Part shown: positions 1-64,000 of the stretch, piece after piece
How the letters are laid out: each line of letters starts with the position of its first letter
Numbering within the stretch: the stretch's first letter is position 1
Assembly: GCA_950096965.1 (NCBI GenBank)
Contig: CATNCV010000001.1
Location: 323 to 64,322, forward strand
Length of the DNA: 64,000 nucleotides
DNA from: an uncultured Clostridiaceae bacterium
GTDB taxonomy: Bacteria > Bacillota > Clostridia > TANB77 > CAG-508
Direction: 5' to 3'
Notes under the pieces: model-generated
Database searches by the model: none
What the model was told of the DNA's origin: nothing
Seen by the model: only the letters and a program-made list of their open reading frames with translations
Program-made: the position numbers and the translations under genes

Positions 1-949
1 CCTAAACTCATAATACTAAATTTTAAAATTAAAGAATTTACTATAAAAGAACCAAGTATCATTAAAATAATAGATATTGATAATAATATAGGTAAAATTA
101 CACCAACTTTTTCTTTATTTTTATTATGAATTTTGTTAAAAGATATGTTTGATATAACTCTTACAATACGAGAAATACATAAAATAATCCCTATTATTAG
201 AGCTGTTTTTTCTACACTAAAGTTTAATAATAATTCTTGTTGTATAAATAGCTTTCCATTAGATTGTCCAGAATTTACAATAGGGAAAAATAGCCCATAT
301 GAAATAAGCAATACTATTATTAATTTGCTATAATGTATTTTTACTTTGTTTTTATTTTCTTTTTTCACATTATTATAATTAGAAAAATCTATCATAGAAA
401 ATGATAATATAAAACAAATAAAACAAAAGAATATACACCCAAACATTGGCAAATACTTATTTAAATTAAACATTGGACTTGCAATAAAAGATATAATCAT
501 TGTTACAGTGGCATAAACAGTATTTGCTTTAGTTTTAATTTTTATATATTCATCACCTCTATTTTGCAATTCAAGGTTATTTTTTAATATTGCATTTTCC
601 ATGTTTTGAAAAGTAAATGCAATTTCACAAACAACTTTTCCTAAAGCGATAGTTATATAATTTTGTCCAAAAGTTAATAATAAACTAGATACTAAGAATA
701 GTAATGAGCCTAATCGAACTGAATTAGTATTTCCTATTCTATTTATAATTTTTAAAAGGGGCATTTGTAATAATATGCAAGTTACTAAAGATACACTAGT
801 CAAAGAAACTATTTGAGAACTATTAAAATTCTTTACAACTGATAAAAATAATGTATCTATTGCAATCCAAAAAAGTAAATCTGAAGATAAACCAGAATAC
901 CATGGAAATATTTTATTAAATTTTGTTAATGATATATTTTTTTCCATTT
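1..949 (-). CDS. polytopic membrane transporter, MFS-like; start codon at 947-949, 3' end runs off the window
   Basis: Open minus-strand frame from ATG at 947-949 (AGGTGG RBS at 952-957) to position 1. Translation MEKNISLTKFNKIFPWYSGLSSDLLFWIAIDTLFL... is almost entirely hydrophobic helices with short loops. It is absent from the ORF track only because it is truncated. Confidence 0.45.
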
Positions 950-1153
950 TTCCACCTATTTTTTCTTTTTTCTACATTATAATAACATAAAAAATATTAT
1001 AATTAAAGTCAAATTGATAATTTTTTTACATAAATCATTACAAAAGCTAAAATTCAAAACAAAAAGAATTGATTTGCTACTGTAGGGAGCTTAAGTGTCA
1101 TCATGATATTGGCTAAATAGGAAAAATCGGCATTATGCCGATTCTTAAATCAA

Positions 1154-2389
1154 TTATTTTAATTTATTCAAATACAAATCCTTTGCAACTTCTGGGTTAT
1201 GTGGTCCATTAAAATCTTTAATAGGTGCAAATTCATCTTCTTTATTTACTCGTAAAAGTATCATATCATCAAAAAATGAAAAAGCATCAAATATAAAAGT
1301 TTCAAACTTAAAAGTATTAGGAGTTTCAGGTATTTGTTTCATTCCTTCATCATTTACAAAAGTATTTTTTTTAAATGCCCTATGGTAAGGTAAACTCTTA
1401 CCAGCAATAAGTTCAAGAGAATCAATACTAAATAAATGAGCAAGCATATTAATTTCTCTATATAAATCATACCCATTTTCGTTTTTAGCTATTTTCATGT
1501 CAGCACTTAAATGTGAGCTATTAATTATTGCTGGTTTGCCATTTCGTTTAGCAAAAATCCAGTCTAAACTATTTACATCTTCTTTAAATAAAGTTTTCGA
1601 AGAAATATGAGCATTATTTTTAGCAGTTAATCCTATTAAAATAGGATCAACGATATCTAAAATAACATTATCTACGCCACTAAAAAATACCCACTTAATA
1701 TTTCTATTTTTCATATCTTCAAGCATTCCATGCTTTTTTAATGCACCAAAAACATCACCATTACCATTAGAAGCTTCTTTAATTTTATAAGTTTCTTCTA
1801 ATATCAAATTTTCGGTTATATCTATTAAAGGTAATTGTGATTGAGCAAAGAATTTAATAGAATCTTTTGGATATCCAAAAAAGTTTTTATCTTCAAAAAA
1901 CTTTTTTGTAGCTTCATCATTATAAATACTAGTCATAATGTACCAAGGAATAGTAACATTATACTTTGTATTTGCTTTTTTTAAATTATCACATAATATT
2001 TCAAATAAGGATTTCTTAGGAATTATATCAAGCTCAAAAGTACCTTTAGGACCTTTATAGCCAAGCCTTGTACCTTGACCACCAGCCATTGTAACAACTG
2101 CAAGAGCATTTTCTTTTATGTAAGTTTCACCTAAAGCCATGTATAAATTTTTCTCATCATGACTTAGATCAGTTTTATCAAAATAAGGCAAAGGTTTTAT
2201 TAAATTACAAGGAAGTATTTCATCAGTTTTAGAAGCTTCATATAAATCAAAAATTTGCTTAAAATCAATACGCAAAATTTGATTTACTAAAAACTTTTTT
2301 TGCTCATCATCTAATTCATCATAAAAAGATAATAAATGTTCTTGATTATATTCTTTTAAAATCTCTTTTGCTTTCAGAAAATTATCCAT
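1154..2389 (-). CDS. UDP-N-acetylhexosamine / UDP-sugar pyrophosphorylase (UAP1-type nucleotidyltransferase)
   Basis: 411 aa. Carries the AGGQGTRLGYKGPKG signature of the eukaryotic-type UDP-GlcNAc pyrophosphorylase family. Confidence 0.7.
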   Translation of the reverse strand: MDNFLKAKEILKEYNQEHLLSFYDELDDEQKKFLVNQILRIDFKQIFDLYEASKTDEILPCNLIKPLPYFDKTDLSHDEKNLYMALGETYIKENALAVVTMAGGQGTRLGYKGPKGTFELDIIPKKSLFEILCDNLKKANTKYNVTIPWYIMTSIYNDEATKKFFEDKNFFGYPKDSIKFFAQSQLPLIDITENLILEETYKIKEASNGNGDVFGALKKHGMLEDMKNRNIKWVFFSGVDNVILDIVDPILIGLTAKNNAHISSKTLFKEDVNSLDWIFAKRNGKPAIINSSHLSADMKIAKNENGYDLYREINMLAHLFSIDSLELIAGKSLPYHRAFKKNTFVNDEGMKQIPETPNTFKFETFIFDAFSFFDDMILLRVNKEDEFAPIKDFNGPHNPEVAKDLYLNKLK

Positions 2390-2590
2390 AAAATAATTAA
2401 CACCCTTTATTAATTAGTAACACAAGAAATTAATCAATGCCTTGTATTTTTTTATATAAAAAGTATTCCATTTAAAATTAAAACTGTAGAGCCAAATCAA
2501 TAAGAAATACTAAAAAGCATTTACTGATTTATTTTATGCCATTAATTGTAATATAAGAAAAATTGGCTTTGGGAATACATTTTATGTTGT

Positions 2591-2648
2591 AGGGGTTGCT
2601 TGCTGAAGGGCAACCCATGTGGCGAAGCCACTTTTGTTTTTTATATAT
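2591..2648. terminator. tandem hairpins plus T-run between two minus-strand genes, probably a bidirectional intrinsic terminator
   Basis: GGGTTGCTTGCTGAAGGGCAACCC hairpin, then GTGGCGAAGCCAC hairpin, then TTTTGTTTTTT. Confidence 0.45.
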
Positions 2649-2668
2649 AATATACATAAAAGTATATT

Positions 2669-3463
2669 TTAGTGAATAGCTGTTTTTAAGCTTTTAATAA
2701 TCATTTCATTATTAGGCATATTAGAATCTTCCAAAGCCTTAATTTCATCATCAATTAAATAAGGAACTCTAACCAAAGTAATATTAAAAGTCTCCAATTT
2801 TTTAGAATTCAAATTTCCCTCTAAATATGCATATGAAGCCATAGTAGAAAATTTATTAGTTTCATCATCTTCTTTATCATTCATCATTTCAACTGGAACT
2901 CCAACACTCCCAACATTAAAAATAGTTTTATTTTTAAAACGAAATAGATTAGGAGTATGTATATGACCATAGCCCACAACATCAGGAATAGGGTCATTTT
3001 TACTTTTCCCTAAAAATTTGGTATTCTTAAATAAATCTTCAGGGTTATTAATAACAAGATTATGATACCTAGTATCACTATTGTCATACATAGGGTTAAA
3101 AACATGTTCTAAACTAAAAGGAGAAGCATGAAATAACCTAATTAAATGCCCACTCATATAAAATTCATATGAAACAGGAAGGTTATAAATAAAGTTAGCT
3201 CTTTCTTCACCAAGAATATCTCTACTCCAGAACCTACCAGGTTGAACATTAGGTTTGCAAATAAATTCATCACAATTACCTTTTAAAATAACTTCACATC
3301 TGTTTCGTAGTATATCAACTACTTTATCTGGATTTGCACACTTAATAACACTATCGCCTAAACAATAGATTTTACTAATACCTTTTGAATCAATATCTTT
3401 AAGAACAGCATTTAAGGCTGTTAAATTACCATGTACATCAGAAATAATTGCAATTTTATCCAT
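2669..3463 (-). CDS. metallophosphoesterase (calcineurin-like, YfcE/MPP family)
   Basis: 264 aa. N-terminal IISDVHGN and later GDxx / GHxH motifs typical of metallophosphoesterases. Confidence 0.8.
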   Translation of the reverse strand: MDKIAIISDVHGNLTALNAVLKDIDSKGISKIYCLGDSVIKCANPDKVVDILRNRCEVILKGNCDEFICKPNVQPGRFWSRDILGEERANFIYNLPVSYEFYMSGHLIRLFHASPFSLEHVFNPMYDNSDTRYHNLVINNPEDLFKNTKFLGKSKNDPIPDVVGYGHIHTPNLFRFKNKTIFNVGSVGVPVEMMNDKEDDETNKFSTMASYAYLEGNLNSKKLETFNITLVRVPYLIDDEIKALEDSNMPNNEMIIKSLKTAIH

Positions 3464-3750
3464 TTTATAATCTCCTTTACAACTTAATAAAATTATACAA
3501 TAAAAAAAATAGTTTTACAATACAATTGACTCAAATTTTAAATGGAAGTTGTAAGTTGGAGGTTGAAATTGTATAAGGATAGTTTAAGGGAATTATCTAT
3601 AAGGAGTTATACTACTATGGTAAAACTAAAAAGAATTTCTTGAAAAAAATAATGCATTATGTTATTATGAAATTATAAGGAATATATGAGAAATATATTT
3701 ATCAAATTTATAAAAAGTTGCAAAGAAAAATAAATATAGGAGCAATTATT

Positions 3751-4557
3751 ATGAACTATGAATATCTAAATAACATGATTAAATATATAGAAGAAAATTT
3801 AACACAAGACATAGAATATAAGAAATTATCACAAATAGTAGGTGTTTCAGAATATTCATTGCAAAGAATATTTATATTCTTAACAAATATATCATTATCA
3901 GAATATATTAGAAAAAGAAGACTAAGTAGAGCATTTGAAGAATTAAAAACGACAGATGTAAAAATTATAGATATAGCAATTAAGTATAAATATGATTCAC
4001 AAATTTCATTTGCTAGAGCATTTAAGTCAATGTTTGGTATGACTCCAAGCGAATGCAAAACAACAAATATAGAATACAAGCAATTTCCGATAATTACTTT
4101 TAACAATAATAATAATACATGCGAAGAATTTAAATATGAAATAAAAGATATTGATAAAATAGAACTATATTGTGTAGAAACTTCAGCGAAAACTCATGAT
4201 GATTTATTATATAATATAAGAAAGTTATATTCAGATATAGAAGATAATGGACTATATAAAAAATTTAACGAAAATGGAATGTATGGAATATCTATTTGCA
4301 AAGAAAATGAATATTTATACTATATTGGAAGTGAAAAAGAGTATAAAAATACAATACAATTAACAATTCCATCAGGGAAATATGCAATATTTAGTGTTGG
4401 CTCAAGAGAGCAAAAAGATATAGTAAAAAAAGAAAAGAAGATATATGCACAATGGTTACAATCCACAAATTATAATATAGATCACGAATTTAATCTTGAA
4501 TTGTATACGAAAGACAATTGCTATTTATATATAAAAATAAAAGATAAACAAAACTGA
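3751..4557 (+). CDS. AraC-family transcriptional regulator with C-terminal GyrI-like effector domain
   Basis: HTH_AraC signature (SEYIRKRRLSRAFEEL, FARAFKSMFGMTPSEC). The start is moved to the ATG at 3751, which has a TAGGAG RBS 8 nt upstream; the track ORF begins at 3718. Confidence 0.7.
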   Translation: MNYEYLNNMIKYIEENLTQDIEYKKLSQIVGVSEYSLQRIFIFLTNISLSEYIRKRRLSRAFEELKTTDVKIIDIAIKYKYDSQISFARAFKSMFGMTPSECKTTNIEYKQFPIITFNNNNNTCEEFKYEIKDIDKIELYCVETSAKTHDDLLYNIRKLYSDIEDNGLYKKFNENGMYGISICKENEYLYYIGSEKEYKNTIQLTIPSGKYAIFSVGSREQKDIVKKEKKIYAQWLQSTNYNIDHEFNLELYTKDNCYLYIKIKDKQN

Positions 4558-4712
4558 TTCACAATTTGTTTATCTTTTATTTCATTTATTGATATAATTA
4601 ATGAAATAAAGTATTTAGGAAAAGTAATATAAAAAATAGTTATAGACTTAAAGCAGTATGAAGTATATTTATTAAATTTATAGAAAGTTGTAAAAGAAAG
4701 TAGGAGTATAAA

Positions 4713-5273
4713 ATGGAATTAAAAGAAGCAATAGAAAATAGAAGAAGTATTAGAAAATATAAAGATATAGAAGTACCAAAAGAACTAATAGAAGATTTAA
4801 TAGAATGTGCAAGGCTAGCGCCATCAGCTAAAAATAGACAACCTTGGGAATTCTTAATAGTAAAAAGTAACACAAAAAATGAAATTGCAGATATAATGCT
4901 AGAAAAAGAGAAAGGGCGAAATATTAGTTTAGAAAATAAACTACTTAATGCAAACAGTAGTGTAAAAGCAACAGCAAAAATAATAAAAGAAGCACCCATA
5001 CTTATATTAGTCTTCAAACCATACAATGATAATTGGAATACAGGAGATACACTTTCAGTAGGTGGAGCAATAGAACATATATGCTTAAGAGCAACTGACT
5101 TAGGGTTAGGCTCACTTTGGATAAGAGATACGGTATATAGTCAAAAAGAAATAGCAAAATTAGTAGGATATGAAAATATAGAGCTAATTTCAGCAATTTC
5201 GGTAGGGTATGCAGATGAAACACCTAAACAAAGACCGAGAAAAAAATTAGAAGAAATATTAAAATGGTATTAG
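4713..5273 (+). CDS. nitroreductase family protein
   Basis: RRSIRKYKD and LAPSAKNRQPWEFLIV motifs of NAD(P)H nitroreductases. Confidence 0.8.
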   Translation: MELKEAIENRRSIRKYKDIEVPKELIEDLIECARLAPSAKNRQPWEFLIVKSNTKNEIADIMLEKEKGRNISLENKLLNANSSVKATAKIIKEAPILILVFKPYNDNWNTGDTLSVGGAIEHICLRATDLGLGSLWIRDTVYSQKEIAKLVGYENIELISAISVGYADETPKQRPRKKLEEILKWY

Positions 5274-5293
5274 TAAATAGGAGAAAAATAAAA

Positions 5294-6184
5294 ATGAATA
5301 AAGAAATATTAGAATTTTATAAAAAAACAAGCCCATACACAGACTTAGGTTATTATAAAGAATTTGCAAAAAGCTTACCAAATGATATTGAAGAATTATG
5401 CTTACTACAAAGAATGCAAATAATTCATCCAGTAGCATTTAGGGACAAAGAAATTAGAAATAAACAAAAATGCTTTTGGGGAGATATGACAAAAGTAGAA
5501 GTTACTAGATTAGAATATGAAGACGATATTTTCCCAACAGCTCAAAGTGTAATTGCAGAACTATTAAGGAAAAATCCAAATTATAATATAAATAGAGAGG
5601 CAAAAGATAAAGTACATGTTACTTGTAGAAGCCAAGCAATAACATTAGCAAGTATATTAAAAGCAAAAGGAATACCAGCAAGAGCAAGAAGCGGGTTTGC
5701 TGAATATATAAAATATGATGGAATATATTATGACCATTGGATTACAGAATATTATGATGAAAAAGAAGGAAGATGGAAATTAGTAGATCCAGATATGCAC
5801 TGCCCAGCCCATGAAATGGCATTTGACTTAAATGATATTCCATATGATAAATTTTTATTTGGAGCTAAGGCATATTTAGGAGTTAGAAAAAAGCAATATG
5901 AAGAAACTACAATTTTATATTCTTCAGACCCACCAACACTAGGTTTAAAAGCAGCAATTAGAGGACTATTTTTCGATTTTCATTCACTAATGAATGATGA
6001 AATTATATTTTTACATATGCCAAAATATATACAAGATAAAAACTTTGAATTAAGTGAAGAGGAATATAAAGAACTAGATGATTTAGCAGAGCTTATGTTA
6101 GAGCCAAATAAAAATTTTGAAAAACTGCAAAAAATATGGGAACAAAATCCAAAGTTTAGAATTATGTCAGGAGCATTAAATTAA
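5294..6184 (+). CDS. transglutaminase-like cysteine protease superfamily protein
   Basis: Putative Cys-His-Asp core (CRSQAITLASILKAKGIPARARSGF ... DHW ... D). Start at MNKEILEFY, which has an AGGAG RBS. Confidence 0.6.
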   Translation: MNKEILEFYKKTSPYTDLGYYKEFAKSLPNDIEELCLLQRMQIIHPVAFRDKEIRNKQKCFWGDMTKVEVTRLEYEDDIFPTAQSVIAELLRKNPNYNINREAKDKVHVTCRSQAITLASILKAKGIPARARSGFAEYIKYDGIYYDHWITEYYDEKEGRWKLVDPDMHCPAHEMAFDLNDIPYDKFLFGAKAYLGVRKKQYEETTILYSSDPPTLGLKAAIRGLFFDFHSLMNDEIIFLHMPKYIQDKNFELSEEEYKELDDLAELMLEPNKNFEKLQKIWEQNPKFRIMSGALN

Positions 6185-6408
6185 GAGACCACTTTTTTTA
6201 GGATTTTATAAGTAAAAAACAAGAATAAAATTTTCTAATAAAATATAAGAGCTATCGCAGATGACTTTCCTTAGAATATAAAAATGCTTGTACAACTTTA
6301 AGTAAAATAAAAGCTAAAGTATAAAAATAAATACTTTAGCTTTTATTATTAAAAAAATGTAATAAAAAACCTAATAAAATATAAAAATAATAGTAGGAGG
6401 TATAAAAA

Positions 6409-6996
6409 ATGTTAAAAATGATAGATTTACCATATCCATTAAATGCACTAGAGACATATTATACAAAAGAAATGTTAGACTTGCACTATAATGTTTTATA
6501 TAAAGGTTATATAGATAACACAAATAAAACAGAAGAGCAGTTAGCAAAAGCAAGAGAAACAAATGACTTTTCAAATATAAAATGTTTAGAAAAGAATTTA
6601 AGTTTCTTTGGTTCAGGAGCAATATTGCACGAGCTATTTTTTGAAAATATGGGGCCAGCAATACCAACTTCTCCAAGTATAGAGTTAATGGAGCAAATAA
6701 TAAAAGACTTTGAAAGTTTCGAAAAATTTAAGGAACAATTTACAGCAGCATCTACTCAAGTAGAAGCCTCAGGTTGGTGCTTATTAGTATGGGTTCAAAA
6801 ATGGAATAAACTAGAAATACTTCAATGCGAAAAACACCAAAACCTAACACTATGGGGTTGCAAACCACTACTAGTATTAGATATGTGGGAACACTCATAC
6901 TACTTGCAATACAAAACAAAAAGACCAGAATATATAAATGCATTTTGGAATATTTTAAATTGGAATGTAGTAAATAAGAGATTTTTAGAAAAATAG
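6409..6996 (+). CDS. sodA: superoxide dismutase (Fe/Mn family)
   Basis: 195 aa. LPYPLNALE...HYNVLYKGY...DMWEHSYYLQY are the canonical Fe/Mn-SOD motifs. Confidence 0.9.
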   Translation: MLKMIDLPYPLNALETYYTKEMLDLHYNVLYKGYIDNTNKTEEQLAKARETNDFSNIKCLEKNLSFFGSGAILHELFFENMGPAIPTSPSIELMEQIIKDFESFEKFKEQFTAASTQVEASGWCLLVWVQKWNKLEILQCEKHQNLTLWGCKPLLVLDMWEHSYYLQYKTKRPEYINAFWNILNWNVVNKRFLEK

Positions 6997-7006
6997 AAAA
7001 TATATA

Positions 7007-7035
7007 CCCCGAAAGTACTTAGTACTTTTGGGGTA
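7007..7035 (+). terminator. intrinsic terminator after sod
   Basis: CCCCGAAAGTACTTAGTACTTTTGGGG hairpin followed by A/T-rich sequence. Confidence 0.55.
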
Positions 7036-7102
7036 AAAAAATAATAAAATTCAGACAAATGGTAATAATTATAAAAAAGAGTTTTATATAAGGAGAGCAT
7101 AA

Positions 7103-9706
7103 ATGCAAGAAAAAGAAGAGAAAAATGACATTATAAAAATGTATGAAAAGGAAAGCTTAAAAAATATAGATGATTTTATAAAAGAAAATAATATAGATAC
7201 AAAAAATGGTCTAAATGAAAAACAAATAGAAGAAAATATAAATAAATATGGTTTAAATGAAATAAGGCAGAATAAACCAAAACAATGGTATAACTATTTC
7301 TTTGAAAGTTTACTAAGCCCATTTAACCTAATACTATTAGGAATAGCAGTGGTTTTAATATATACAGACGTAATTTTGCCAGAAACAAAAAACTATTCAA
7401 ACATAATAGTAATACTTATATTAACAGCAGTAAGTACTTTATTAGAGTTTTTTGAAGTATTTAAATCAAATAAAGCAGCAGAAAAACTAAAAAGCCTAAT
7501 AGAAACAAAGGCATTAGTATTAAGAAATGGAAGAGAAGAAAAAATTGCCTTAAATCAAATAACAGTAGGAGATATTATAATACTTTCAGCAGGAGATATA
7601 ATACCAGCAGATTTAAAAATAATAGAAGCAAAAGACTTATATGTATCGCAATCAACATTAACAGGAGAAAGTGAAGCATCAAAAAAGGTAGTTAACTTAG
7701 AAAATAACAAAATAGAAACAATAACAGACCTAAACAATGTATGCTTTATGGGCACAAATGTAACAAGTGGCTATGCAAAAGCAGTAGTAATAAAAACAGG
7801 AGATAACACCTACTTTGGAAAAATAGCACATACAGTAACAAATGGAAAACCACAAACAGCCTTCCAAAAAGGAATAAAAAGTGTAAGTAAACTATTAATA
7901 AAATTTATGCTAGTAATGATACCAATAATATTTATACTAAATGTTAATACACATGGAACACTAGTAGCATTTACCTTTGCAGTAGCAATAGCAATAGGAA
8001 TAACCCCACTTTTACTGCCAGTAATACTATCATCAAGTCTTGCAAAAGGTGCAGTAAAAATGTCAAAGAAAAAAACAATAATAAAAAAATTAGATTCAAT
8101 ACAAAGTTTTGGAGCAATGAACATTCTATGTACAGATAAAACAGGAACACTAACAGAGGATAAAATAGTACTAGAAAAATATTTAGATATAAAAGGCGAG
8201 GAAGATATGGATGTACTAAAACATGTATATCTAAATTCATATTTCCAAACAGGTCTAAAAGGAAACATAGATGAAGCAATAATAGCAAGAGGAGAAAAAG
8301 AAGGAATAAAAGAAATTGCAAAAGAGTATAAAAAAATAGATGAAATTCCATTTGACTTTTCAAGAAGAAGACTTTCAATAGTAGTTACAGATGGCCGAAA
8401 GGAAAAACTAATAACAAAGGGTGCTATTGAAGAAATATTAAATATATGTACAAAAGTAGAATATAAAGGAGAAATAACAAACCTTACAGAAGAAATAAAA
8501 ACAAATATAAAAAATATAGCAAAAAACTTAAACGAACAAGGTCTAAGAGTACTTGGAATATGTGAAAAAACAGATATAAAGGAAATAAAACATTTTGAAG
8601 TAAAACACGAAGAAGATATGATACTAATGGGATTCATAGGTTTCCTAGACCCACCAAAAGAAAGCGCCAAAGAAGCAATAAATATGTTAAACAATAATGG
8701 AATAAGGGTAATAGTACTAACAGGAGATAACGAATATGTAACAAAAGCAGTATGTGAAAAAGTAGATATAAACACAAAAAGAATAGTATTGGGAAGTAAA
8801 ATAGATAAATTATCAGACAAAGCCTTACAGCGAATATTAAAAGACACAAACATATTTGCGAAACTATCACCAATACAAAAAGCAAGAATAGTAAGAGTAT
8901 TAGGAGAAATGGGAAATATAGTAGGCTATATGGGAGATGGAATAAACGATAGCCCACCATTAGTTAATTCAGAAGTAGGAATATCAGTAGATACAGCAGT
9001 AGATATAGCAAAAGAAACAGCAGATATAATACTACTAGAAAAAGACCTAAAAGTATTAAATGATGGAGTAATAGAAGGAAGAAAAACCTTTGGAAACCTA
9101 ATGAAATATATAAAATTAGCAGCAAGTTTCAACTTTGGAGAAGTAAGTTCAATACTAATAGCAAGTGTACTTTTGCCATTCTTTCCGATAACGCCAATAC
9201 AGCTATTAGTACAAAGCCTAATATACGATGTAGGGCAATTATCGCTTCCAATGGACAATGTAGATGACGATTATGTAAGAAAGCCAAGGAGATGGAGTAT
9301 AAAAAGTATAAAGAAATTTATGATAGTAATGGGACCGACAAGTGCAATATTTGACCTAATAATATTTGCAACATTATGGTTCATATTTGGAATAAGAGAA
9401 GCAGCAGTATTTCAAACAATATGGTTTTCATATGGTATAATATCAAATTTGATAGGGCTTCATATAATAAGAACAGCGAAGAAGCCTTTTATAGAAAGTA
9501 ACGCTTCAAAAATTGTATATATATTTACAGCAGTAATATGTGTTGTAGCAATATTAGTACCATTTACATTTATAGGTAAATTCTTAGGTTTAGTGCCACT
9601 TAATTTAAAATATATATTATTTATATTTGCGGTGCCAATAGTGTATTGCTTATTAGCTTTAGAGGTTAAGAAGTTGTATATTAGGAAGTATGATGATTGG
9701 ATTTAA
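7103..9706 (+). CDS. mgtA: magnesium-importing P-type ATPase (MgtA-like, type IIIB)
   Basis: 867 aa. Contains CTDKTGTLT (phosphorylation site), TGDN and MGDGINDSPPL P-type ATPase motifs and 10 TM helices. N-terminal region is MgtA-like. Confidence 0.85.
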   Translation: MQEKEEKNDIIKMYEKESLKNIDDFIKENNIDTKNGLNEKQIEENINKYGLNEIRQNKPKQWYNYFFESLLSPFNLILLGIAVVLIYTDVILPETKNYSNIIVILILTAVSTLLEFFEVFKSNKAAEKLKSLIETKALVLRNGREEKIALNQITVGDIIILSAGDIIPADLKIIEAKDLYVSQSTLTGESEASKKVVNLENNKIETITDLNNVCFMGTNVTSGYAKAVVIKTGDNTYFGKIAHTVTNGKPQTAFQKGIKSVSKLLIKFMLVMIPIIFILNVNTHGTLVAFTFAVAIAIGITPLLLPVILSSSLAKGAVKMSKKKTIIKKLDSIQSFGAMNILCTDKTGTLTEDKIVLEKYLDIKGEEDMDVLKHVYLNSYFQTGLKGNIDEAIIARGEKEGIKEIAKEYKKIDEIPFDFSRRRLSIVVTDGRKEKLITKGAIEEILNICTKVEYKGEITNLTEEIKTNIKNIAKNLNEQGLRVLGICEKTDIKEIKHFEVKHEEDMILMGFIGFLDPPKESAKEAINMLNNNGIRVIVLTGDNEYVTKAVCEKVDINTKRIVLGSKIDKLSDKALQRILKDTNIFAKLSPIQKARIVRVLGEMGNIVGYMGDGINDSPPLVNSEVGISVDTAVDIAKETADIILLEKDLKVLNDGVIEGRKTFGNLMKYIKLAASFNFGEVSSILIASVLLPFFPITPIQLLVQSLIYDVGQLSLPMDNVDDDYVRKPRRWSIKSIKKFMIVMGPTSAIFDLIIFATLWFIFGIREAAVFQTIWFSYGIISNLIGLHIIRTAKKPFIESNASKIVYIFTAVICVVAILVPFTFIGKFLGLVPLNLKYILFIFAVPIVYCLLALEVKKLYIRKYDDWI

Positions 9707-9743
9707 GTTCCCATTCCCATTGGGGACGTTTCCTAATGGGAAA
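9707..9743. repeat. copy A of a short inverted-repeat element (GTTCCCATT..GGGGACGTTTCC..AATGGGAA)
   Basis: GTTCCCATTCCCATTGGGGACGTTTCCTAATGGGAA directly after the mgtA stop. Its 30-nt core is the exact reverse complement of 35050-35080 and is related to 25845-25877. Confidence 0.5.
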
Positions 9744-9878
9744 TCTGTCACTTTTGAGAACTTAAGCTTAAAATTAAAATTCACAGCAAAAAAAGAAATT
9801 GTAGGATTTTATATCTAAAATAGATACCTAAAAAATCTGTGCCGATTATAACCTTTTTTATTTTTTAATTGAAAAATA

Positions 9879-9907
9879 TTGACAAAATAAATAATAAAAA
9901 ATATAAT
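9879..9907 (+). promoter_or_regulatory. sigma-A type promoter for the metK leader
   Basis: TTGACA (9879-9884), 17-bp spacer, TATAAT (9902-9907). Confidence 0.5.
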
Positions 9908-9916
9908 GGCTATAAT

Positions 9917-10070
9917 ATGTTATCAAGAGTGGACGAGAGAATCGGCTCAATGACTCCACAGCAACCTATAAAATAAGGTGCTAATACCGACAAAGCATAA
10001 CGCTTTGGCTGATAATTTTCATAAAACGAAAATGTTAACCTTTGGCGTTGTAAACCAAAGGTTTTTGCTA
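9917..10070 (+). promoter_or_regulatory. SAM-I (S-box) riboswitch with terminator, 5' leader of metK
   Basis: GTTATCAAGAG..GAGAGAATCGGCTCAATGACTCC..GCAACC..GGTGCTAATACCG..GGCTGATAA matches the S-box P1-P4 consensus, and the P1 arms pair (TTATCA / TGATAA). It is followed by the AACCTTTGG..CCAAAGGTTTTT terminator at 10037-10066 and sits directly upstream of metK. Confidence 0.75.
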
Positions 10071-10304
10071 TAAAAAAGTCATTTTATAAGGGCATCATTT
10101 GTGAGAATAACAATAATGCAAGACTCAACTCGCCCTTTTCTTATTAATAAATATTCTTGAATAACATACAAATAATAGGAACAAAGAGGAATAAAAAAGA
10201 GGATATGCATCAAACTAACAATAAAACAAAATAGTATAACTGATTTAAAATAAGCACACAAAATCTAACCGCTGACTTCCCAAAAAAGAAAGAAGGAATA
10301 AAAT

Positions 10305-11411
10305 ATGAAAAAATTTTTCACATCAGAAAGTGTAACAGAAGGTCACCCAGATAAACTATGTGACCTAATTTCAGATAGCATTTTAGATAGCTATTTAGAA
10401 AAAGATGAAAATTCAAGAGTTGCAGTAGAGACATTTGCATCAAAAGACCTAATAGTAGTAGCAGGGCAAATAACATCAAAAGGAGAAGCCCAAATAGAAG
10501 AGCTAGTAAGAAAGATGATTAAAGAAATAGGTTATGATAATAGTAATTTAGACATAGATTATAGAACATGCAAAATAATAACAAATATAACAAAGCAAAG
10601 CCCAGACATAGGAATGGGAGTAGACATAGGTGGAGCAGGAGATCAAGGCATAATGTTTGGTTATGCTTGTGATGAAACTAAAAATTATATGCCATATGGG
10701 GTAGATATGGCACATAAATTATCAAAAGAACTAACAAATGCACGAAAAGAAGGAAAAATAAAAGGACTAAGGCCAGATGGAAAAGTACAAGTTACAGTAG
10801 AATATGAAAATACACAAGTAAAGAGAATAGACACAATACTAATATCCACACAACATGAAGAAAATGTGGATATTGAAAACTTAAAGCAAGAAATAATAAA
10901 AAAAATAATAAACAAAATAATACCAATAAGTATGATAGATGATAACACAAAAATATATATAAATCCAACAGGGAGATTTGTAATAGGAGGTCCATTAGGA
11001 GATACGGGTCTAACAGGAAGAAAAATAATAGTAGATACTTATGGTGGCTACGCAAGACATGGTGGAGGAGCATTTTCAGGAAAAGATGCAAGTAAAGTAG
11101 ATAGGTCAGCAGCATATATGTTAAGACACATAGCAAAAAACGTAGTAGCAAATGGATATGCAAAAAAATGCGAAATACAAATATCATATGCAATTGGAAT
11201 TAACAAACCAACATCAATATTAGTAGAAACATTTGGAACAAATACAATACCAGAAGAAGAAATAGTAGAAAAAATAAAAAATAAGTTTGACTTGAGCCCT
11301 AAACGGAATAATAAAATACTTAGGGCTAAATAAGCCAATTTATACAAAAACAACAAATTATGGACACTTTGGAAAAGAAGAATTAGAGTGGGAGAGAATT
11401 ATAGAACTATA
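10305..11411 (+). pseudogene. metK: S-adenosylmethionine synthetase (MetK), disrupted by a +1 frameshift: extra C at ~11304 before a Gly codon
   Basis: N-terminal MKKFFTSESVTEGHPDKLCD..GGGAFSGKD is full MetK. Frame 1 stops at 11333 after ...[15 protein letters not shown]. The next frame continues [35 protein letters not shown] to 11411, which is the conserved MetK C-terminus. Deleting one C in CCTAAA[C]GGA restores a single 368-aa ORF. Confidence 0.85.
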
Positions 11412-11446
11412 AAGTACAAAATTCAAAATTTATAAAGTATAAAAAG

Positions 11447-11478
11447 AACCTTCACTATTTTGAAGTGAAGGTTCTTTA
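11447..11478. terminator. bidirectional intrinsic terminator
   Basis: GAACCTTCACTATTTTGAAGTGAAGGTTC hairpin flanked by A/T runs, between convergent genes. Confidence 0.6.
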
Positions 11479-11490
11479 GGCTTTTTAAAA

Positions 11491-11865
11491 TTAACTTAAA
11501 ATTTTAAAGTTTGTGCTAAGTAAGTCGACTGCACACATCATTGAATGTTCATCCATAGGTGAAGAGGTATTCTCTTCATAAACAACATATGAATAAACTG
11601 TGTTTTTACAAAAAACGAGATCTGCTGGCTTCCCATTATAATGAATAAGCTTAGAAGGAAGACCTACTATGATGGCAACGTAGTTATCCTTGTCATTTTC
11701 ACGAATTAGAATAAAACAACGTGCACTTTTCGGCAAGCCATTAAGAGAAGGATAATTCTTCTTATTATAAGGATAAGTCTTGTCATTAGTTTCCATTATA
11801 GCATGTAGTTCATACTTATCCTCTTTGTATCCAGTTTCAAAAGTACAAAGTGCAATACTACCCAT
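11491..11865 (-). CDS. hypothetical protein
   Basis: 124-aa ORF with coding-like composition. No motif recognised. Confidence 0.45.
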   Translation of the reverse strand: MGSIALCTFETGYKEDKYELHAIMETNDKTYPYNKKNYPSLNGLPKSARCFILIRENDKDNYVAIIVGLPSKLIHYNGKPADLVFCKNTVYSYVVYEENTSSPMDEHSMMCAVDLLSTNFKILS

Positions 11866-12068
11866 AAAAGCTCCTTTCTGCTTAATATAAGCATAAAGAC
11901 TAAAAAATTAATAAACTACAGATATATTTTACATAATATTTTGAAAAATGTCAAGACAATTTCTGAATTTGTGTAAGACGTATTGCATAATTTTACATAA
12001 TTTGATATAATTTTACTGTAATTAGTTTCATATAAAAGTTTAAATTAAAATTTTTAGGAGGGTAAAAT

Positions 12069-12713
12069 ATGCATATTTTTCTTATCAGACATGGAGAGTC
12101 AATGGCGAATAATGGAAGTAACTATGTTAAAAGAATACCAGATCATTTAGTACAACTAAGTGATGTAGGAAAAAAGCAGGCATATGATGCAGGAGTATGG
12201 CTAAAAAAATACTGCAAGCAACAGGCAGTAAGCTTAGAAAATGCAAGAATATGGCGTAGCCCTTATTTGAGAACAAGGCAGACATCAGAGGAGTTTAATA
12301 AATCTCTTAATATATCAGATATAAGAGAAGATATAACTCTTGTAGAGCAACAATTTGGATTATTTGATTCAGTACCAGAAGAAGAATGGGGAAAATTATT
12401 TCCAAAGGAATATGAAGAATATGAGCGCCAAAGAAATAACTATGGCAAATTCTATGCAAGACTTCCATTAGGAGAAAGTCCATTTGATGTAGCAGTTCGT
12501 GTACATCAATTTATGGGAACGATTCATCGTGACTATGAAAAACATGGCATAGATACTTTATTCATATTTACACATGGAACAACTTTAAGAACCTTTCTTT
12601 TAAGATGGTTTCACTACTCACCAGAATGGTACCATGAAGAGAAAAATCCAAAAAATTGTTGGATAAGGGAAATTAAAGATGGGAAAGATTGTGGATATAT
12701 TAATTTACATTAA
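12069..12713 (+). CDS. histidine phosphatase family protein (phosphoglycerate-mutase-like)
   Basis: LIRHGES.AN near the N-terminus is the catalytic RHG motif of the histidine phosphatase superfamily. Confidence 0.75.
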   Translation: MHIFLIRHGESMANNGSNYVKRIPDHLVQLSDVGKKQAYDAGVWLKKYCKQQAVSLENARIWRSPYLRTRQTSEEFNKSLNISDIREDITLVEQQFGLFDSVPEEEWGKLFPKEYEEYERQRNNYGKFYARLPLGESPFDVAVRVHQFMGTIHRDYEKHGIDTLFIFTHGTTLRTFLLRWFHYSPEWYHEEKNPKNCWIREIKDGKDCGYINLH

Positions 12714-12715
12714 TC

Positions 12716-12752
12716 AAAGGAACCTTCGTATAATAGCGAAGGTTCTTTTTGA
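12716..12752 (+). terminator. intrinsic terminator
   Basis: GGAACCTTCGTATAATAGCGAAGGTTCTTTTT. Confidence 0.55.
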
Positions 12753-12868
12753 CTATTTTTATATACATTTTTTTATAATAATGCTATAATAGAAGTGATA
12801 ACTAGTAAGTTATCGAGTAGTTAGAATTTTTATTCAAGAATAAATTTATTAAAAGGAGATATTTAAAG

Positions 12869-13606
12869 TTGTTTAATTTATTTAAAAATAGAGAAAAGAG
12901 CAATAACAGTAGGAAATATATTCATAATGAAATGTGTATAACGTGTAGTCATATATTGGAAGATGATAAACCAATTTTATATATTAAAAGAGAGGCGAAA
13001 GATGGAAAATATCAATTTTTATGTGAAAATCATAATCATGCTGATTCAGAAATAAGACTTATTGAAATTGAAGAGATCATAAAAAAGGATAAAGAAATTG
13101 AAAAAATATTGCCTTTAGAACTAGGATTAGAATTAAAAAGACAATATATTAGTGGCAAAGGATTAGAACTTAAAAAATTTATACAAGATGGTATTAATAA
13201 TATAATTCAAGAAGATATAAAAGATAACAAAGTTTTAATGACACAGTTATATAATAACGGTGAAATAGTATATTATAATGGTAGAAATGGAACTTGGTTT
13301 GATTGGGATATAAATGGTAAGACAAGTTGGTTTACAGTTTGTTTTGATGATAAAAACAGAATGGGATATATAAGTATTGCAATTTTTAAAGATGGAACTG
13401 TTAGTGGATATAAATGGGGAAATTATGGCAAGGATGAAGCAGAAAGTATTTCTTTAGGGAAGTTAAGTATAAAAGATACAGAATATCTTGTAAGATTATT
13501 ATTACAACAAACGGATGACAAAGGAATTTTTGATATAAATATAGATGATATAAATTGGGAAACTCCTATATTTTTAGAACCCTTGGAAGGTGCAGAAGAA
13601 ACATAA
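12869..13606 (+). CDS. hypothetical protein (TTG start)
   Basis: 245-aa ORF with an AAAGGAG RBS before the TTG. No family recognised. Confidence 0.45.
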   Translation: MFNLFKNREKSNNSRKYIHNEMCITCSHILEDDKPILYIKREAKDGKYQFLCENHNHADSEIRLIEIEEIIKKDKEIEKILPLELGLELKRQYISGKGLELKKFIQDGINNIIQEDIKDNKVLMTQLYNNGEIVYYNGRNGTWFDWDINGKTSWFTVCFDDKNRMGYISIAIFKDGTVSGYKWGNYGKDEAESISLGKLSIKDTEYLVRLLLQQTDDKGIFDINIDDINWETPIFLEPLEGAEET

Positions 13607-13678
13607 TAGATATTATAAAGACATAAGAATTGATTATAAAAGTAATCAATAAATTACAATTTCGGGGAGTCATATAAT

Positions 13679-13828
13679 ATGGAAACAAAAGTTATAAATT
13701 ATCAAACAAAATTTAACATATATGGGGATTATTCAAAATATACAAGTAAGCCATTGAAAGACTTTATATATGAGAGCAACAAAGGAAAAGATATACTTTT
13801 TGTAGAAGATGAAGAGTTAAGATGTTAA
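13679..13828 (+). CDS. small hypothetical ORF (49 aa)
   Basis: METKVINYQTKFNIYGDYSKYTSKPLKDFIYESNKGKDILFVEDEELRC. A GGGGAG RBS lies 8 nt upstream. The ORF is below the track length cutoff. Confidence 0.2.
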   Translation: METKVINYQTKFNIYGDYSKYTSKPLKDFIYESNKGKDILFVEDEELRC

Positions 13829-13871
13829 ACAAAAAAATAGACACACTTATAATTTGAAAGGAGATAAAGTT

Positions 13872-14231
13872 ATGGCAAGAATATTAAAAAATAAAGAATT
13901 AGCAAATACAAGATTAGCAACTAATTATGGTGGCTGGATGTATTGTGATAAATGTAATGAAAATATAGGTTATCTATGTTATTCAACTTATGATAGATTA
14001 GAATTAAAATATAAATGTAACTGTGGAAGTCAAGGAAGTGCAATATTAGACTTTGAAGATAGTAATCCAGGTCAAGAGTGTAATGATGAATTGCTCATCA
14101 TAAAAAATAGGTTTTGCTGTTCTAAAGATAATGAGCCTTTAATTACAATACTAGATAAAAAAGTGGCTAGTTATCAAATGAAAATCACTTGTAAATCTTG
14201 TAATAAAACATATAAAAAAGAGGTGAAATAA
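13872..14231 (+). CDS. cysteine-rich hypothetical protein
   Basis: Multiple CxxC pairs (CDKCNEN, CNCGS, CKSCNK). RBS GGAGAT before ATG 13872. Confidence 0.45.
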   Translation: MARILKNKELANTRLATNYGGWMYCDKCNENIGYLCYSTYDRLELKYKCNCGSQGSAILDFEDSNPGQECNDELLIIKNRFCCSKDNEPLITILDKKVASYQMKITCKSCNKTYKKEVK

Positions 14232-14552
14232 ATGGATTTATTGTTAACACTATTGATTGGAATAGTTGCAGGAGTAATAGATATACTACCAATGATTAAA
14301 ATGAAAGTTGATAAATACTCAATACTATCAGCATTTGTATATTATTTAATAGTTCCTTTTGTTATCTTTGGAATTAATTGGTTTGGAAATCTATGGTGGT
14401 TAAGAGGTGGAGTTGTTTCTATACTTATGGCTATTCCAGTAATTATTCTAGTAGCAAAAGAAGATAAAAAAAGCCCAATAGCAATGACAATTATGTCTAT
14501 CGTTTTAGGAAGTATCATTGGAGTTGTAGGACATTTCTTAAATCTAATGTAA
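14232..14552 (+). CDS. small integral membrane protein
   Basis: 106 aa with three hydrophobic helices. Its ATG immediately follows the upstream TAA (stop-start coupling). Confidence 0.5.
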   Translation: MDLLLTLLIGIVAGVIDILPMIKMKVDKYSILSAFVYYLIVPFVIFGINWFGNLWWLRGGVVSILMAIPVIILVAKEDKKSPIAMTIMSIVLGSIIGVVGHFLNLM

Positions 14553-14572
14553 TTTATAAACTATAATAAGAA

Positions 14573-14607
14573 AGGACAAGTAATTAGCTTGAAAATTACT
14601 TGTCCTT
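14573..14607 (+). terminator. intrinsic terminator
   Basis: GGACAAGTAATTAGCTTGAAAATTACTTGTCCTTT. Confidence 0.55.
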
Positions 14608-14676
14608 TATGATATAATACATACAAATTTGTACAAACAAAAAACCTAATTAAATAATTTTAAAGGAGGTACAACT

Positions 14677-15258
14677 ATGAAAGTAATTGGAGTAACAGGA
14701 AAATCTGGAAGTGGAAAAACAACATTTGCTAAAAAGTTAGCAAAAAGGTTAAATGGTGTGTATGTAGACATAGATAGAATAAGCAAAAAGCCTTTAAATA
14801 AGCCCAATATTATACATATATTGTGTGAAAAATTTGGAAATGAAATATTAGATGAAAAAGGTAATATCGACACAAAAAAATTAGGAAGCATAGTTTTTTC
14901 AAAGGAAGAATGGCTAAATGAATTAATGAGAATAACCCAAAGTGATGCAGAACAAGAAATAGATGATATACTATCTAGAATAGATAATAATATAGTTATT
15001 TTAGAATGGATAAAGTTACCAATTAGCAAATATTGGCATGAATGTGATATAAAAATATTAGTAAAGGCAGATCATATAAAAAGGAAAAATAAAGTATTAG
15101 AAAGAGATAACATCTCAGAAGAATATTTTGAGAAAAGAGATTTATCAGCTATTTCCTATAAAGAAAGCGAATTTAACTATATTTTTGAAAATAACTACAA
15201 CAAAAAGGAAATGGAAGAAAATATTGATATTATAAGCCTAAAAATTATGGAGGACTAA
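14677..15258 (+). CDS. coaE: dephospho-CoA kinase
   Basis: N-terminal IGVTGKSGSGKTT P-loop. Overall CoaE-like layout (..FG.EILDEKGNIDTKKLGSIVF..) at the expected length. coaD lies nearby. Confidence 0.6.
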   Translation: MKVIGVTGKSGSGKTTFAKKLAKRLNGVYVDIDRISKKPLNKPNIIHILCEKFGNEILDEKGNIDTKKLGSIVFSKEEWLNELMRITQSDAEQEIDDILSRIDNNIVILEWIKLPISKYWHECDIKILVKADHIKRKNKVLERDNISEEYFEKRDLSAISYKESEFNYIFENNYNKKEMEENIDIISLKIMED

Positions 15259-15262
15259 AACT

Positions 15263-16006
15263 ATGAAATTAAAAGTATTAGGAACACAATCACCATATAA
15301 TACAAAAAGGCACAACTGCCCTGGTTTTTTAATACAAGAAGGTGAAAACTTGCTAATGATAGACTGTGGTAGTGGAACTCATAAAATGTTAAAATATCCT
15401 AAAGACTTGCAAAATTTATAAATAATTATAAGTCATTTACATAGAGACCACTATAATGACATTTATAATTTGCAATACGCATCATTTGTATTTCATAATC
15501 AAAAGAGACTTGATAACCCAATAAATATATATCTTCCACAATCACCAAATGCTATAAATGAAGACATAAGAGGCGAAAACAATTCTTTTGCGAATTATCA
15601 TGAAATTTCAGAAAATACAAAGATAAACATAGGAAGCATACAAATAACGTTTTGTAAAACAGACCACCCAGTAGAAACATATGCTATAAAGGTTAGTTGC
15701 AAAGGAAAAAATATAGTATATACTTCAGACACATCATTTTCAGCAAGAGATAAAATAGTAGAATTTGCAAAAGGAGCAGATTTATTAATATGTGAATCAA
15801 GTCTACTAGAAAAATATGTTTTTCCAGAAATTAATTCACACTTAACAGCAAAGCAAGCAGGAATAATTGCAAAAGAAGCACAAGTAAAAAAGCTAATGCT
15901 AACTCATTTCTGGCCAGAAGAATTGCCAAGAAAATATGTAAAAGAAGCAAAAAAAGAATTCTCAAAAGTGATTTTGGCAAAAGAAGGAAAATACAATATA
16001 ACCTGA
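15263..16006 (+). pseudogene. MBL-fold metallo-hydrolase (RNase Z / beta-lactamase-like) interrupted by an in-frame TAA at 15419-15421
   Basis: ATG 15263 and the track ORF 15470..16006 are in the same frame. The reading is KDLQNL*IIISHLHRDHYNDI, so the stop falls just before the HxHxDH metal-binding motif. N-terminal part is MKLKVLGTQSPY..LLMIDCGSG. Confidence 0.6.
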
Positions 16007-16082
16007 ATTTATACTAAAATAGTTCATAATGATAAAAATAAGATATTAAGTAGTATTGTTAGTAAAATTAAATAAGATAAAA

Positions 16083-16113
16083 CAAAAAATCCATTAGAAT
16101 AAATGGATTTTTT
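16083..16113. terminator. bidirectional terminator
   Basis: AAAAAATCCATTAGAATAAATGGATTTTTT between convergent genes. Confidence 0.55.
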
Positions 16114-16161
16114 GCTTTTATAATGTTTTGCTTAGGACAGTTTTACTATTATAGAATACTT

Positions 16162-16641
16162 TTATACCTTACTTTTCATTACTGCATTTAAAACATCTTT
16201 TGGAAGATATTTGGAAACATCCATACCATATTTAAGTAATTCCATAACTCCACTAGAACTAACAGTTCCATATTCACAAGCCCTAATATAAATAGTATCT
16301 AAACCAGAGTATTCTTTATTTTTAGCAGCTAGGCTTTCTTCATAAGGGTAATCAGTACCATTATTTCTGACGCCTCTTAAAAGTAATGTTGCATTATTAT
16401 CAAGAGCAGCCTTAAAAGTTAGTCCCTCATAGGTGATAACAGTTACATTAGAAATATTTTCATGAGCTAAAACCTTTTCAATAGCTTCTTTCATTAAGTC
16501 TTTATCAAACCTACGCTTTTTATCAGAATTGGTACCAATTCCAATAATAACCTTATCACAAATCCTAAGAGCCTGCTTAAGTACATGCAAATGTCCAATT
16601 GTAAAAGGGTCAAAGCTACCTGAATAAAAACCAACTTCCAT
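16162..16641 (-). CDS. coaD: phosphopantetheine adenylyltransferase
   Basis: SGSFDPFTIGHLHV matches the (H/T)xGH cytidylyltransferase motif of CoaD, at ~160 aa. Start taken at MEVGFYSG, which has an AAAGGAGG RBS. Confidence 0.8.
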   Translation of the reverse strand: MEVGFYSGSFDPFTIGHLHVLKQALRICDKVIIGIGTNSDKKRRFDKDLMKEAIEKVLAHENISNVTVITYEGLTFKAALDNNATLLLRGVRNNGTDYPYEESLAAKNKEYSGLDTIYIRACEYGTVSSSGVMELLKYGMDVSKYLPKDVLNAVMKSKV

Positions 16642-16918
16642 ATAAATACCTCCTTTTATAAAATATATACCCATTAAGAATTTCACTATGGGTAATCAAA
16701 TTTTAAATATCTTCATAAGTATAGCACAATATACATAAAAGAACAATAGAAAGTCTTAACCTTTCACAACCATAGTTACTGGTTAATGGTTTTATAGAAG
16801 GTAAATAACCACCATCGTCTATAACTTTTCTAAGAATATAGAAAATTAAGTAAACTTACACATTTCTACAAAAATTGCAAATAAAATATGGTATATTAGC
16901 AATAAAGGAGGGATAATT

Positions 16919-17296
16919 ATGGATTTAAATATATTTAAAAATATAAAAGAAGATATAAAAAATAATATTGATGTAAAAGGTTTTATAGAAGAATTAACAA
17001 ATTTTCTAAAAAACATAGACGAATCAAAAACAAAAGAAAATTTAGCACCAATAAGTGTAAATGAAGAATTAGAAGATTATAGAAAAGAAGGGCACTTGTA
17101 TTTAGTAACAGAAGATAGAAACAACGAAATATATTTAAATGATTTTACAGAAAAGTCAAAAGTAGAATTTAAAGAAACAAATTTGCCAGAGGAAATATTG
17201 AAAGATGCTAAAGAAGGTACAATGCTTCAATACAAAAACGGAAAATACGAAGTATATTCACAAAATGGATATGATATGCTATTTGAAAATAATTAA
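16919..17296 (+). CDS. hypothetical protein
   Basis: 125-aa acidic ORF with an AGGAGG RBS. Confidence 0.4.
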   Translation: MDLNIFKNIKEDIKNNIDVKGFIEELTNFLKNIDESKTKENLAPISVNEELEDYRKEGHLYLVTEDRNNEIYLNDFTEKSKVEFKETNLPEEILKDAKEGTMLQYKNGKYEVYSQNGYDMLFENN

Positions 17297-17366
17297 AAAT
17301 ATGCTTTTATATATTTTTTTATTATGCTATACTACCTATAGAGAAATAGGAAAGGGAAAAAGCAAA

Positions 17367-18104
17367 ATGAAAAATAATAAAAAAATAAATAATCTAACAA
17401 ATAAATTAATTCTAGCTATTTTAGTTATTATAATAGGAATAATAAGCTACTCTTTTGAAGGTAGAAATTATAATAACAATATTCAAAATATAAATACTAT
17501 ATCATTTGATATACAAACAATTCCAGAATACACGAAAAATCCATATGTAACAATAAACAACAATATACCTTCATTTACTCAGGAAGATTACAATTTAGGA
17601 GTATTTGAAAATTATAGCAAGCTCGACAATTTAGGAAGGTGCTCTGTAGCATATGCAAATATATGCAAAGAAATAATGCCATCAAAAGATGAAAAAAGAG
17701 AAGCAATAGGAATGATAAAACCATCAGGCTGGCAAACGGTAAAATATGAAGGAATAGTAGAAGGAAACTACTTATATAATCGCTGCCACCTAATAGGTTA
17801 CCAACTAGCAGGGGAAAACGCAAACGAGAAAAATTTAATAACAGGAACAAGGTATATGAATGTAGAAGGAATGTTACCATTTGAAAATAAAGTAGCAGAC
17901 TATATCGAAAAAAATCCAAACAATCATGTATTATATAAAATTACACCAGTTTTTCAGGGAAATAATTTACTTGCAAGTGGAGTGCAAATAGAAAGCTATT
18001 CTATTGAAGATAATGGAAAAGGAATATGTTTTAATGTATATATATACAATGTACAGCCAGGTATAAAGATAGACTATGCTACTGGAAAAAGTGAATTAGA
18101 ATAA
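17367..18104 (+). CDS. secreted DNA/RNA non-specific endonuclease (NucA/EndA family)
   Basis: N-terminal signal/TM segment, then DNLGRCSVAYANI and NRCHLIGYQLAG..N (DRGH-type active site). Start taken at MKNNKKINN, which has an RBS. Confidence 0.8.
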   Translation: MKNNKKINNLTNKLILAILVIIIGIISYSFEGRNYNNNIQNINTISFDIQTIPEYTKNPYVTINNNIPSFTQEDYNLGVFENYSKLDNLGRCSVAYANICKEIMPSKDEKREAIGMIKPSGWQTVKYEGIVEGNYLYNRCHLIGYQLAGENANEKNLITGTRYMNVEGMLPFENKVADYIEKNPNNHVLYKITPVFQGNNLLASGVQIESYSIEDNGKGICFNVYIYNVQPGIKIDYATGKSELE

Positions 18105-18349
18105 TATTTTACATTTGAGGGTTTGACAACTTCGACAGTTGCAATTAGCAATTAAACATATTTTAAGATGTAGAGGCGACGCTGTTTGTCGTCCACACTT
18201 CGAAAAAATTAACCCCAAAAAAAAGTAATTTTCATAAAAAGCAGAATATCATTAAAATCAAATAATTCTATTGCTTTATGTTAAATCTTATGACATAATT
18301 TAGCGCAGTAACTTAGTAGAAGGAAAATAACTTTATAAGGAGGAGCAAT

Positions 18350-18958
18350 ATGAGCGAATACACAATGAACCAGTACGATTTACAAAGATATTTTAAAAGT
18401 TTATGCAATAGCTTTTATATTGCATATGAGCAGGTAAAACGGTTAAAGGAAGAGAAGAAGGCTTTAAATAACGATTACAATGAAGAAGATTTGAAAATGG
18501 TAAATAGTCTTCTAGAAATCTCAGTAGTTGATAGTACACAAAATAAGTATGTTATTTATAAGTATTCACATGAAGAATTGGAAAAAGAAAAAGAACGGCT
18601 AGAAGCGGAAAGACAAGAGTTTGAGAGAAAAACTGAAGAATTAGAAAAAATACGTAATTATTGGTTTGATAGTATGTTGAGAGTCTTTGCAGATATTGAA
18701 AGAGTCCTATTTACAATAAAAGACAATAATTTTTCAATTATTCTAACGACAAAAGCAGAAATATATGCACTAATGCATTTCTATGGACATTGTAATCATC
18801 TAGTATATAAATATCCAATTGTTAATGTAAAAGAATATAGCAAAAAGGTATACAAAACTAAAAACGAAGTCTATTTAGATTTTTTACATGCATATGAGTC
18901 TGGCCTTGAAAATGGATGGGCGGATGATATGTCAAGGCTATATAATAAATATTTCTAA
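18350..18958 (+). CDS. hypothetical protein (coiled-coil)
   Basis: 202-aa ORF with an AGGAGG RBS. Confidence 0.5.
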   Translation: MSEYTMNQYDLQRYFKSLCNSFYIAYEQVKRLKEEKKALNNDYNEEDLKMVNSLLEISVVDSTQNKYVIYKYSHEELEKEKERLEAERQEFERKTEELEKIRNYWFDSMLRVFADIERVLFTIKDNNFSIILTTKAEIYALMHFYGHCNHLVYKYPIVNVKEYSKKVYKTKNEVYLDFLHAYESGLENGWADDMSRLYNKYF

Positions 18959-18972
18959 AAATCATAATACAA

Positions 18973-19013
18973 ATCCACCAACTGATGTTTAAATAAAAAT
19001 CAGTTGGTGGTCT
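18973..19013 (+). terminator. intrinsic terminator
   Basis: CCACCAACTGATGTTTAAATAAAAATCAGTTGGTGG followed by TCTCTTT. Confidence 0.6.
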
Positions 19014-19106
19014 CTTTGTACTTTAGGAAAGTGCTATATTTTAAGTTAAAATTGTAGAAGCAAACAGTGCTCGTATGAGAGGCTAAGCCTAATTTTTAAA
19101 GCAATC

Positions 19107-20610
19107 CTAAAATTTCAAATCACTCTTAACCAACCCTCTAAACAAAACAATACTAGCAAAATAACAAATGCAAAAAATTAAAATTTGAACAACTAATTCT
19201 AAAATACTACTAGGACTATAATTTCTAAAAATCAAATTAAGTACAAAAATAGCAAAACATGGTTTTATCAGCCAATTTGCAAAATCTATTTTAAGATTAG
19301 TTTCTTTAATTAGTAAAAACAAACTAACCAAGCCATTTAAAATTTCACTAATAAAAAGCACAACAATATAACCCTTTATTCCTTGAATAGGCAATAAAAA
19401 ATAAATAAAAGTTATACTCGTAAATAAGTCCAAAATATTAATTCCCATAACAGCAACTTGCTTATCTAGCCCCTTTAAAATACCATCAACCACATTATCA
19501 ATATACATTAAAACAATAAGAGGAGAAAGCACTTTTATAAAAATAGAAACATTTGCCTCACTATAAATACTATTAGAAAGCTCCTCAGAAAAGCACCAAA
19601 AAACTCCCATAATTAAAAAAGAAAAAATAAAACAAAATTTAAGTATTTTATTAATGGCAAAATTAATTTTATCATAACTTTTTTTAGCATTTAAGTACGA
19701 AAACTCAGGAATAAGTAACATGCTAAAAGAAGAAATAAAAGCACAAGGAAACATTATAAGTGGCATAGCCATACCATTAATCATACCATACTGAGAAAGG
19801 GCCTTTTCACATGATATTCCAGACTTTTCTAAACGTATAGGAATAAGAATTTGTTTTAAAGTAGAAAGCCCAGAGCGAACATATGAAGTAAAAGCAATAG
19901 GAAGAGTAATTCTTAAAATTTGCTTTGTATAATTATCTCCTCTATTCATAACACATTTCTTTTTTCTAATATCTCTGTTATAAGAAAATAGAATAAGTAA
20001 AAAAGAGCAAATTTCAGAAATAGTACCACCTAAAACCAATGAAATGCAAGCATATTCAATTCCAGAAGGCAAAAAGTAATTAATAAAAAATGTAACAAAA
20101 TAAATTCTAATAATTTGTTCAAAAACCTGAGCAATAGCTGTCTTTTTAACATTTCTAATAGCAGAAAAATACCCATTAATACTACTACTTATTGATAAAA
20201 AAGGAAGGCTAAACGCAATAATTCTAAGTGGCATAGCGCTTACTTTAGAATGTAACCAATAAGTAGAAATAAAAGGAGAAAATAAAAATAATAAAATAGC
20301 AGAAGTCACTCCCATAAATAAACTATAGTTAATACATTTCTTAACAGCAAGTTTCATTCCATCTTCCTTGCCATAAGCCATCTGTTCAGAAACAATTCTA
20401 GATGTAGCAAGGTTAACTCCAGAACTTGCAAAACATACAAAAAGCATATACACTGACATAATAAGCTGATAAACTCCGAGCCGCCTCAGCTCCTATTTTA
20501 TTAGAAATATATACACCAAAAAACATACCAATACTTCTAAGCAAAAGAGAAGTACAAGTAAGTAAAATACCATTAAACAAAAAAACTTTAACTTTTCTCA
20601 AAAAAATCAC
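19107..20610 (-). pseudogene. SpoVB-like MOP-superfamily flippase (polysaccharide biosynthesis protein), disrupted by a +1 frameshift at ~20478
   Basis: The N-terminal fragment (20413..20610) ends ..ISNKIGAEAARSLSAYY. The other frame reads GVYQLIMSVYMLFVCFASSGVNLATSRIV..., which matches the SpoVB N-terminal consensus IGAEG.GLYQL. Removing one C (minus strand GCT[C]GGA) fuses the fragments into a single ~500-aa, 14-TM protein. Confidence 0.7.
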
Positions 20611-20751
20611 CTAATTTACTATATTAACTAGGTCTTGCAAAAAGTACAAAAATATAGTATAATTGCAATATTAAATTTATAAACCTCTTAAAAGGAGTTT
20701 AACATAGAAAGTAACTGTCAACTTAATAATTATTAATAGGAGGGAAAAATT

Positions 20752-21105
20752 ATGATATATATAGTAATAATAGCAATTTTTATTATTGTACCAGTACTTA
20801 CATTTGCTGTGCTGAAAGAAATAGATAAACAAAATGACGAAAAAGAAGAAAGTGACTATGAAGTATATAAAACAAAAACATTAACACAAGCACAAATAGC
20901 AGATATTCATGAAAGAGGAAAAATTACTCCAGAAGAAAAAGTCAAAGAACTAGAAGGATTAGGAATGTGTATAGGAGACCATATTGAAAGTATGGCTTGG
21001 CGGTGCGATAAATTTAGGAATTGCCATGACTGTTTAGTCGACTACGCAAATACAAAAGATGAGTATACATCATTTTTTGATGATATTAAAATTATATGCA
21101 AATAA
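20752..21105 (+). CDS. hypothetical membrane-anchored protein
   Basis: N-terminal TM helix and an AGGAGG RBS. Confidence 0.45.
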   Translation: MIYIVIIAIFIIVPVLTFAVLKEIDKQNDEKEESDYEVYKTKTLTQAQIADIHERGKITPEEKVKELEGLGMCIGDHIESMAWRCDKFRNCHDCLVDYANTKDEYTSFFDDIKIICK

Positions 21106-21180
21106 AAAATAGTAAAAGGCCACTTTTTATAAAGAGTGGTCTTTTACAGTGTGTTTAGTATTTTAAATTAGTTACTTAAA

Positions 21181-22053
21181 TTATAACTTTTCAATTTCTT
21201 CTTTTGCTAAATTAGTTATTTTTTGAATTTCCTCAATGGTATAATTTTGTTTTTTCATTTTTTTCGCTATTTCTATTTTCTCTTGTTTAGAGCCTTGTTC
21301 AATACCCTGCTCAATGCCCTGCTCAATACCCTGTTCAATACCTTGTTCGAAACCATCACTTAAACCTTTTTCAAAACCACGTTCATATCCTGTATCTAAT
21401 AAATTATTTTGGTCTAATATGTACTTTTCTCTTAAATGTGCTAAATATTGTTCGTGTTCGTTTTCACTTATTTCTTCTAATATTTCTTTTGCCTTTTTTA
21501 CTTGTTCATTTGCTTTACTCATATCAAAATCACCTACTCCATTGATAAAATTAACCCAAATATCAAGTTCTTTATTTTCTGAGAATTCTTTTACTTTGGA
21601 TAATTCTATTATATGAATTTCCATAGCATCTGTCAAGATTATATCAGAATAATCTTCTTCTCTAAAATTCCATTTTGTTTTGTATTTTTTTATTGGTTTA
21701 AGTTTCTCAATATTAAAGTCAGTAAATAATATTGCAATACACTTATTTATTTCTTTATACTTTTGACCTTTTCTAATATTTTGACCATATATTTTACTTA
21801 AATAAAAAAGTAATCTTTTTTCTATATTTTTTTGGTCAATCACTTGCATTTCAATATTACAGTCAATATTATTGTTTAATTTTGCTCTAATATCTAATAT
21901 GCCTAGTTTGTCATCAAAAACTTCTCTTTCAAGAATTTCTTTACAATTAAGTTCCACTTTATTTATTGGTTCTTTTAATACAGCACTTAATAAGTCTTTT
22001 GTAATTTCTTCATTCCCAGTAAATCCGGAAAATACGCTTAAAAGTATAGTCAT
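21181..22053 (-). CDS. Rpn/YhgA-like recombination-promoting nuclease, putative transposase (PD-(D/E)XK, Transposase_31 family)
   Basis: 290 aa. C-terminal tandem GFEQGIEQGIEQGIEQGIEQG repeat is characteristic of the Rpn family. N-terminal ILDIRA.. region is PDDEXK-like. Confidence 0.6.
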   Translation of the reverse strand: MTILLSVFSGFTGNEEITKDLLSAVLKEPINKVELNCKEILEREVFDDKLGILDIRAKLNNNIDCNIEMQVIDQKNIEKRLLFYLSKIYGQNIRKGQKYKEINKCIAILFTDFNIEKLKPIKKYKTKWNFREEDYSDIILTDAMEIHIIELSKVKEFSENKELDIWVNFINGVGDFDMSKANEQVKKAKEILEEISENEHEQYLAHLREKYILDQNNLLDTGYERGFEKGLSDGFEQGIEQGIEQGIEQGIEQGSKQEKIEIAKKMKKQNYTIEEIQKITNLAKEEIEKL

Positions 22054-22306
22054 TTTTTAACTTTAATAATTCGATAATATCAACTCCTTTATGTATAAAA
22101 TTTTAAAAAATTTTTTGGGAATATTTTAGGAAAGAATATCCTAAAAGTTTTGAATAAATACTTAAAACACTAAACAAAATGATATTAACATAAAACAAAG
22201 AAAATTGCAATAGCAAAAAGTAAGAAGTTTTGTCGAATACAATAAATAGCAGATATTCACCCTATTTTACTATTTTCATACAATATAAAAAAAGGCAGGT
22301 GAAAAA

Positions 22307-23542
22307 ATGAGGAAAAGAATATTTAAAATATTTATAAGTGTACTAATAATATTAGCAGCTCCAATGTACATATTAATAACGCCAGTATATGCTTTTTCTC
22401 CTTGGGGTGATGTTATATATCAAGGAATAGATGTAAGTGGCTGGCAAGGAAATATTAATTATGCAGAAGTAAAAAATAGCGGAATTGAAATAGTATATAT
22501 GAAATCAAGTGAAGGAAGAAGTTTTGTAGACCCATATTTTAACCAAAACTACACAAATGCAAAAGCAAATGGTTTAAAGGTAGGTTTTTACCATTATTTA
22601 GTAGCAAGAAGTAATGAAGAAGCAATAGAAGAGGCGAGGTTCTTCGTTTCAGTAATTAGTGGAAAAGAGCCAGATTGCAGACTAGCTATGGATTTTGAAA
22701 GCTTTGGAAATTTATCAGTAGAAGAAATAAATCAAATAGGAATAACTTTTATGACAGCAGTACAAAACCTAAGTGGAAAAGAAGTAATAATATATAGTAA
22801 TACAAATGATGCAAGAAATGTATTTTCAGGAGAACTTACAAATTATCCATTATGGGTAGCGCAATACGAAGTGCGTGAGCCAACTCCAAATGGAAAATGG
22901 AGTACATGGGCAGGTTGGCAATATACAAGTACAGGAGAAGTAGCAGGAATAAGTGGGCATGTAGATAGGAATAAATTTACAGAGCAAGTATTACTAAATA
23001 CAAGTGGAACAATACCTTTACCAAATAATTCAGATAAACCAGTAGCAGGTGGAACAACTACTATAACAGTACAAAGAGGAGATACACTAAGTAGAATTGC
23101 TCTAGAATATAACACAACAGTAGCAAGATTAGTAGAATTAAATAATATAGCAAATCCAAACCTAATATATACAGGTCAAACATTAATAGTACCAAGTGGT
23201 GAAACACCAGATGACACTGATGGAAACTCAACCTCAGGTCAAACCGTATACATTGTAAAAGCAGGAGACACTCTAAACCAAATAGCAGCAAGTTATGGGG
23301 TGACAGCAAGAGCAATAGCAGTAGAAAATGGAATAAGAAATATAAACCTAATATATGTAGGTCAAAGACTAATAATACCAACAAATAGATACGATCTAAA
23401 CCACACACTATATAAAATAAAATGGGGAGATACACTATACAGTATATCAAGAAGATATGGAGTACCAATAGCAACAATAGTAAGACTAAATAGAATACAA
23501 AACCCAAACCTAATCTATGCAGGTCAAACGATAAGAATTTAA
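22307..23542 (+). CDS. GH25 lysozyme (muramidase) with three C-terminal LysM domains
   Basis: Signal/TM segment, then [25 protein letters not shown] (GH25), then three ~45-aa LysM repeats ([13 protein letters not shown].., [13 protein letters not shown].., [13 protein letters not shown]..). Confidence 0.85.
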
Positions 23543-23707
23543 TATAAATAGTAGTAAATAAGGACTTAAGTTTTTATGTGGAAAAGCTTAAGTTCTCTTA
23601 TTGACAACTATTACTAAAAAATGTATAATATTAACATAAAATTAACATTTGAAAATCAAATTTTATAAAAATGTAACTGTAAACAATAATTTGTTAGGAG
23701 GTATAAT

Positions 23708-24184
23708 ATGTCATTTAAAGATTATGAGAAATTGGATGTAACTAAAGAAAGCGCATCAAAAGAGGAACTTAGAAAGTTAAAGACAAAGCATGGAGTAGAT
23801 TGTAAATATGGTACGAATATACAAGAAATGGTAGTATGTTTAGTAATAACACTTATACTTACTGTTGCTATTATACTGCTATATGGTAATGTTATAAAGT
23901 TGGGTATTGACTTTATTTTGGGTATGTTTATTGCATATTTTGGTATGTTATCAATACCAGTTGTTTCTATCAGTCGCATTATTCAAAAAATAAATACAAA
24001 ATGGTATATTTGTGTAGCACTACTTGGAATAGATACATCAATACTTATGACATCTTTGATAATAGCAAATATAGTTCCGATTAGCAGTACATTACAAACT
24101 ATAATGCCTATTATAGGAATAATTACACTTGTACTATTTTTACCTTTAGTATATATGGTGATTAAATTTGAACCAAAAAAATAA
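23708..24184 (+). CDS. hypothetical integral membrane protein
   Basis: 158 aa with four predicted TM helices. Confidence 0.45.
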   Translation: MSFKDYEKLDVTKESASKEELRKLKTKHGVDCKYGTNIQEMVVCLVITLILTVAIILLYGNVIKLGIDFILGMFIAYFGMLSIPVVSISRIIQKINTKWYICVALLGIDTSILMTSLIIANIVPISSTLQTIMPIIGIITLVLFLPLVYMVIKFEPKK

Positions 24185-24547
24185 GATCTATAAAAAGTCA
24201 GCACAATTGTGTTGGCTTTTATTCTTCGTATAAAATATTCAACTTATTTTGTAGAAATAGATAAATTAGTTAATGCAAGACAACTACATATGAAACTTGA
24301 AGCAAAAGGCAACTTGCAAATTAGATAAAACAAAGAATAGAACAGTAAGATTTTATAGAAAATATAGAATTTATTTACTTTAACAAATTTGTTAAAGTAA
24401 AAGAAAAATGAAATATAATAAGAAATATATTGAAAAATGAAATGAAATGTGTTAACATAAATATATAAAAGGTTTTAAATTTCTGTGACAAAAACTAAAT
24501 AAGAAGCTATTAACAATTAAGCAAGCCAAATGGCAGGAGGAAAGCAC

Positions 24548-24961
24548 ATGTGTGAAAGAAATGAAGTAACTGTTAAATTACCATATCAAATTGGTGAGGT
24601 TGTAAGAACATACCAAAATGGCCAGAGGTTTACAGATAAAATACGGCAGTATGTAGTAAGCGATAAAATAAATGTTATTTTAGACGTAAACTGTGAAGAA
24701 AACAACCAAATGCCACCAGTTGAACTCGAAGAATTCAAAAGAAGGTGGGAAGCAGAAGGAAGAAGACAGCCTATGCTAATCGAACTGCCATATGCAGTTA
24801 ACACAGCCGTAAAGAATGGAGAAATTAACGGCAGGATATTCAGTTATACAATAGGGAATGAGAAAACTACAGTTATTGTTCAGTTGAAGAAAGAAAGAAG
24901 GTCAAAGCTTTCAGATCCAATTGAATTAGAAGAATTTAAAAGAAACTGGAATAAAGCATAG
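24548..24961 (+). CDS. hypothetical protein with an internal duplicated motif
   Basis: PVELEEFKRRWEAEG and PIELEEFKRNWNKA are repeated. RBS GGCAGGAGG. Locally higher GC than the neighbouring sequence. Confidence 0.45.
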   Translation: MCERNEVTVKLPYQIGEVVRTYQNGQRFTDKIRQYVVSDKINVILDVNCEENNQMPPVELEEFKRRWEAEGRRQPMLIELPYAVNTAVKNGEINGRIFSYTIGNEKTTVIVQLKKERRSKLSDPIELEEFKRNWNKA

Positions 24962-25150
24962 CTAAGAAAAAGTACAAAGGATTTTAAATAAAGTCCTTTG
25001 TACTTTTTCTAATTTTTTATATACTAGGATAGCACGTTGTTTTAAGTTGAAATTGCATGGGGAGCTAGTAGGATGTCAGTGTGACAAAGTCACCGTTACT
25101 CTAATTAATTAGTAAGTAACTGAATTTTAAAATATAAATTAAGTATTAAA

Positions 25151-25609
25151 TTAGACTTTTTCATCATGTACTTTCTTAATTAGCAAATTTCCATTGAATT
25201 TGTTTTCTACTATTTTACAAATTATGTCTTGAAAAATATTGCTTCGATTTTGGTTAAGCAAATTGTCAGGTGTAATTAAATTAATAATATTTACCTTTAA
25301 GTCATAATTTCTATTGTGTAAGCAATCAAAAATAGCAGATTCAACTAACCAATCGCTAGCATATAGTTCAAACATATGAATTAAACCATCTTCAGAAATA
25401 CTAAAGGTTTCTAAAAAATCTTCGCATACTAAATCAGTATAAGTATCTTTAAAAACTTGTAGAATTTCATTTCTATACTCTTTTATAAAAGATGTAAAGG
25501 AACTAAAAATATCATTGTGTTGAATAATAAAATTGTAAGCGTTAAAGCCGTAGTCAATATAAGAAAAAGGTCCATCTTTTAGTGCAAAGTCAAATTTTTT
25601 TCTAATCAT
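25151..25609 (-). CDS. hypothetical protein
   Basis: 152-aa ORF. No motif recognised. Confidence 0.45.
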   Translation of the reverse strand: MIRKKFDFALKDGPFSYIDYGFNAYNFIIQHNDIFSSFTSFIKEYRNEILQVFKDTYTDLVCEDFLETFSISEDGLIHMFELYASDWLVESAIFDCLHNRNYDLKVNIINLITPDNLLNQNRSNIFQDIICKIVENKFNGNLLIKKVHDEKV

Positions 25610-25778
25610 AATTATACCTCCTAAAATTATTTTAAAGGGTTACAGTTACATAATTTCAAAATATTATATCACGATTTAACAAAAAAACAAGAAAAAATGA
25701 TAAAAGTTTACACAAAATAATAAAAAATACCATAAAATGTAATATGAAATGAATTTTCAAATTAAATATATTCCTAAA

Positions 25779-25877
25779 AGGGACGTTATACCCAAAAAGG
25801 GCAGATACCCAAAAGGAGCAGATACCCCAAAAGGGACAGATACCCCAATTGGAAACGTCCCCAATTGGAATGGGAAC
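25779..25877. repeat. array of four ~17-bp direct repeats (GGG(N)CAGATACCCCAAAA) merging into copy B of the GGAAACGTCCCCAAT..GGGAAC inverted-repeat element
   Basis: Direct reading of GGGACGTTATACCCAAAAAGGGCAGATACCCAAAAGGAGCAGATACCCCAAAAGGGACAGATACCCCAATTGGAAACGTCCCCAATTGGAATGGGAAC, immediately upstream of the ABC ATPase gene. Confidence 0.5.
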
Positions 25878-25897
25878 AATAAAAAGGTAGGTGCGAA

Positions 25898-26642
25898 ATG
25901 AAAGAAGTTTTAAAAGTGCAAAATGTATCAAAAAAATATCAAGCAGACAATGGAGAAGTTGAAGCATTAAAAGACATAAGTTTTTCTATTGAAGAAGGCG
26001 AGTTTGTAAGCATTATTGGACCAAGCGGATGTGGTAAATCTACAATACTTTCAATTATTGCAGGTTTAGAAGAAAAAAGCTCTCGGAAATATAGAAATAG
26101 ATGGACAAATAGGTTATATGCTTCAAAAAGATAGCCTTTTGGAATGGCTAACCATTTATAGAAATGTAATGTTTGGATTGGAAATACAAAATTTGAAAAC
26201 CACAGAAAATGTACAATATGTGGATAACCTACTAAAAAAATATGGTTTATATGAATTTAAAGATAAGTATCCAAACCAGTTATCAGGAGGAATGAGGCAA
26301 AGAGCAGCATTAATTAGAACATTAGCTATAAAACCAAAAATATTACTATTAGATGAAGCCTTTTCAGCTTTAGACTACCAAACTAGAATAATGGTAACAA
26401 AAGATATTTACGATATTTTAAGAAATGAAGGTATTACATCACTAATAGTAACACACGATATTTCAGAAGCAATAAGTATGTCAGACAGAGTTATAGTATT
26501 AAGTAATAGACCAGCCACAGTAAAAGAAATTCATAAAATAGAATTTGAAATGGAAAATAGAACACCATTAAACTGCCGAGAAAGCCCTAAATTTAGCAAA
26601 TATTTTGATACTATTTGGAAAGGACTAGATGTACATGAATAA
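25898..26642 (+). pseudogene. ABC transporter ATP-binding protein (NitT/TauT/ThiZ-type), disrupted by a +1 frameshift at ~26084
   Basis: Walker [10 protein letters not shown], signature LSGGMRQR and Walker B LLLDEAFSALD span two frames. Frame 1 ends [12 protein letters not shown]. The other frame continues [21 protein letters not shown]. Removing the C in TCT[C]GGA joins them. Confidence 0.8.
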
Positions 26643-27436
26643 AGAAAAAAATATATCACAGGAAAGAAAAAAATACTTAAGAAAACAAATAAATAATAAA
26701 ATTTTAGTAAAAGTAGTTCAATTTAGTATTATTATTGGACTTATATTATTATGGGAAATACTTGCCAATAAAGGAATTATAGACAGCTTTATTATGAGTC
26801 AGCCTTCTAGAATAGTAAAAACATTTTTAAACTTATCACAAAATAATTTATTAGAACATATAAAAATAACATGTTTAGAAACACTAATAGGATTTTTACT
26901 AGGAACTTTTTTAGGTGCAGTTATAGCAATTATGTTATGGTGGTCAAAGTTCTTATCAAAAGTTGCAGAACCATTTTTAGTAGTGCTAAATAGCCTTCCA
27001 AAGGTAGCTCTTCGGGCCAGTTATAATTATATGGGTAGGAGCAGGAATGCCAGCAATTATAACAATGGCACTAATGATTTCATTAATAGTAACCATATTA
27101 GAAATACTAAATGGTTTCTTAAATACAGATAAAGAACTAATAAAAATGGCACAAACATTTCATGCAAATAAATTTCAAATTTTATCAAGAATAATAATAC
27201 CAGCTAATAAAGCAACATTTTTTAATTCACTAAAAGTAAACATAGGACTTTCACTAGTAGGAGTTATAACAGGAGAATTTTTAGTTTCAAAGGCAGGACT
27301 TGGATATTTAATAGTATATGGAGGTCAAGTATTCCAATTAGACTTAGTAATGACAAGCGTTATAATATTAGCAATTGTAGCATATGTAATGTATCAAGCA
27401 GTTGTTATATTAGAAAAATTTTTAATTAAAAAATAA
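26629..27436 (+). pseudogene. ABC transporter permease (NitT/TauT family), disrupted by a +1 frameshift at ~27013
   Basis: ..LNSLPKVAL then RASYNYMGRS (out of frame). The other frame reads GPVIIIWVGAGMPAIITMALMI.., which is the conserved permease EAA-loop region. Removing the C in CTT[C]GGG joins them. Confidence 0.8.
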
Positions 27437-27442
27437 AAACAG

Positions 27443-27487
27443 GTTAATCTAAATTACTTTATATATTAATTTAGATTAACCTTTTTG
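27443..27487 (+). terminator. intrinsic terminator
   Basis: AGGTTAATCTAAATT..AATTTAGATTAACCTTTTTG is a long perfect stem. Confidence 0.6.
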
Positions 27488-27775
27488 TATATTAGGAAAG
27501 TATTCTATTTTTAGTTAAAATGCAAAAACAATTATTCAAGCAATATCGAGTTAGAAATAAGTTCTATTAATAAAATATATTAATTTAAAGATAATAAATT
27601 ATAGTAATATTATTTTAAATTTACATAAATTAAACAAAAAGTATTGCAATGCTTCACATAATGTGATAGAATATGTACCATAAAATTAAAAGGAGGTTAT
27701 AAAAAAGGAATATGGACTAATATTTCTTAAAAGCAACTATAAACCAAGCATCTTAAGAAGAAAAGGAGAAAAAAT

Positions 27776-28864
27776 ATGGGATGGATAGTAGCATTAGTAT
27801 TAGCATTAATTGTTTGTAGAACTGTATTTTCATTTGTAATAAGTTGGCTTCGGAATGAAAAGACAAAGTATGATAAAGCCAAAAGTGAAACAAGTAGCAA
27901 TATGAGTTATGAACGTAGAAGATATGAGGAAAAGAGTAATGAAGTAGAGCAACAAGAAAAGAAAATTCTTATACTAAGTAAAATTGTTTCTATTTCTATA
28001 TGTGCTCTTATTGCAATAACTACGATTTTATCCTCAGTATATGTAATTGGAGAACAGAATTTGGCAATTGTTACAACATTTGGTAAGGCAGAGGCTGTTT
28101 CAGGTACAGGAATGCATTTTAAAATTCCTTTTATCCAAAATGTGAAAAAATTTGACAGTACCATTCAAGGCTTAGCAATTGGATACCAAGAAGAAGACAA
28201 TGAAAGCCAAGAAATGGATAGTCTTATGATTACCACAGATTTCAACTTTGTTAATGTGGACTTTTATGTGGAATACAGAATAAATGATGCTATTATGTAT
28301 GAATATGGTTCTTCAGATCCAGTAGGAATTCTAAGAAACATTTCACAAGCATCAATAAGAAACACAATAGGTTCCTATAAAGTTGATGATGTACTAACAA
28401 CAGGAAAAAGTGAAATTCAGTCTGTAATTAAAGCTGACATTATAAAGGAACTTGAAAAGAGGCAAACTGGGTTAATGTTAGTAAATGTTACTATACAAGA
28501 CGCAGAGCCGCCAACAACTGAGGTTTCAGATGCATTCAAAAGTGTGGAAAATGCTAAACAACAGGCTGATACCAACCGCAATGATGCTGAGAAATATCAA
28601 AATGAGCAGCTACCAAAAGCAAAAGCAGAGGCAGATGCAATTATACAAGAGGCAAATGCAAAGAAACAGGAAAGGATTGACGAAGCTAATGGTGAAGTAG
28701 CTCTTTTCAATGCAATGTATGAAGAGTATATAAAAGATCCAAACACTTCCAAAATCAGAATATATTATGAAACGATGGAAGAATTGATGCCTAATTTACA
28801 AATTATAGTAAATGGCACAAATTCAGAAATTAAACCTATAATTGTTCAGCAGGAGGGAAAATAA
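27776..28864 (+). CDS. hflK: SPFH/band-7 family protein, HflK-like
   Basis: N-terminal TM plus SPFH domain. It is adjacent to, and translationally overlaps, its HflC-like partner. Confidence 0.65.
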   Translation: MGWIVALVLALIVCRTVFSFVISWLRNEKTKYDKAKSETSSNMSYERRRYEEKSNEVEQQEKKILILSKIVSISICALIAITTILSSVYVIGEQNLAIVTTFGKAEAVSGTGMHFKIPFIQNVKKFDSTIQGLAIGYQEEDNESQEMDSLMITTDFNFVNVDFYVEYRINDAIMYEYGSSDPVGILRNISQASIRNTIGSYKVDDVLTTGKSEIQSVIKADIIKELEKRQTGLMLVNVTIQDAEPPTTEVSDAFKSVENAKQQADTNRNDAEKYQNEQLPKAKAEADAIIQEANAKKQERIDEANGEVALFNAMYEEYIKDPNTSKIRIYYETMEELMPNLQIIVNGTNSEIKPIIVQQEGK

Positions 28865-28865
28865 T

Positions 28866-29777
28866 ATGAAGATAAAGGGAAAAATAGTAGCTGTTGTAAT
28901 AACTGTAGTTTTTGCTGTTATATTTTTGAGTAGTACATATACACTAAAAGAAAATGAATTTGGTTTAATAAAGCAGTTTGGCAAGGTTGTAGAAACTAAG
29001 CAGGACGCAGGACTATACTTTAAAAAACCATTTATACAAAGTGTAATGAATCTACCAAAAGATGAACAATTATATGACTTAGCATCCTCTGATGTAATAA
29101 CATCAGACAAAAAGTCAATGATTGCCGATTGTTATGTCGTTTGGCAAATTATAGACCCACTAAAGTACTACCAAACACTTAAGTCTACATCTAATGCAGA
29201 AAGTCGAATAGACATTTTAGTGTATAATTCTATGAAAAATGTAATTTCATCGACAACACAAGATGAAGTTATTAGAGGAAAGGATGGTACACTCTCTGCA
29301 AAAGTAATGGAAAGCTTAAGTGGAAATTCTATAGAGCAATATGGAATCTCTATCAATTTGGTGGAAATGAAACTATTGGATTTGCCTGAAGATAACAAAG
29401 GTGCTGTGTACAGTCGTATGATTTCTGAAAGAAATAAAATAGCAGCACAGTATACAGCAGAAGGAGAGTCAGAGGCACAGCAAATCCGAAATGATGTTGA
29501 TTACCAGGTAAGAATAGTGCTATCAAATGCACAAAAAGAAGCTAAAACAATAATTGCTGAAGGTGAGGCAGAGTATATGAAAATTATACAAGATGCATAT
29601 AACTCACCAGATAGAAAAGAGTTTTATCAGTTTTTGAGAGGCTTAGAAGCAACAAAGACATCACTGTCTGAAGGAACTATGATAATAATTGATGATGAGT
29701 ACAAAATTATTGATAACTTAAAGCTTTCAGAAGGAGAGCAAAAAGTTATAGCTCCAACTCAAGATGTAGAAGAATAA
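28866..29777 (+). CDS. hflC: SPFH/band-7 family protein, HflC-like
   Basis: N-terminal TM, SPFH domain, and the C-terminal coiled-coil typical of HflC. RBS GGAGGG. Confidence 0.65.
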   Translation: MKIKGKIVAVVITVVFAVIFLSSTYTLKENEFGLIKQFGKVVETKQDAGLYFKKPFIQSVMNLPKDEQLYDLASSDVITSDKKSMIADCYVVWQIIDPLKYYQTLKSTSNAESRIDILVYNSMKNVISSTTQDEVIRGKDGTLSAKVMESLSGNSIEQYGISINLVEMKLLDLPEDNKGAVYSRMISERNKIAAQYTAEGESEAQQIRNDVDYQVRIVLSNAQKEAKTIIAEGEAEYMKIIQDAYNSPDRKEFYQFLRGLEATKTSLSEGTMIIIDDEYKIIDNLKLSEGEQKVIAPTQDVEE

Positions 29778-29781
29778 AAAT

Positions 29782-29813
29782 TAGGAACCCACAAAATTGT
29801 GGGTTCCTTTTTG
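29782..29813 (+). terminator. intrinsic terminator
   Basis: GGAACCCACAAAATTGTGGGTTCCTTTTTGGG. Confidence 0.55.
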
Positions 29814-29821
29814 GGAAAATT

Positions 29822-30034
29822 TTATTGAAAATAAGCCCAAACATAAGCATCTGCATATTCTTCGATATCTTTAAAAATTCCTTGAGAGATATCGTATTTT
29901 ACTCGATTAATAGCACTTTTAGCAAGTTTATAACACATTCCTTCAGGAATTTCACCACTAGATTTTTCATAAATAAGTAAAGTTAATTTGTTTTTATAAT
30001 CTTCATAAAAAGTATTGCTATTATTAGTATCCAT
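29822..30034 (-). CDS. small hypothetical protein
   Basis: ~70-aa ORF with a GGAGG RBS before MDTNNSN. Confidence 0.3.
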   Translation of the reverse strand: MDTNNSNTFYEDYKNKLTLLIYEKSSGEIPEGMCYKLAKSAINRVKYDISQGIFKDIEEYADAYVWAYFQ

Positions 30035-30101
30035 ATAATAACCTCCATTCAAACATTAGAAAAATAAATTAATAAAGTTACTTTATAGAATATAACAGTT
30101 A

Positions 30102-31931
30102 CTACATTCCTTCAACATTTAATTCCTCTGTTCCCTCAAGAACAAATTTACCATCTTTAATAATAAAAACTTTGTTACTATCACCAATAGCCACAATATC
30201 ACCTAATTCATAGTATGGAATAGTAATGTCAGTATGACAGCCAAAATATGAATTTTCATCTCTCTTAATAGAAACTTCATTATCCTTAGCAACTACTTCT
30301 TTGCCATCAGGGTTAAACACTTTTGTTTCCTCATCCATAGAATAACAAGTGTCACCAAATGCAAAATGAGGGCCAGTTTTTTCGGCTATAAGAATATCAA
30401 GCTTGTCATTAATATTATACTTGTTACCCATTACATAAGCAGTAGTATTTGTACCAATTGCAAATTCACCCATAGGTAAGGTTTTATGGTCATACAGCAA
30501 ATGTTCATTAATATATTCAGAATTTTCCTTTTCAGTAGTATAATTTTTACAACTATACTCTTTAATAAACCCATCTTCAATTAATAAGCATAAATCAGTA
30601 AACTTCCAACCATTAAGGTAAATTTGGGAAACATGAAGAGTACCATTTGTTCCTTTTAAAACAGGAGAAGTGAAAACTTCACCAACTGGAACATTTACAT
30701 CTGCGGTACAATTTTCAAACTTAGTTTGAGTATTAGGCTTTTCAAGTTTAGCAAGGCAAATGCATAAATCAGTTTTGTTACCATTTTTACCAGTTACATG
30801 AACTGTATCAGACTTATCAAGAACATCAATAATTTTCTGATGTATATTTTGATATTTTTCATTATCAAGAGTATTAACAACTATTGTATCATCAAAAATA
30901 CGCTCAAAGTCTTTTCCGATTTCAGGGCAAGGGTAGGAAATAATAGTAAAAGAGTTTTGACTCCTAATATAGTCCATATATAAAACAGAATACTTAGTAC
31001 CAAATGAACTATTTAATTCAGCAAGGTATTTATCTTTACTAAAAATTTCGGAACCATTTTTGGGAATGAAACGACTTTCACCAAAAGTTTCAATATAAAT
31101 AGGACCTGCATATTTCATAAAAGTATTTACATTGTCTTTTAGAGCTGACTCAAAGCAAAAAAGGTAATTTTTAACATAATCATCAGAAAGATAAAAATTG
31201 TAATCATATCTATGGTTATAATTCAACTGCTTATCAAATTCAGAATTATCATATAACCTAAGAACAACATCCAATTTTCCTTCTAATAATTCGCAAACTC
31301 TTTTAGCAACTTTTTCAAAGCCCATAGGGTAAAATAAACAAACATAGGTCTTTCTAGAAATGTCAGTTCCTGCACTACCAATTTTATTTAAGCCTCTTAA
31401 AAATGAATGCATTGTACAACTAGCAATAGAAGTAATTTTTTCATCAGCTACTTTATTAAAATAGTCAACAATTTGCATATGATTTTTAGTTACTTTTTTA
31501 CCATAATAGTATAAATAATGATAAGAATTTAAGTCTGAGCTAAAAACTACATTTCTAGTAGAATTATGAACAACAGTATTGTTTGCAATAATGTTATTAA
31601 CAGTAAGAATGACATTGCTACATCTTTCCAAAGTAATATTTTTTAAACTACTAATATCTGATACTTCAGACAAACTATTTAAAAATTCTAAAATATCATC
31701 ACATTGGTTATCTTTTAAACAAAAATGTGAATATGAGCCTAAAATCATATAAGATAAAAATGCACTAAATTTAGAATCTTCACAATCATTCAAATTAAGT
31801 ATAGGGCTAGCGTAAAATTGTTCCATTTTAAGCTGATGAGATTGTAATTCCTGTAAAGAAAGACTAGAAAAATCAGTATTATAAATCATTTCATAAAAGT
31901 CCTTTACTTCCTTAATAAAGTTAGTAATCAT
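30102..31931 (-). CDS. aminopeptidase-like protein (C-terminal region resembles M29/AmpS thermophilic metalloprotease) with a long N-terminal extension
   Basis: 609 aa. C-terminal GEFAIGTN..GPHFAFGD..GCHTDITIP resembles the M29 aminopeptidase core. The family assignment is tentative. Confidence 0.4.
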   Translation of the reverse strand: MITNFIKEVKDFYEMIYNTDFSSLSLQELQSHQLKMEQFYASPILNLNDCEDSKFSAFLSYMILGSYSHFCLKDNQCDDILEFLNSLSEVSDISSLKNITLERCSNVILTVNNIIANNTVVHNSTRNVVFSSDLNSYHYLYYYGKKVTKNHMQIVDYFNKVADEKITSIASCTMHSFLRGLNKIGSAGTDISRKTYVCLFYPMGFEKVAKRVCELLEGKLDVVLRLYDNSEFDKQLNYNHRYDYNFYLSDDYVKNYLFCFESALKDNVNTFMKYAGPIYIETFGESRFIPKNGSEIFSKDKYLAELNSSFGTKYSVLYMDYIRSQNSFTIISYPCPEIGKDFERIFDDTIVVNTLDNEKYQNIHQKIIDVLDKSDTVHVTGKNGNKTDLCICLAKLEKPNTQTKFENCTADVNVPVGEVFTSPVLKGTNGTLHVSQIYLNGWKFTDLCLLIEDGFIKEYSCKNYTTEKENSEYINEHLLYDHKTLPMGEFAIGTNTTAYVMGNKYNINDKLDILIAEKTGPHFAFGDTCYSMDEETKVFNPDGKEVVAKDNEVSIKRDENSYFGCHTDITIPYYELGDIVAIGDSNKVFIIKDGKFVLEGTEELNVEGM

Positions 31932-32335
31932 ATATATAACCTCCTATAATAAAATTATATTGTTAGTAAGTAATATAACATAATATTATATATATTGCAA
32001 TAAATTTATAATGTTTTTACAAAATAACGACTTTAAATGCTACACTTCAGAGCTTAGAAGTATTCTATTTTTACCTTAGGAGGGCAATTACTTAGGAATG
32101 CATAAGGAAATTTACCCAATTATGTGCTATATACATATACCTTAAATTTTGTAGTAGTATCAAAATGAGTATTTGACACCAATTGCACATTTCGATAAGA
32201 ACAAATTACTAAATTTTTTATAAAGTAATATTTAAACATTTAAATTCCAATATTAAGTTACGTTTACAAAAAAAATGAATACAATATATAAGAATGCAAA
32301 TAGCATCAAAAACAAAAAGAAAGGGGAATACAAAA

Positions 32336-33349
32336 GTGAAAAAAACTTTAAGTATAGCAATCATTATTGTACTTATAATAATAGTAGCAGGGGTTACTAT
32401 TTATTTTGCAACAAAAGATAATGAAAAAGATGTAGCTTCATTAAAGAAAATTAATGTAAATGAGGTTACAAGGTCAGTATTCTATGCGCCACAATATGTA
32501 GCAATAGCAAAAGGATATATGGCAGAAGAAGGGCTAGAAATAGACCTTACAACTGGTCAAGGTGCAGACAAAGTTATGACAGCAGTACTAGCAGGTCAAA
32601 GTGACATAGGTTTTGCAGGACCAGAAGCATCAATATATATATATAATGAAGGTAAAGAAGACTACTGCCAAGTATTTGCACAACTAACACAAAAAGATGG
32701 TTCATTTTTAGTAGCAAGAGAAAAAACAGACAATTTTAGCTGGCAAGACTTAAAAGGAAAAACAGTAATACCAGGAAGAAAAGGTGGAGTACCATATATG
32801 ACATTTGAATATGTACTAAAACAAAATGGAATAGATCCACAAAAAGACCTAATATTAGATGACAGTATAAAATTTGACTTAATGGCAGGAGCATTTTCAG
32901 GGGGAACAGCAGACTATGTAACATTATTTGAGCCAACAGCAACAATGACAGCAAATGCAGGAAAAGGTTATGTAGTAGCATCAGTAGGAGAAGCTTCAGG
33001 AGAAATACCATACACAGCATATTTTGCTAAAAAAAGCTATATAGAAGCAAATAGTGACACAATACAAAAGTTTACAAACGCAATATATAAAGGGCAAAAA
33101 TTTGTAGAAGAACACACAATGAAAGAAGTAGCAGAAGTAATAAAAGACTTCTTCCCAGATACAGATGTAGACTTACTAGCTACAGTATTACAAAGTTACA
33201 AAGACATAGATGCATGGAAAACAGTGCCAACAATGAAAGAAGAGTCATTTGAATTATTACAAAAAGTAATGCAAGAAGCAGGAGAACTATCACAAAAAGC
33301 ACCATTTGATAAAATAGTAAATAATTCATATGCAGAAAAAGTAAAATAA
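32336..33349 (+). CDS. ABC transporter substrate-binding lipoprotein, NMT1/THI5-like (SsuA/TauA/ThiY family)
   Basis: Signal peptide or TM helix, then an NMT1-like periplasmic-binding fold (VFYAPQYVA..GFAGPEA..). Start set to the GTG at 32336, which has an AAAGGGGAA RBS; the track ORF starts at 32294. Confidence 0.7.
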   Translation: MKKTLSIAIIIVLIIIVAGVTIYFATKDNEKDVASLKKINVNEVTRSVFYAPQYVAIAKGYMAEEGLEIDLTTGQGADKVMTAVLAGQSDIGFAGPEASIYIYNEGKEDYCQVFAQLTQKDGSFLVAREKTDNFSWQDLKGKTVIPGRKGGVPYMTFEYVLKQNGIDPQKDLILDDSIKFDLMAGAFSGGTADYVTLFEPTATMTANAGKGYVVASVGEASGEIPYTAYFAKKSYIEANSDTIQKFTNAIYKGQKFVEEHTMKEVAEVIKDFFPDTDVDLLATVLQSYKDIDAWKTVPTMKEESFELLQKVMQEAGELSQKAPFDKIVNNSYAEKVK

Positions 33350-33767
33350 GCACACTCCTCCATTCCAAAATGGTATGGAGGAGACCAATTTTTAAAAGAA
33401 CGAATTTTAACGAAAAGTTTTTTATAAAATATTATGAATTATGTTTACAATAAAACTAAAATATGCTATAATCAAAACATTCTATCTAGCACAATTTGTG
33501 CTTTTATAATTTAATCAAAAAAATTAAAATCAAATCATAATTTTAAATTAATTGAATTTAAATTCCAAGTTAAATCCAAAATTTAAATTTTAAAATAAAT
33601 AAGAAATAAAAAGGAATTGATATAGAAATTATATGTGAAATAACAAAATTAAGAAAGGAAGAAATAGAAAAAATAAAATTATAAAGTTTTATATAAATAA
33701 AATGTAAAATTTTAATTCCTAACTTCTAATACAAAATAAAATTATTATGAATTTTTAAAAACTAAGT

Positions 33768-33797
33768 ATTGACAAATAATACCAACATAATATATAA
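33768..33797 (+). promoter_or_regulatory. sigma-A promoter upstream of rpsU
   Basis: TTGACA..17 bp..TATAAT. Confidence 0.4.
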
Positions 33798-33882
33798 TAC
33801 AAAACGTGTACAAGAATTAAAAGTATACAAAAAATAAATCCCACACGAATAAAAGTGTAATACTGGAAGGAGGGGAATATTA

Positions 33883-34053
33883 ATGTCAGAAGTAAGAGTA
33901 AATAATGGAAATATAGAAGATGCCTTAAAAAGGTTTAAAAGACAATGCGCTAGAAATGGTGTTATACAAGAAGTACGTAAAAGAGAACATTATGAAAAAC
34001 CTAGTGTAAAAAGAAAGAAAAAATCAGAGGCAGCAAGAAAAAGAAAATTTTAA
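33883..34053 (+). CDS. rpsU: 30S ribosomal protein S21
   Basis: 56 aa, below the track cutoff. [56 protein letters not shown] is near-identical to the bS21 consensus. RBS GGAAGGAGGGG. Confidence 0.85.
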
Positions 34054-34384
34054 TGAAAAATAAGAGGTTGGAAGTTAGAGGTTAGAAATAAACAATAATT
34101 TTCAACCTTTTTGTATAGAAGCTAGAAACTGTAGGTTGGAAATTAAGTGAATACCTTCAAAAAATTAATAAATATAATTTGTGCAGAAAAAATAAAATAT
34201 AGAGGCTAAATTGTTAAGGAATACCAAAGAGGAATACCAAATTTCAACCAAAGCATAAAATAATTAAAGAGGATTATAGGAGCAAGCATGGCTCATAATG
34301 ACTTCGAAGAAAAGGCTTAAATGAAAAGTAAATAGTGAAGAGTAAATAATACAAAACTCTTCAAGTTTTGAGGAGGAAACAAAA

Positions 34385-34825
34385 ATGTTAAAAGAAAAAT
34401 TATTAGAAGATATGAAAATATCAATGAGAGATAAAAACACAGTTAGAAAAAATGTAATACAAATGGTAAGAGCAGCTATTTTGCAAGTAGAAAAAGATAA
34501 GCAAATAGAATTAACAGATGATCAAATAATAGATGTAATAGCGAAAGAATCTAAAAAAAGAAAAGACTCATTAGCAGATTACGAAAAAAGTGGTAGAGAA
34601 GAATTAATAGGACAAATTAATCAAGAAATTGAAATATTAGCAGAATACTTACCAAAGCCACTTTCAAAAGAAGAACTAGAAAAAATAGTTGAAGAAGTAA
34701 TAAAAAGTACAGGAGCAACAACAATAAAAGAAATGGGCATAGTAATGAAAACAGTAAAAGAAAAAGTAGGGGCAGCAGCAGATGGAAAAACAATAAATGA
34801 AATAGTAAAAAGCAAGTTAAATTAA
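34385..34825 (+). CDS. yqeY: GatB/YqeY domain protein
   Basis: 146 aa. Conserved rpsU-yqeY gene order. YqeY-like helical sequence. Confidence 0.8.
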   Translation: MLKEKLLEDMKISMRDKNTVRKNVIQMVRAAILQVEKDKQIELTDDQIIDVIAKESKKRKDSLADYEKSGREELIGQINQEIEILAEYLPKPLSKEELEKIVEEVIKSTGATTIKEMGIVMKTVKEKVGAAADGKTINEIVKSKLN

Positions 34826-35049
34826 GAGTTATTAATGGAGTATTAAACCAAACCACTCCCCCATGCTACTCTAAATATTATAAATACTACTATTTAATAT
34901 GAAAGATATTAATATTATTAAGTATAAAAAATGAAAAATGTACAAGAATGTCTTGTATATTTTTTGCTTTTTGTACTATAATATAAATGTTAAAATAAAT
35001 AGTAAATTTTAGTAAAATAATTAAAAATTATTTCCCAAAAGTGATGTTA

Positions 35050-35080
35050 GTTCCCATTAGGAAACGTCCCCAATGGGAAC
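35050..35080. repeat. copy C of the inverted-repeat element (exact reverse complement of the core at 9707-9743)
   Basis: GTTCCCATTAGGAAACGTCCCCAATGGGAAC sits 27 nt upstream of the M16 gene start. Confidence 0.5.
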
Positions 35081-35106
35081 CAATAAGAAAAAAAGGAGAG
35101 AAAGAA

Positions 35107-36366
35107 ATGATAAATGAAACCATAGAACTAAAACAAGGTATAAAATTTCATAAAATAGAAACAAACAAATTCAAAACAAACTTATTAGCAATATTTTTTA
35201 GTATACCACTAACGAGAGAAAATGTAACAAAAAATGCACTATTGGCAGCTATTTTAAGAAGAGGAACTAACAATATGCCAACACAAGAAATTATAAGTAA
35301 AAACTTAGAAGAAATGTATGGAGCAGGTTTTGACTGTGGAATAGAAAAAAATGGAGATAATCAAACAATAAAATTTTACTTAGAATCAATAAATGATGAA
35401 TTCTTACCACAAAAAGAAGATTTATTAAAGAGAAGTTTTGATATACTATTTGATATAGCATTTAATCCATTAATAGAAAATGGGAAATTTAAAGAAGAAT
35501 ATGTTAAGGGAGAAAAAGAAAACCTAAAACAAATAATAGAAGGAAAAATAGACAATAAAGGTGCATATGCTATGGAAAGATGTATAGAAGAAATGTACAA
35601 AAATAAAGCATATGGTTTATATAAATATGGATATATAGAAGACTTAGAAAATATAACATCAGAAGAACTGTATAATTATTATAAACAAGTTATAAGAACT
35701 TGTAAAATAGATATATTTGTATCTGGAATGTTATCAAAAGATGTAGAAAAAATAGTAAAAGAAAATGAAAATATAAGTAATTTAGAAGAAAGAAAAACAA
35801 AATTAAACGAAGAACAAAAAGATATTAATGAGGAAGAAAAAATAATACAAGAAAGTATGGATATAACACAAGGAAAACTAGTATTAGGCTTGGATGTAAC
35901 ATCTAATATAGAAAACATAAGCTATGTAACAATGTGTTATAACACAATACTAGGAGGAGGAGCAAACTCAAAAATGTTCCAAAATGTAAGAGAAAAAGCA
36001 AGCCTTGCATATACAGTAGGTTCAAATTACTTAAAAAGAAAACAAAATATAATAATAAGAGCTGGAATAGAAATACAAAATTACGAAAAAGCACTAGAAA
36101 TAATAAAAAAACAATTAGAAGATATGAAAAATGGAAACTTTACAGATGAAGATATGAAAAATGCTAAAAACTTAATAATATCAACAACAGAAAACATACC
36201 AGAAGAGCAAGATACAGAAATAAGTTACTACTTTGGTCAAGAACTAGCAGGTACAAATATTGAAGTAGAAGAATATAAACAAAAAATACAAAATGTAACC
36301 AAAGAGCAAATTGTAGAGGTAGCAAAAAGTGTTAAAATAAATACAATTTATTTTTTGAAAAATTAA
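35107..36366 (+). CDS. M16 (insulinase) family peptidase, non-catalytic partner subunit lacking HxxEH
   Basis: ~420 aa with M16 N- and C-domain architecture and no inverted zinc motif. Paired with the downstream HxxEH-containing M16 gene. Confidence 0.65.
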   Translation: MINETIELKQGIKFHKIETNKFKTNLLAIFFSIPLTRENVTKNALLAAILRRGTNNMPTQEIISKNLEEMYGAGFDCGIEKNGDNQTIKFYLESINDEFLPQKEDLLKRSFDILFDIAFNPLIENGKFKEEYVKGEKENLKQIIEGKIDNKGAYAMERCIEEMYKNKAYGLYKYGYIEDLENITSEELYNYYKQVIRTCKIDIFVSGMLSKDVEKIVKENENISNLEERKTKLNEEQKDINEEEKIIQESMDITQGKLVLGLDVTSNIENISYVTMCYNTILGGGANSKMFQNVREKASLAYTVGSNYLKRKQNIIIRAGIEIQNYEKALEIIKKQLEDMKNGNFTDEDMKNAKNLIISTTENIPEEQDTEISYYFGQELAGTNIEVEEYKQKIQNVTKEQIVEVAKSVKINTIYFLKN

Positions 36367-36367
36367 A

Positions 36368-36464
36368 ATGGAAGTTAGAAGTTGGAAACTGAAAATAGAA
36401 GCTCGAATATAAGATAAATATTCCAAAGTAATTACAAAAAGTTCTAACATCCAACCTACAACTT
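36368..36464. repeat. GTTGGA/GTTAGA-rich repeat pair forming a long imperfect inverted repeat between the two M16 genes
   Basis: AAGTTAGAAGTTGGA (36372-36386) pairs with TCCAACCTACAACTT (36450-36464, whose reverse complement is AAGTTGTAGGTTGGA) at 12 of 15 positions. Confidence 0.4.
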
Positions 36465-36486
36465 AAACAACCAAAAGGAGATAAAT

Positions 36487-37755
36487 ATGAAATTAATAGA
36501 AAGTACAAAAATAAAAGAAAAAGCTTATATAGAGAAACTAGAAAATGGTTTAACAGTTATAATAATTCCAAAACAAAACACCAAAAAGAAATATGTAATA
36601 TGGGGAACACATTTTGGTTCAATAGATAACAGGTTTATAATGCCAAAAACAGGTGAAGAAGTATTTGTGCCAGATGGAGTTGCACACTTCTTAGAACACA
36701 AAATGTTTGAACAAGAAAATGGTAAAAATAGCCTAGATGTATTAATGTCATTAGGAGTAGATGCAAATGCATATACAACCAATAACCACACAGCATACCT
36801 TTTTGAAACGACAAATAATTTTTATGAAGCTCTTGATGAATTAATGGACTATGTACAACATCCATACTTTACAGATGAAAATGTAGAAAAAGAAAAAGGA
36901 ATAATAGCACAAGAAATAGGAATGTATGATGACGACCCAGGTTGGCAGCTATATATGAATGCATTAGACTGTATGTACAAAGAAAATGCAATAAAGATAG
37001 ATATAGCAGGAACAGTAGAATCTATAAGCAAAATAGACAAAGATGTTTTATACAAATGTTACAATACATTTTACAACCCATCAAACATGGCACTAGTAGT
37101 ATGTGGAGAATTTAATCCAGAAGAAATATTACAAGAAATAAAAAATAGAATAGTGGAAAAAGAAAATCAAGGAGAAATAAAAAGAATATACCCAGAAAAC
37201 GAAAAAGGAATAAACAAGAAATATAAAGAAACAAAAATGCAAGTAAGTAAACCAATATTTTTAATAGGATTTAAAGATGAAACTTTAAGAAAAGATAAAG
37301 TAAAAAAACATATCGCTATAGAAATATTAATGAATATGTTAGTAGGAAAAAGTTCAGCTTTTTACAAAAATATGTATGATGAAGGATTATTACTAGCACC
37401 ATTAGATATGGATTACGAATATACAGATAACTATGCACATGTAATGTTAACAGGCCAATCTAAAGAGCCAAAAAAAGTACAAGAAGAATTATTAAAAGAA
37501 ATAAATAAATTAAAACAAAATATAGATAATGAATATTTTGAAAGAATAAAAAAGAAAGTGTATGGGGATTATGTAGTAGAATATAATAGTGTAGCAGACA
37601 TCGCAAGAATGTTTTTATCAGACTATTTTAAAGGAGTAAATTCACTTGACTATATCGAACAATATAATGAAGTAAGTACCCAATATACAAATGAAATTTT
37701 AAATGAAATATTTGATGAAAAAAATTGTATATTGTCGGTCGTAGACATAAAATAA
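36487..37755 (+). CDS. M16 family zinc metallopeptidase (catalytic subunit)
   Basis: HFLEHKMFE is an HxxEH zinc-binding motif, followed by a downstream E, in an insulinase fold. Confidence 0.8.
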   Translation: MKLIESTKIKEKAYIEKLENGLTVIIIPKQNTKKKYVIWGTHFGSIDNRFIMPKTGEEVFVPDGVAHFLEHKMFEQENGKNSLDVLMSLGVDANAYTTNNHTAYLFETTNNFYEALDELMDYVQHPYFTDENVEKEKGIIAQEIGMYDDDPGWQLYMNALDCMYKENAIKIDIAGTVESISKIDKDVLYKCYNTFYNPSNMALVVCGEFNPEEILQEIKNRIVEKENQGEIKRIYPENEKGINKKYKETKMQVSKPIFLIGFKDETLRKDKVKKHIAIEILMNMLVGKSSAFYKNMYDEGLLLAPLDMDYEYTDNYAHVMLTGQSKEPKKVQEELLKEINKLKQNIDNEYFERIKKKVYGDYVVEYNSVADIARMFLSDYFKGVNSLDYIEQYNEVSTQYTNEILNEIFDEKNCILSVVDIK

Positions 37756-37814
37756 AATATGCTGTCGAAAAATGCCAAAAAAAGTAAAAAACAGTAATAC
37801 GAAAGTTACCAAAA

Positions 37815-37841
37815 AACGCCTTAAATTGGCGTTTTTTTATT
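37815..37841 (+). terminator. intrinsic terminator
   Basis: AAAAACGCCTTAAATTGGCGTTTTTTT. Confidence 0.55.
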
Positions 37842-37913
37842 GACTAAAATGTAAAAATATGGTATTTTAATATTATACAAAAGAAAAAAATACAAAAAAA
37901 GGAGAGATGTTAT

Positions 37914-38081
37914 ATGTTAAATGATGAAATTTGTAAATTAAGAGAAAAATTAAACCAAAGCATAATAAACGGTGAAAGTTACGATATAACATACAAACTA
38001 AGTATAGAATTAGATGAATTAATAGCAAAGTACTATAGAGAAGATATAACAAAGCAAAATAAAGGGAAAAATAGAAAATGA
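37914..38081 (+). CDS. Spo0E-like sporulation regulatory phosphatase family protein
   Basis: 55 aa. MLNDEICKLREKLNQSI..SYDITYKLSIELDELIAKYY matches the Spo0E-like helical hairpin family. RBS AGGAGAGA. Confidence 0.55.
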   Translation: MLNDEICKLREKLNQSIINGESYDITYKLSIELDELIAKYYREDITKQNKGKNRK

Positions 38082-38173
38082 AATAATAAATGTTATAATA
38101 AAAGTAAAATAAAAATTTACAATAAAAAAGAATGGAAATGACCATTCTTTTTTTCTTTTATGTGTTTGTAAGT

Positions 38174-38335
38174 TCAACCAAAAATCATTTTAAATATGCA
38201 ATAAATCACAAATAGGCCAAATACTATTAAGAAAGGAATTGTAATAAAGCAAAAAACACTATTAAAAAGTAAGTTGAACACTGCCGAAAAGAGCGAAGTA
38301 ATTACAAACCAAATAACTTCAATTATGATACTCAT
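38174..38335 (-). CDS. small hydrophobic protein
   Basis: ~53 aa with two TM helices and a GGAGG RBS. Confidence 0.3.
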   Translation of the reverse strand: MSIIIEVIWFVITSLFSAVFNLLFNSVFCFITIPFLIVFGLFVIYCIFKMIFG

Positions 38336-38613
38336 AAAGCATACCTCCAAAAGCCAATCAATAAAAGAACACAACCACTAGTTATAAAATAATTATACCA
38401 TAAAATGTAGATATAATCAAATAAAATAGGGCAATTAATTAAAAGGCATATACATATTGAGAATAATCAACTCTTATTCTAAAATATTAATTTTCCAATA
38501 GCAAAAAAATAAGCAATTGCTATACAAATAAAATAATAAAACAAAAAATGTTGAAAAAGATAAAAAAGTAAGATATAATTAAATAAGAACAGAAAATGAA
38601 ATGGAGGAAACAA

Positions 38614-39108
38614 ATGAAAATGAAAAAAATTATAAAAATAACATATATACTAATTATAATAGCTATTTTATTAACACCAATTAGTAATGTAAAAGCAATT
38701 GTAACAAACTGTCCTTCATGTAATGGAAGTGGACAAAGATATGAACCAAGAAAAAGTGGGTTTGTTACATGCCAAACGTGTAGTGGAACAGGAAAAGTAG
38801 GATCATCTTCAACAGGAGCAGCAGCAATAAACCCAGATGATTATAAACCAAATGACCTAACAGCATCAGACTATCAAAAGCCATTTGCATTTGCAAGAAC
38901 AATACTAAATGCCATAACAATAACAGGTGTAGTTATATGTGTAGTAACAGTTATGTTCTTAGGAATAAAATATATGGTAGGAAGTGTAGAGGAAAAAGCA
39001 GAATACAAAAAAACTATGATACCTATAATAGTAGGAATGGTAATGCTGGTTTGTACAAGTACAATTGTATCAATAATATATAATATGGTTAGCCAACTAA
39101 ATAATTAG
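38614..39108 (+). CDS. secreted VirB2/TrbC-like pilin-type protein with a DnaJ-type CxxCxGxG zinc-finger insert
   Basis: Signal peptide, then CPSCNGSG and CQTCSGTG, then a C-terminal TM-loop-TM (..VMFLGIKYMVGSVEEKAEYKKTMIPIIVG..) shared with two downstream paralogs. Confidence 0.4.
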   Translation: MKMKKIIKITYILIIIAILLTPISNVKAIVTNCPSCNGSGQRYEPRKSGFVTCQTCSGTGKVGSSSTGAAAINPDDYKPNDLTASDYQKPFAFARTILNAITITGVVICVVTVMFLGIKYMVGSVEEKAEYKKTMIPIIVGMVMLVCTSTIVSIIYNMVSQLNN

Positions 39109-39134
39109 TTTTAAATATTGAAAGGAAATAAAAT

Positions 39135-39587
39135 ATGAAAAAAAGTAAATATAAAATATTAGTAGTAATATTAATAAGTATTATATTAGCAATGGCAGTA
39201 ATACCAGTAAATGCTGTTACTAATAATGAAAAAAGCTATCAAGGTGAAGAAACACTTACCTTAATGATAGCAGGAAAATCAACAGCAGGACAAGTTATAG
39301 GTGATGGAGATTCATTTATACAAAAAGGGAGCAATCATGCAAGTGGTATATTCTCTACAAGTGAATTACAAGATTTATCAAGCACCATATATAATATTTT
39401 GCTAGTAGTAGGAATAGTAATTGCAGTACTATTAGGAGCAGTATTAGGAATAAAATTTATGATGGAAGGTGCAGAAGGAAAAGCAGAAGTACAAAAGGCA
39501 CTAGTTCCTTATGTTATAGGCTGTGTAGTAATATTTGGAGCATTTGCAATATGGAAAATAGTAGTTACTGTATTACAAGGTTTATAA
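39135..39587 (+). CDS. secreted VirB2/TrbC-like pilin-type protein (paralog 2)
   Basis: Signal peptide plus C-terminal TM-loop-TM (..LGIKFMMEGAEGKAEVQKALVPYVIG..). Confidence 0.4.
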   Translation: MKKSKYKILVVILISIILAMAVIPVNAVTNNEKSYQGEETLTLMIAGKSTAGQVIGDGDSFIQKGSNHASGIFSTSELQDLSSTIYNILLVVGIVIAVLLGAVLGIKFMMEGAEGKAEVQKALVPYVIGCVVIFGAFAIWKIVVTVLQGL

Positions 39588-39689
39588 GATAAAAATAGTA
39601 AAAAACAAAAAAAAAGTAAAAAATAGTTGAAAAATAGTAAAATATATATTATAATTAAAATAGTAATGAAAATTTTAAGGAGGAAAATT

Positions 39690-40062
39690 ATGAAAAAACA
39701 AATTAAAATATTATCTATAATATTAGCAGTTATTATGGTATTAGCTACATTAACAACTGTAGTAACAGCAGCACCAGACTTAAGTGGCGCAATAAAAGAT
39801 ATGGCTAATGGTACAGGAAACCAACCACAAGAAGTTCTTAACTTAGGTAAAACAATAGTAACAATTATGCAAACAGTACGGAATAGTTGTTGCAGTAGTT
39901 GTATTATTGATATTAGGTATTAAATACATGATAGGTAGTGCAGAAGAAAAAGCAGAATACAAGAAAACAATGATACCATATGTAGTTGGTTCAATACTAA
40001 TATTTGCATCTACAACAATAGTAAATGTTGTATACAACTTAGCAAATTCATTTAATTCATAA
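39690..40062 (+). pseudogene. VirB2/TrbC-like pilin-type protein (paralog 3), disrupted by a +1 frameshift at ~39879
   Basis: Frame 1 ends ..IMQTVRNSCCSSCIIDIRY*. The other frame reads GIVVAVVVLLILGIKYMIGSAEEKAEYKKTMIPYVVGSILIF.., which is the conserved C-terminal module. Removing the C in GTA[C]GGA joins them. Confidence 0.45.
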
Positions 40063-40082
40063 TTATAGATAAAAAATTTAAA

Positions 40083-40107
40083 AGCAGTATAAAGTACTGC
40101 TTTTTTA
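40083..40107 (+). terminator. intrinsic terminator after the pilin-like operon
   Basis: AAAAGCAGTATAAAGTACTGCTTTTTT. Confidence 0.5.
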
Positions 40108-40262
40108 CAATTCTATAACAACCATATTACAATTACATTAAAAATGCATAAAAATGCATTTTTTTTTGTTTTTTTATTACATTTTACGACTTTATCTGTT
40201 ATAATATAATCAAGTGTAATTATAACTAATTAAACAAAAGCAAAAATAGGAGGGGAGCTTAT

Positions 40263-40571
40263 ATGGGAACATATAATATACCTAGAAATGTTAAAGGTGA
40301 AGGAAGAATTTTATTTATATTTTCAGGAAAGAGTATGATATATACAATGATAGGAGGGGCACTAGGTCTGCCACTATACTTTATTTGTGCAGCACTTAAA
40401 CTAACAATGGTAGGACTTATACTAGTTGGAATACTTGCATTAATAGGTTTTGCAATAGGAACATTTAAAATACCATCAATATCAATACTTAAATTTACTA
40501 AAAAAGTAGGCGGAGAAAATATAGATGATGTAATAAAAAGAGCAATAATATTTAAACAAAAACGGAAGTAA
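40263..40571 (+). CDS. PrgI/VirB3-like small T4SS membrane protein
   Basis: 102 aa with two adjacent TM helices and a charged tail. It is encoded just upstream of the VirB4 gene, as in Tn916 orf17 and ICEBs1 conD. Confidence 0.45.
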   Translation: MGTYNIPRNVKGEGRILFIFSGKSMIYTMIGGALGLPLYFICAALKLTMVGLILVGILALIGFAIGTFKIPSISILKFTKKVGGENIDDVIKRAIIFKQKRK

Positions 40572-40604
40572 AATATATTTAAATACTAAGGAGGAAGAAA
40601 AATA

Positions 40605-41813
40605 ATGGATAGTATAAAACTATTAACAATGATTTTAATGATAATATTAGGCATAATGATAATGCTATTAATTGTATTAGGAATAGTATTTATAACATCA
40701 AGAATGAAACAAAAAGAAGAAAGTGAAATAAAAGAAGCACAAAATGGTAATAAAGCTCCAAAAGTTAAGAAGTTTAAAGAATATAGGACAGCTTCTGTTT
40801 TAGACTTTATGGATTTTGATACTATAGTAGATAATATGATTTCACAAAAAGATGGAAAAAGGTATGTAATGGTTGTAGAATGCCAAGGAATTAACTATGA
40901 CTTAATGTCAGAGATAGAAAAAAACTCAGTAGAAGAAGGTTTTATACAGTTTTTAAATACTCTTCGCCATCCAGTACAAATATATACACAAACAAGAACA
41001 ATAAACCTAAGTAACAGTATAGAAACATATAAAGAAAAAGTAAAAGAAATAGAAAATACAGTAGAAAAACAAGAAATGCATTATAAACAAATGCTAAAAG
41101 CAGGAACATACACAGAAGAGCAACTAAATAAAGCATACTTTGAACTAACAAAACAAAAGAATTTATATGAATATGGGAAAGACATTATATACTCAACAGA
41201 AAGAATGAGTTCAAACAAAAATGTATTAAACAAAAAATATTATGTAGTAATACCATACTACATAGAAGAGTTAGGAGAAAATTCTTTTGATAAAGAAGAA
41301 CAAAGAAATTTAGCCTTTTCAGAACTATATACAAGAGCACAATCAGTAGTAAGAACATTAAGCGTATGTGGAATAAACTCTAAAGTTATGAATTCTAATG
41401 AATTAGTAGAGCTACTATATGTGGCATATAACCGTGATGAAGCAGAAGTATTTGGATTAGAAAAAGCATTAAAAGCAGGTTACGACGAACTATATTCAAC
41501 AGCACCAGATGTAGTAGACAAGCAAATGAAAGCACTAAACAAACAAATAGAAGAAGAAGCATTAGAACTTGCACAGCAAAAAGTTACAGAAGCTAGAAGT
41601 GAAAAACAAAAGAGGCTAGCAGAAAAAAGATTAAAGAAAAGAGACCTAATAGGAGAACTTGCACAAATAATGATAACAGAAAATGAATCAATTATAGGTC
41701 AAGATATAGCACAAGATGCAATAGAAAAATTAAAAGAAGAAACTAAAGAAGAAGGAGGAAAGGGAAGTGGCAAAGAAAAACAAAAAAGAGTTAGAAAAAC
41801 AAAAACAGCTTAA
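40605..41813 (+). CDS. T4SS-associated bitopic membrane protein (ConB/TcpC-position) with a coiled-coil C-terminus
   Basis: N-terminal TM helix and a 380-aa extracytoplasmic/charged region. Its 3' end overlaps the VirB4 start. Confidence 0.35.
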   Translation: MDSIKLLTMILMIILGIMIMLLIVLGIVFITSRMKQKEESEIKEAQNGNKAPKVKKFKEYRTASVLDFMDFDTIVDNMISQKDGKRYVMVVECQGINYDLMSEIEKNSVEEGFIQFLNTLRHPVQIYTQTRTINLSNSIETYKEKVKEIENTVEKQEMHYKQMLKAGTYTEEQLNKAYFELTKQKNLYEYGKDIIYSTERMSSNKNVLNKKYYVVIPYYIEELGENSFDKEEQRNLAFSELYTRAQSVVRTLSVCGINSKVMNSNELVELLYVAYNRDEAEVFGLEKALKAGYDELYSTAPDVVDKQMKALNKQIEEEALELAQQKVTEARSEKQKRLAEKRLKKRDLIGELAQIMITENESIIGQDIAQDAIEKLKEETKEEGGKGSGKEKQKRVRKTKTA

Positions 41814-43740
41814 TAATGATTACTCAAAGCCAGATGAATATCAAATATTAAAAAAGAAAACTATAAAAGAATTAATTGCACCAGCAGGAATAGATGCAAG
41901 CAATATAGACCATTTAGAAATAATATCAAACATTACAAGATATGCAAGAAGTTTTTATGTATCAACACTTCCTAGAATGGCAACATTCCCAGAATTATTT
42001 AGGGACATGTACATGTTTGGTGATATAAATACATCAATATACATAAACCCAATAGCAGAATCTAGGTCACAAAATGAATTAAACAGGGTTATAAACGAAC
42101 TAGAAACAGAAAGAATTGTTGCAGCAGATAGAGGAAATATAAACAGAGAAAGCACAATAGGGCAAAAAAGATGGGAAGCAGAGCAATTAAGAGATGAAAT
42201 AGCAGCAGGATATAACAAGCTATTTGAAGCGTCAATAGTATCAACCCTATTTGCATATAGCTTAGAAGACTTAGACAGATATACAAAACTTTTAGCATCT
42301 GAAATGTCTAAGAGCTTAGTAGATGTAAAAAGTGCTTGGGGAATGCAAGAAGAAGCATTTAAAAGCAATATACCATTAATGGAAAACAAAATAAAAAAGA
42401 CACATACATTTGATAGACGTTCAATGGGAACAGTATTCCCATTTACAACATCAGAAGTAGGTCACCCAACAGGTGTACCCCTAGGCTTTAACAAACAAAC
42501 TGGAGTACCAATTTTGTTTGATAACTTTCATGGTTCACTTACAAATTATAACATGGTTATATTCGCAAAATCAGGTGCTGGTAAATCTGTTACAATGAAA
42601 ACATTAATTTCACGTAGTGCAGTACTAATGGGAATACAAAGTTTGGCATTAGATGCTGAAGGTGAATATTCAATAGTTGCAGAAAGCTTAGGTGGAATAA
42701 ATGTTGTAATAAGTCCAACATCACAAACTATAATTAACCTTTTTGATATAGAATCAGAAGTAATAAAAGATGAAATAACAGGAAAGTCAAGAAGTGTAGT
42801 AAATGTAGAAAACAAAGTAGAAGACGTAACACAAGCACTACTTACTATGGCAAGAGGAAGCACAAGAAGTAAAGAAGTAAACGAACTTACAAAGCAAATT
42901 ATTTCAGAATCAGTTTCTGAAGAATATGCAGAAGCTAAAATTACTAGTGACCCAAATAGTTTATATGACTCAAATGCTATAAATACAGGAAATGCATTAG
43001 GAAAACAGAAAAAGCAAATGCCAACAATAGGTTCATGGTATAAAAGAATACTACGTAAAGCAGAAGAAAACACAAATGTAGACTATCAATTTCATTACAG
43101 TTACTTAATAAAAGTTATGAAACAATATGTAAGAGAATATAATGGGCAAATGGCTTACTTTGACGGACAATCTACATTTGACTTATTAGATGGAACACTA
43201 TTTATAAACTTAGACATATCTCAACTAGAAGAAAGATTTGCAAGACCTTTAGCACAACAAATATTACTTTCTTGGATATGGGAAAAATATGTTAAGAAAA
43301 ACAGTGAGGACAGAAGTAAAGCATATAAGAAAAGAGTTTTAGTAGATGAAGCATGGATGTTACTTCCATACCCAGAAGCTGTAGACTTTTTAAATACAAT
43401 GGCACGTCGTGCAAGAAAAAGAAATGTATCACTAGCAATTATTTCACAAAGGTTCCAAGACTTTTATGAAAAACCAGAAGCACAAGCAGTACTAACATCA
43501 TCAGACACAAAACTATTTTTAGCACAAGATAAATCCGAAATTGGGTACCTAAAAGAAGTATTTAAACTAAGTTCTGGAGAATCAGGTTTCTTAGTTACAT
43601 GCCAAAAAGGTGAAGGGCTATTAAAAGTAGGAGCAGATACAGCAATAATACAGATAAGACCAACACAAAAAGAGTTTGAATTTGTTGAAACAAACTTAAA
43701 TAAGTTGGTAAATATGAAGAGAAATAGAAATGAATACTAG
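41767..43740 (+). CDS. VirB4-family conjugative/T4SS ATPase (TraE/TcpF/ConE-like); GTG start
   Basis: N-terminal IAPAGIDASNIDHLEIISNITRYARSFYVSTLPRMATFPELF region, Walker A IFAKSGAGKSV, ALDAEGEY, and Walker B RVLVDEAWML. RBS GGAGG 9 nt before the GTG at 41767. Confidence 0.85.
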   Translation: MAKKNKKELEKQKQLNNDYSKPDEYQILKKKTIKELIAPAGIDASNIDHLEIISNITRYARSFYVSTLPRMATFPELFRDMYMFGDINTSIYINPIAESRSQNELNRVINELETERIVAADRGNINRESTIGQKRWEAEQLRDEIAAGYNKLFEASIVSTLFAYSLEDLDRYTKLLASEMSKSLVDVKSAWGMQEEAFKSNIPLMENKIKKTHTFDRRSMGTVFPFTTSEVGHPTGVPLGFNKQTGVPILFDNFHGSLTNYNMVIFAKSGAGKSVTMKTLISRSAVLMGIQSLALDAEGEYSIVAESLGGINVVISPTSQTIINLFDIESEVIKDEITGKSRSVVNVENKVEDVTQALLTMARGSTRSKEVNELTKQIISESVSEEYAEAKITSDPNSLYDSNAINTGNALGKQKKQMPTIGSWYKRILRKAEENTNVDYQFHYSYLIKVMKQYVREYNGQMAYFDGQSTFDLLDGTLFINLDISQLEERFARPLAQQILLSWIWEKYVKKNSEDRSKAYKKRVLVDEAWMLLPYPEAVDFLNTMARRARKRNVSLAIISQRFQDFYEKPEAQAVLTSSDTKLFLAQDKSEIGYLKEVFKLSSGESGFLVTCQKGEGLLKVGADTAIIQIRPTQKEFEFVETNLNKLVNMKRNRNEY

Positions 43741-43756
43741 GAGGAAAAAGTAAGTA

Positions 43757-46579
43757 ATGAACATATTTACAAAAAAAGGCACTATACAAAAGACAATAAT
43801 AGCCATACTTATGGTACTTTGTATTAATTTCATAGTTCCAACTTATTCACATGCAGGTATAGGAGGAGTGTTAATAAATCCTATACTAGACTTAGGAGCT
43901 TCACTTGGGGACATTGTTGAATCACTATTACAGTGGTCAATGACAGGTCAATTTGCGGCAGGTGAAAAGCTATCACAATCTAAAATATTAGTAGATCAAG
44001 GAGACAATAGAATAAAAAATGGTTCTGGAAATGCAACAATATCAGTCTCAGCAGATGAACTAGATTTAGGATGGTTTACAAATAGTAATAATTACCAAGT
44101 ACCAATTATAGAGTATACACCAGAGGAAATATTTAGCAATAAAATACCATATTTGGATATAAACTTTATAAACCCAACATGGACTAAGCAAAATAGCCAG
44201 TATAAAATAGATGGAATTGCAGCAGAATTGCAAGAAACAATTGCAGGGTGGTATATAGCACTTAGAAATTTAGCAATAGTAGGGCTTTTGTGTGTATTAG
44301 TATATGTAGGAATTAGAATATTACTAAGTAGTACAGCAGGGGATAAAGCAAAATTTAAAACAATGTTTACAGACTGGTTAATAGCACTTTGTATATTATT
44401 TTTCTTACATTATATAATGTCATTTACACTAACAATGGTAAATTCAGTAAATAATGCTTTAACAGGAGGGCAAACATATCAATCAAATGGTGTTGTTATA
44501 GAAGTAGATGGAGCAAAATATGCAACAAACTTTATGGGAGCAGCAAGGTTTATGGTGCAAAGTAAAGACACAGTTGAAAGATTTGGATACATGTTAATTT
44601 ATTGGGCACTAGTAGCATATACAGTAATATTTACATGGCACTACTTAAAAAGGGTGCTTATGATGGCATTTTTAACAATAATAGCACCACTTGTGGCACT
44701 TACATATCCAATAGATAAAATAGGAGATGGGAAAGCACAAGCATTTAGTATGTGGCTTAAAGAATATGTATATAATGCACTAATTCAGCCATTCCATTTA
44801 ATAATTTATATGATATTTGTAGGATCAGCAATAGACTTTGCAAAAACAAATATGATTTATGCGATAGTTGCAGTAGGCTTCATATTACCAGCAGAAAAAC
44901 TATTAAAGAAAATGTTTGGATTTGATAAAGGACCTTTAGGAACAATGGGAGCATTAGCAGGTTTCACAGCAGGTTCACTTGCTTCTAAATTTGGAAGCGG
45001 AAAAGGCTCAGGAGGTGGAGCAAAAGGAGGAAACAACCAAGAAGAAAATAAACCACCAAGATATCAACCACGCCATGGAACAGATGGAATAGATTATGCA
45101 GAAGACCATAACCTAGACAGAGGAGGTCCACAAGAGCCAACAAGTTCAGAACCAAGAAGTACTACGGAACAACAAACGCAAAATGAACTACCAGACTCAA
45201 GAGGTTTACCATTTGATGATGCAATAGATGTACCATATAGAGAGGTACCTTTAGATGGTAATACAGAAGGAGGGCAACAAAACACTTCACAAAATGAAAA
45301 TGGACCTTTCGAAAGACTTTCAGATGATGATGTAGAAGAAATGGCGCCTGAAAGACCAAGAACAATGGATGATTTAGAACAAAATAGTAGGGAACAAAGT
45401 TCAGGAGCGTCAGGACAAACTCAAAGAGGTGAAAGAAGTGCAGAAAATACAAGGCAACCAGGAAGATTTAGGCAAGGAATGAGAAATATTGCAAATGCAC
45501 ATGGTGGAACAAAGGGAATATTGAAAAATACAGCAAAAACATTAGGAAGGGCTGCTAAATTTACTGCAAGAACAGCATTTACAGCAGCAGGAATGGCAGC
45601 AGGAGCAGGAGCAGGATTAGCATCAGGAAAAGGATTTGGAGGAGTAATTGCAGGTGCAACAGCTGGAAGACAGCTAGGAAGCAGACTTGGTACTACACTT
45701 TCAAATATGCCAGAAAATGCATATAATGTAGCTAATAGTGTTGCAAATAAAGTAGGAGGAGCAGTAAGTAGAGAAATAGATACATTTAATGGAAATACAA
45801 GATTACATGATAAGGCACAAGCAAGAAAATTCATGAAAGATAGTTCTACAGAACAATATGTAAGAGATAAATTAACAGCAGATAATAATGGTAGGGCTCC
45901 TTCAGATAAACAAGTAAAAGAAGAGATGAACAACATAAAAATGTATGCAAATGAAGGAATGACAGATATTGCACAAATTTACAGAGCTAGAAAAGCAGAA
46001 AAATTTGGAGTAGATGCAGATCAAGCAGCTAAAATTGCATTACTTGCTCAAGATAGAGGAATAGATTCTAAAGTTTTAGGTGACCAAAAACAATATGATC
46101 AAAGACAACAAGACTTTACACAAGAATTTATGGATAAAGGTTTATCAGAAGCACAAGCATCAGCAAAAGCAGACTATGTATTAAATGTAATGAAGGCACA
46201 AGTTGGACAAAGACATAATCTTAAAAATGTAGGAGGAAGAGCACGAGTAGTACAACCTACACAAAATACTAACCCAGATGGAGGAACAACAAGAGGAACA
46301 AGAACACAAAATGTTAACCCAGATGGAGGAACAACAAGAAGAACAAGAACACAAAATGTTAACCCAGATGGAGGAACAACAAGAAGAACAAGAACACAAA
46401 ATGTTAACCCAAATGGAGGAACAACAAGAAGAACAAGAACACAAAATACAAACCCAGATGGAGGAACAACAAGAAGAACAAGAACACAAAATACTAACCC
46501 AAATGGAGGAACAACAAGAAGAAGAGGACGCCCAAGAACTCAAAATAATAACTCAGATCCAAGTGGGTCAAACAATTAG
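43757..46579 (+). CDS. VirB6/TrbL-like polytopic T4SS membrane protein with a long low-complexity C-terminal tail ending in tandem repeats
   Basis: Signal peptide, six or more TM helices in the 150-400-aa region, Gly/Ala-rich segments, then 6 x NPDGGTTRRTRTQNVN. Confidence 0.65.
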   Translation: MNIFTKKGTIQKTIIAILMVLCINFIVPTYSHAGIGGVLINPILDLGASLGDIVESLLQWSMTGQFAAGEKLSQSKILVDQGDNRIKNGSGNATISVSADELDLGWFTNSNNYQVPIIEYTPEEIFSNKIPYLDINFINPTWTKQNSQYKIDGIAAELQETIAGWYIALRNLAIVGLLCVLVYVGIRILLSSTAGDKAKFKTMFTDWLIALCILFFLHYIMSFTLTMVNSVNNALTGGQTYQSNGVVIEVDGAKYATNFMGAARFMVQSKDTVERFGYMLIYWALVAYTVIFTWHYLKRVLMMAFLTIIAPLVALTYPIDKIGDGKAQAFSMWLKEYVYNALIQPFHLIIYMIFVGSAIDFAKTNMIYAIVAVGFILPAEKLLKKMFGFDKGPLGTMGALAGFTAGSLASKFGSGKGSGGGAKGGNNQEENKPPRYQPRHGTDGIDYAEDHNLDRGGPQEPTSSEPRSTTEQQTQNELPDSRGLPFDDAIDVPYREVPLDGNTEGGQQNTSQNENGPFERLSDDDVEEMAPERPRTMDDLEQNSREQSSGASGQTQRGERSAENTRQPGRFRQGMRNIANAHGGTKGILKNTAKTLGRAAKFTARTAFTAAGMAAGAGAGLASGKGFGGVIAGATAGRQLGSRLGTTLSNMPENAYNVANSVANKVGGAVSREIDTFNGNTRLHDKAQARKFMKDSSTEQYVRDKLTADNNGRAPSDKQVKEEMNNIKMYANEGMTDIAQIYRARKAEKFGVDADQAAKIALLAQDRGIDSKVLGDQKQYDQRQQDFTQEFMDKGLSEAQASAKADYVLNVMKAQVGQRHNLKNVGGRARVVQPTQNTNPDGGTTRGTRTQNVNPDGGTTRRTRTQNVNPDGGTTRRTRTQNVNPNGGTTRRTRTQNTNPDGGTTRRTRTQNTNPNGGTTRRRGRPRTQNNNSDPSGSNN
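46263..46550 (+). repeat. six tandem 48-bp coding repeats (ACAAGAACACAAAATGTTAACCCAGATGGAGGAACAACAAGAAGA)
   Basis: Read directly as TRTQNVNPDGGTTRR x6 with minor N/D and V/T variation. They generate the spurious antisense ORF 46181..46543. Confidence 0.85.
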
Positions 46580-46633
46580 AAAAGGAAAGAAACAGTAATA
46601 AAAATATAATTGAAAAGTAGGAGGCTACCTAAA

Positions 46634-47575
46634 ATGAATAAAATAATAAGAATGTGGAATCAAAACAGAAAGGTAATTATTATTATAGCATTAATAGTAG
46701 TCTTCTGCTTTTTAGTTCTTCAAATATTAAATAATATAGCAAAAGAAAATATAAGAAAACAAAATATGGAAAATACAAGTAATAGTCAAAACATGGAGAA
46801 TAAAAAGCTTCCAACAACTTCAATTATTACAGGAGAAAAAGTAAATAAGGAAACTACTGAAAATAATGTAAAAGTAATAGAGGAATTTGTTAGTATGTGT
46901 AATAAAGGGCAAATAGAAGAAGCATACAATTTGTTAACACCTAATTGTAAAGAAACACTTTTCAAAACAGTTGATGACTTTAGAAATAATTATTACAATA
47001 TAATTTTTAAGGAAGAAAGAACTTTAAAAATAGAAAACTACAAAAATTCAGTTACTACAAATACATATGCAGTAACATTTTATGAAGATATAATGTCTAC
47101 TGGAAATGTAAGTAATAGTAGCAATTATAAAGATTATATAACAGTAGAAAAAAGTACAAATAAATTAAGTATTAATAGCTTAATAGAAAGTAAAAGTATA
47201 GAAAAAGAAGCTAAAAATAATGGAGTAAAAATAACAGTATTAAGTCAAGAAAAGTATGTAGATTATGAAATATATAAATTTAAGTTTGAAAATAATACAG
47301 AAAATACAGTAATGATAGACACATTAAAAACCTCTAAAAGTATATATTTGCTAGATAGAAATGATATAAAATATAGTTCATTTAACAACGAAATAGCAAG
47401 TAGCCTATTACAACTTTCTAAATATACAACAAAAACAGTTTCAATCAAATTTAATAAAAGATATGACCCAGTAGATGAAACTAAAAAAGTTATTTTTTCA
47501 GATATTATATTAAACTATGAACAATTTAAAGAGCAAAATACAAATGAAAGAGAAAAAATAGAAATAAAGTTATAG
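46634..47575 (+). CDS. bitopic membrane protein, candidate VirB8/TcpC-like T4SS component
   Basis: N-terminal TM (IIIIALIVVFCFLVL) and a ~280-aa external domain. Positioned between the VirB6-like and hydrolase genes, as orf13 is in Tn916. Confidence 0.35.
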   Translation: MNKIIRMWNQNRKVIIIIALIVVFCFLVLQILNNIAKENIRKQNMENTSNSQNMENKKLPTTSIITGEKVNKETTENNVKVIEEFVSMCNKGQIEEAYNLLTPNCKETLFKTVDDFRNNYYNIIFKEERTLKIENYKNSVTTNTYAVTFYEDIMSTGNVSNSSNYKDYITVEKSTNKLSINSLIESKSIEKEAKNNGVKITVLSQEKYVDYEIYKFKFENNTENTVMIDTLKTSKSIYLLDRNDIKYSSFNNEIASSLLQLSKYTTKTVSIKFNKRYDPVDETKKVIFSDIILNYEQFKEQNTNEREKIEIKL

Positions 47576-47613
47576 AAAAAACTAAATTGCATGCATGAAA
47601 AGAGGTGATAATA

Positions 47614-50600
47614 ATGGAAGAGAATGGAGAAATAAACAAAGAAAATCAAAACGCTAATGGAAATAGTGAAATGGAAGGCAAAGGCAAACTTGCCAGAGAA
47701 TTTAAAGAAGCAAAAGACACAGCACAGGAAGCAGTTAAATTAGTTGGTAGTATAGAATCAGGTAATGTTGTAGAAGCAGTTAAAAGTGCAGCAAAATTAG
47801 CAAAGAGTAAGGCCGTTAAAAAGAAAATAAAAGCAGGATTAAGAAACATTTTGATTGGTACACTCATTGTTGTTATACTAGTATCAGCAGTATTTAGTAT
47901 ATTTAAGGCAGTTTATGAAAAAGTAGTAGAATTACTTTCAAGTATAGGAAGAGAGCTAAGGTCTTTTTGGAGATGGATTACAGATGACTATTGGATACGA
48001 TTAGATGATGATATTGAATATACTACTATTGACGACACGCGGTCAGGAAGTAACAAGAAAAGGAAAATTGGTAGATGAATATATAAGACAATTATCAGAC
48101 CTAGGTATTTCTCTACATTCACTAAAATTATTAGGAGATTTTGAACTATCAGAAGAAGATAAAAAATTAACAGAAAGAGAATTTATAGAAAAAGTATTAA
48201 CAGATAGTAATTACAAAAAACAAAAGGAAGTAATAGAAAGATATATATTAGAATTTGTAAGAGCAGATTTAATTACTCAATCAGTACATTTAAGAAGAGG
48301 TAAGGATTTAGTAAATCCATATAGTGATAAACTAATAGATGGTGGAGTATATATATATAGAACGCCTGAAAAAGATAAAGATGGAAATAGTGTAGAAATT
48401 GACCCAGGTCAATATGATATTATGACTGAAGATAAAGTAACAACAACTACAAATACAAATGCAAGTACAAACACAAATACAGGAAATTCAAATTCACAAG
48501 CTAATGGTAGTACAAGCATACAAGAGGTTAACCAAGAAAAATATGTTCAAATGACATATGAATCACCAGAAAAGTTTCAAAAATTAGTAGATGAAAACAG
48601 CTCTAAATTAAGATATAAATTTACTATAGACGAAGATGGAAATTTAGTAATAGCACAGTTAAAAACAGTAGTCACAAAAACAAAAGAGAAAGGTGCAATA
48701 TTTGCGTCAACAGATAAATCTACAACAGTAGAAGATGTATTACATATTGATTATAAAAAGTACATAGAAAAATATACAATGCCATATGAATTTTTAATAA
48801 ACCTATGTATGATAACACAAAATCCAGAATTTGTATATCATGTAGCAATGCTTGCAAGACAAACAGAAATAAAACTTGTAGTGCAAGATGATACAACAAT
48901 AGAAGATGTTACAACAACTGAAGAAAAAACATATGAAAGCTACAAAAATATGTCAAGTTCTTCAAGGTCAGGAGCGCAAGTAACATCAAAAGACCAAAAA
49001 ACAATTGAAACAGAAGTAATAACAACAACAATGGTACCACACCTAGAAATAAAATCAGCAAATACATGGAGTTTTTATGAAACTTATGAATACACAAAAA
49101 TAACAAATGTAGATGGACCAAACGTACAAGGACCAGTATCAGTTCCATGTGATGTACCAGATACATTGCCAAATTATCACCCTTCAACCACACAAAATGT
49201 ACTAGCACTAGACATGACATATCAAACTGTACAAACACCTGAATACTGGACAGGAGGACCATGGCTTGTTGAAAATATTGTAACCACAAGTACAACTATA
49301 ACTACAACAAAATACAACCCAGGAATATTAAAAGATTCAGTAGAAAAATCTAAGCAATTTTTAGGGTTACTTAGAAATAGTACAGGTGAATGTGATCAAT
49401 CAAATTGCTATGGTAACTCAGAAAAAGTAAAAGAATGTGCAAAAAATGCAGTATTTGATAGAAATGGACTAAATGTAGAATATAGACTACCAAACTCTAC
49501 AAACAAAGACGCTCCATTAAACAGGTTAATAAGTGGACTACAAGTATTATATGAACTATTAGGAAATAGTTTACATGGAGATAGTGGAAATGAGAATCAA
49601 GATGAAATTCATAGCGAATATAAGACAAAAATGACAGGAATAGTAGAACATTTACAATATTTAATGACATTCCCAGATAATGAAGACATAGAAATAGAAT
49701 ATGAAGATGATGAAGACGATGCAATAGATATAGATCCTGGAGACGTTCAATATGAAGATGATATAGAAGATGATGAACTAAAAATATTATACAAAATATG
49801 TGAAGCAGAAGCTGGTGGAAGTAAATCAGAAGCTGAAATAACACATGTTGCATGTGTTATATTAAACAGGGTAAAATGTTCACAATGGCCAAATACAATT
49901 AAAGAAGTTGTATTCCAAAAAAATCAATTCCAACCAGTTAGAAATGGAGCTTTTGATAAGGCAGTACCTTCAGAGAAAACAAAAAGAGCAGTAGATGCTG
50001 CAATATCAGGAGGAGATACTACTGGAGGGGCAGTATACTTTATGACAGAAAAGTCAGCTAAAGATTTAGGATTGCCAATCAATAAAAACGAAAAACATAA
50101 ATCATACATATATTTATTTACAGACCCTAATACACATGTTTTTCATACAGATTCAAAATCATTAGAAGAATTAAGAGGCTCAACAGGAGGAACTTCACCA
50201 GCAACAGGAAAATTGGAAGATGTATTCCCAAATGGAATTCCAACTACACAAGAAGGAATAAGAAAATACTTAACTACAGTACAAGTACCAATAACTAGAA
50301 AGGATGGAACTAAAACAACAGCACCAGTTACAATACACAAAGATGTAGCCCAAGACTTAAAGAATGTACTTCAAAAAGCTCAAGACGCAGGTTTCAAAGT
50401 ATATAGTATAGGAGGTTTTTCTTGGAGAAATGTGGCTCATTCAAGTAAAATGTCTCAACATGCCTTAGGTTTAGCAGTAGATATAAATGTAACAGAAAAC
50501 TATTGTGTATATCCAAGTACTGGTCAAATAGATGCAGGTTCTTTCTGGGACCCAAGTAGAAGTGAATACTCAATTCCAAAAGATGGAGTGTTAGTTAAAG

Positions 50601-50683
50601 CATTCAAATCAATTGGATGGGGATGGGGAGGAGACTGGAAGAGCAAAAAAGACTACATGCACTTCTCATTTACAGGAAACTAA
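47614..50683 (+). pseudogene. T4SS-associated bifunctional cell-wall hydrolase (SleB-like Hydrolase_2 domain plus VanY/M15 D,D-peptidase domain), disrupted by a +1 frameshift at ~48040
   Basis: The N-terminal TM-anchored segment (..IEYTTIDDT) and the 892-aa downstream ORF join when one C is removed from ACG[C]GGT. Domains are ILYKICEAEAGG..ITHVACVILNR..VVFQKNQFQP (SleB-like) and SWRNVA..SQHALGLAVDIN..GWGWGGDW..DYMHFSF (M15). Confidence 0.7.
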
Positions 50684-50700
50684 TAAAAGGAGGTAAACAC

Positions 50701-52036
50701 TTGAAAAAGAATTTACTACCATACTTTATAATAATCATTATTGCAATTATAATAATTATCAGTATGACTCTTTTAATACTAAAAAATAAATTAATAGTAG
50801 AAAGTGAAGAAAACCGGACATATAGATTTTAGTAGAGTTGATAAAGTTACAAATAGAGATGAATATTATGCAATAAAAACAATATTAAATAAATACTATA
50901 ATGCTATTAATTATTTAAATGCAGATATAATAGATTTAGGAATTATAAATGTTGAAACAAAGCAAGAAGAAAAAGAAATAATAGAAGAATATACTGAAGA
51001 AGGAATAAAGATACTACAAGATATATTAGATAAAGAATGTATGAGCTATTTAAAACTAAATAATGAAAATATGCTTGATAAATTTGAGAAATATAAGAAT
51101 TCATATTTCACAATAAAAGATATGTATACTTCAGAAAAAAATATTAATACATATTTGTTCTATGTTGTAGGATTATTAGACGATACAAAAGAATACAAAT
51201 TAATAGTAAAATTAGATACATATTCACAAACATTTTCAATATACTCTGATGAGTATATTGAAAATAAGGGATATGATGAAAAAAGTATTGAAAAAGAATT
51301 TAACATAGAAGGAATAGAATATATACAAAAAAATAATAATAATCAGTATACTATGAATAATATAACAGATGAAATAATGGCAGAATACTATTTATATGAT
51401 TATGGAAATACAGTAGAAAGAAATATAGAAAATGCATACAAATTATTAGAAGAAGAATACAGAAAGGAAAAATATCCAACATTACAAAAATATAAAGAAT
51501 ATATAGAAAAATCTGATAAAAGATATGCATTATTAGAACTAAAAAATTACTCAGTAAAAGAATATGACAATTATACAAAGTTTGTGTGTAAAGATCAATA
51601 TGGAGATACTTATATTTTCGAAGATAATGGAATTATGGACTATACATTAAAACTAGATAATTATACCATAATAAGTAAAGAAGATATTGAAGATTATAAT
51701 AATTTAGAGACTAAGAACAAAGTAAAAACTAATATAACTAAGTTCTTTGATATGATAAATATGGGAGATTATGAACTAGCATATAGTTTACTAGATGAAC
51801 AATTCAAATTGAATCAATTTAAAACAATAGAAAAGTTTAAAGAATATATAAATAGTGAAATGTTTAAACACAATAAAGTAAGTTTTATTGCATATAGTAA
51901 TGAGCTTTCACCAATATATGTATATAAGGTGAAACTGAAAGATATAACTAGTGAAAATAGCGAAGAACATAATTATAAAATATTAATAAAATTATTAGAA
52001 AACAATAAATTTGTAATGTCATTTAGTCAAGAATAA
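50701..52036 (+). pseudogene. membrane-anchored hypothetical protein (TTG start), disrupted by a +1 frameshift at ~50815
   Basis: RBS AAAGGAGG then TTG. N-terminal TM ..SEEN then [C]GGA; the other frame continues HIDFSRVDKVTNRDEYYA.. for 410 aa. Removing the C in AAC[C]GGA joins them. Confidence 0.5.
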
Positions 52037-52108
52037 TTTAAAAAAATTGTAAACTTTTAGTAGTTTACAATTTTTTGTTAGTAATATATAATAAATTTAG
52101 GTGATAGT

Positions 52109-53681
52109 ATGAACACAGAAAAATTAATAGGAAAAAAAGAAAAAGTAAAAATAATAGGAAAAACAAAAAGTAAAAAATATTATGTAGGAAAATCACTAGA
52201 AAATAGCTACAATATATATATAGAAGATACAGGAGACTATAGTGATGATGAACTAATAGGAGAAGAACAAGAATGTTTAATAATAAATATTATAAAAAAT
52301 AATATAATAGGCTTTATACTAGACGATAGAAAATTTTTAAATGATATAAAAACGATAAGAAATATATTAAAAAACACTGATGAATATGAAAAAATAGAAG
52401 ATATATATTTAATGGAAAGACTAAAAATAAAAGGTAAGGTGCTAGGTTTATATTTAGTAGATAAAGGTGAAACACGGAAAGTACTATCTAGATACATTAG
52501 AAATAGGAACATTAAATAAAAAAATAATAGATAACAATATATTATTTAAAGAAAGAAAAGTAGAAGAAGAATTAGGAAAGCAAATACGAGATGTTGTAAT
52601 GAGTATAGACTTAAGAAAAAAGGAAATATCTTTAATAAAAGAAAATGAAAAAGAAAAAGACTTAATAGAAAAAGCCTTAGGACTTGAGCCAGAATATGAA
52701 ATAACATCTATAGCAACCATAAGTTTAAGAGAAAAACTAATAGAAGAACAGAAAAAGAAAACCAAAAAAGAAAACAAAAACATATTAATAAATTTACCTA
52801 AAAAACTAAATACTACAAAAGATGTAAATATAAAACAAGAAATGAAAATGAATAGTAAAGTAACAGACATGAAAACCTTAGAGCAAATATTAAAAGATAA
52901 TGAAAAACTTCCACAAATAAAAAATAAAAAATTTATAAAAATGGGAATAATAGAATCAGACCATAGGGATAATTTACTAGACACAAAAACAGGTGAAAAA
53001 GCAAAAGTAAATACAACAAGGTATTCATTTGTAGCAATAGCAAATGATGGAACAGTAGTACCATTAGACTTAAAGCAAGACCACCAAGAAGGAAATAACC
53101 CAAATGAAATAAATTATCAAGTAAACCAAAAAGGAGAAGTAGAGCAAGATGATGTAACTTCAAGGTTTAAAATAGGAAGTGGAACATTTGCAGTAAAAAA
53201 AGGAGACTATGGCGAAATAGAAGTATATCATTCTCCTAGAAAAACAATAGGAGGAAATGGCGTAGAAGGAAATAAAAGCTTAGATAGACAGTTAGAAACA
53301 GACAATGTATGGATAATGAAAAAAGAAGTTAGGGACTTAGCAGCAAAGTATAAAACAGGTTATAGAAGTGTAGAAGAAGGCTACCAAGAGGCCAAAATGC
53401 ATGAAAATGAAAAAGGCGAAATTATACAAAGCGATAAAATGAGAGTAGAAGACATAGATGGAATAGAAAATACAAAATCACATATTCATGACAATGTAAA
53501 CTATGAAGATTTGGCAATAAAATGGGGATATTATAAAGAAGGAAAACCAAACTTAGAAAAAGCAAAGCAATTATATGGAGAAAAAAGAAAAGAAAATCCA
53601 AAAGCAGAAGAAAAAGAAATAATAGAAATGGTAACAGAAGAATTAGAAGAACAAATATGGCATGAAAGAGAAGGTAGATAG
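52109..53681 (+). pseudogene. hypothetical protein (~524 aa, Lys/Glu-rich), disrupted by a +1 frameshift at ~52475
   Basis: 136-aa and 404-aa ORFs join when the C in ACA[C]GGA is removed (..VDKGET | GKYYLDTLEIG..). Confidence 0.5.
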
Positions 53682-54008
53682 TAAAGTAACAATTTGGGGC
53701 TATAATGGTCTTAGGTATTAGCATGATAAAGCCACTTCTGTTTTCCAATAATTACTAAAATCAATATAAAAATTGCTTTACATTAAAAAATGGTTATGCT
53801 ATAATTTTTTATATTATATAAATAATCTTTATAAACAATTGCTACTAAAATAGTTCAAAAAAATAATCTAAATGATACTACTATATTGAAGAATAGTAAG
53901 AAATTGACATATATTATAAAGATATAAAATTTAATAAAGAATGAATAGTGAATAATTAAATATATAATACGAACATAATCGAATGTATTTTTTAGAAGAG
54001 GTGTAAAC

Positions 54009-64000: not shown

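Follow-up and report, generated by a model that had tools for sequence, protein, structure and literature searches.

Repeat copies in the window and their neighboring genes

The 64-kb stretch of DNA analyzed here (the window) carries three copies of a short repeat, located next to genes for a P-type cation ATPase, an ABC transporter and an M16-family peptidase (Table 1). The motif GGGGACGTTTCC had three exact matches, at 9722-9733(+), 25851-25862(-) and 35060-35071(-). In the shuffled window, 0.34 matches with up to two mismatches were found and none of 100 shuffles reached three; thus, the three dispersed copies noticed in a preliminary description of this DNA are real. Their extents, however, had been drawn too short. 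The full elements have a common A-B(n)-C build, and the supposed GTTCCCATT terminus forms the 3' end of a B unit and not an element end.

Table 1. Repeat copies, their modules and neighboring features in the window
Feature	Position	Strand	Remarks
P-type cation ATPase gene (MgtA-like)	7103..9706	+	Pfam E1-E2_ATPase, Cation_ATPase_N, Cation_ATPase_C
Copy A, full element	9707..9761	-	reverse (C-B-A on + strand); modules matched
Copy A, C module	9707..9733	-	minus strand GGAAACGTCCCCAATGGGAATGGGAAC; 6-nt CCCATT/AATGGG duplication
Copy A, B unit (single)	9734..9750	-	minus strand TGACAGATTTCCCATTA
Copy A, A module	9751..9761	-	minus strand GTTCTCAAAAG; 1 mismatch vs consensus
Promoter-like block	25705..25748	+	TTTACA ... 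TAAAAT/TGTAAT; upstream of copy B
Copy B, full element	25771..25877	+	forward; fills 5' leader of ABC-transporter operon
Copy B, A module	25771..25780	+	TTCCTAAAAG
Copy B, four tandem B units	25781-25798, 25799-25814, 25815-25832, 25833-25850	+	
Copy B, C module	25851..25877	+	GGAAACGTCCCCAATTGGAATGGGAAC
ABC-transporter ATPase gene	25898..26642	+	Pfam ABC_tran; downstream of copy B
Promoter-like block	34953..34982	+	TTGTAT-N18-TATAAT; upstream of copy C
Copy C, full element	35032..35080	+	forward; 5' leader of M16 peptidase gene
Copy C, modules	A 35032-35041; degenerate B 35042-35059; C 35060-35080	+	
M16-family peptidase gene	35104..36366	+	downstream of copy C
Canonical stem-loop and T-run	58378..58409	+	right after stop codon 58375-58377

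As first described, copy A directly follows the TAA stop codon (9704-9706) of the ATPase ORF, with a 0-nt spacer. It consists of an A-like module TTCTCAAAAG, a B unit GACAGATTTCCCA and an exact C core, and orthologous copies occupy the same position in two other loci (L019 and L010). The reported reverse complementarity of copies A and C over 30 nt is exact but extends over 29 contiguous nt (9714-9742 vs 35051-35079); without the CCCATT duplication in copy A, which was correctly recognized, their agreement is 30/31. Copy B does contain the tandem array noted upstream of the ABC operon (period 17-18, 3.4-3.5 copies at 25788-25848 by TRF), and its C end lies 20 nt from the ATG. The element is kept at the orthologous sites in L060, L016, L025 and L043, with 1-4 B units. 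The ABC ATPase gene itself is frameshifted in the window (78 codons, with the remainder in another frame from 26118), as it is in L060, whereas L016 and L025 have an intact gene of 247 aa. The C end of copy C is 23 nt, and not 27 nt, from the ATG of the peptidase gene, and an orthologous copy is present in L065.

The promoter-like block upstream of copy B is kept in L060, L016 and L043 despite diverged flanks and was matched by a consensus scan at 25709-25738, suggesting that copy B may lie within a transcribed leader. The block upstream of copy C, kept in L065, is likewise a candidate promoter, with a -35 hexamer too weak to be picked up by the scan. A hairpin was predicted in every window copy, in agreement with the earlier observation (z-scores -3.2 to -6.1), and folding was more stable on the G-rich than on the C-rich strand (-25.6 vs -16.6 kcal/mol for copy C and -45.4 vs -31 kcal/mol for copy B).

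Architecture, distribution and placement of the repeat family

Alignment of 118 copies revealed three modules in the order A-B(n)-C, with the consensus sequences TTCCCAAAAG (A), KGACAGAYWYCCCAWWW (B; 17-18 nt, 0-4 tandem units) and GGAAACGTCCCCAATKGGAAC (C) and a total length of ~50-110 nt. A 20-nt core is invariant across all 118 copies. It is an imperfect palindrome, GGAAACGTCCCCAATGGGAAC, which pairs with TTCCCATT or TTCCCA upstream of the core. The inner-stem closing position is T in 58% and G in 41% of copies, and the core shows no change that would compensate for this. Most copies occur singly, with B units as tandem direct repeats, and not as inverted REPIN doublets, and the canonical REP 5' GT[AG]G tag is absent.

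In a search of 596 Gb, at least 99 eight-kb tiles matched the core 20-mer GGAAACGTCCCCAATKGGAA, against a calculated chance expectation of ~2 matches. All of the matches listed came from ~10 related uncultured Clostridiaceae/Clostridia MAGs, and at least 24 tiles belonged to a single MAG. The host lineage is AT-rich (27.7% G+C) and inhabits the gut. With this abundance and with orthologous copies in relatives, the proposal that three unconserved copies might reflect chance or local duplication does not apply. The three window palindromes are members of a modular REP-type repeat family of one uncultured gut Clostridiaceae lineage.

The copies are strongly associated with gene boundaries. The C end was located 0-12 nt from a convergent stop codon in 55/118 copies and 0-1 nt from a stop codon in 40, whereas 41 copies were found directly upstream of a Shine-Dalgarno (SD) sequence and start codon. 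In both contexts a copy points its C end at the ORF: the closest ORF was a median of 14 nt away on the C side and 206 nt on the A side, and an ORF occurred within 30 nt on these sides in 56/83 and 6/83 copies, respectively. Approximately eight copies lie in-frame within ORFs of two gene families; in both, the repeat encodes a peptide segment (FPLGTFPNG...), and in one of them, a conserved GH15-like enzyme, it adds ~40 aa relative to the L104 orthologue.

Among genomes that are 84-96% identical, most copies occupy conserved orthologous positions. The number of B units at orthologous sites differs from 1 to 4, and a copy is occasionally present in one species and absent in another. The locus comparison that had been suggested as a test of mobility thus yielded both types of difference, but no pair of compared loci, one filled and one empty, was clean enough to show a precise junction or flanking signature. 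We count unit-number variation, presence/absence and in-frame insertion in favor of what would be mobile-repeat behavior.

A RAYT transposase flanked by the repeat

No RAYT gene was detected within the 64-kb window, and it was found only in sister MAGs. In one sister genome, an ORF (1075-1872 of L015) encodes a 265-aa Y1/HUH protein, which scored 49.3 bits against Pfam Y1_Tnp (cut-off 23). Its best NCBIfam model was REP-associated tyrosine transposase (61.2 bits; IS200, 16.7), although this is under the equivalog cut-off (61 vs 80), which counts against the assignment. When a profile of the family was compared with PDB, the sole match was TnpA-REP (4ER8_A), with the HUH motif and catalytic Tyr aligned. 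The same structure was the top fold match of the AlphaFold model (pLDDT 80; E 5e-6, TM 0.68), outranking the TnpA structures of IS608 and ISDra2; the model also has a helical C-terminal domain.

The gene has a REPtron layout in both L015 and L008, where the repeat occurs in reverse orientation after the pth stop codon, on the upstream side of the RAYT gene, and in forward orientation overlapping the stop codon of the RAYT gene itself. Orthologues (61-70% identity) are all located upstream of radA and are bracketed by inverted, lineage-specific variants of the repeat (L104/L105, L106 and L103), in which the core AAAGGAAACGTCCCCAATG is kept and the A and B modules differ. Repeat and RAYT have therefore diverged together. 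A paralogue with 38-42% identity (L054) has two copies of its own palindrome variant 3' of the gene, the 5' side being beyond the locus end, and a second dispersed family, with 21 copies in the sampled loci, borders a 29% paralogue (L084) on either side.

Origin of the repeat and relation to known systems

These data make it highly probable that the repeat is a lineage-specific, non-autonomous REP-type (TIRtron-like) family, whose most likely source and means of maintenance, acting in trans, is the RAYT, a Y1/HUH tyrosine transposase of the TnpA-REP clade encoded at a syntenic chromosomal site between inverted copies of the repeat. If it works like E. coli TnpA-REP and IS608 TnpA, this enzyme may recognize the core hairpin in single-stranded DNA and cut and rejoin there, thereby mobilizing the repeat, and tandem B units might expand and contract via replication slippage. 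Several observations count against this explanation. Besides the missing GT[AG]G tag, the predominance of singletons, the NCBIfam score under the cut-off, the finding of the RAYT in sister MAGs only, the conserved positions of most copies and the sharp polarity of the C end, the copies have mixed orientations with respect to the gene (55 vs 41 copies) and do not show the single-strand bias expected of a simple IS608-like lagging-strand mechanism.

An unlikely alternative is that the repeat is primarily a host-selected RNA element, with copies kept by selection and not spread by transposition and with an incidental RAYT link. Reverse copies would form 3'-end hairpins (terminator, attenuator or exonuclease barrier) after stop codons, and forward copies leader structures upstream of the SD. 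The polarity of the C end, the 40 copies abutting stop codons, the more stable fold on the transcribed G-rich strand and the conservation of positions across species are in line with this idea, as is an alignment in which the canonical terminator of the window takes the exact place of a reverse-oriented repeat copy present after the orthologous genes in L093 and L038. In addition, E. coli REPs attenuate transcription and stabilize upstream mRNA (bioRxiv 10.64898/2026.03.23.713779). However, reverse copies located after genes lack a following U-tract (T fraction 0.31 over the adjoining 8 nt), and copy A was not scored as terminator-like. In L045, palindromic doublets occupy entire intergenic spacers of co-directional genes with no room for a promoter, and therefore cannot be full terminators there. 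The in-frame copies and the uncompensated core also argue against an RNA element, and the flanking and co-divergence of the RAYT are hard to call incidental. An Rfam search gave no family match, and the attenuator or riboswitch considered initially is not sustained as a defined class. The repeat is neither a riboswitch, nor a canonical terminator, nor a regulator box.

The preliminary description also proposed a miniature REP/MITE-like repeat, of which the REP-type part, with a cognate RAYT, stands. A classical MITE, i.e., a deletion derivative of a DDE-type IS with 7-bp terminal inverted repeats (GTTCCCA...TGGGAAC) that leaves a target-site duplication, is very improbable. Short terminal inverted repeats are present, and stop-adjacent junctions are often TA|GTTCCC or CTAG, recalling IS630/Tc1-type elements, which have TA or CTAG targets. 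However, the A end has no matching TA or other duplication, its flank being merely A-rich, and the junction TA is kept at only ~4/22 SD-adjacent loci. No near-identical multicopy gene or IS, and thus no multicopy transposase, occurred in ~0.9 Mb around the copies, where long inter-locus repeats all represented orthologous synteny; variable internal tandem units and RAYT association suit REP-type elements better. Finally, an operator or RNA-binding site of an uncharacterized global regulator, also raised initially, is scarcely credible: the invariant core and the one third of copies in 5' leaders beside an SD would fit a regulon, but the genes next to the copies have unrelated functions (P-type ATPase, ABC transporter, M16 peptidase, pth, RNase E/G, radA, disA), about half of the copies follow genes and have the opposite orientation, some lie within ORFs, copy number per site differs among orthologues, and Rfam gave no match.

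We compared the family with REP/REPIN-RAYT systems (REPtrons) of E. coli, Pseudomonas and Stenotrophomonas (PMC2817692, PMC3116915, PMC3479197, PMC5581495, PMC6006769); REPtrons, TIRtrons/TIRYTs, intragenic REPs and one repeat family per RAYT have been described (PMC3733652, PMC6006769, PMC5581495). Shared features are short imperfect palindromes in tens of copies or more per genome, mainly extragenic, frequently just downstream of genes and sometimes in-frame within them; a TnpA-REP-clade gene at a conserved syntenic position between inverted copies; and one repeat family per RAYT paralogue. In contrast to REPs, our family has no GT[AG]G tag at the hairpin foot, consists mainly of singletons instead of inverted doublets or BIME-type alternating clusters, is directional with 17-18-nt tandem direct units, has ~35% of its copies in 5' leaders flush with the SD and points its C end strictly towards the ORF; its protein differs from E. 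coli TnpA-REP by a C-terminal helical extension of ~125 aa. In the REP surveys consulted, Firmicutes do not figure among the hosts of GTAG or CGTC REPs.

TIRtrons/TIRYT (Di Nocera et al. 2013, PMC3733652) correspond to TnpA-Y1 subclass 2.1 (Quentin et al. 2018, PMC6006769). By features, our protein resembles TIRYT in exceeding canonical RAYTs in length and in having a C-terminal HTH (HTH_23 was precomputed on homologues P0139, P0215 and P0237). The gene likewise lies between inverted non-GTAG repeats of a moderately abundant dispersed family, and the B units contain a GGGGWSAS-like motif (GGGACAG or GGGGACAG), whereas the invariant core GGGGACGT breaks GGGGWSAS at position 7. TIR families are not described as having tandem B units or a gene-boundary polarity, and no REP-like hairpins were reported beside subclass 2.1 genes (PMC6006769), whereas our repeats are clearly hairpin-forming.

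Rickettsia palindromic elements, two of which (RPE-4 and RPE-6) have been assigned to the CGTC-tagged REPs (PMC3733652), share in-frame insertion into conserved protein-coding genes, which adds a peptide segment, and small AT-rich host genomes. However, RPEs are longer and lack a dedicated transposase, CGTC is at their terminus and inside the core here, and most of our copies are extragenic. In architecture, the family is similar to BOX elements of the Firmicute Streptococcus pneumoniae (boxA-boxB(n)-boxC), which are intergenic, often near gene starts, and also directional, with variable internal tandem units between two pairable terminal modules. BOX modules are 45-59 nt each vs 10-27 nt here, and BOX elements are not known to have a dedicated transposase.

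It is possible, if somewhat short of probable, that transcribed copies act on mRNA as a secondary effect of the REP-type family. On the G-rich strand, a strong hairpin flush with the stop codon might form a barrier at the 3' end, attenuate transcription or regulate in a ribosome-coupled manner, roles described for E. coli REPs; on the C-rich strand, a weaker leader hairpin would form just upstream of the SD. The REP/RAYT (TIRtron-like) system is of a known kind, unusual in the absence of the GTAG tag and in its strict gene-boundary polarity, and the sharpness of the latter, with the C end at 0-1 nt from the stop codon or at the SD, points to selection or targeting beyond the REP model alone.

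Architecture and abundance of the repeat

The three occurrences of the motif in the window are real. The 12-mer GGGGACGTTTCC was found exactly three times, at 9722 (+), 25851 (-) and 35060 (-), compared with 0.34 matches in shuffled sequence even when two mismatches were permitted. Since the window has a G+C content of only 27.7%, the G/C-rich blocks of the copies are conspicuous. As the preliminary description had it, copy A lies directly 3' of the TAA stop of the P-type ATPase gene, and copy B is preceded by a tandem array, with a period of 17-18, ahead of the ABC-transporter operon. The exact reverse complementarity of copies A and C extends over 29 contiguous nt rather than the 30 claimed, and copy C is indeed located upstream of the M16 peptidase gene, with a gap of 23 nt, not 27, between its C end and the ATG. 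The proposed arms, GTTCCCATT...AATGGGAAC, do pair, but their identity had been mistaken: it is the 3' end of the last B unit that pairs with the 3' end of C. In addition, the copies had been delimited too narrowly. An alignment of 118 copies revealed a longer and directional element, composed of an A module, a variable number of B units and a C module that holds the core (see the table). Approximate matching with each of the modules revealed no additional copies in the window.

The family is abundant and restricted to one clade. We scanned one genome per species (GTDB) in eight-kb tiles with the query GGAAACGTCCCCAATKGGAA, which matched at least 99 tiles, compared with about 2 matches expected by chance (our own calculation). 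Among the matches listed, all tiles came from approximately ten uncultured Clostridiaceae/Clostridia MAGs, with at least 24 tiles in the MAG CANPTO and at least 21 in the MAG JAAVYV. The alignment contained exact-core copies only, 115 from the 99 tiles among the matches listed and 3 from the window. Family copy counts are lower bounds, which refer to the sampled tiles.

The stretch GTTCCCATT-A-GGAAACGTCCCC-AATGGGAAC is an imperfect palindrome capable of forming a stem-loop. Hairpins predicted for the window copies had z-scores between -3.2 and -6.1, with greater stability of the G-rich strand. Most copies occur singly, with their B units as tandem direct repeats, and inverted doublets are present in L045, L082, L090 and L106 (9830-9890), where L numbers denote loci from related genomes. 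In the 118-copy alignment neither GTAG nor GTGG was found at either end, and TAG or TAAG precedes GTTCCC only where it acts as the stop codon of the neighboring gene. The CGTC tetranucleotide is inside the core and not terminal.

Positions and sequences of the repeat, its modules and other features
Feature	Position or source	Strand	Details
Copy A, re-delimited	window 9707-9761	-	one B unit
Copy B, re-delimited	window 25771-25877	+	four B units
Copy C, re-delimited	window 35032-35080	+	one degenerate B unit
A module	118-copy alignment		(N)TTCCCAAAAG
B module	118-copy alignment		KGACAGAYWYCCCAWWW; 17-18 nt, 0-4 tandem units
C module	118-copy alignment		GGAAACGTCCCCAAT(G/T)GGAA(C)
Hairpin stretch		either	TTCCCATTAGGAAACGTCCCCAATGGGAAC; candidate single-stranded DNA substrate of RAYT
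Family GGAAAGATTTGGGACGCGTCCAAAACTTTCC	L084 1405-1445, 2320-2355		also in L004, L017, L021, L040, L062, L067, L077, L087 and others
Canonical stem-loop and T-run	window 58378-58409	+	directly 3' of stop 58375-58377, at the element position of L093/L038
Perfect promoter TTGACA-N17-TATAAT	window 9879-9907		ahead of the SAM riboswitch
SAM (S-box) riboswitch	window 9917-10018	+	81.4 bits
S-adenosylmethionine synthetase gene (metK)	window 10305-11333		downstream of the SAM riboswitch

The partner RAYT gene and its repeat variants

A gene for a REP-associated tyrosine transposase (RAYT) was found in sister MAGs, not in the 64-kb window. In L015, its ORF (1075-1872) is located between pth and the RNase E/G gene (rng). 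A reverse copy of the repeat lies 3' of the pth stop, ~440 bp upstream of the RAYT ORF, and a forward copy overlaps the RAYT ORF's own stop. L008 repeats this layout, with inverted copies flanking the gene in a pth-RAYT-rng locus. The L015 protein scored 49.3 bits against Pfam Y1_Tnp (cut-off 23). Its top NCBIfam model was REP_Tyr_transpos (REP-associated tyrosine transposase) with 61.2 bits, under the equivalog cut-off of 80, and IS200 scored 16.7; the protein bears HVH (HUH motif) and RYIHKNP. A PDB search with a profile of 19 RAYT family members returned E. coli TnpA-REP (4ER8_A) as the sole match, with both motifs aligned; only the profile succeeded, and phmmer with a single RAYT sequence found no match in the PDB. 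The same structure was the top fold match of the AlphaFold model of the L015 protein (pLDDT 80.4; E 5e-6, TM 0.68 on target), and the IS608 and ISDra2 TnpA structures ranked behind it.

The L015 RAYT has 265 aa, compared with 165 aa in 4ER8, and its model contains helices at residues 192-260, past the Y1 core. HTH_23 (PF13384) is precomputed on three RAYT homologs, and Pfam gave no HTH for the L015 protein at E<=0.01. Homologs are 250-290 aa in length, and one of them is named RayT by JGI. Many close homologs are found on contigs of only ~1 kb, which is expected if flanking repeats break short-read assemblies.

Repeats and RAYTs co-diverge. In L104/L105 and in L106, RAYT orthologs of 61-70% identity precede radA and disA and have inverted lineage-specific variants on their flanks; L106 additionally contains a REPIN-like inverted doublet. 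In L103, a forward copy overlaps the RAYT 3' end, and the nearest reverse copies are ~1.2 kb upstream, within a GH15-like gene. All RAYT-flanking variants keep AAAGGAAACGTCCCCAATG, whereas their A and B modules differ. A paralog in L054 (38-42% identity) has two copies of its own palindrome variant at its 3' end, and a paralog in L084 (29% identity) has a second family, GGAAAGATTTGGGACGCGTCCAAAACTTTCC, on both flanks. In the sampled loci this second family is dispersed in 21 copies, and none was found in the window. Having one repeat family for each RAYT is the pattern of REPtrons (REP-RAYT systems).

A separate observation concerns L054 (1-660) and L103 (10001-10810). The two MAGs are 99.7% identical from radA on, but their RAYT alleles at the same locus are only 38% identical, and the repeat variant between RAYT and radA also differs. 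The identity break falls at the repeat, which suggests that RAYT and repeat were exchanged as a cassette.

Polar placement at gene boundaries and turnover

The C end is oriented toward an ORF. For 55 of the 118 copies, a convergent ORF has its stop codon 0-12 nt away from this end (0-1 nt in 40 of these), and in 41 copies the C end lies 11-48 nt 5' of a start codon, so that the Shine-Dalgarno sequence (SD) is within a few nt of the element. Thus, 96/118 copies occupy ORF boundaries, and ~8 are intragenic, being in frame within two ORF families. When orthologs were collapsed, 31 stop-adjacent and ~22 start-adjacent independent loci remained. The nearest ORF with 100 codons or more lay at a median distance of 14 nt on the C side versus 206 nt on the A side, and an ORF within 30 nt was found on the C side of 56/83 copies versus the A side of 6/83. 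Stops touching the element were TAG in 17/31 loci, compared with a background of 26% (p = 0.0007), and TGA in 0/31.

At stop-adjacent junctions, TA or TAA is followed directly by GTTCCC. This junction motif is not kept in SD-adjacent copies, and therefore the stop codon is outside the element. Neither a target-site duplication nor a conserved flanking motif was found when both ends of the copies were inspected. The 0-1 nt abutment and fixed polarity are explained neither by random insertion nor by a simple target motif in the flanks. An association of the AAAA or ATTW variant before the core with 5' or 3' context was weak (odds ratio 2.1, p = 0.09, copies non-independent) and was set aside.

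In genomes 84-96% identical, each of copies A, B and C has a counterpart at the matching position, and the number of units varies. For the ABC-leader copy, four B units were counted in the window and in L060 and a single one in L016 and in L025, and L043 shows a duplicated C; for the ATPase-associated copy, L010 shows two B units. Promoter-like blocks are conserved upstream of copies B and C, which are therefore probably within transcribed leaders. Whole copies also differ in their presence. In L093 and L038, a stop codon is directly followed by a reverse copy, and the window ortholog (gene end 58377) has none. A leader copy in L026 has no counterpart in the window, L022 and L039/L092 each have copies that the other lacks, and in the GH15-like enzyme the element forms a ~40-aa in-frame insertion relative to the L104 ortholog. 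No informative filled/empty pair was found among strain-level loci with identical MetK. An initial suspicion that the host belonged to the segmented filamentous bacteria was abandoned, as no named relative came up and MetK identity drops from 81-100% within the clade to ~76% outside. The M16 protein gave no exact-sequence match by look-up.

The final one or two codons of the gene ending at 58377 differ among the window, L093 and L038. In L019, a ~470-bp insertion (2180-2660; orthologous position in the window, ~9762) that contains a small ORF and an SD of its own adjoins the ATPase-associated copy at its A end; neither the window nor L010 has this insertion. Conversely, a ~210-bp insertion between the riboswitch terminator and the metK start (window 10075-10290) is absent from L019 and L010. 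It ends, directly 5' of the SD, in the A-module-like TTCCCAAAAA (10277-10286) and could be what is left of an element copy. Frameshifts split both the ATPase and the permease gene of the ABC transporter (window 25898-27436). The ATPase frameshift is common to the window and the independent assembly L060, the genomes with the four-unit leader repeat, whereas the protein is intact (247 aa) in L016 and L025; the split gene is probably a real pseudogene. The window also contains a 45-bp tandem repeat (46259-46523 (+), 5.9 copies, 95% matches) that encodes a repeated 15-aa segment within a 940-aa ORF (43757-46579).

We considered whether the element could be an intrinsic (Rho-independent) terminator. 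The transcribed strand downstream of genes is G-rich and folds more stably than the C-rich leader strand, and at one orthologous site the element and a canonical terminator interchange (window 58378-58409 versus L093/L038). The minus strand of copy C scores as a terminator, yet it points away from gene ends. The element is unlikely to be a full intrinsic terminator because the U-tract is absent after reverse copies (T fraction of 0.31 in the next 8 nt; 47 scorable stop-adjacent copies), copy A was not scored as a terminator and palindromic doublets occupy promoter-less spacers between co-directional genes. The sole UUUU is internal, between the B' and A' modules, and T-richness next to leader copies merely mirrors the A-rich sense strand.

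Several other classes were rejected. A 7-bp TIR, as in a DDE-type MITE, is present, yet there is no duplication at the two flanks and no multicopy IS in the sampled 0.9 Mb. The reading of inverted pairs (L003, L004, L012, L021, L057, L069) as composite elements was rejected because the bracketed intergenic DNA is non-homologous between loci, and a conserved block, TTCGAGCAAAGCGAG..., beside a degenerate copy proved to be coding sequence of the GH15-like gene. Rfam at gathering thresholds gave only the SAM riboswitch in the whole window; permissive scans of the three window copies gave nothing or chance-level matches (E 0.5-0.9), and among 16 loci with unclassified copies the sole matches were two tRNAs of a single locus, with no RNA family beside the element. 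A phage-borne element (0 matches in a viral contig scan) and a regulon operator (given the genes adjoining the copies) were also dismissed.

Relation to known repeats and possible function

The element behaves as a REP/RAYT system in its main defining features. It shares with such systems a RAYT-clade enzyme, inverted flanking copies, a hairpin palindrome, a dispersed and mostly extragenic family, one family for each RAYT and in-frame intragenic copies, as in Di Nocera et al. (PMC3733652). The one classical feature it lacks is the GT[AG]G tag; inverted doublets (REPINs) occur but are a minority of the copies. Non-GTAG repeats are known for some TnpA-Y1 classes (Quentin et al., PMC6006769). With the TIRtron/TIRYT class (TnpA-Y1 subclass 2.1) it shares non-GTAG inverted repeats and a longer RAYT with a C-terminal HTH (HTH_23 on homologs). 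B units contain a GGGGWSAS-like (G)GGGACAG, for example GGGGACAG in L072/L095, but the consensus reads no more than AGGGACAG or AGTGACAG, and in the 118-copy alignment the core is invariably GGGGACGT. The element resembles this class, with an imperfect GGGGWSAS match, and is a candidate member of it.

The A-B(n)-C modularity is reminiscent of the BOX elements of pneumococcus, which are modular, and the in-frame copies are reminiscent of the Rickettsia RPE. In RPE and CGTC-tagged REPs, however, CGTC is terminal, whereas here it is core-internal, and CGTC repeats are without a dedicated transposase, in contrast to the dedicated RAYT observed here. REP/RAYT systems have been studied mostly in Proteobacteria. 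The REP surveys consulted name no Firmicutes as hosts of tagged REPs, Bertels et al. reported RAYT Group 1 in Clostridia, where its flanking 16-mers reach only low counts, and Quentin et al. (PMC6006769) found no REP-like hairpins beside the HTH-bearing subclass 2.1. A literal search of publications for the motif matched only unrelated eukaryotic primers. The kind of element is already known; the family itself is not described in the literature searched.

By analogy with TnpA-REP and IS200/IS605 TnpA (PMC3479197, PMC6006769), RAYT would recognize the core hairpin in single-stranded DNA. It may cut and rejoin there, by which copies would spread or be maintained, and slippage could change the length of the B array. 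At the RNA level, a putative role as a 3'-end barrier, a partial attenuator or a ribosome-coupled effect is plausible. Such effects have been reported for E. coli REPs (bioRxiv 10.64898/2026.03.23.713779). Liang, Rudd and Deutscher (2015), whose study concerns REPs within 15 nt of stop codons, reportedly described effects of this kind as well.

It is conceivable, but in our view rather unlikely, that the element is more than selfish DNA, namely a domesticated "gene-boundary" element that RAYT maintains and that is inserted or retained in a manner coupled to translation signals. Flush at stop codons, the RNA hairpin of its G-rich strand would set the 3' end of the mRNA or influence the release of ribosomes, and flush at the Shine-Dalgarno sequence, with the same end, the C-rich strand would be a permissive leader. 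If the gene-boundary reading is true, ORFs in a gut Clostridiaceae genome that is small and AT-rich would be systematically capped by a REP family, which could substitute for canonical terminators.

The repeats are likely to break MAG assemblies, create spurious small ORFs (e.g., 25749-25901) and add peptide segments to enzymes, and their variable unit number could serve strain typing. The added value of the family is its sharp polar placement at gene boundaries, which is measurable and experimentally testable. As a small element with an invariant core and an unusually sharp placement rule (0-1 nt from stops or at the SD, with the same end), it is a test case in which RAYT site choice and the effect of REPs on neighboring mRNAs could be addressed. 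As regards host range, the findings concern one lineage of uncultured gut Clostridiaceae, in which a clear and abundant hairpin-forming family is tied to an HTH-type RAYT.
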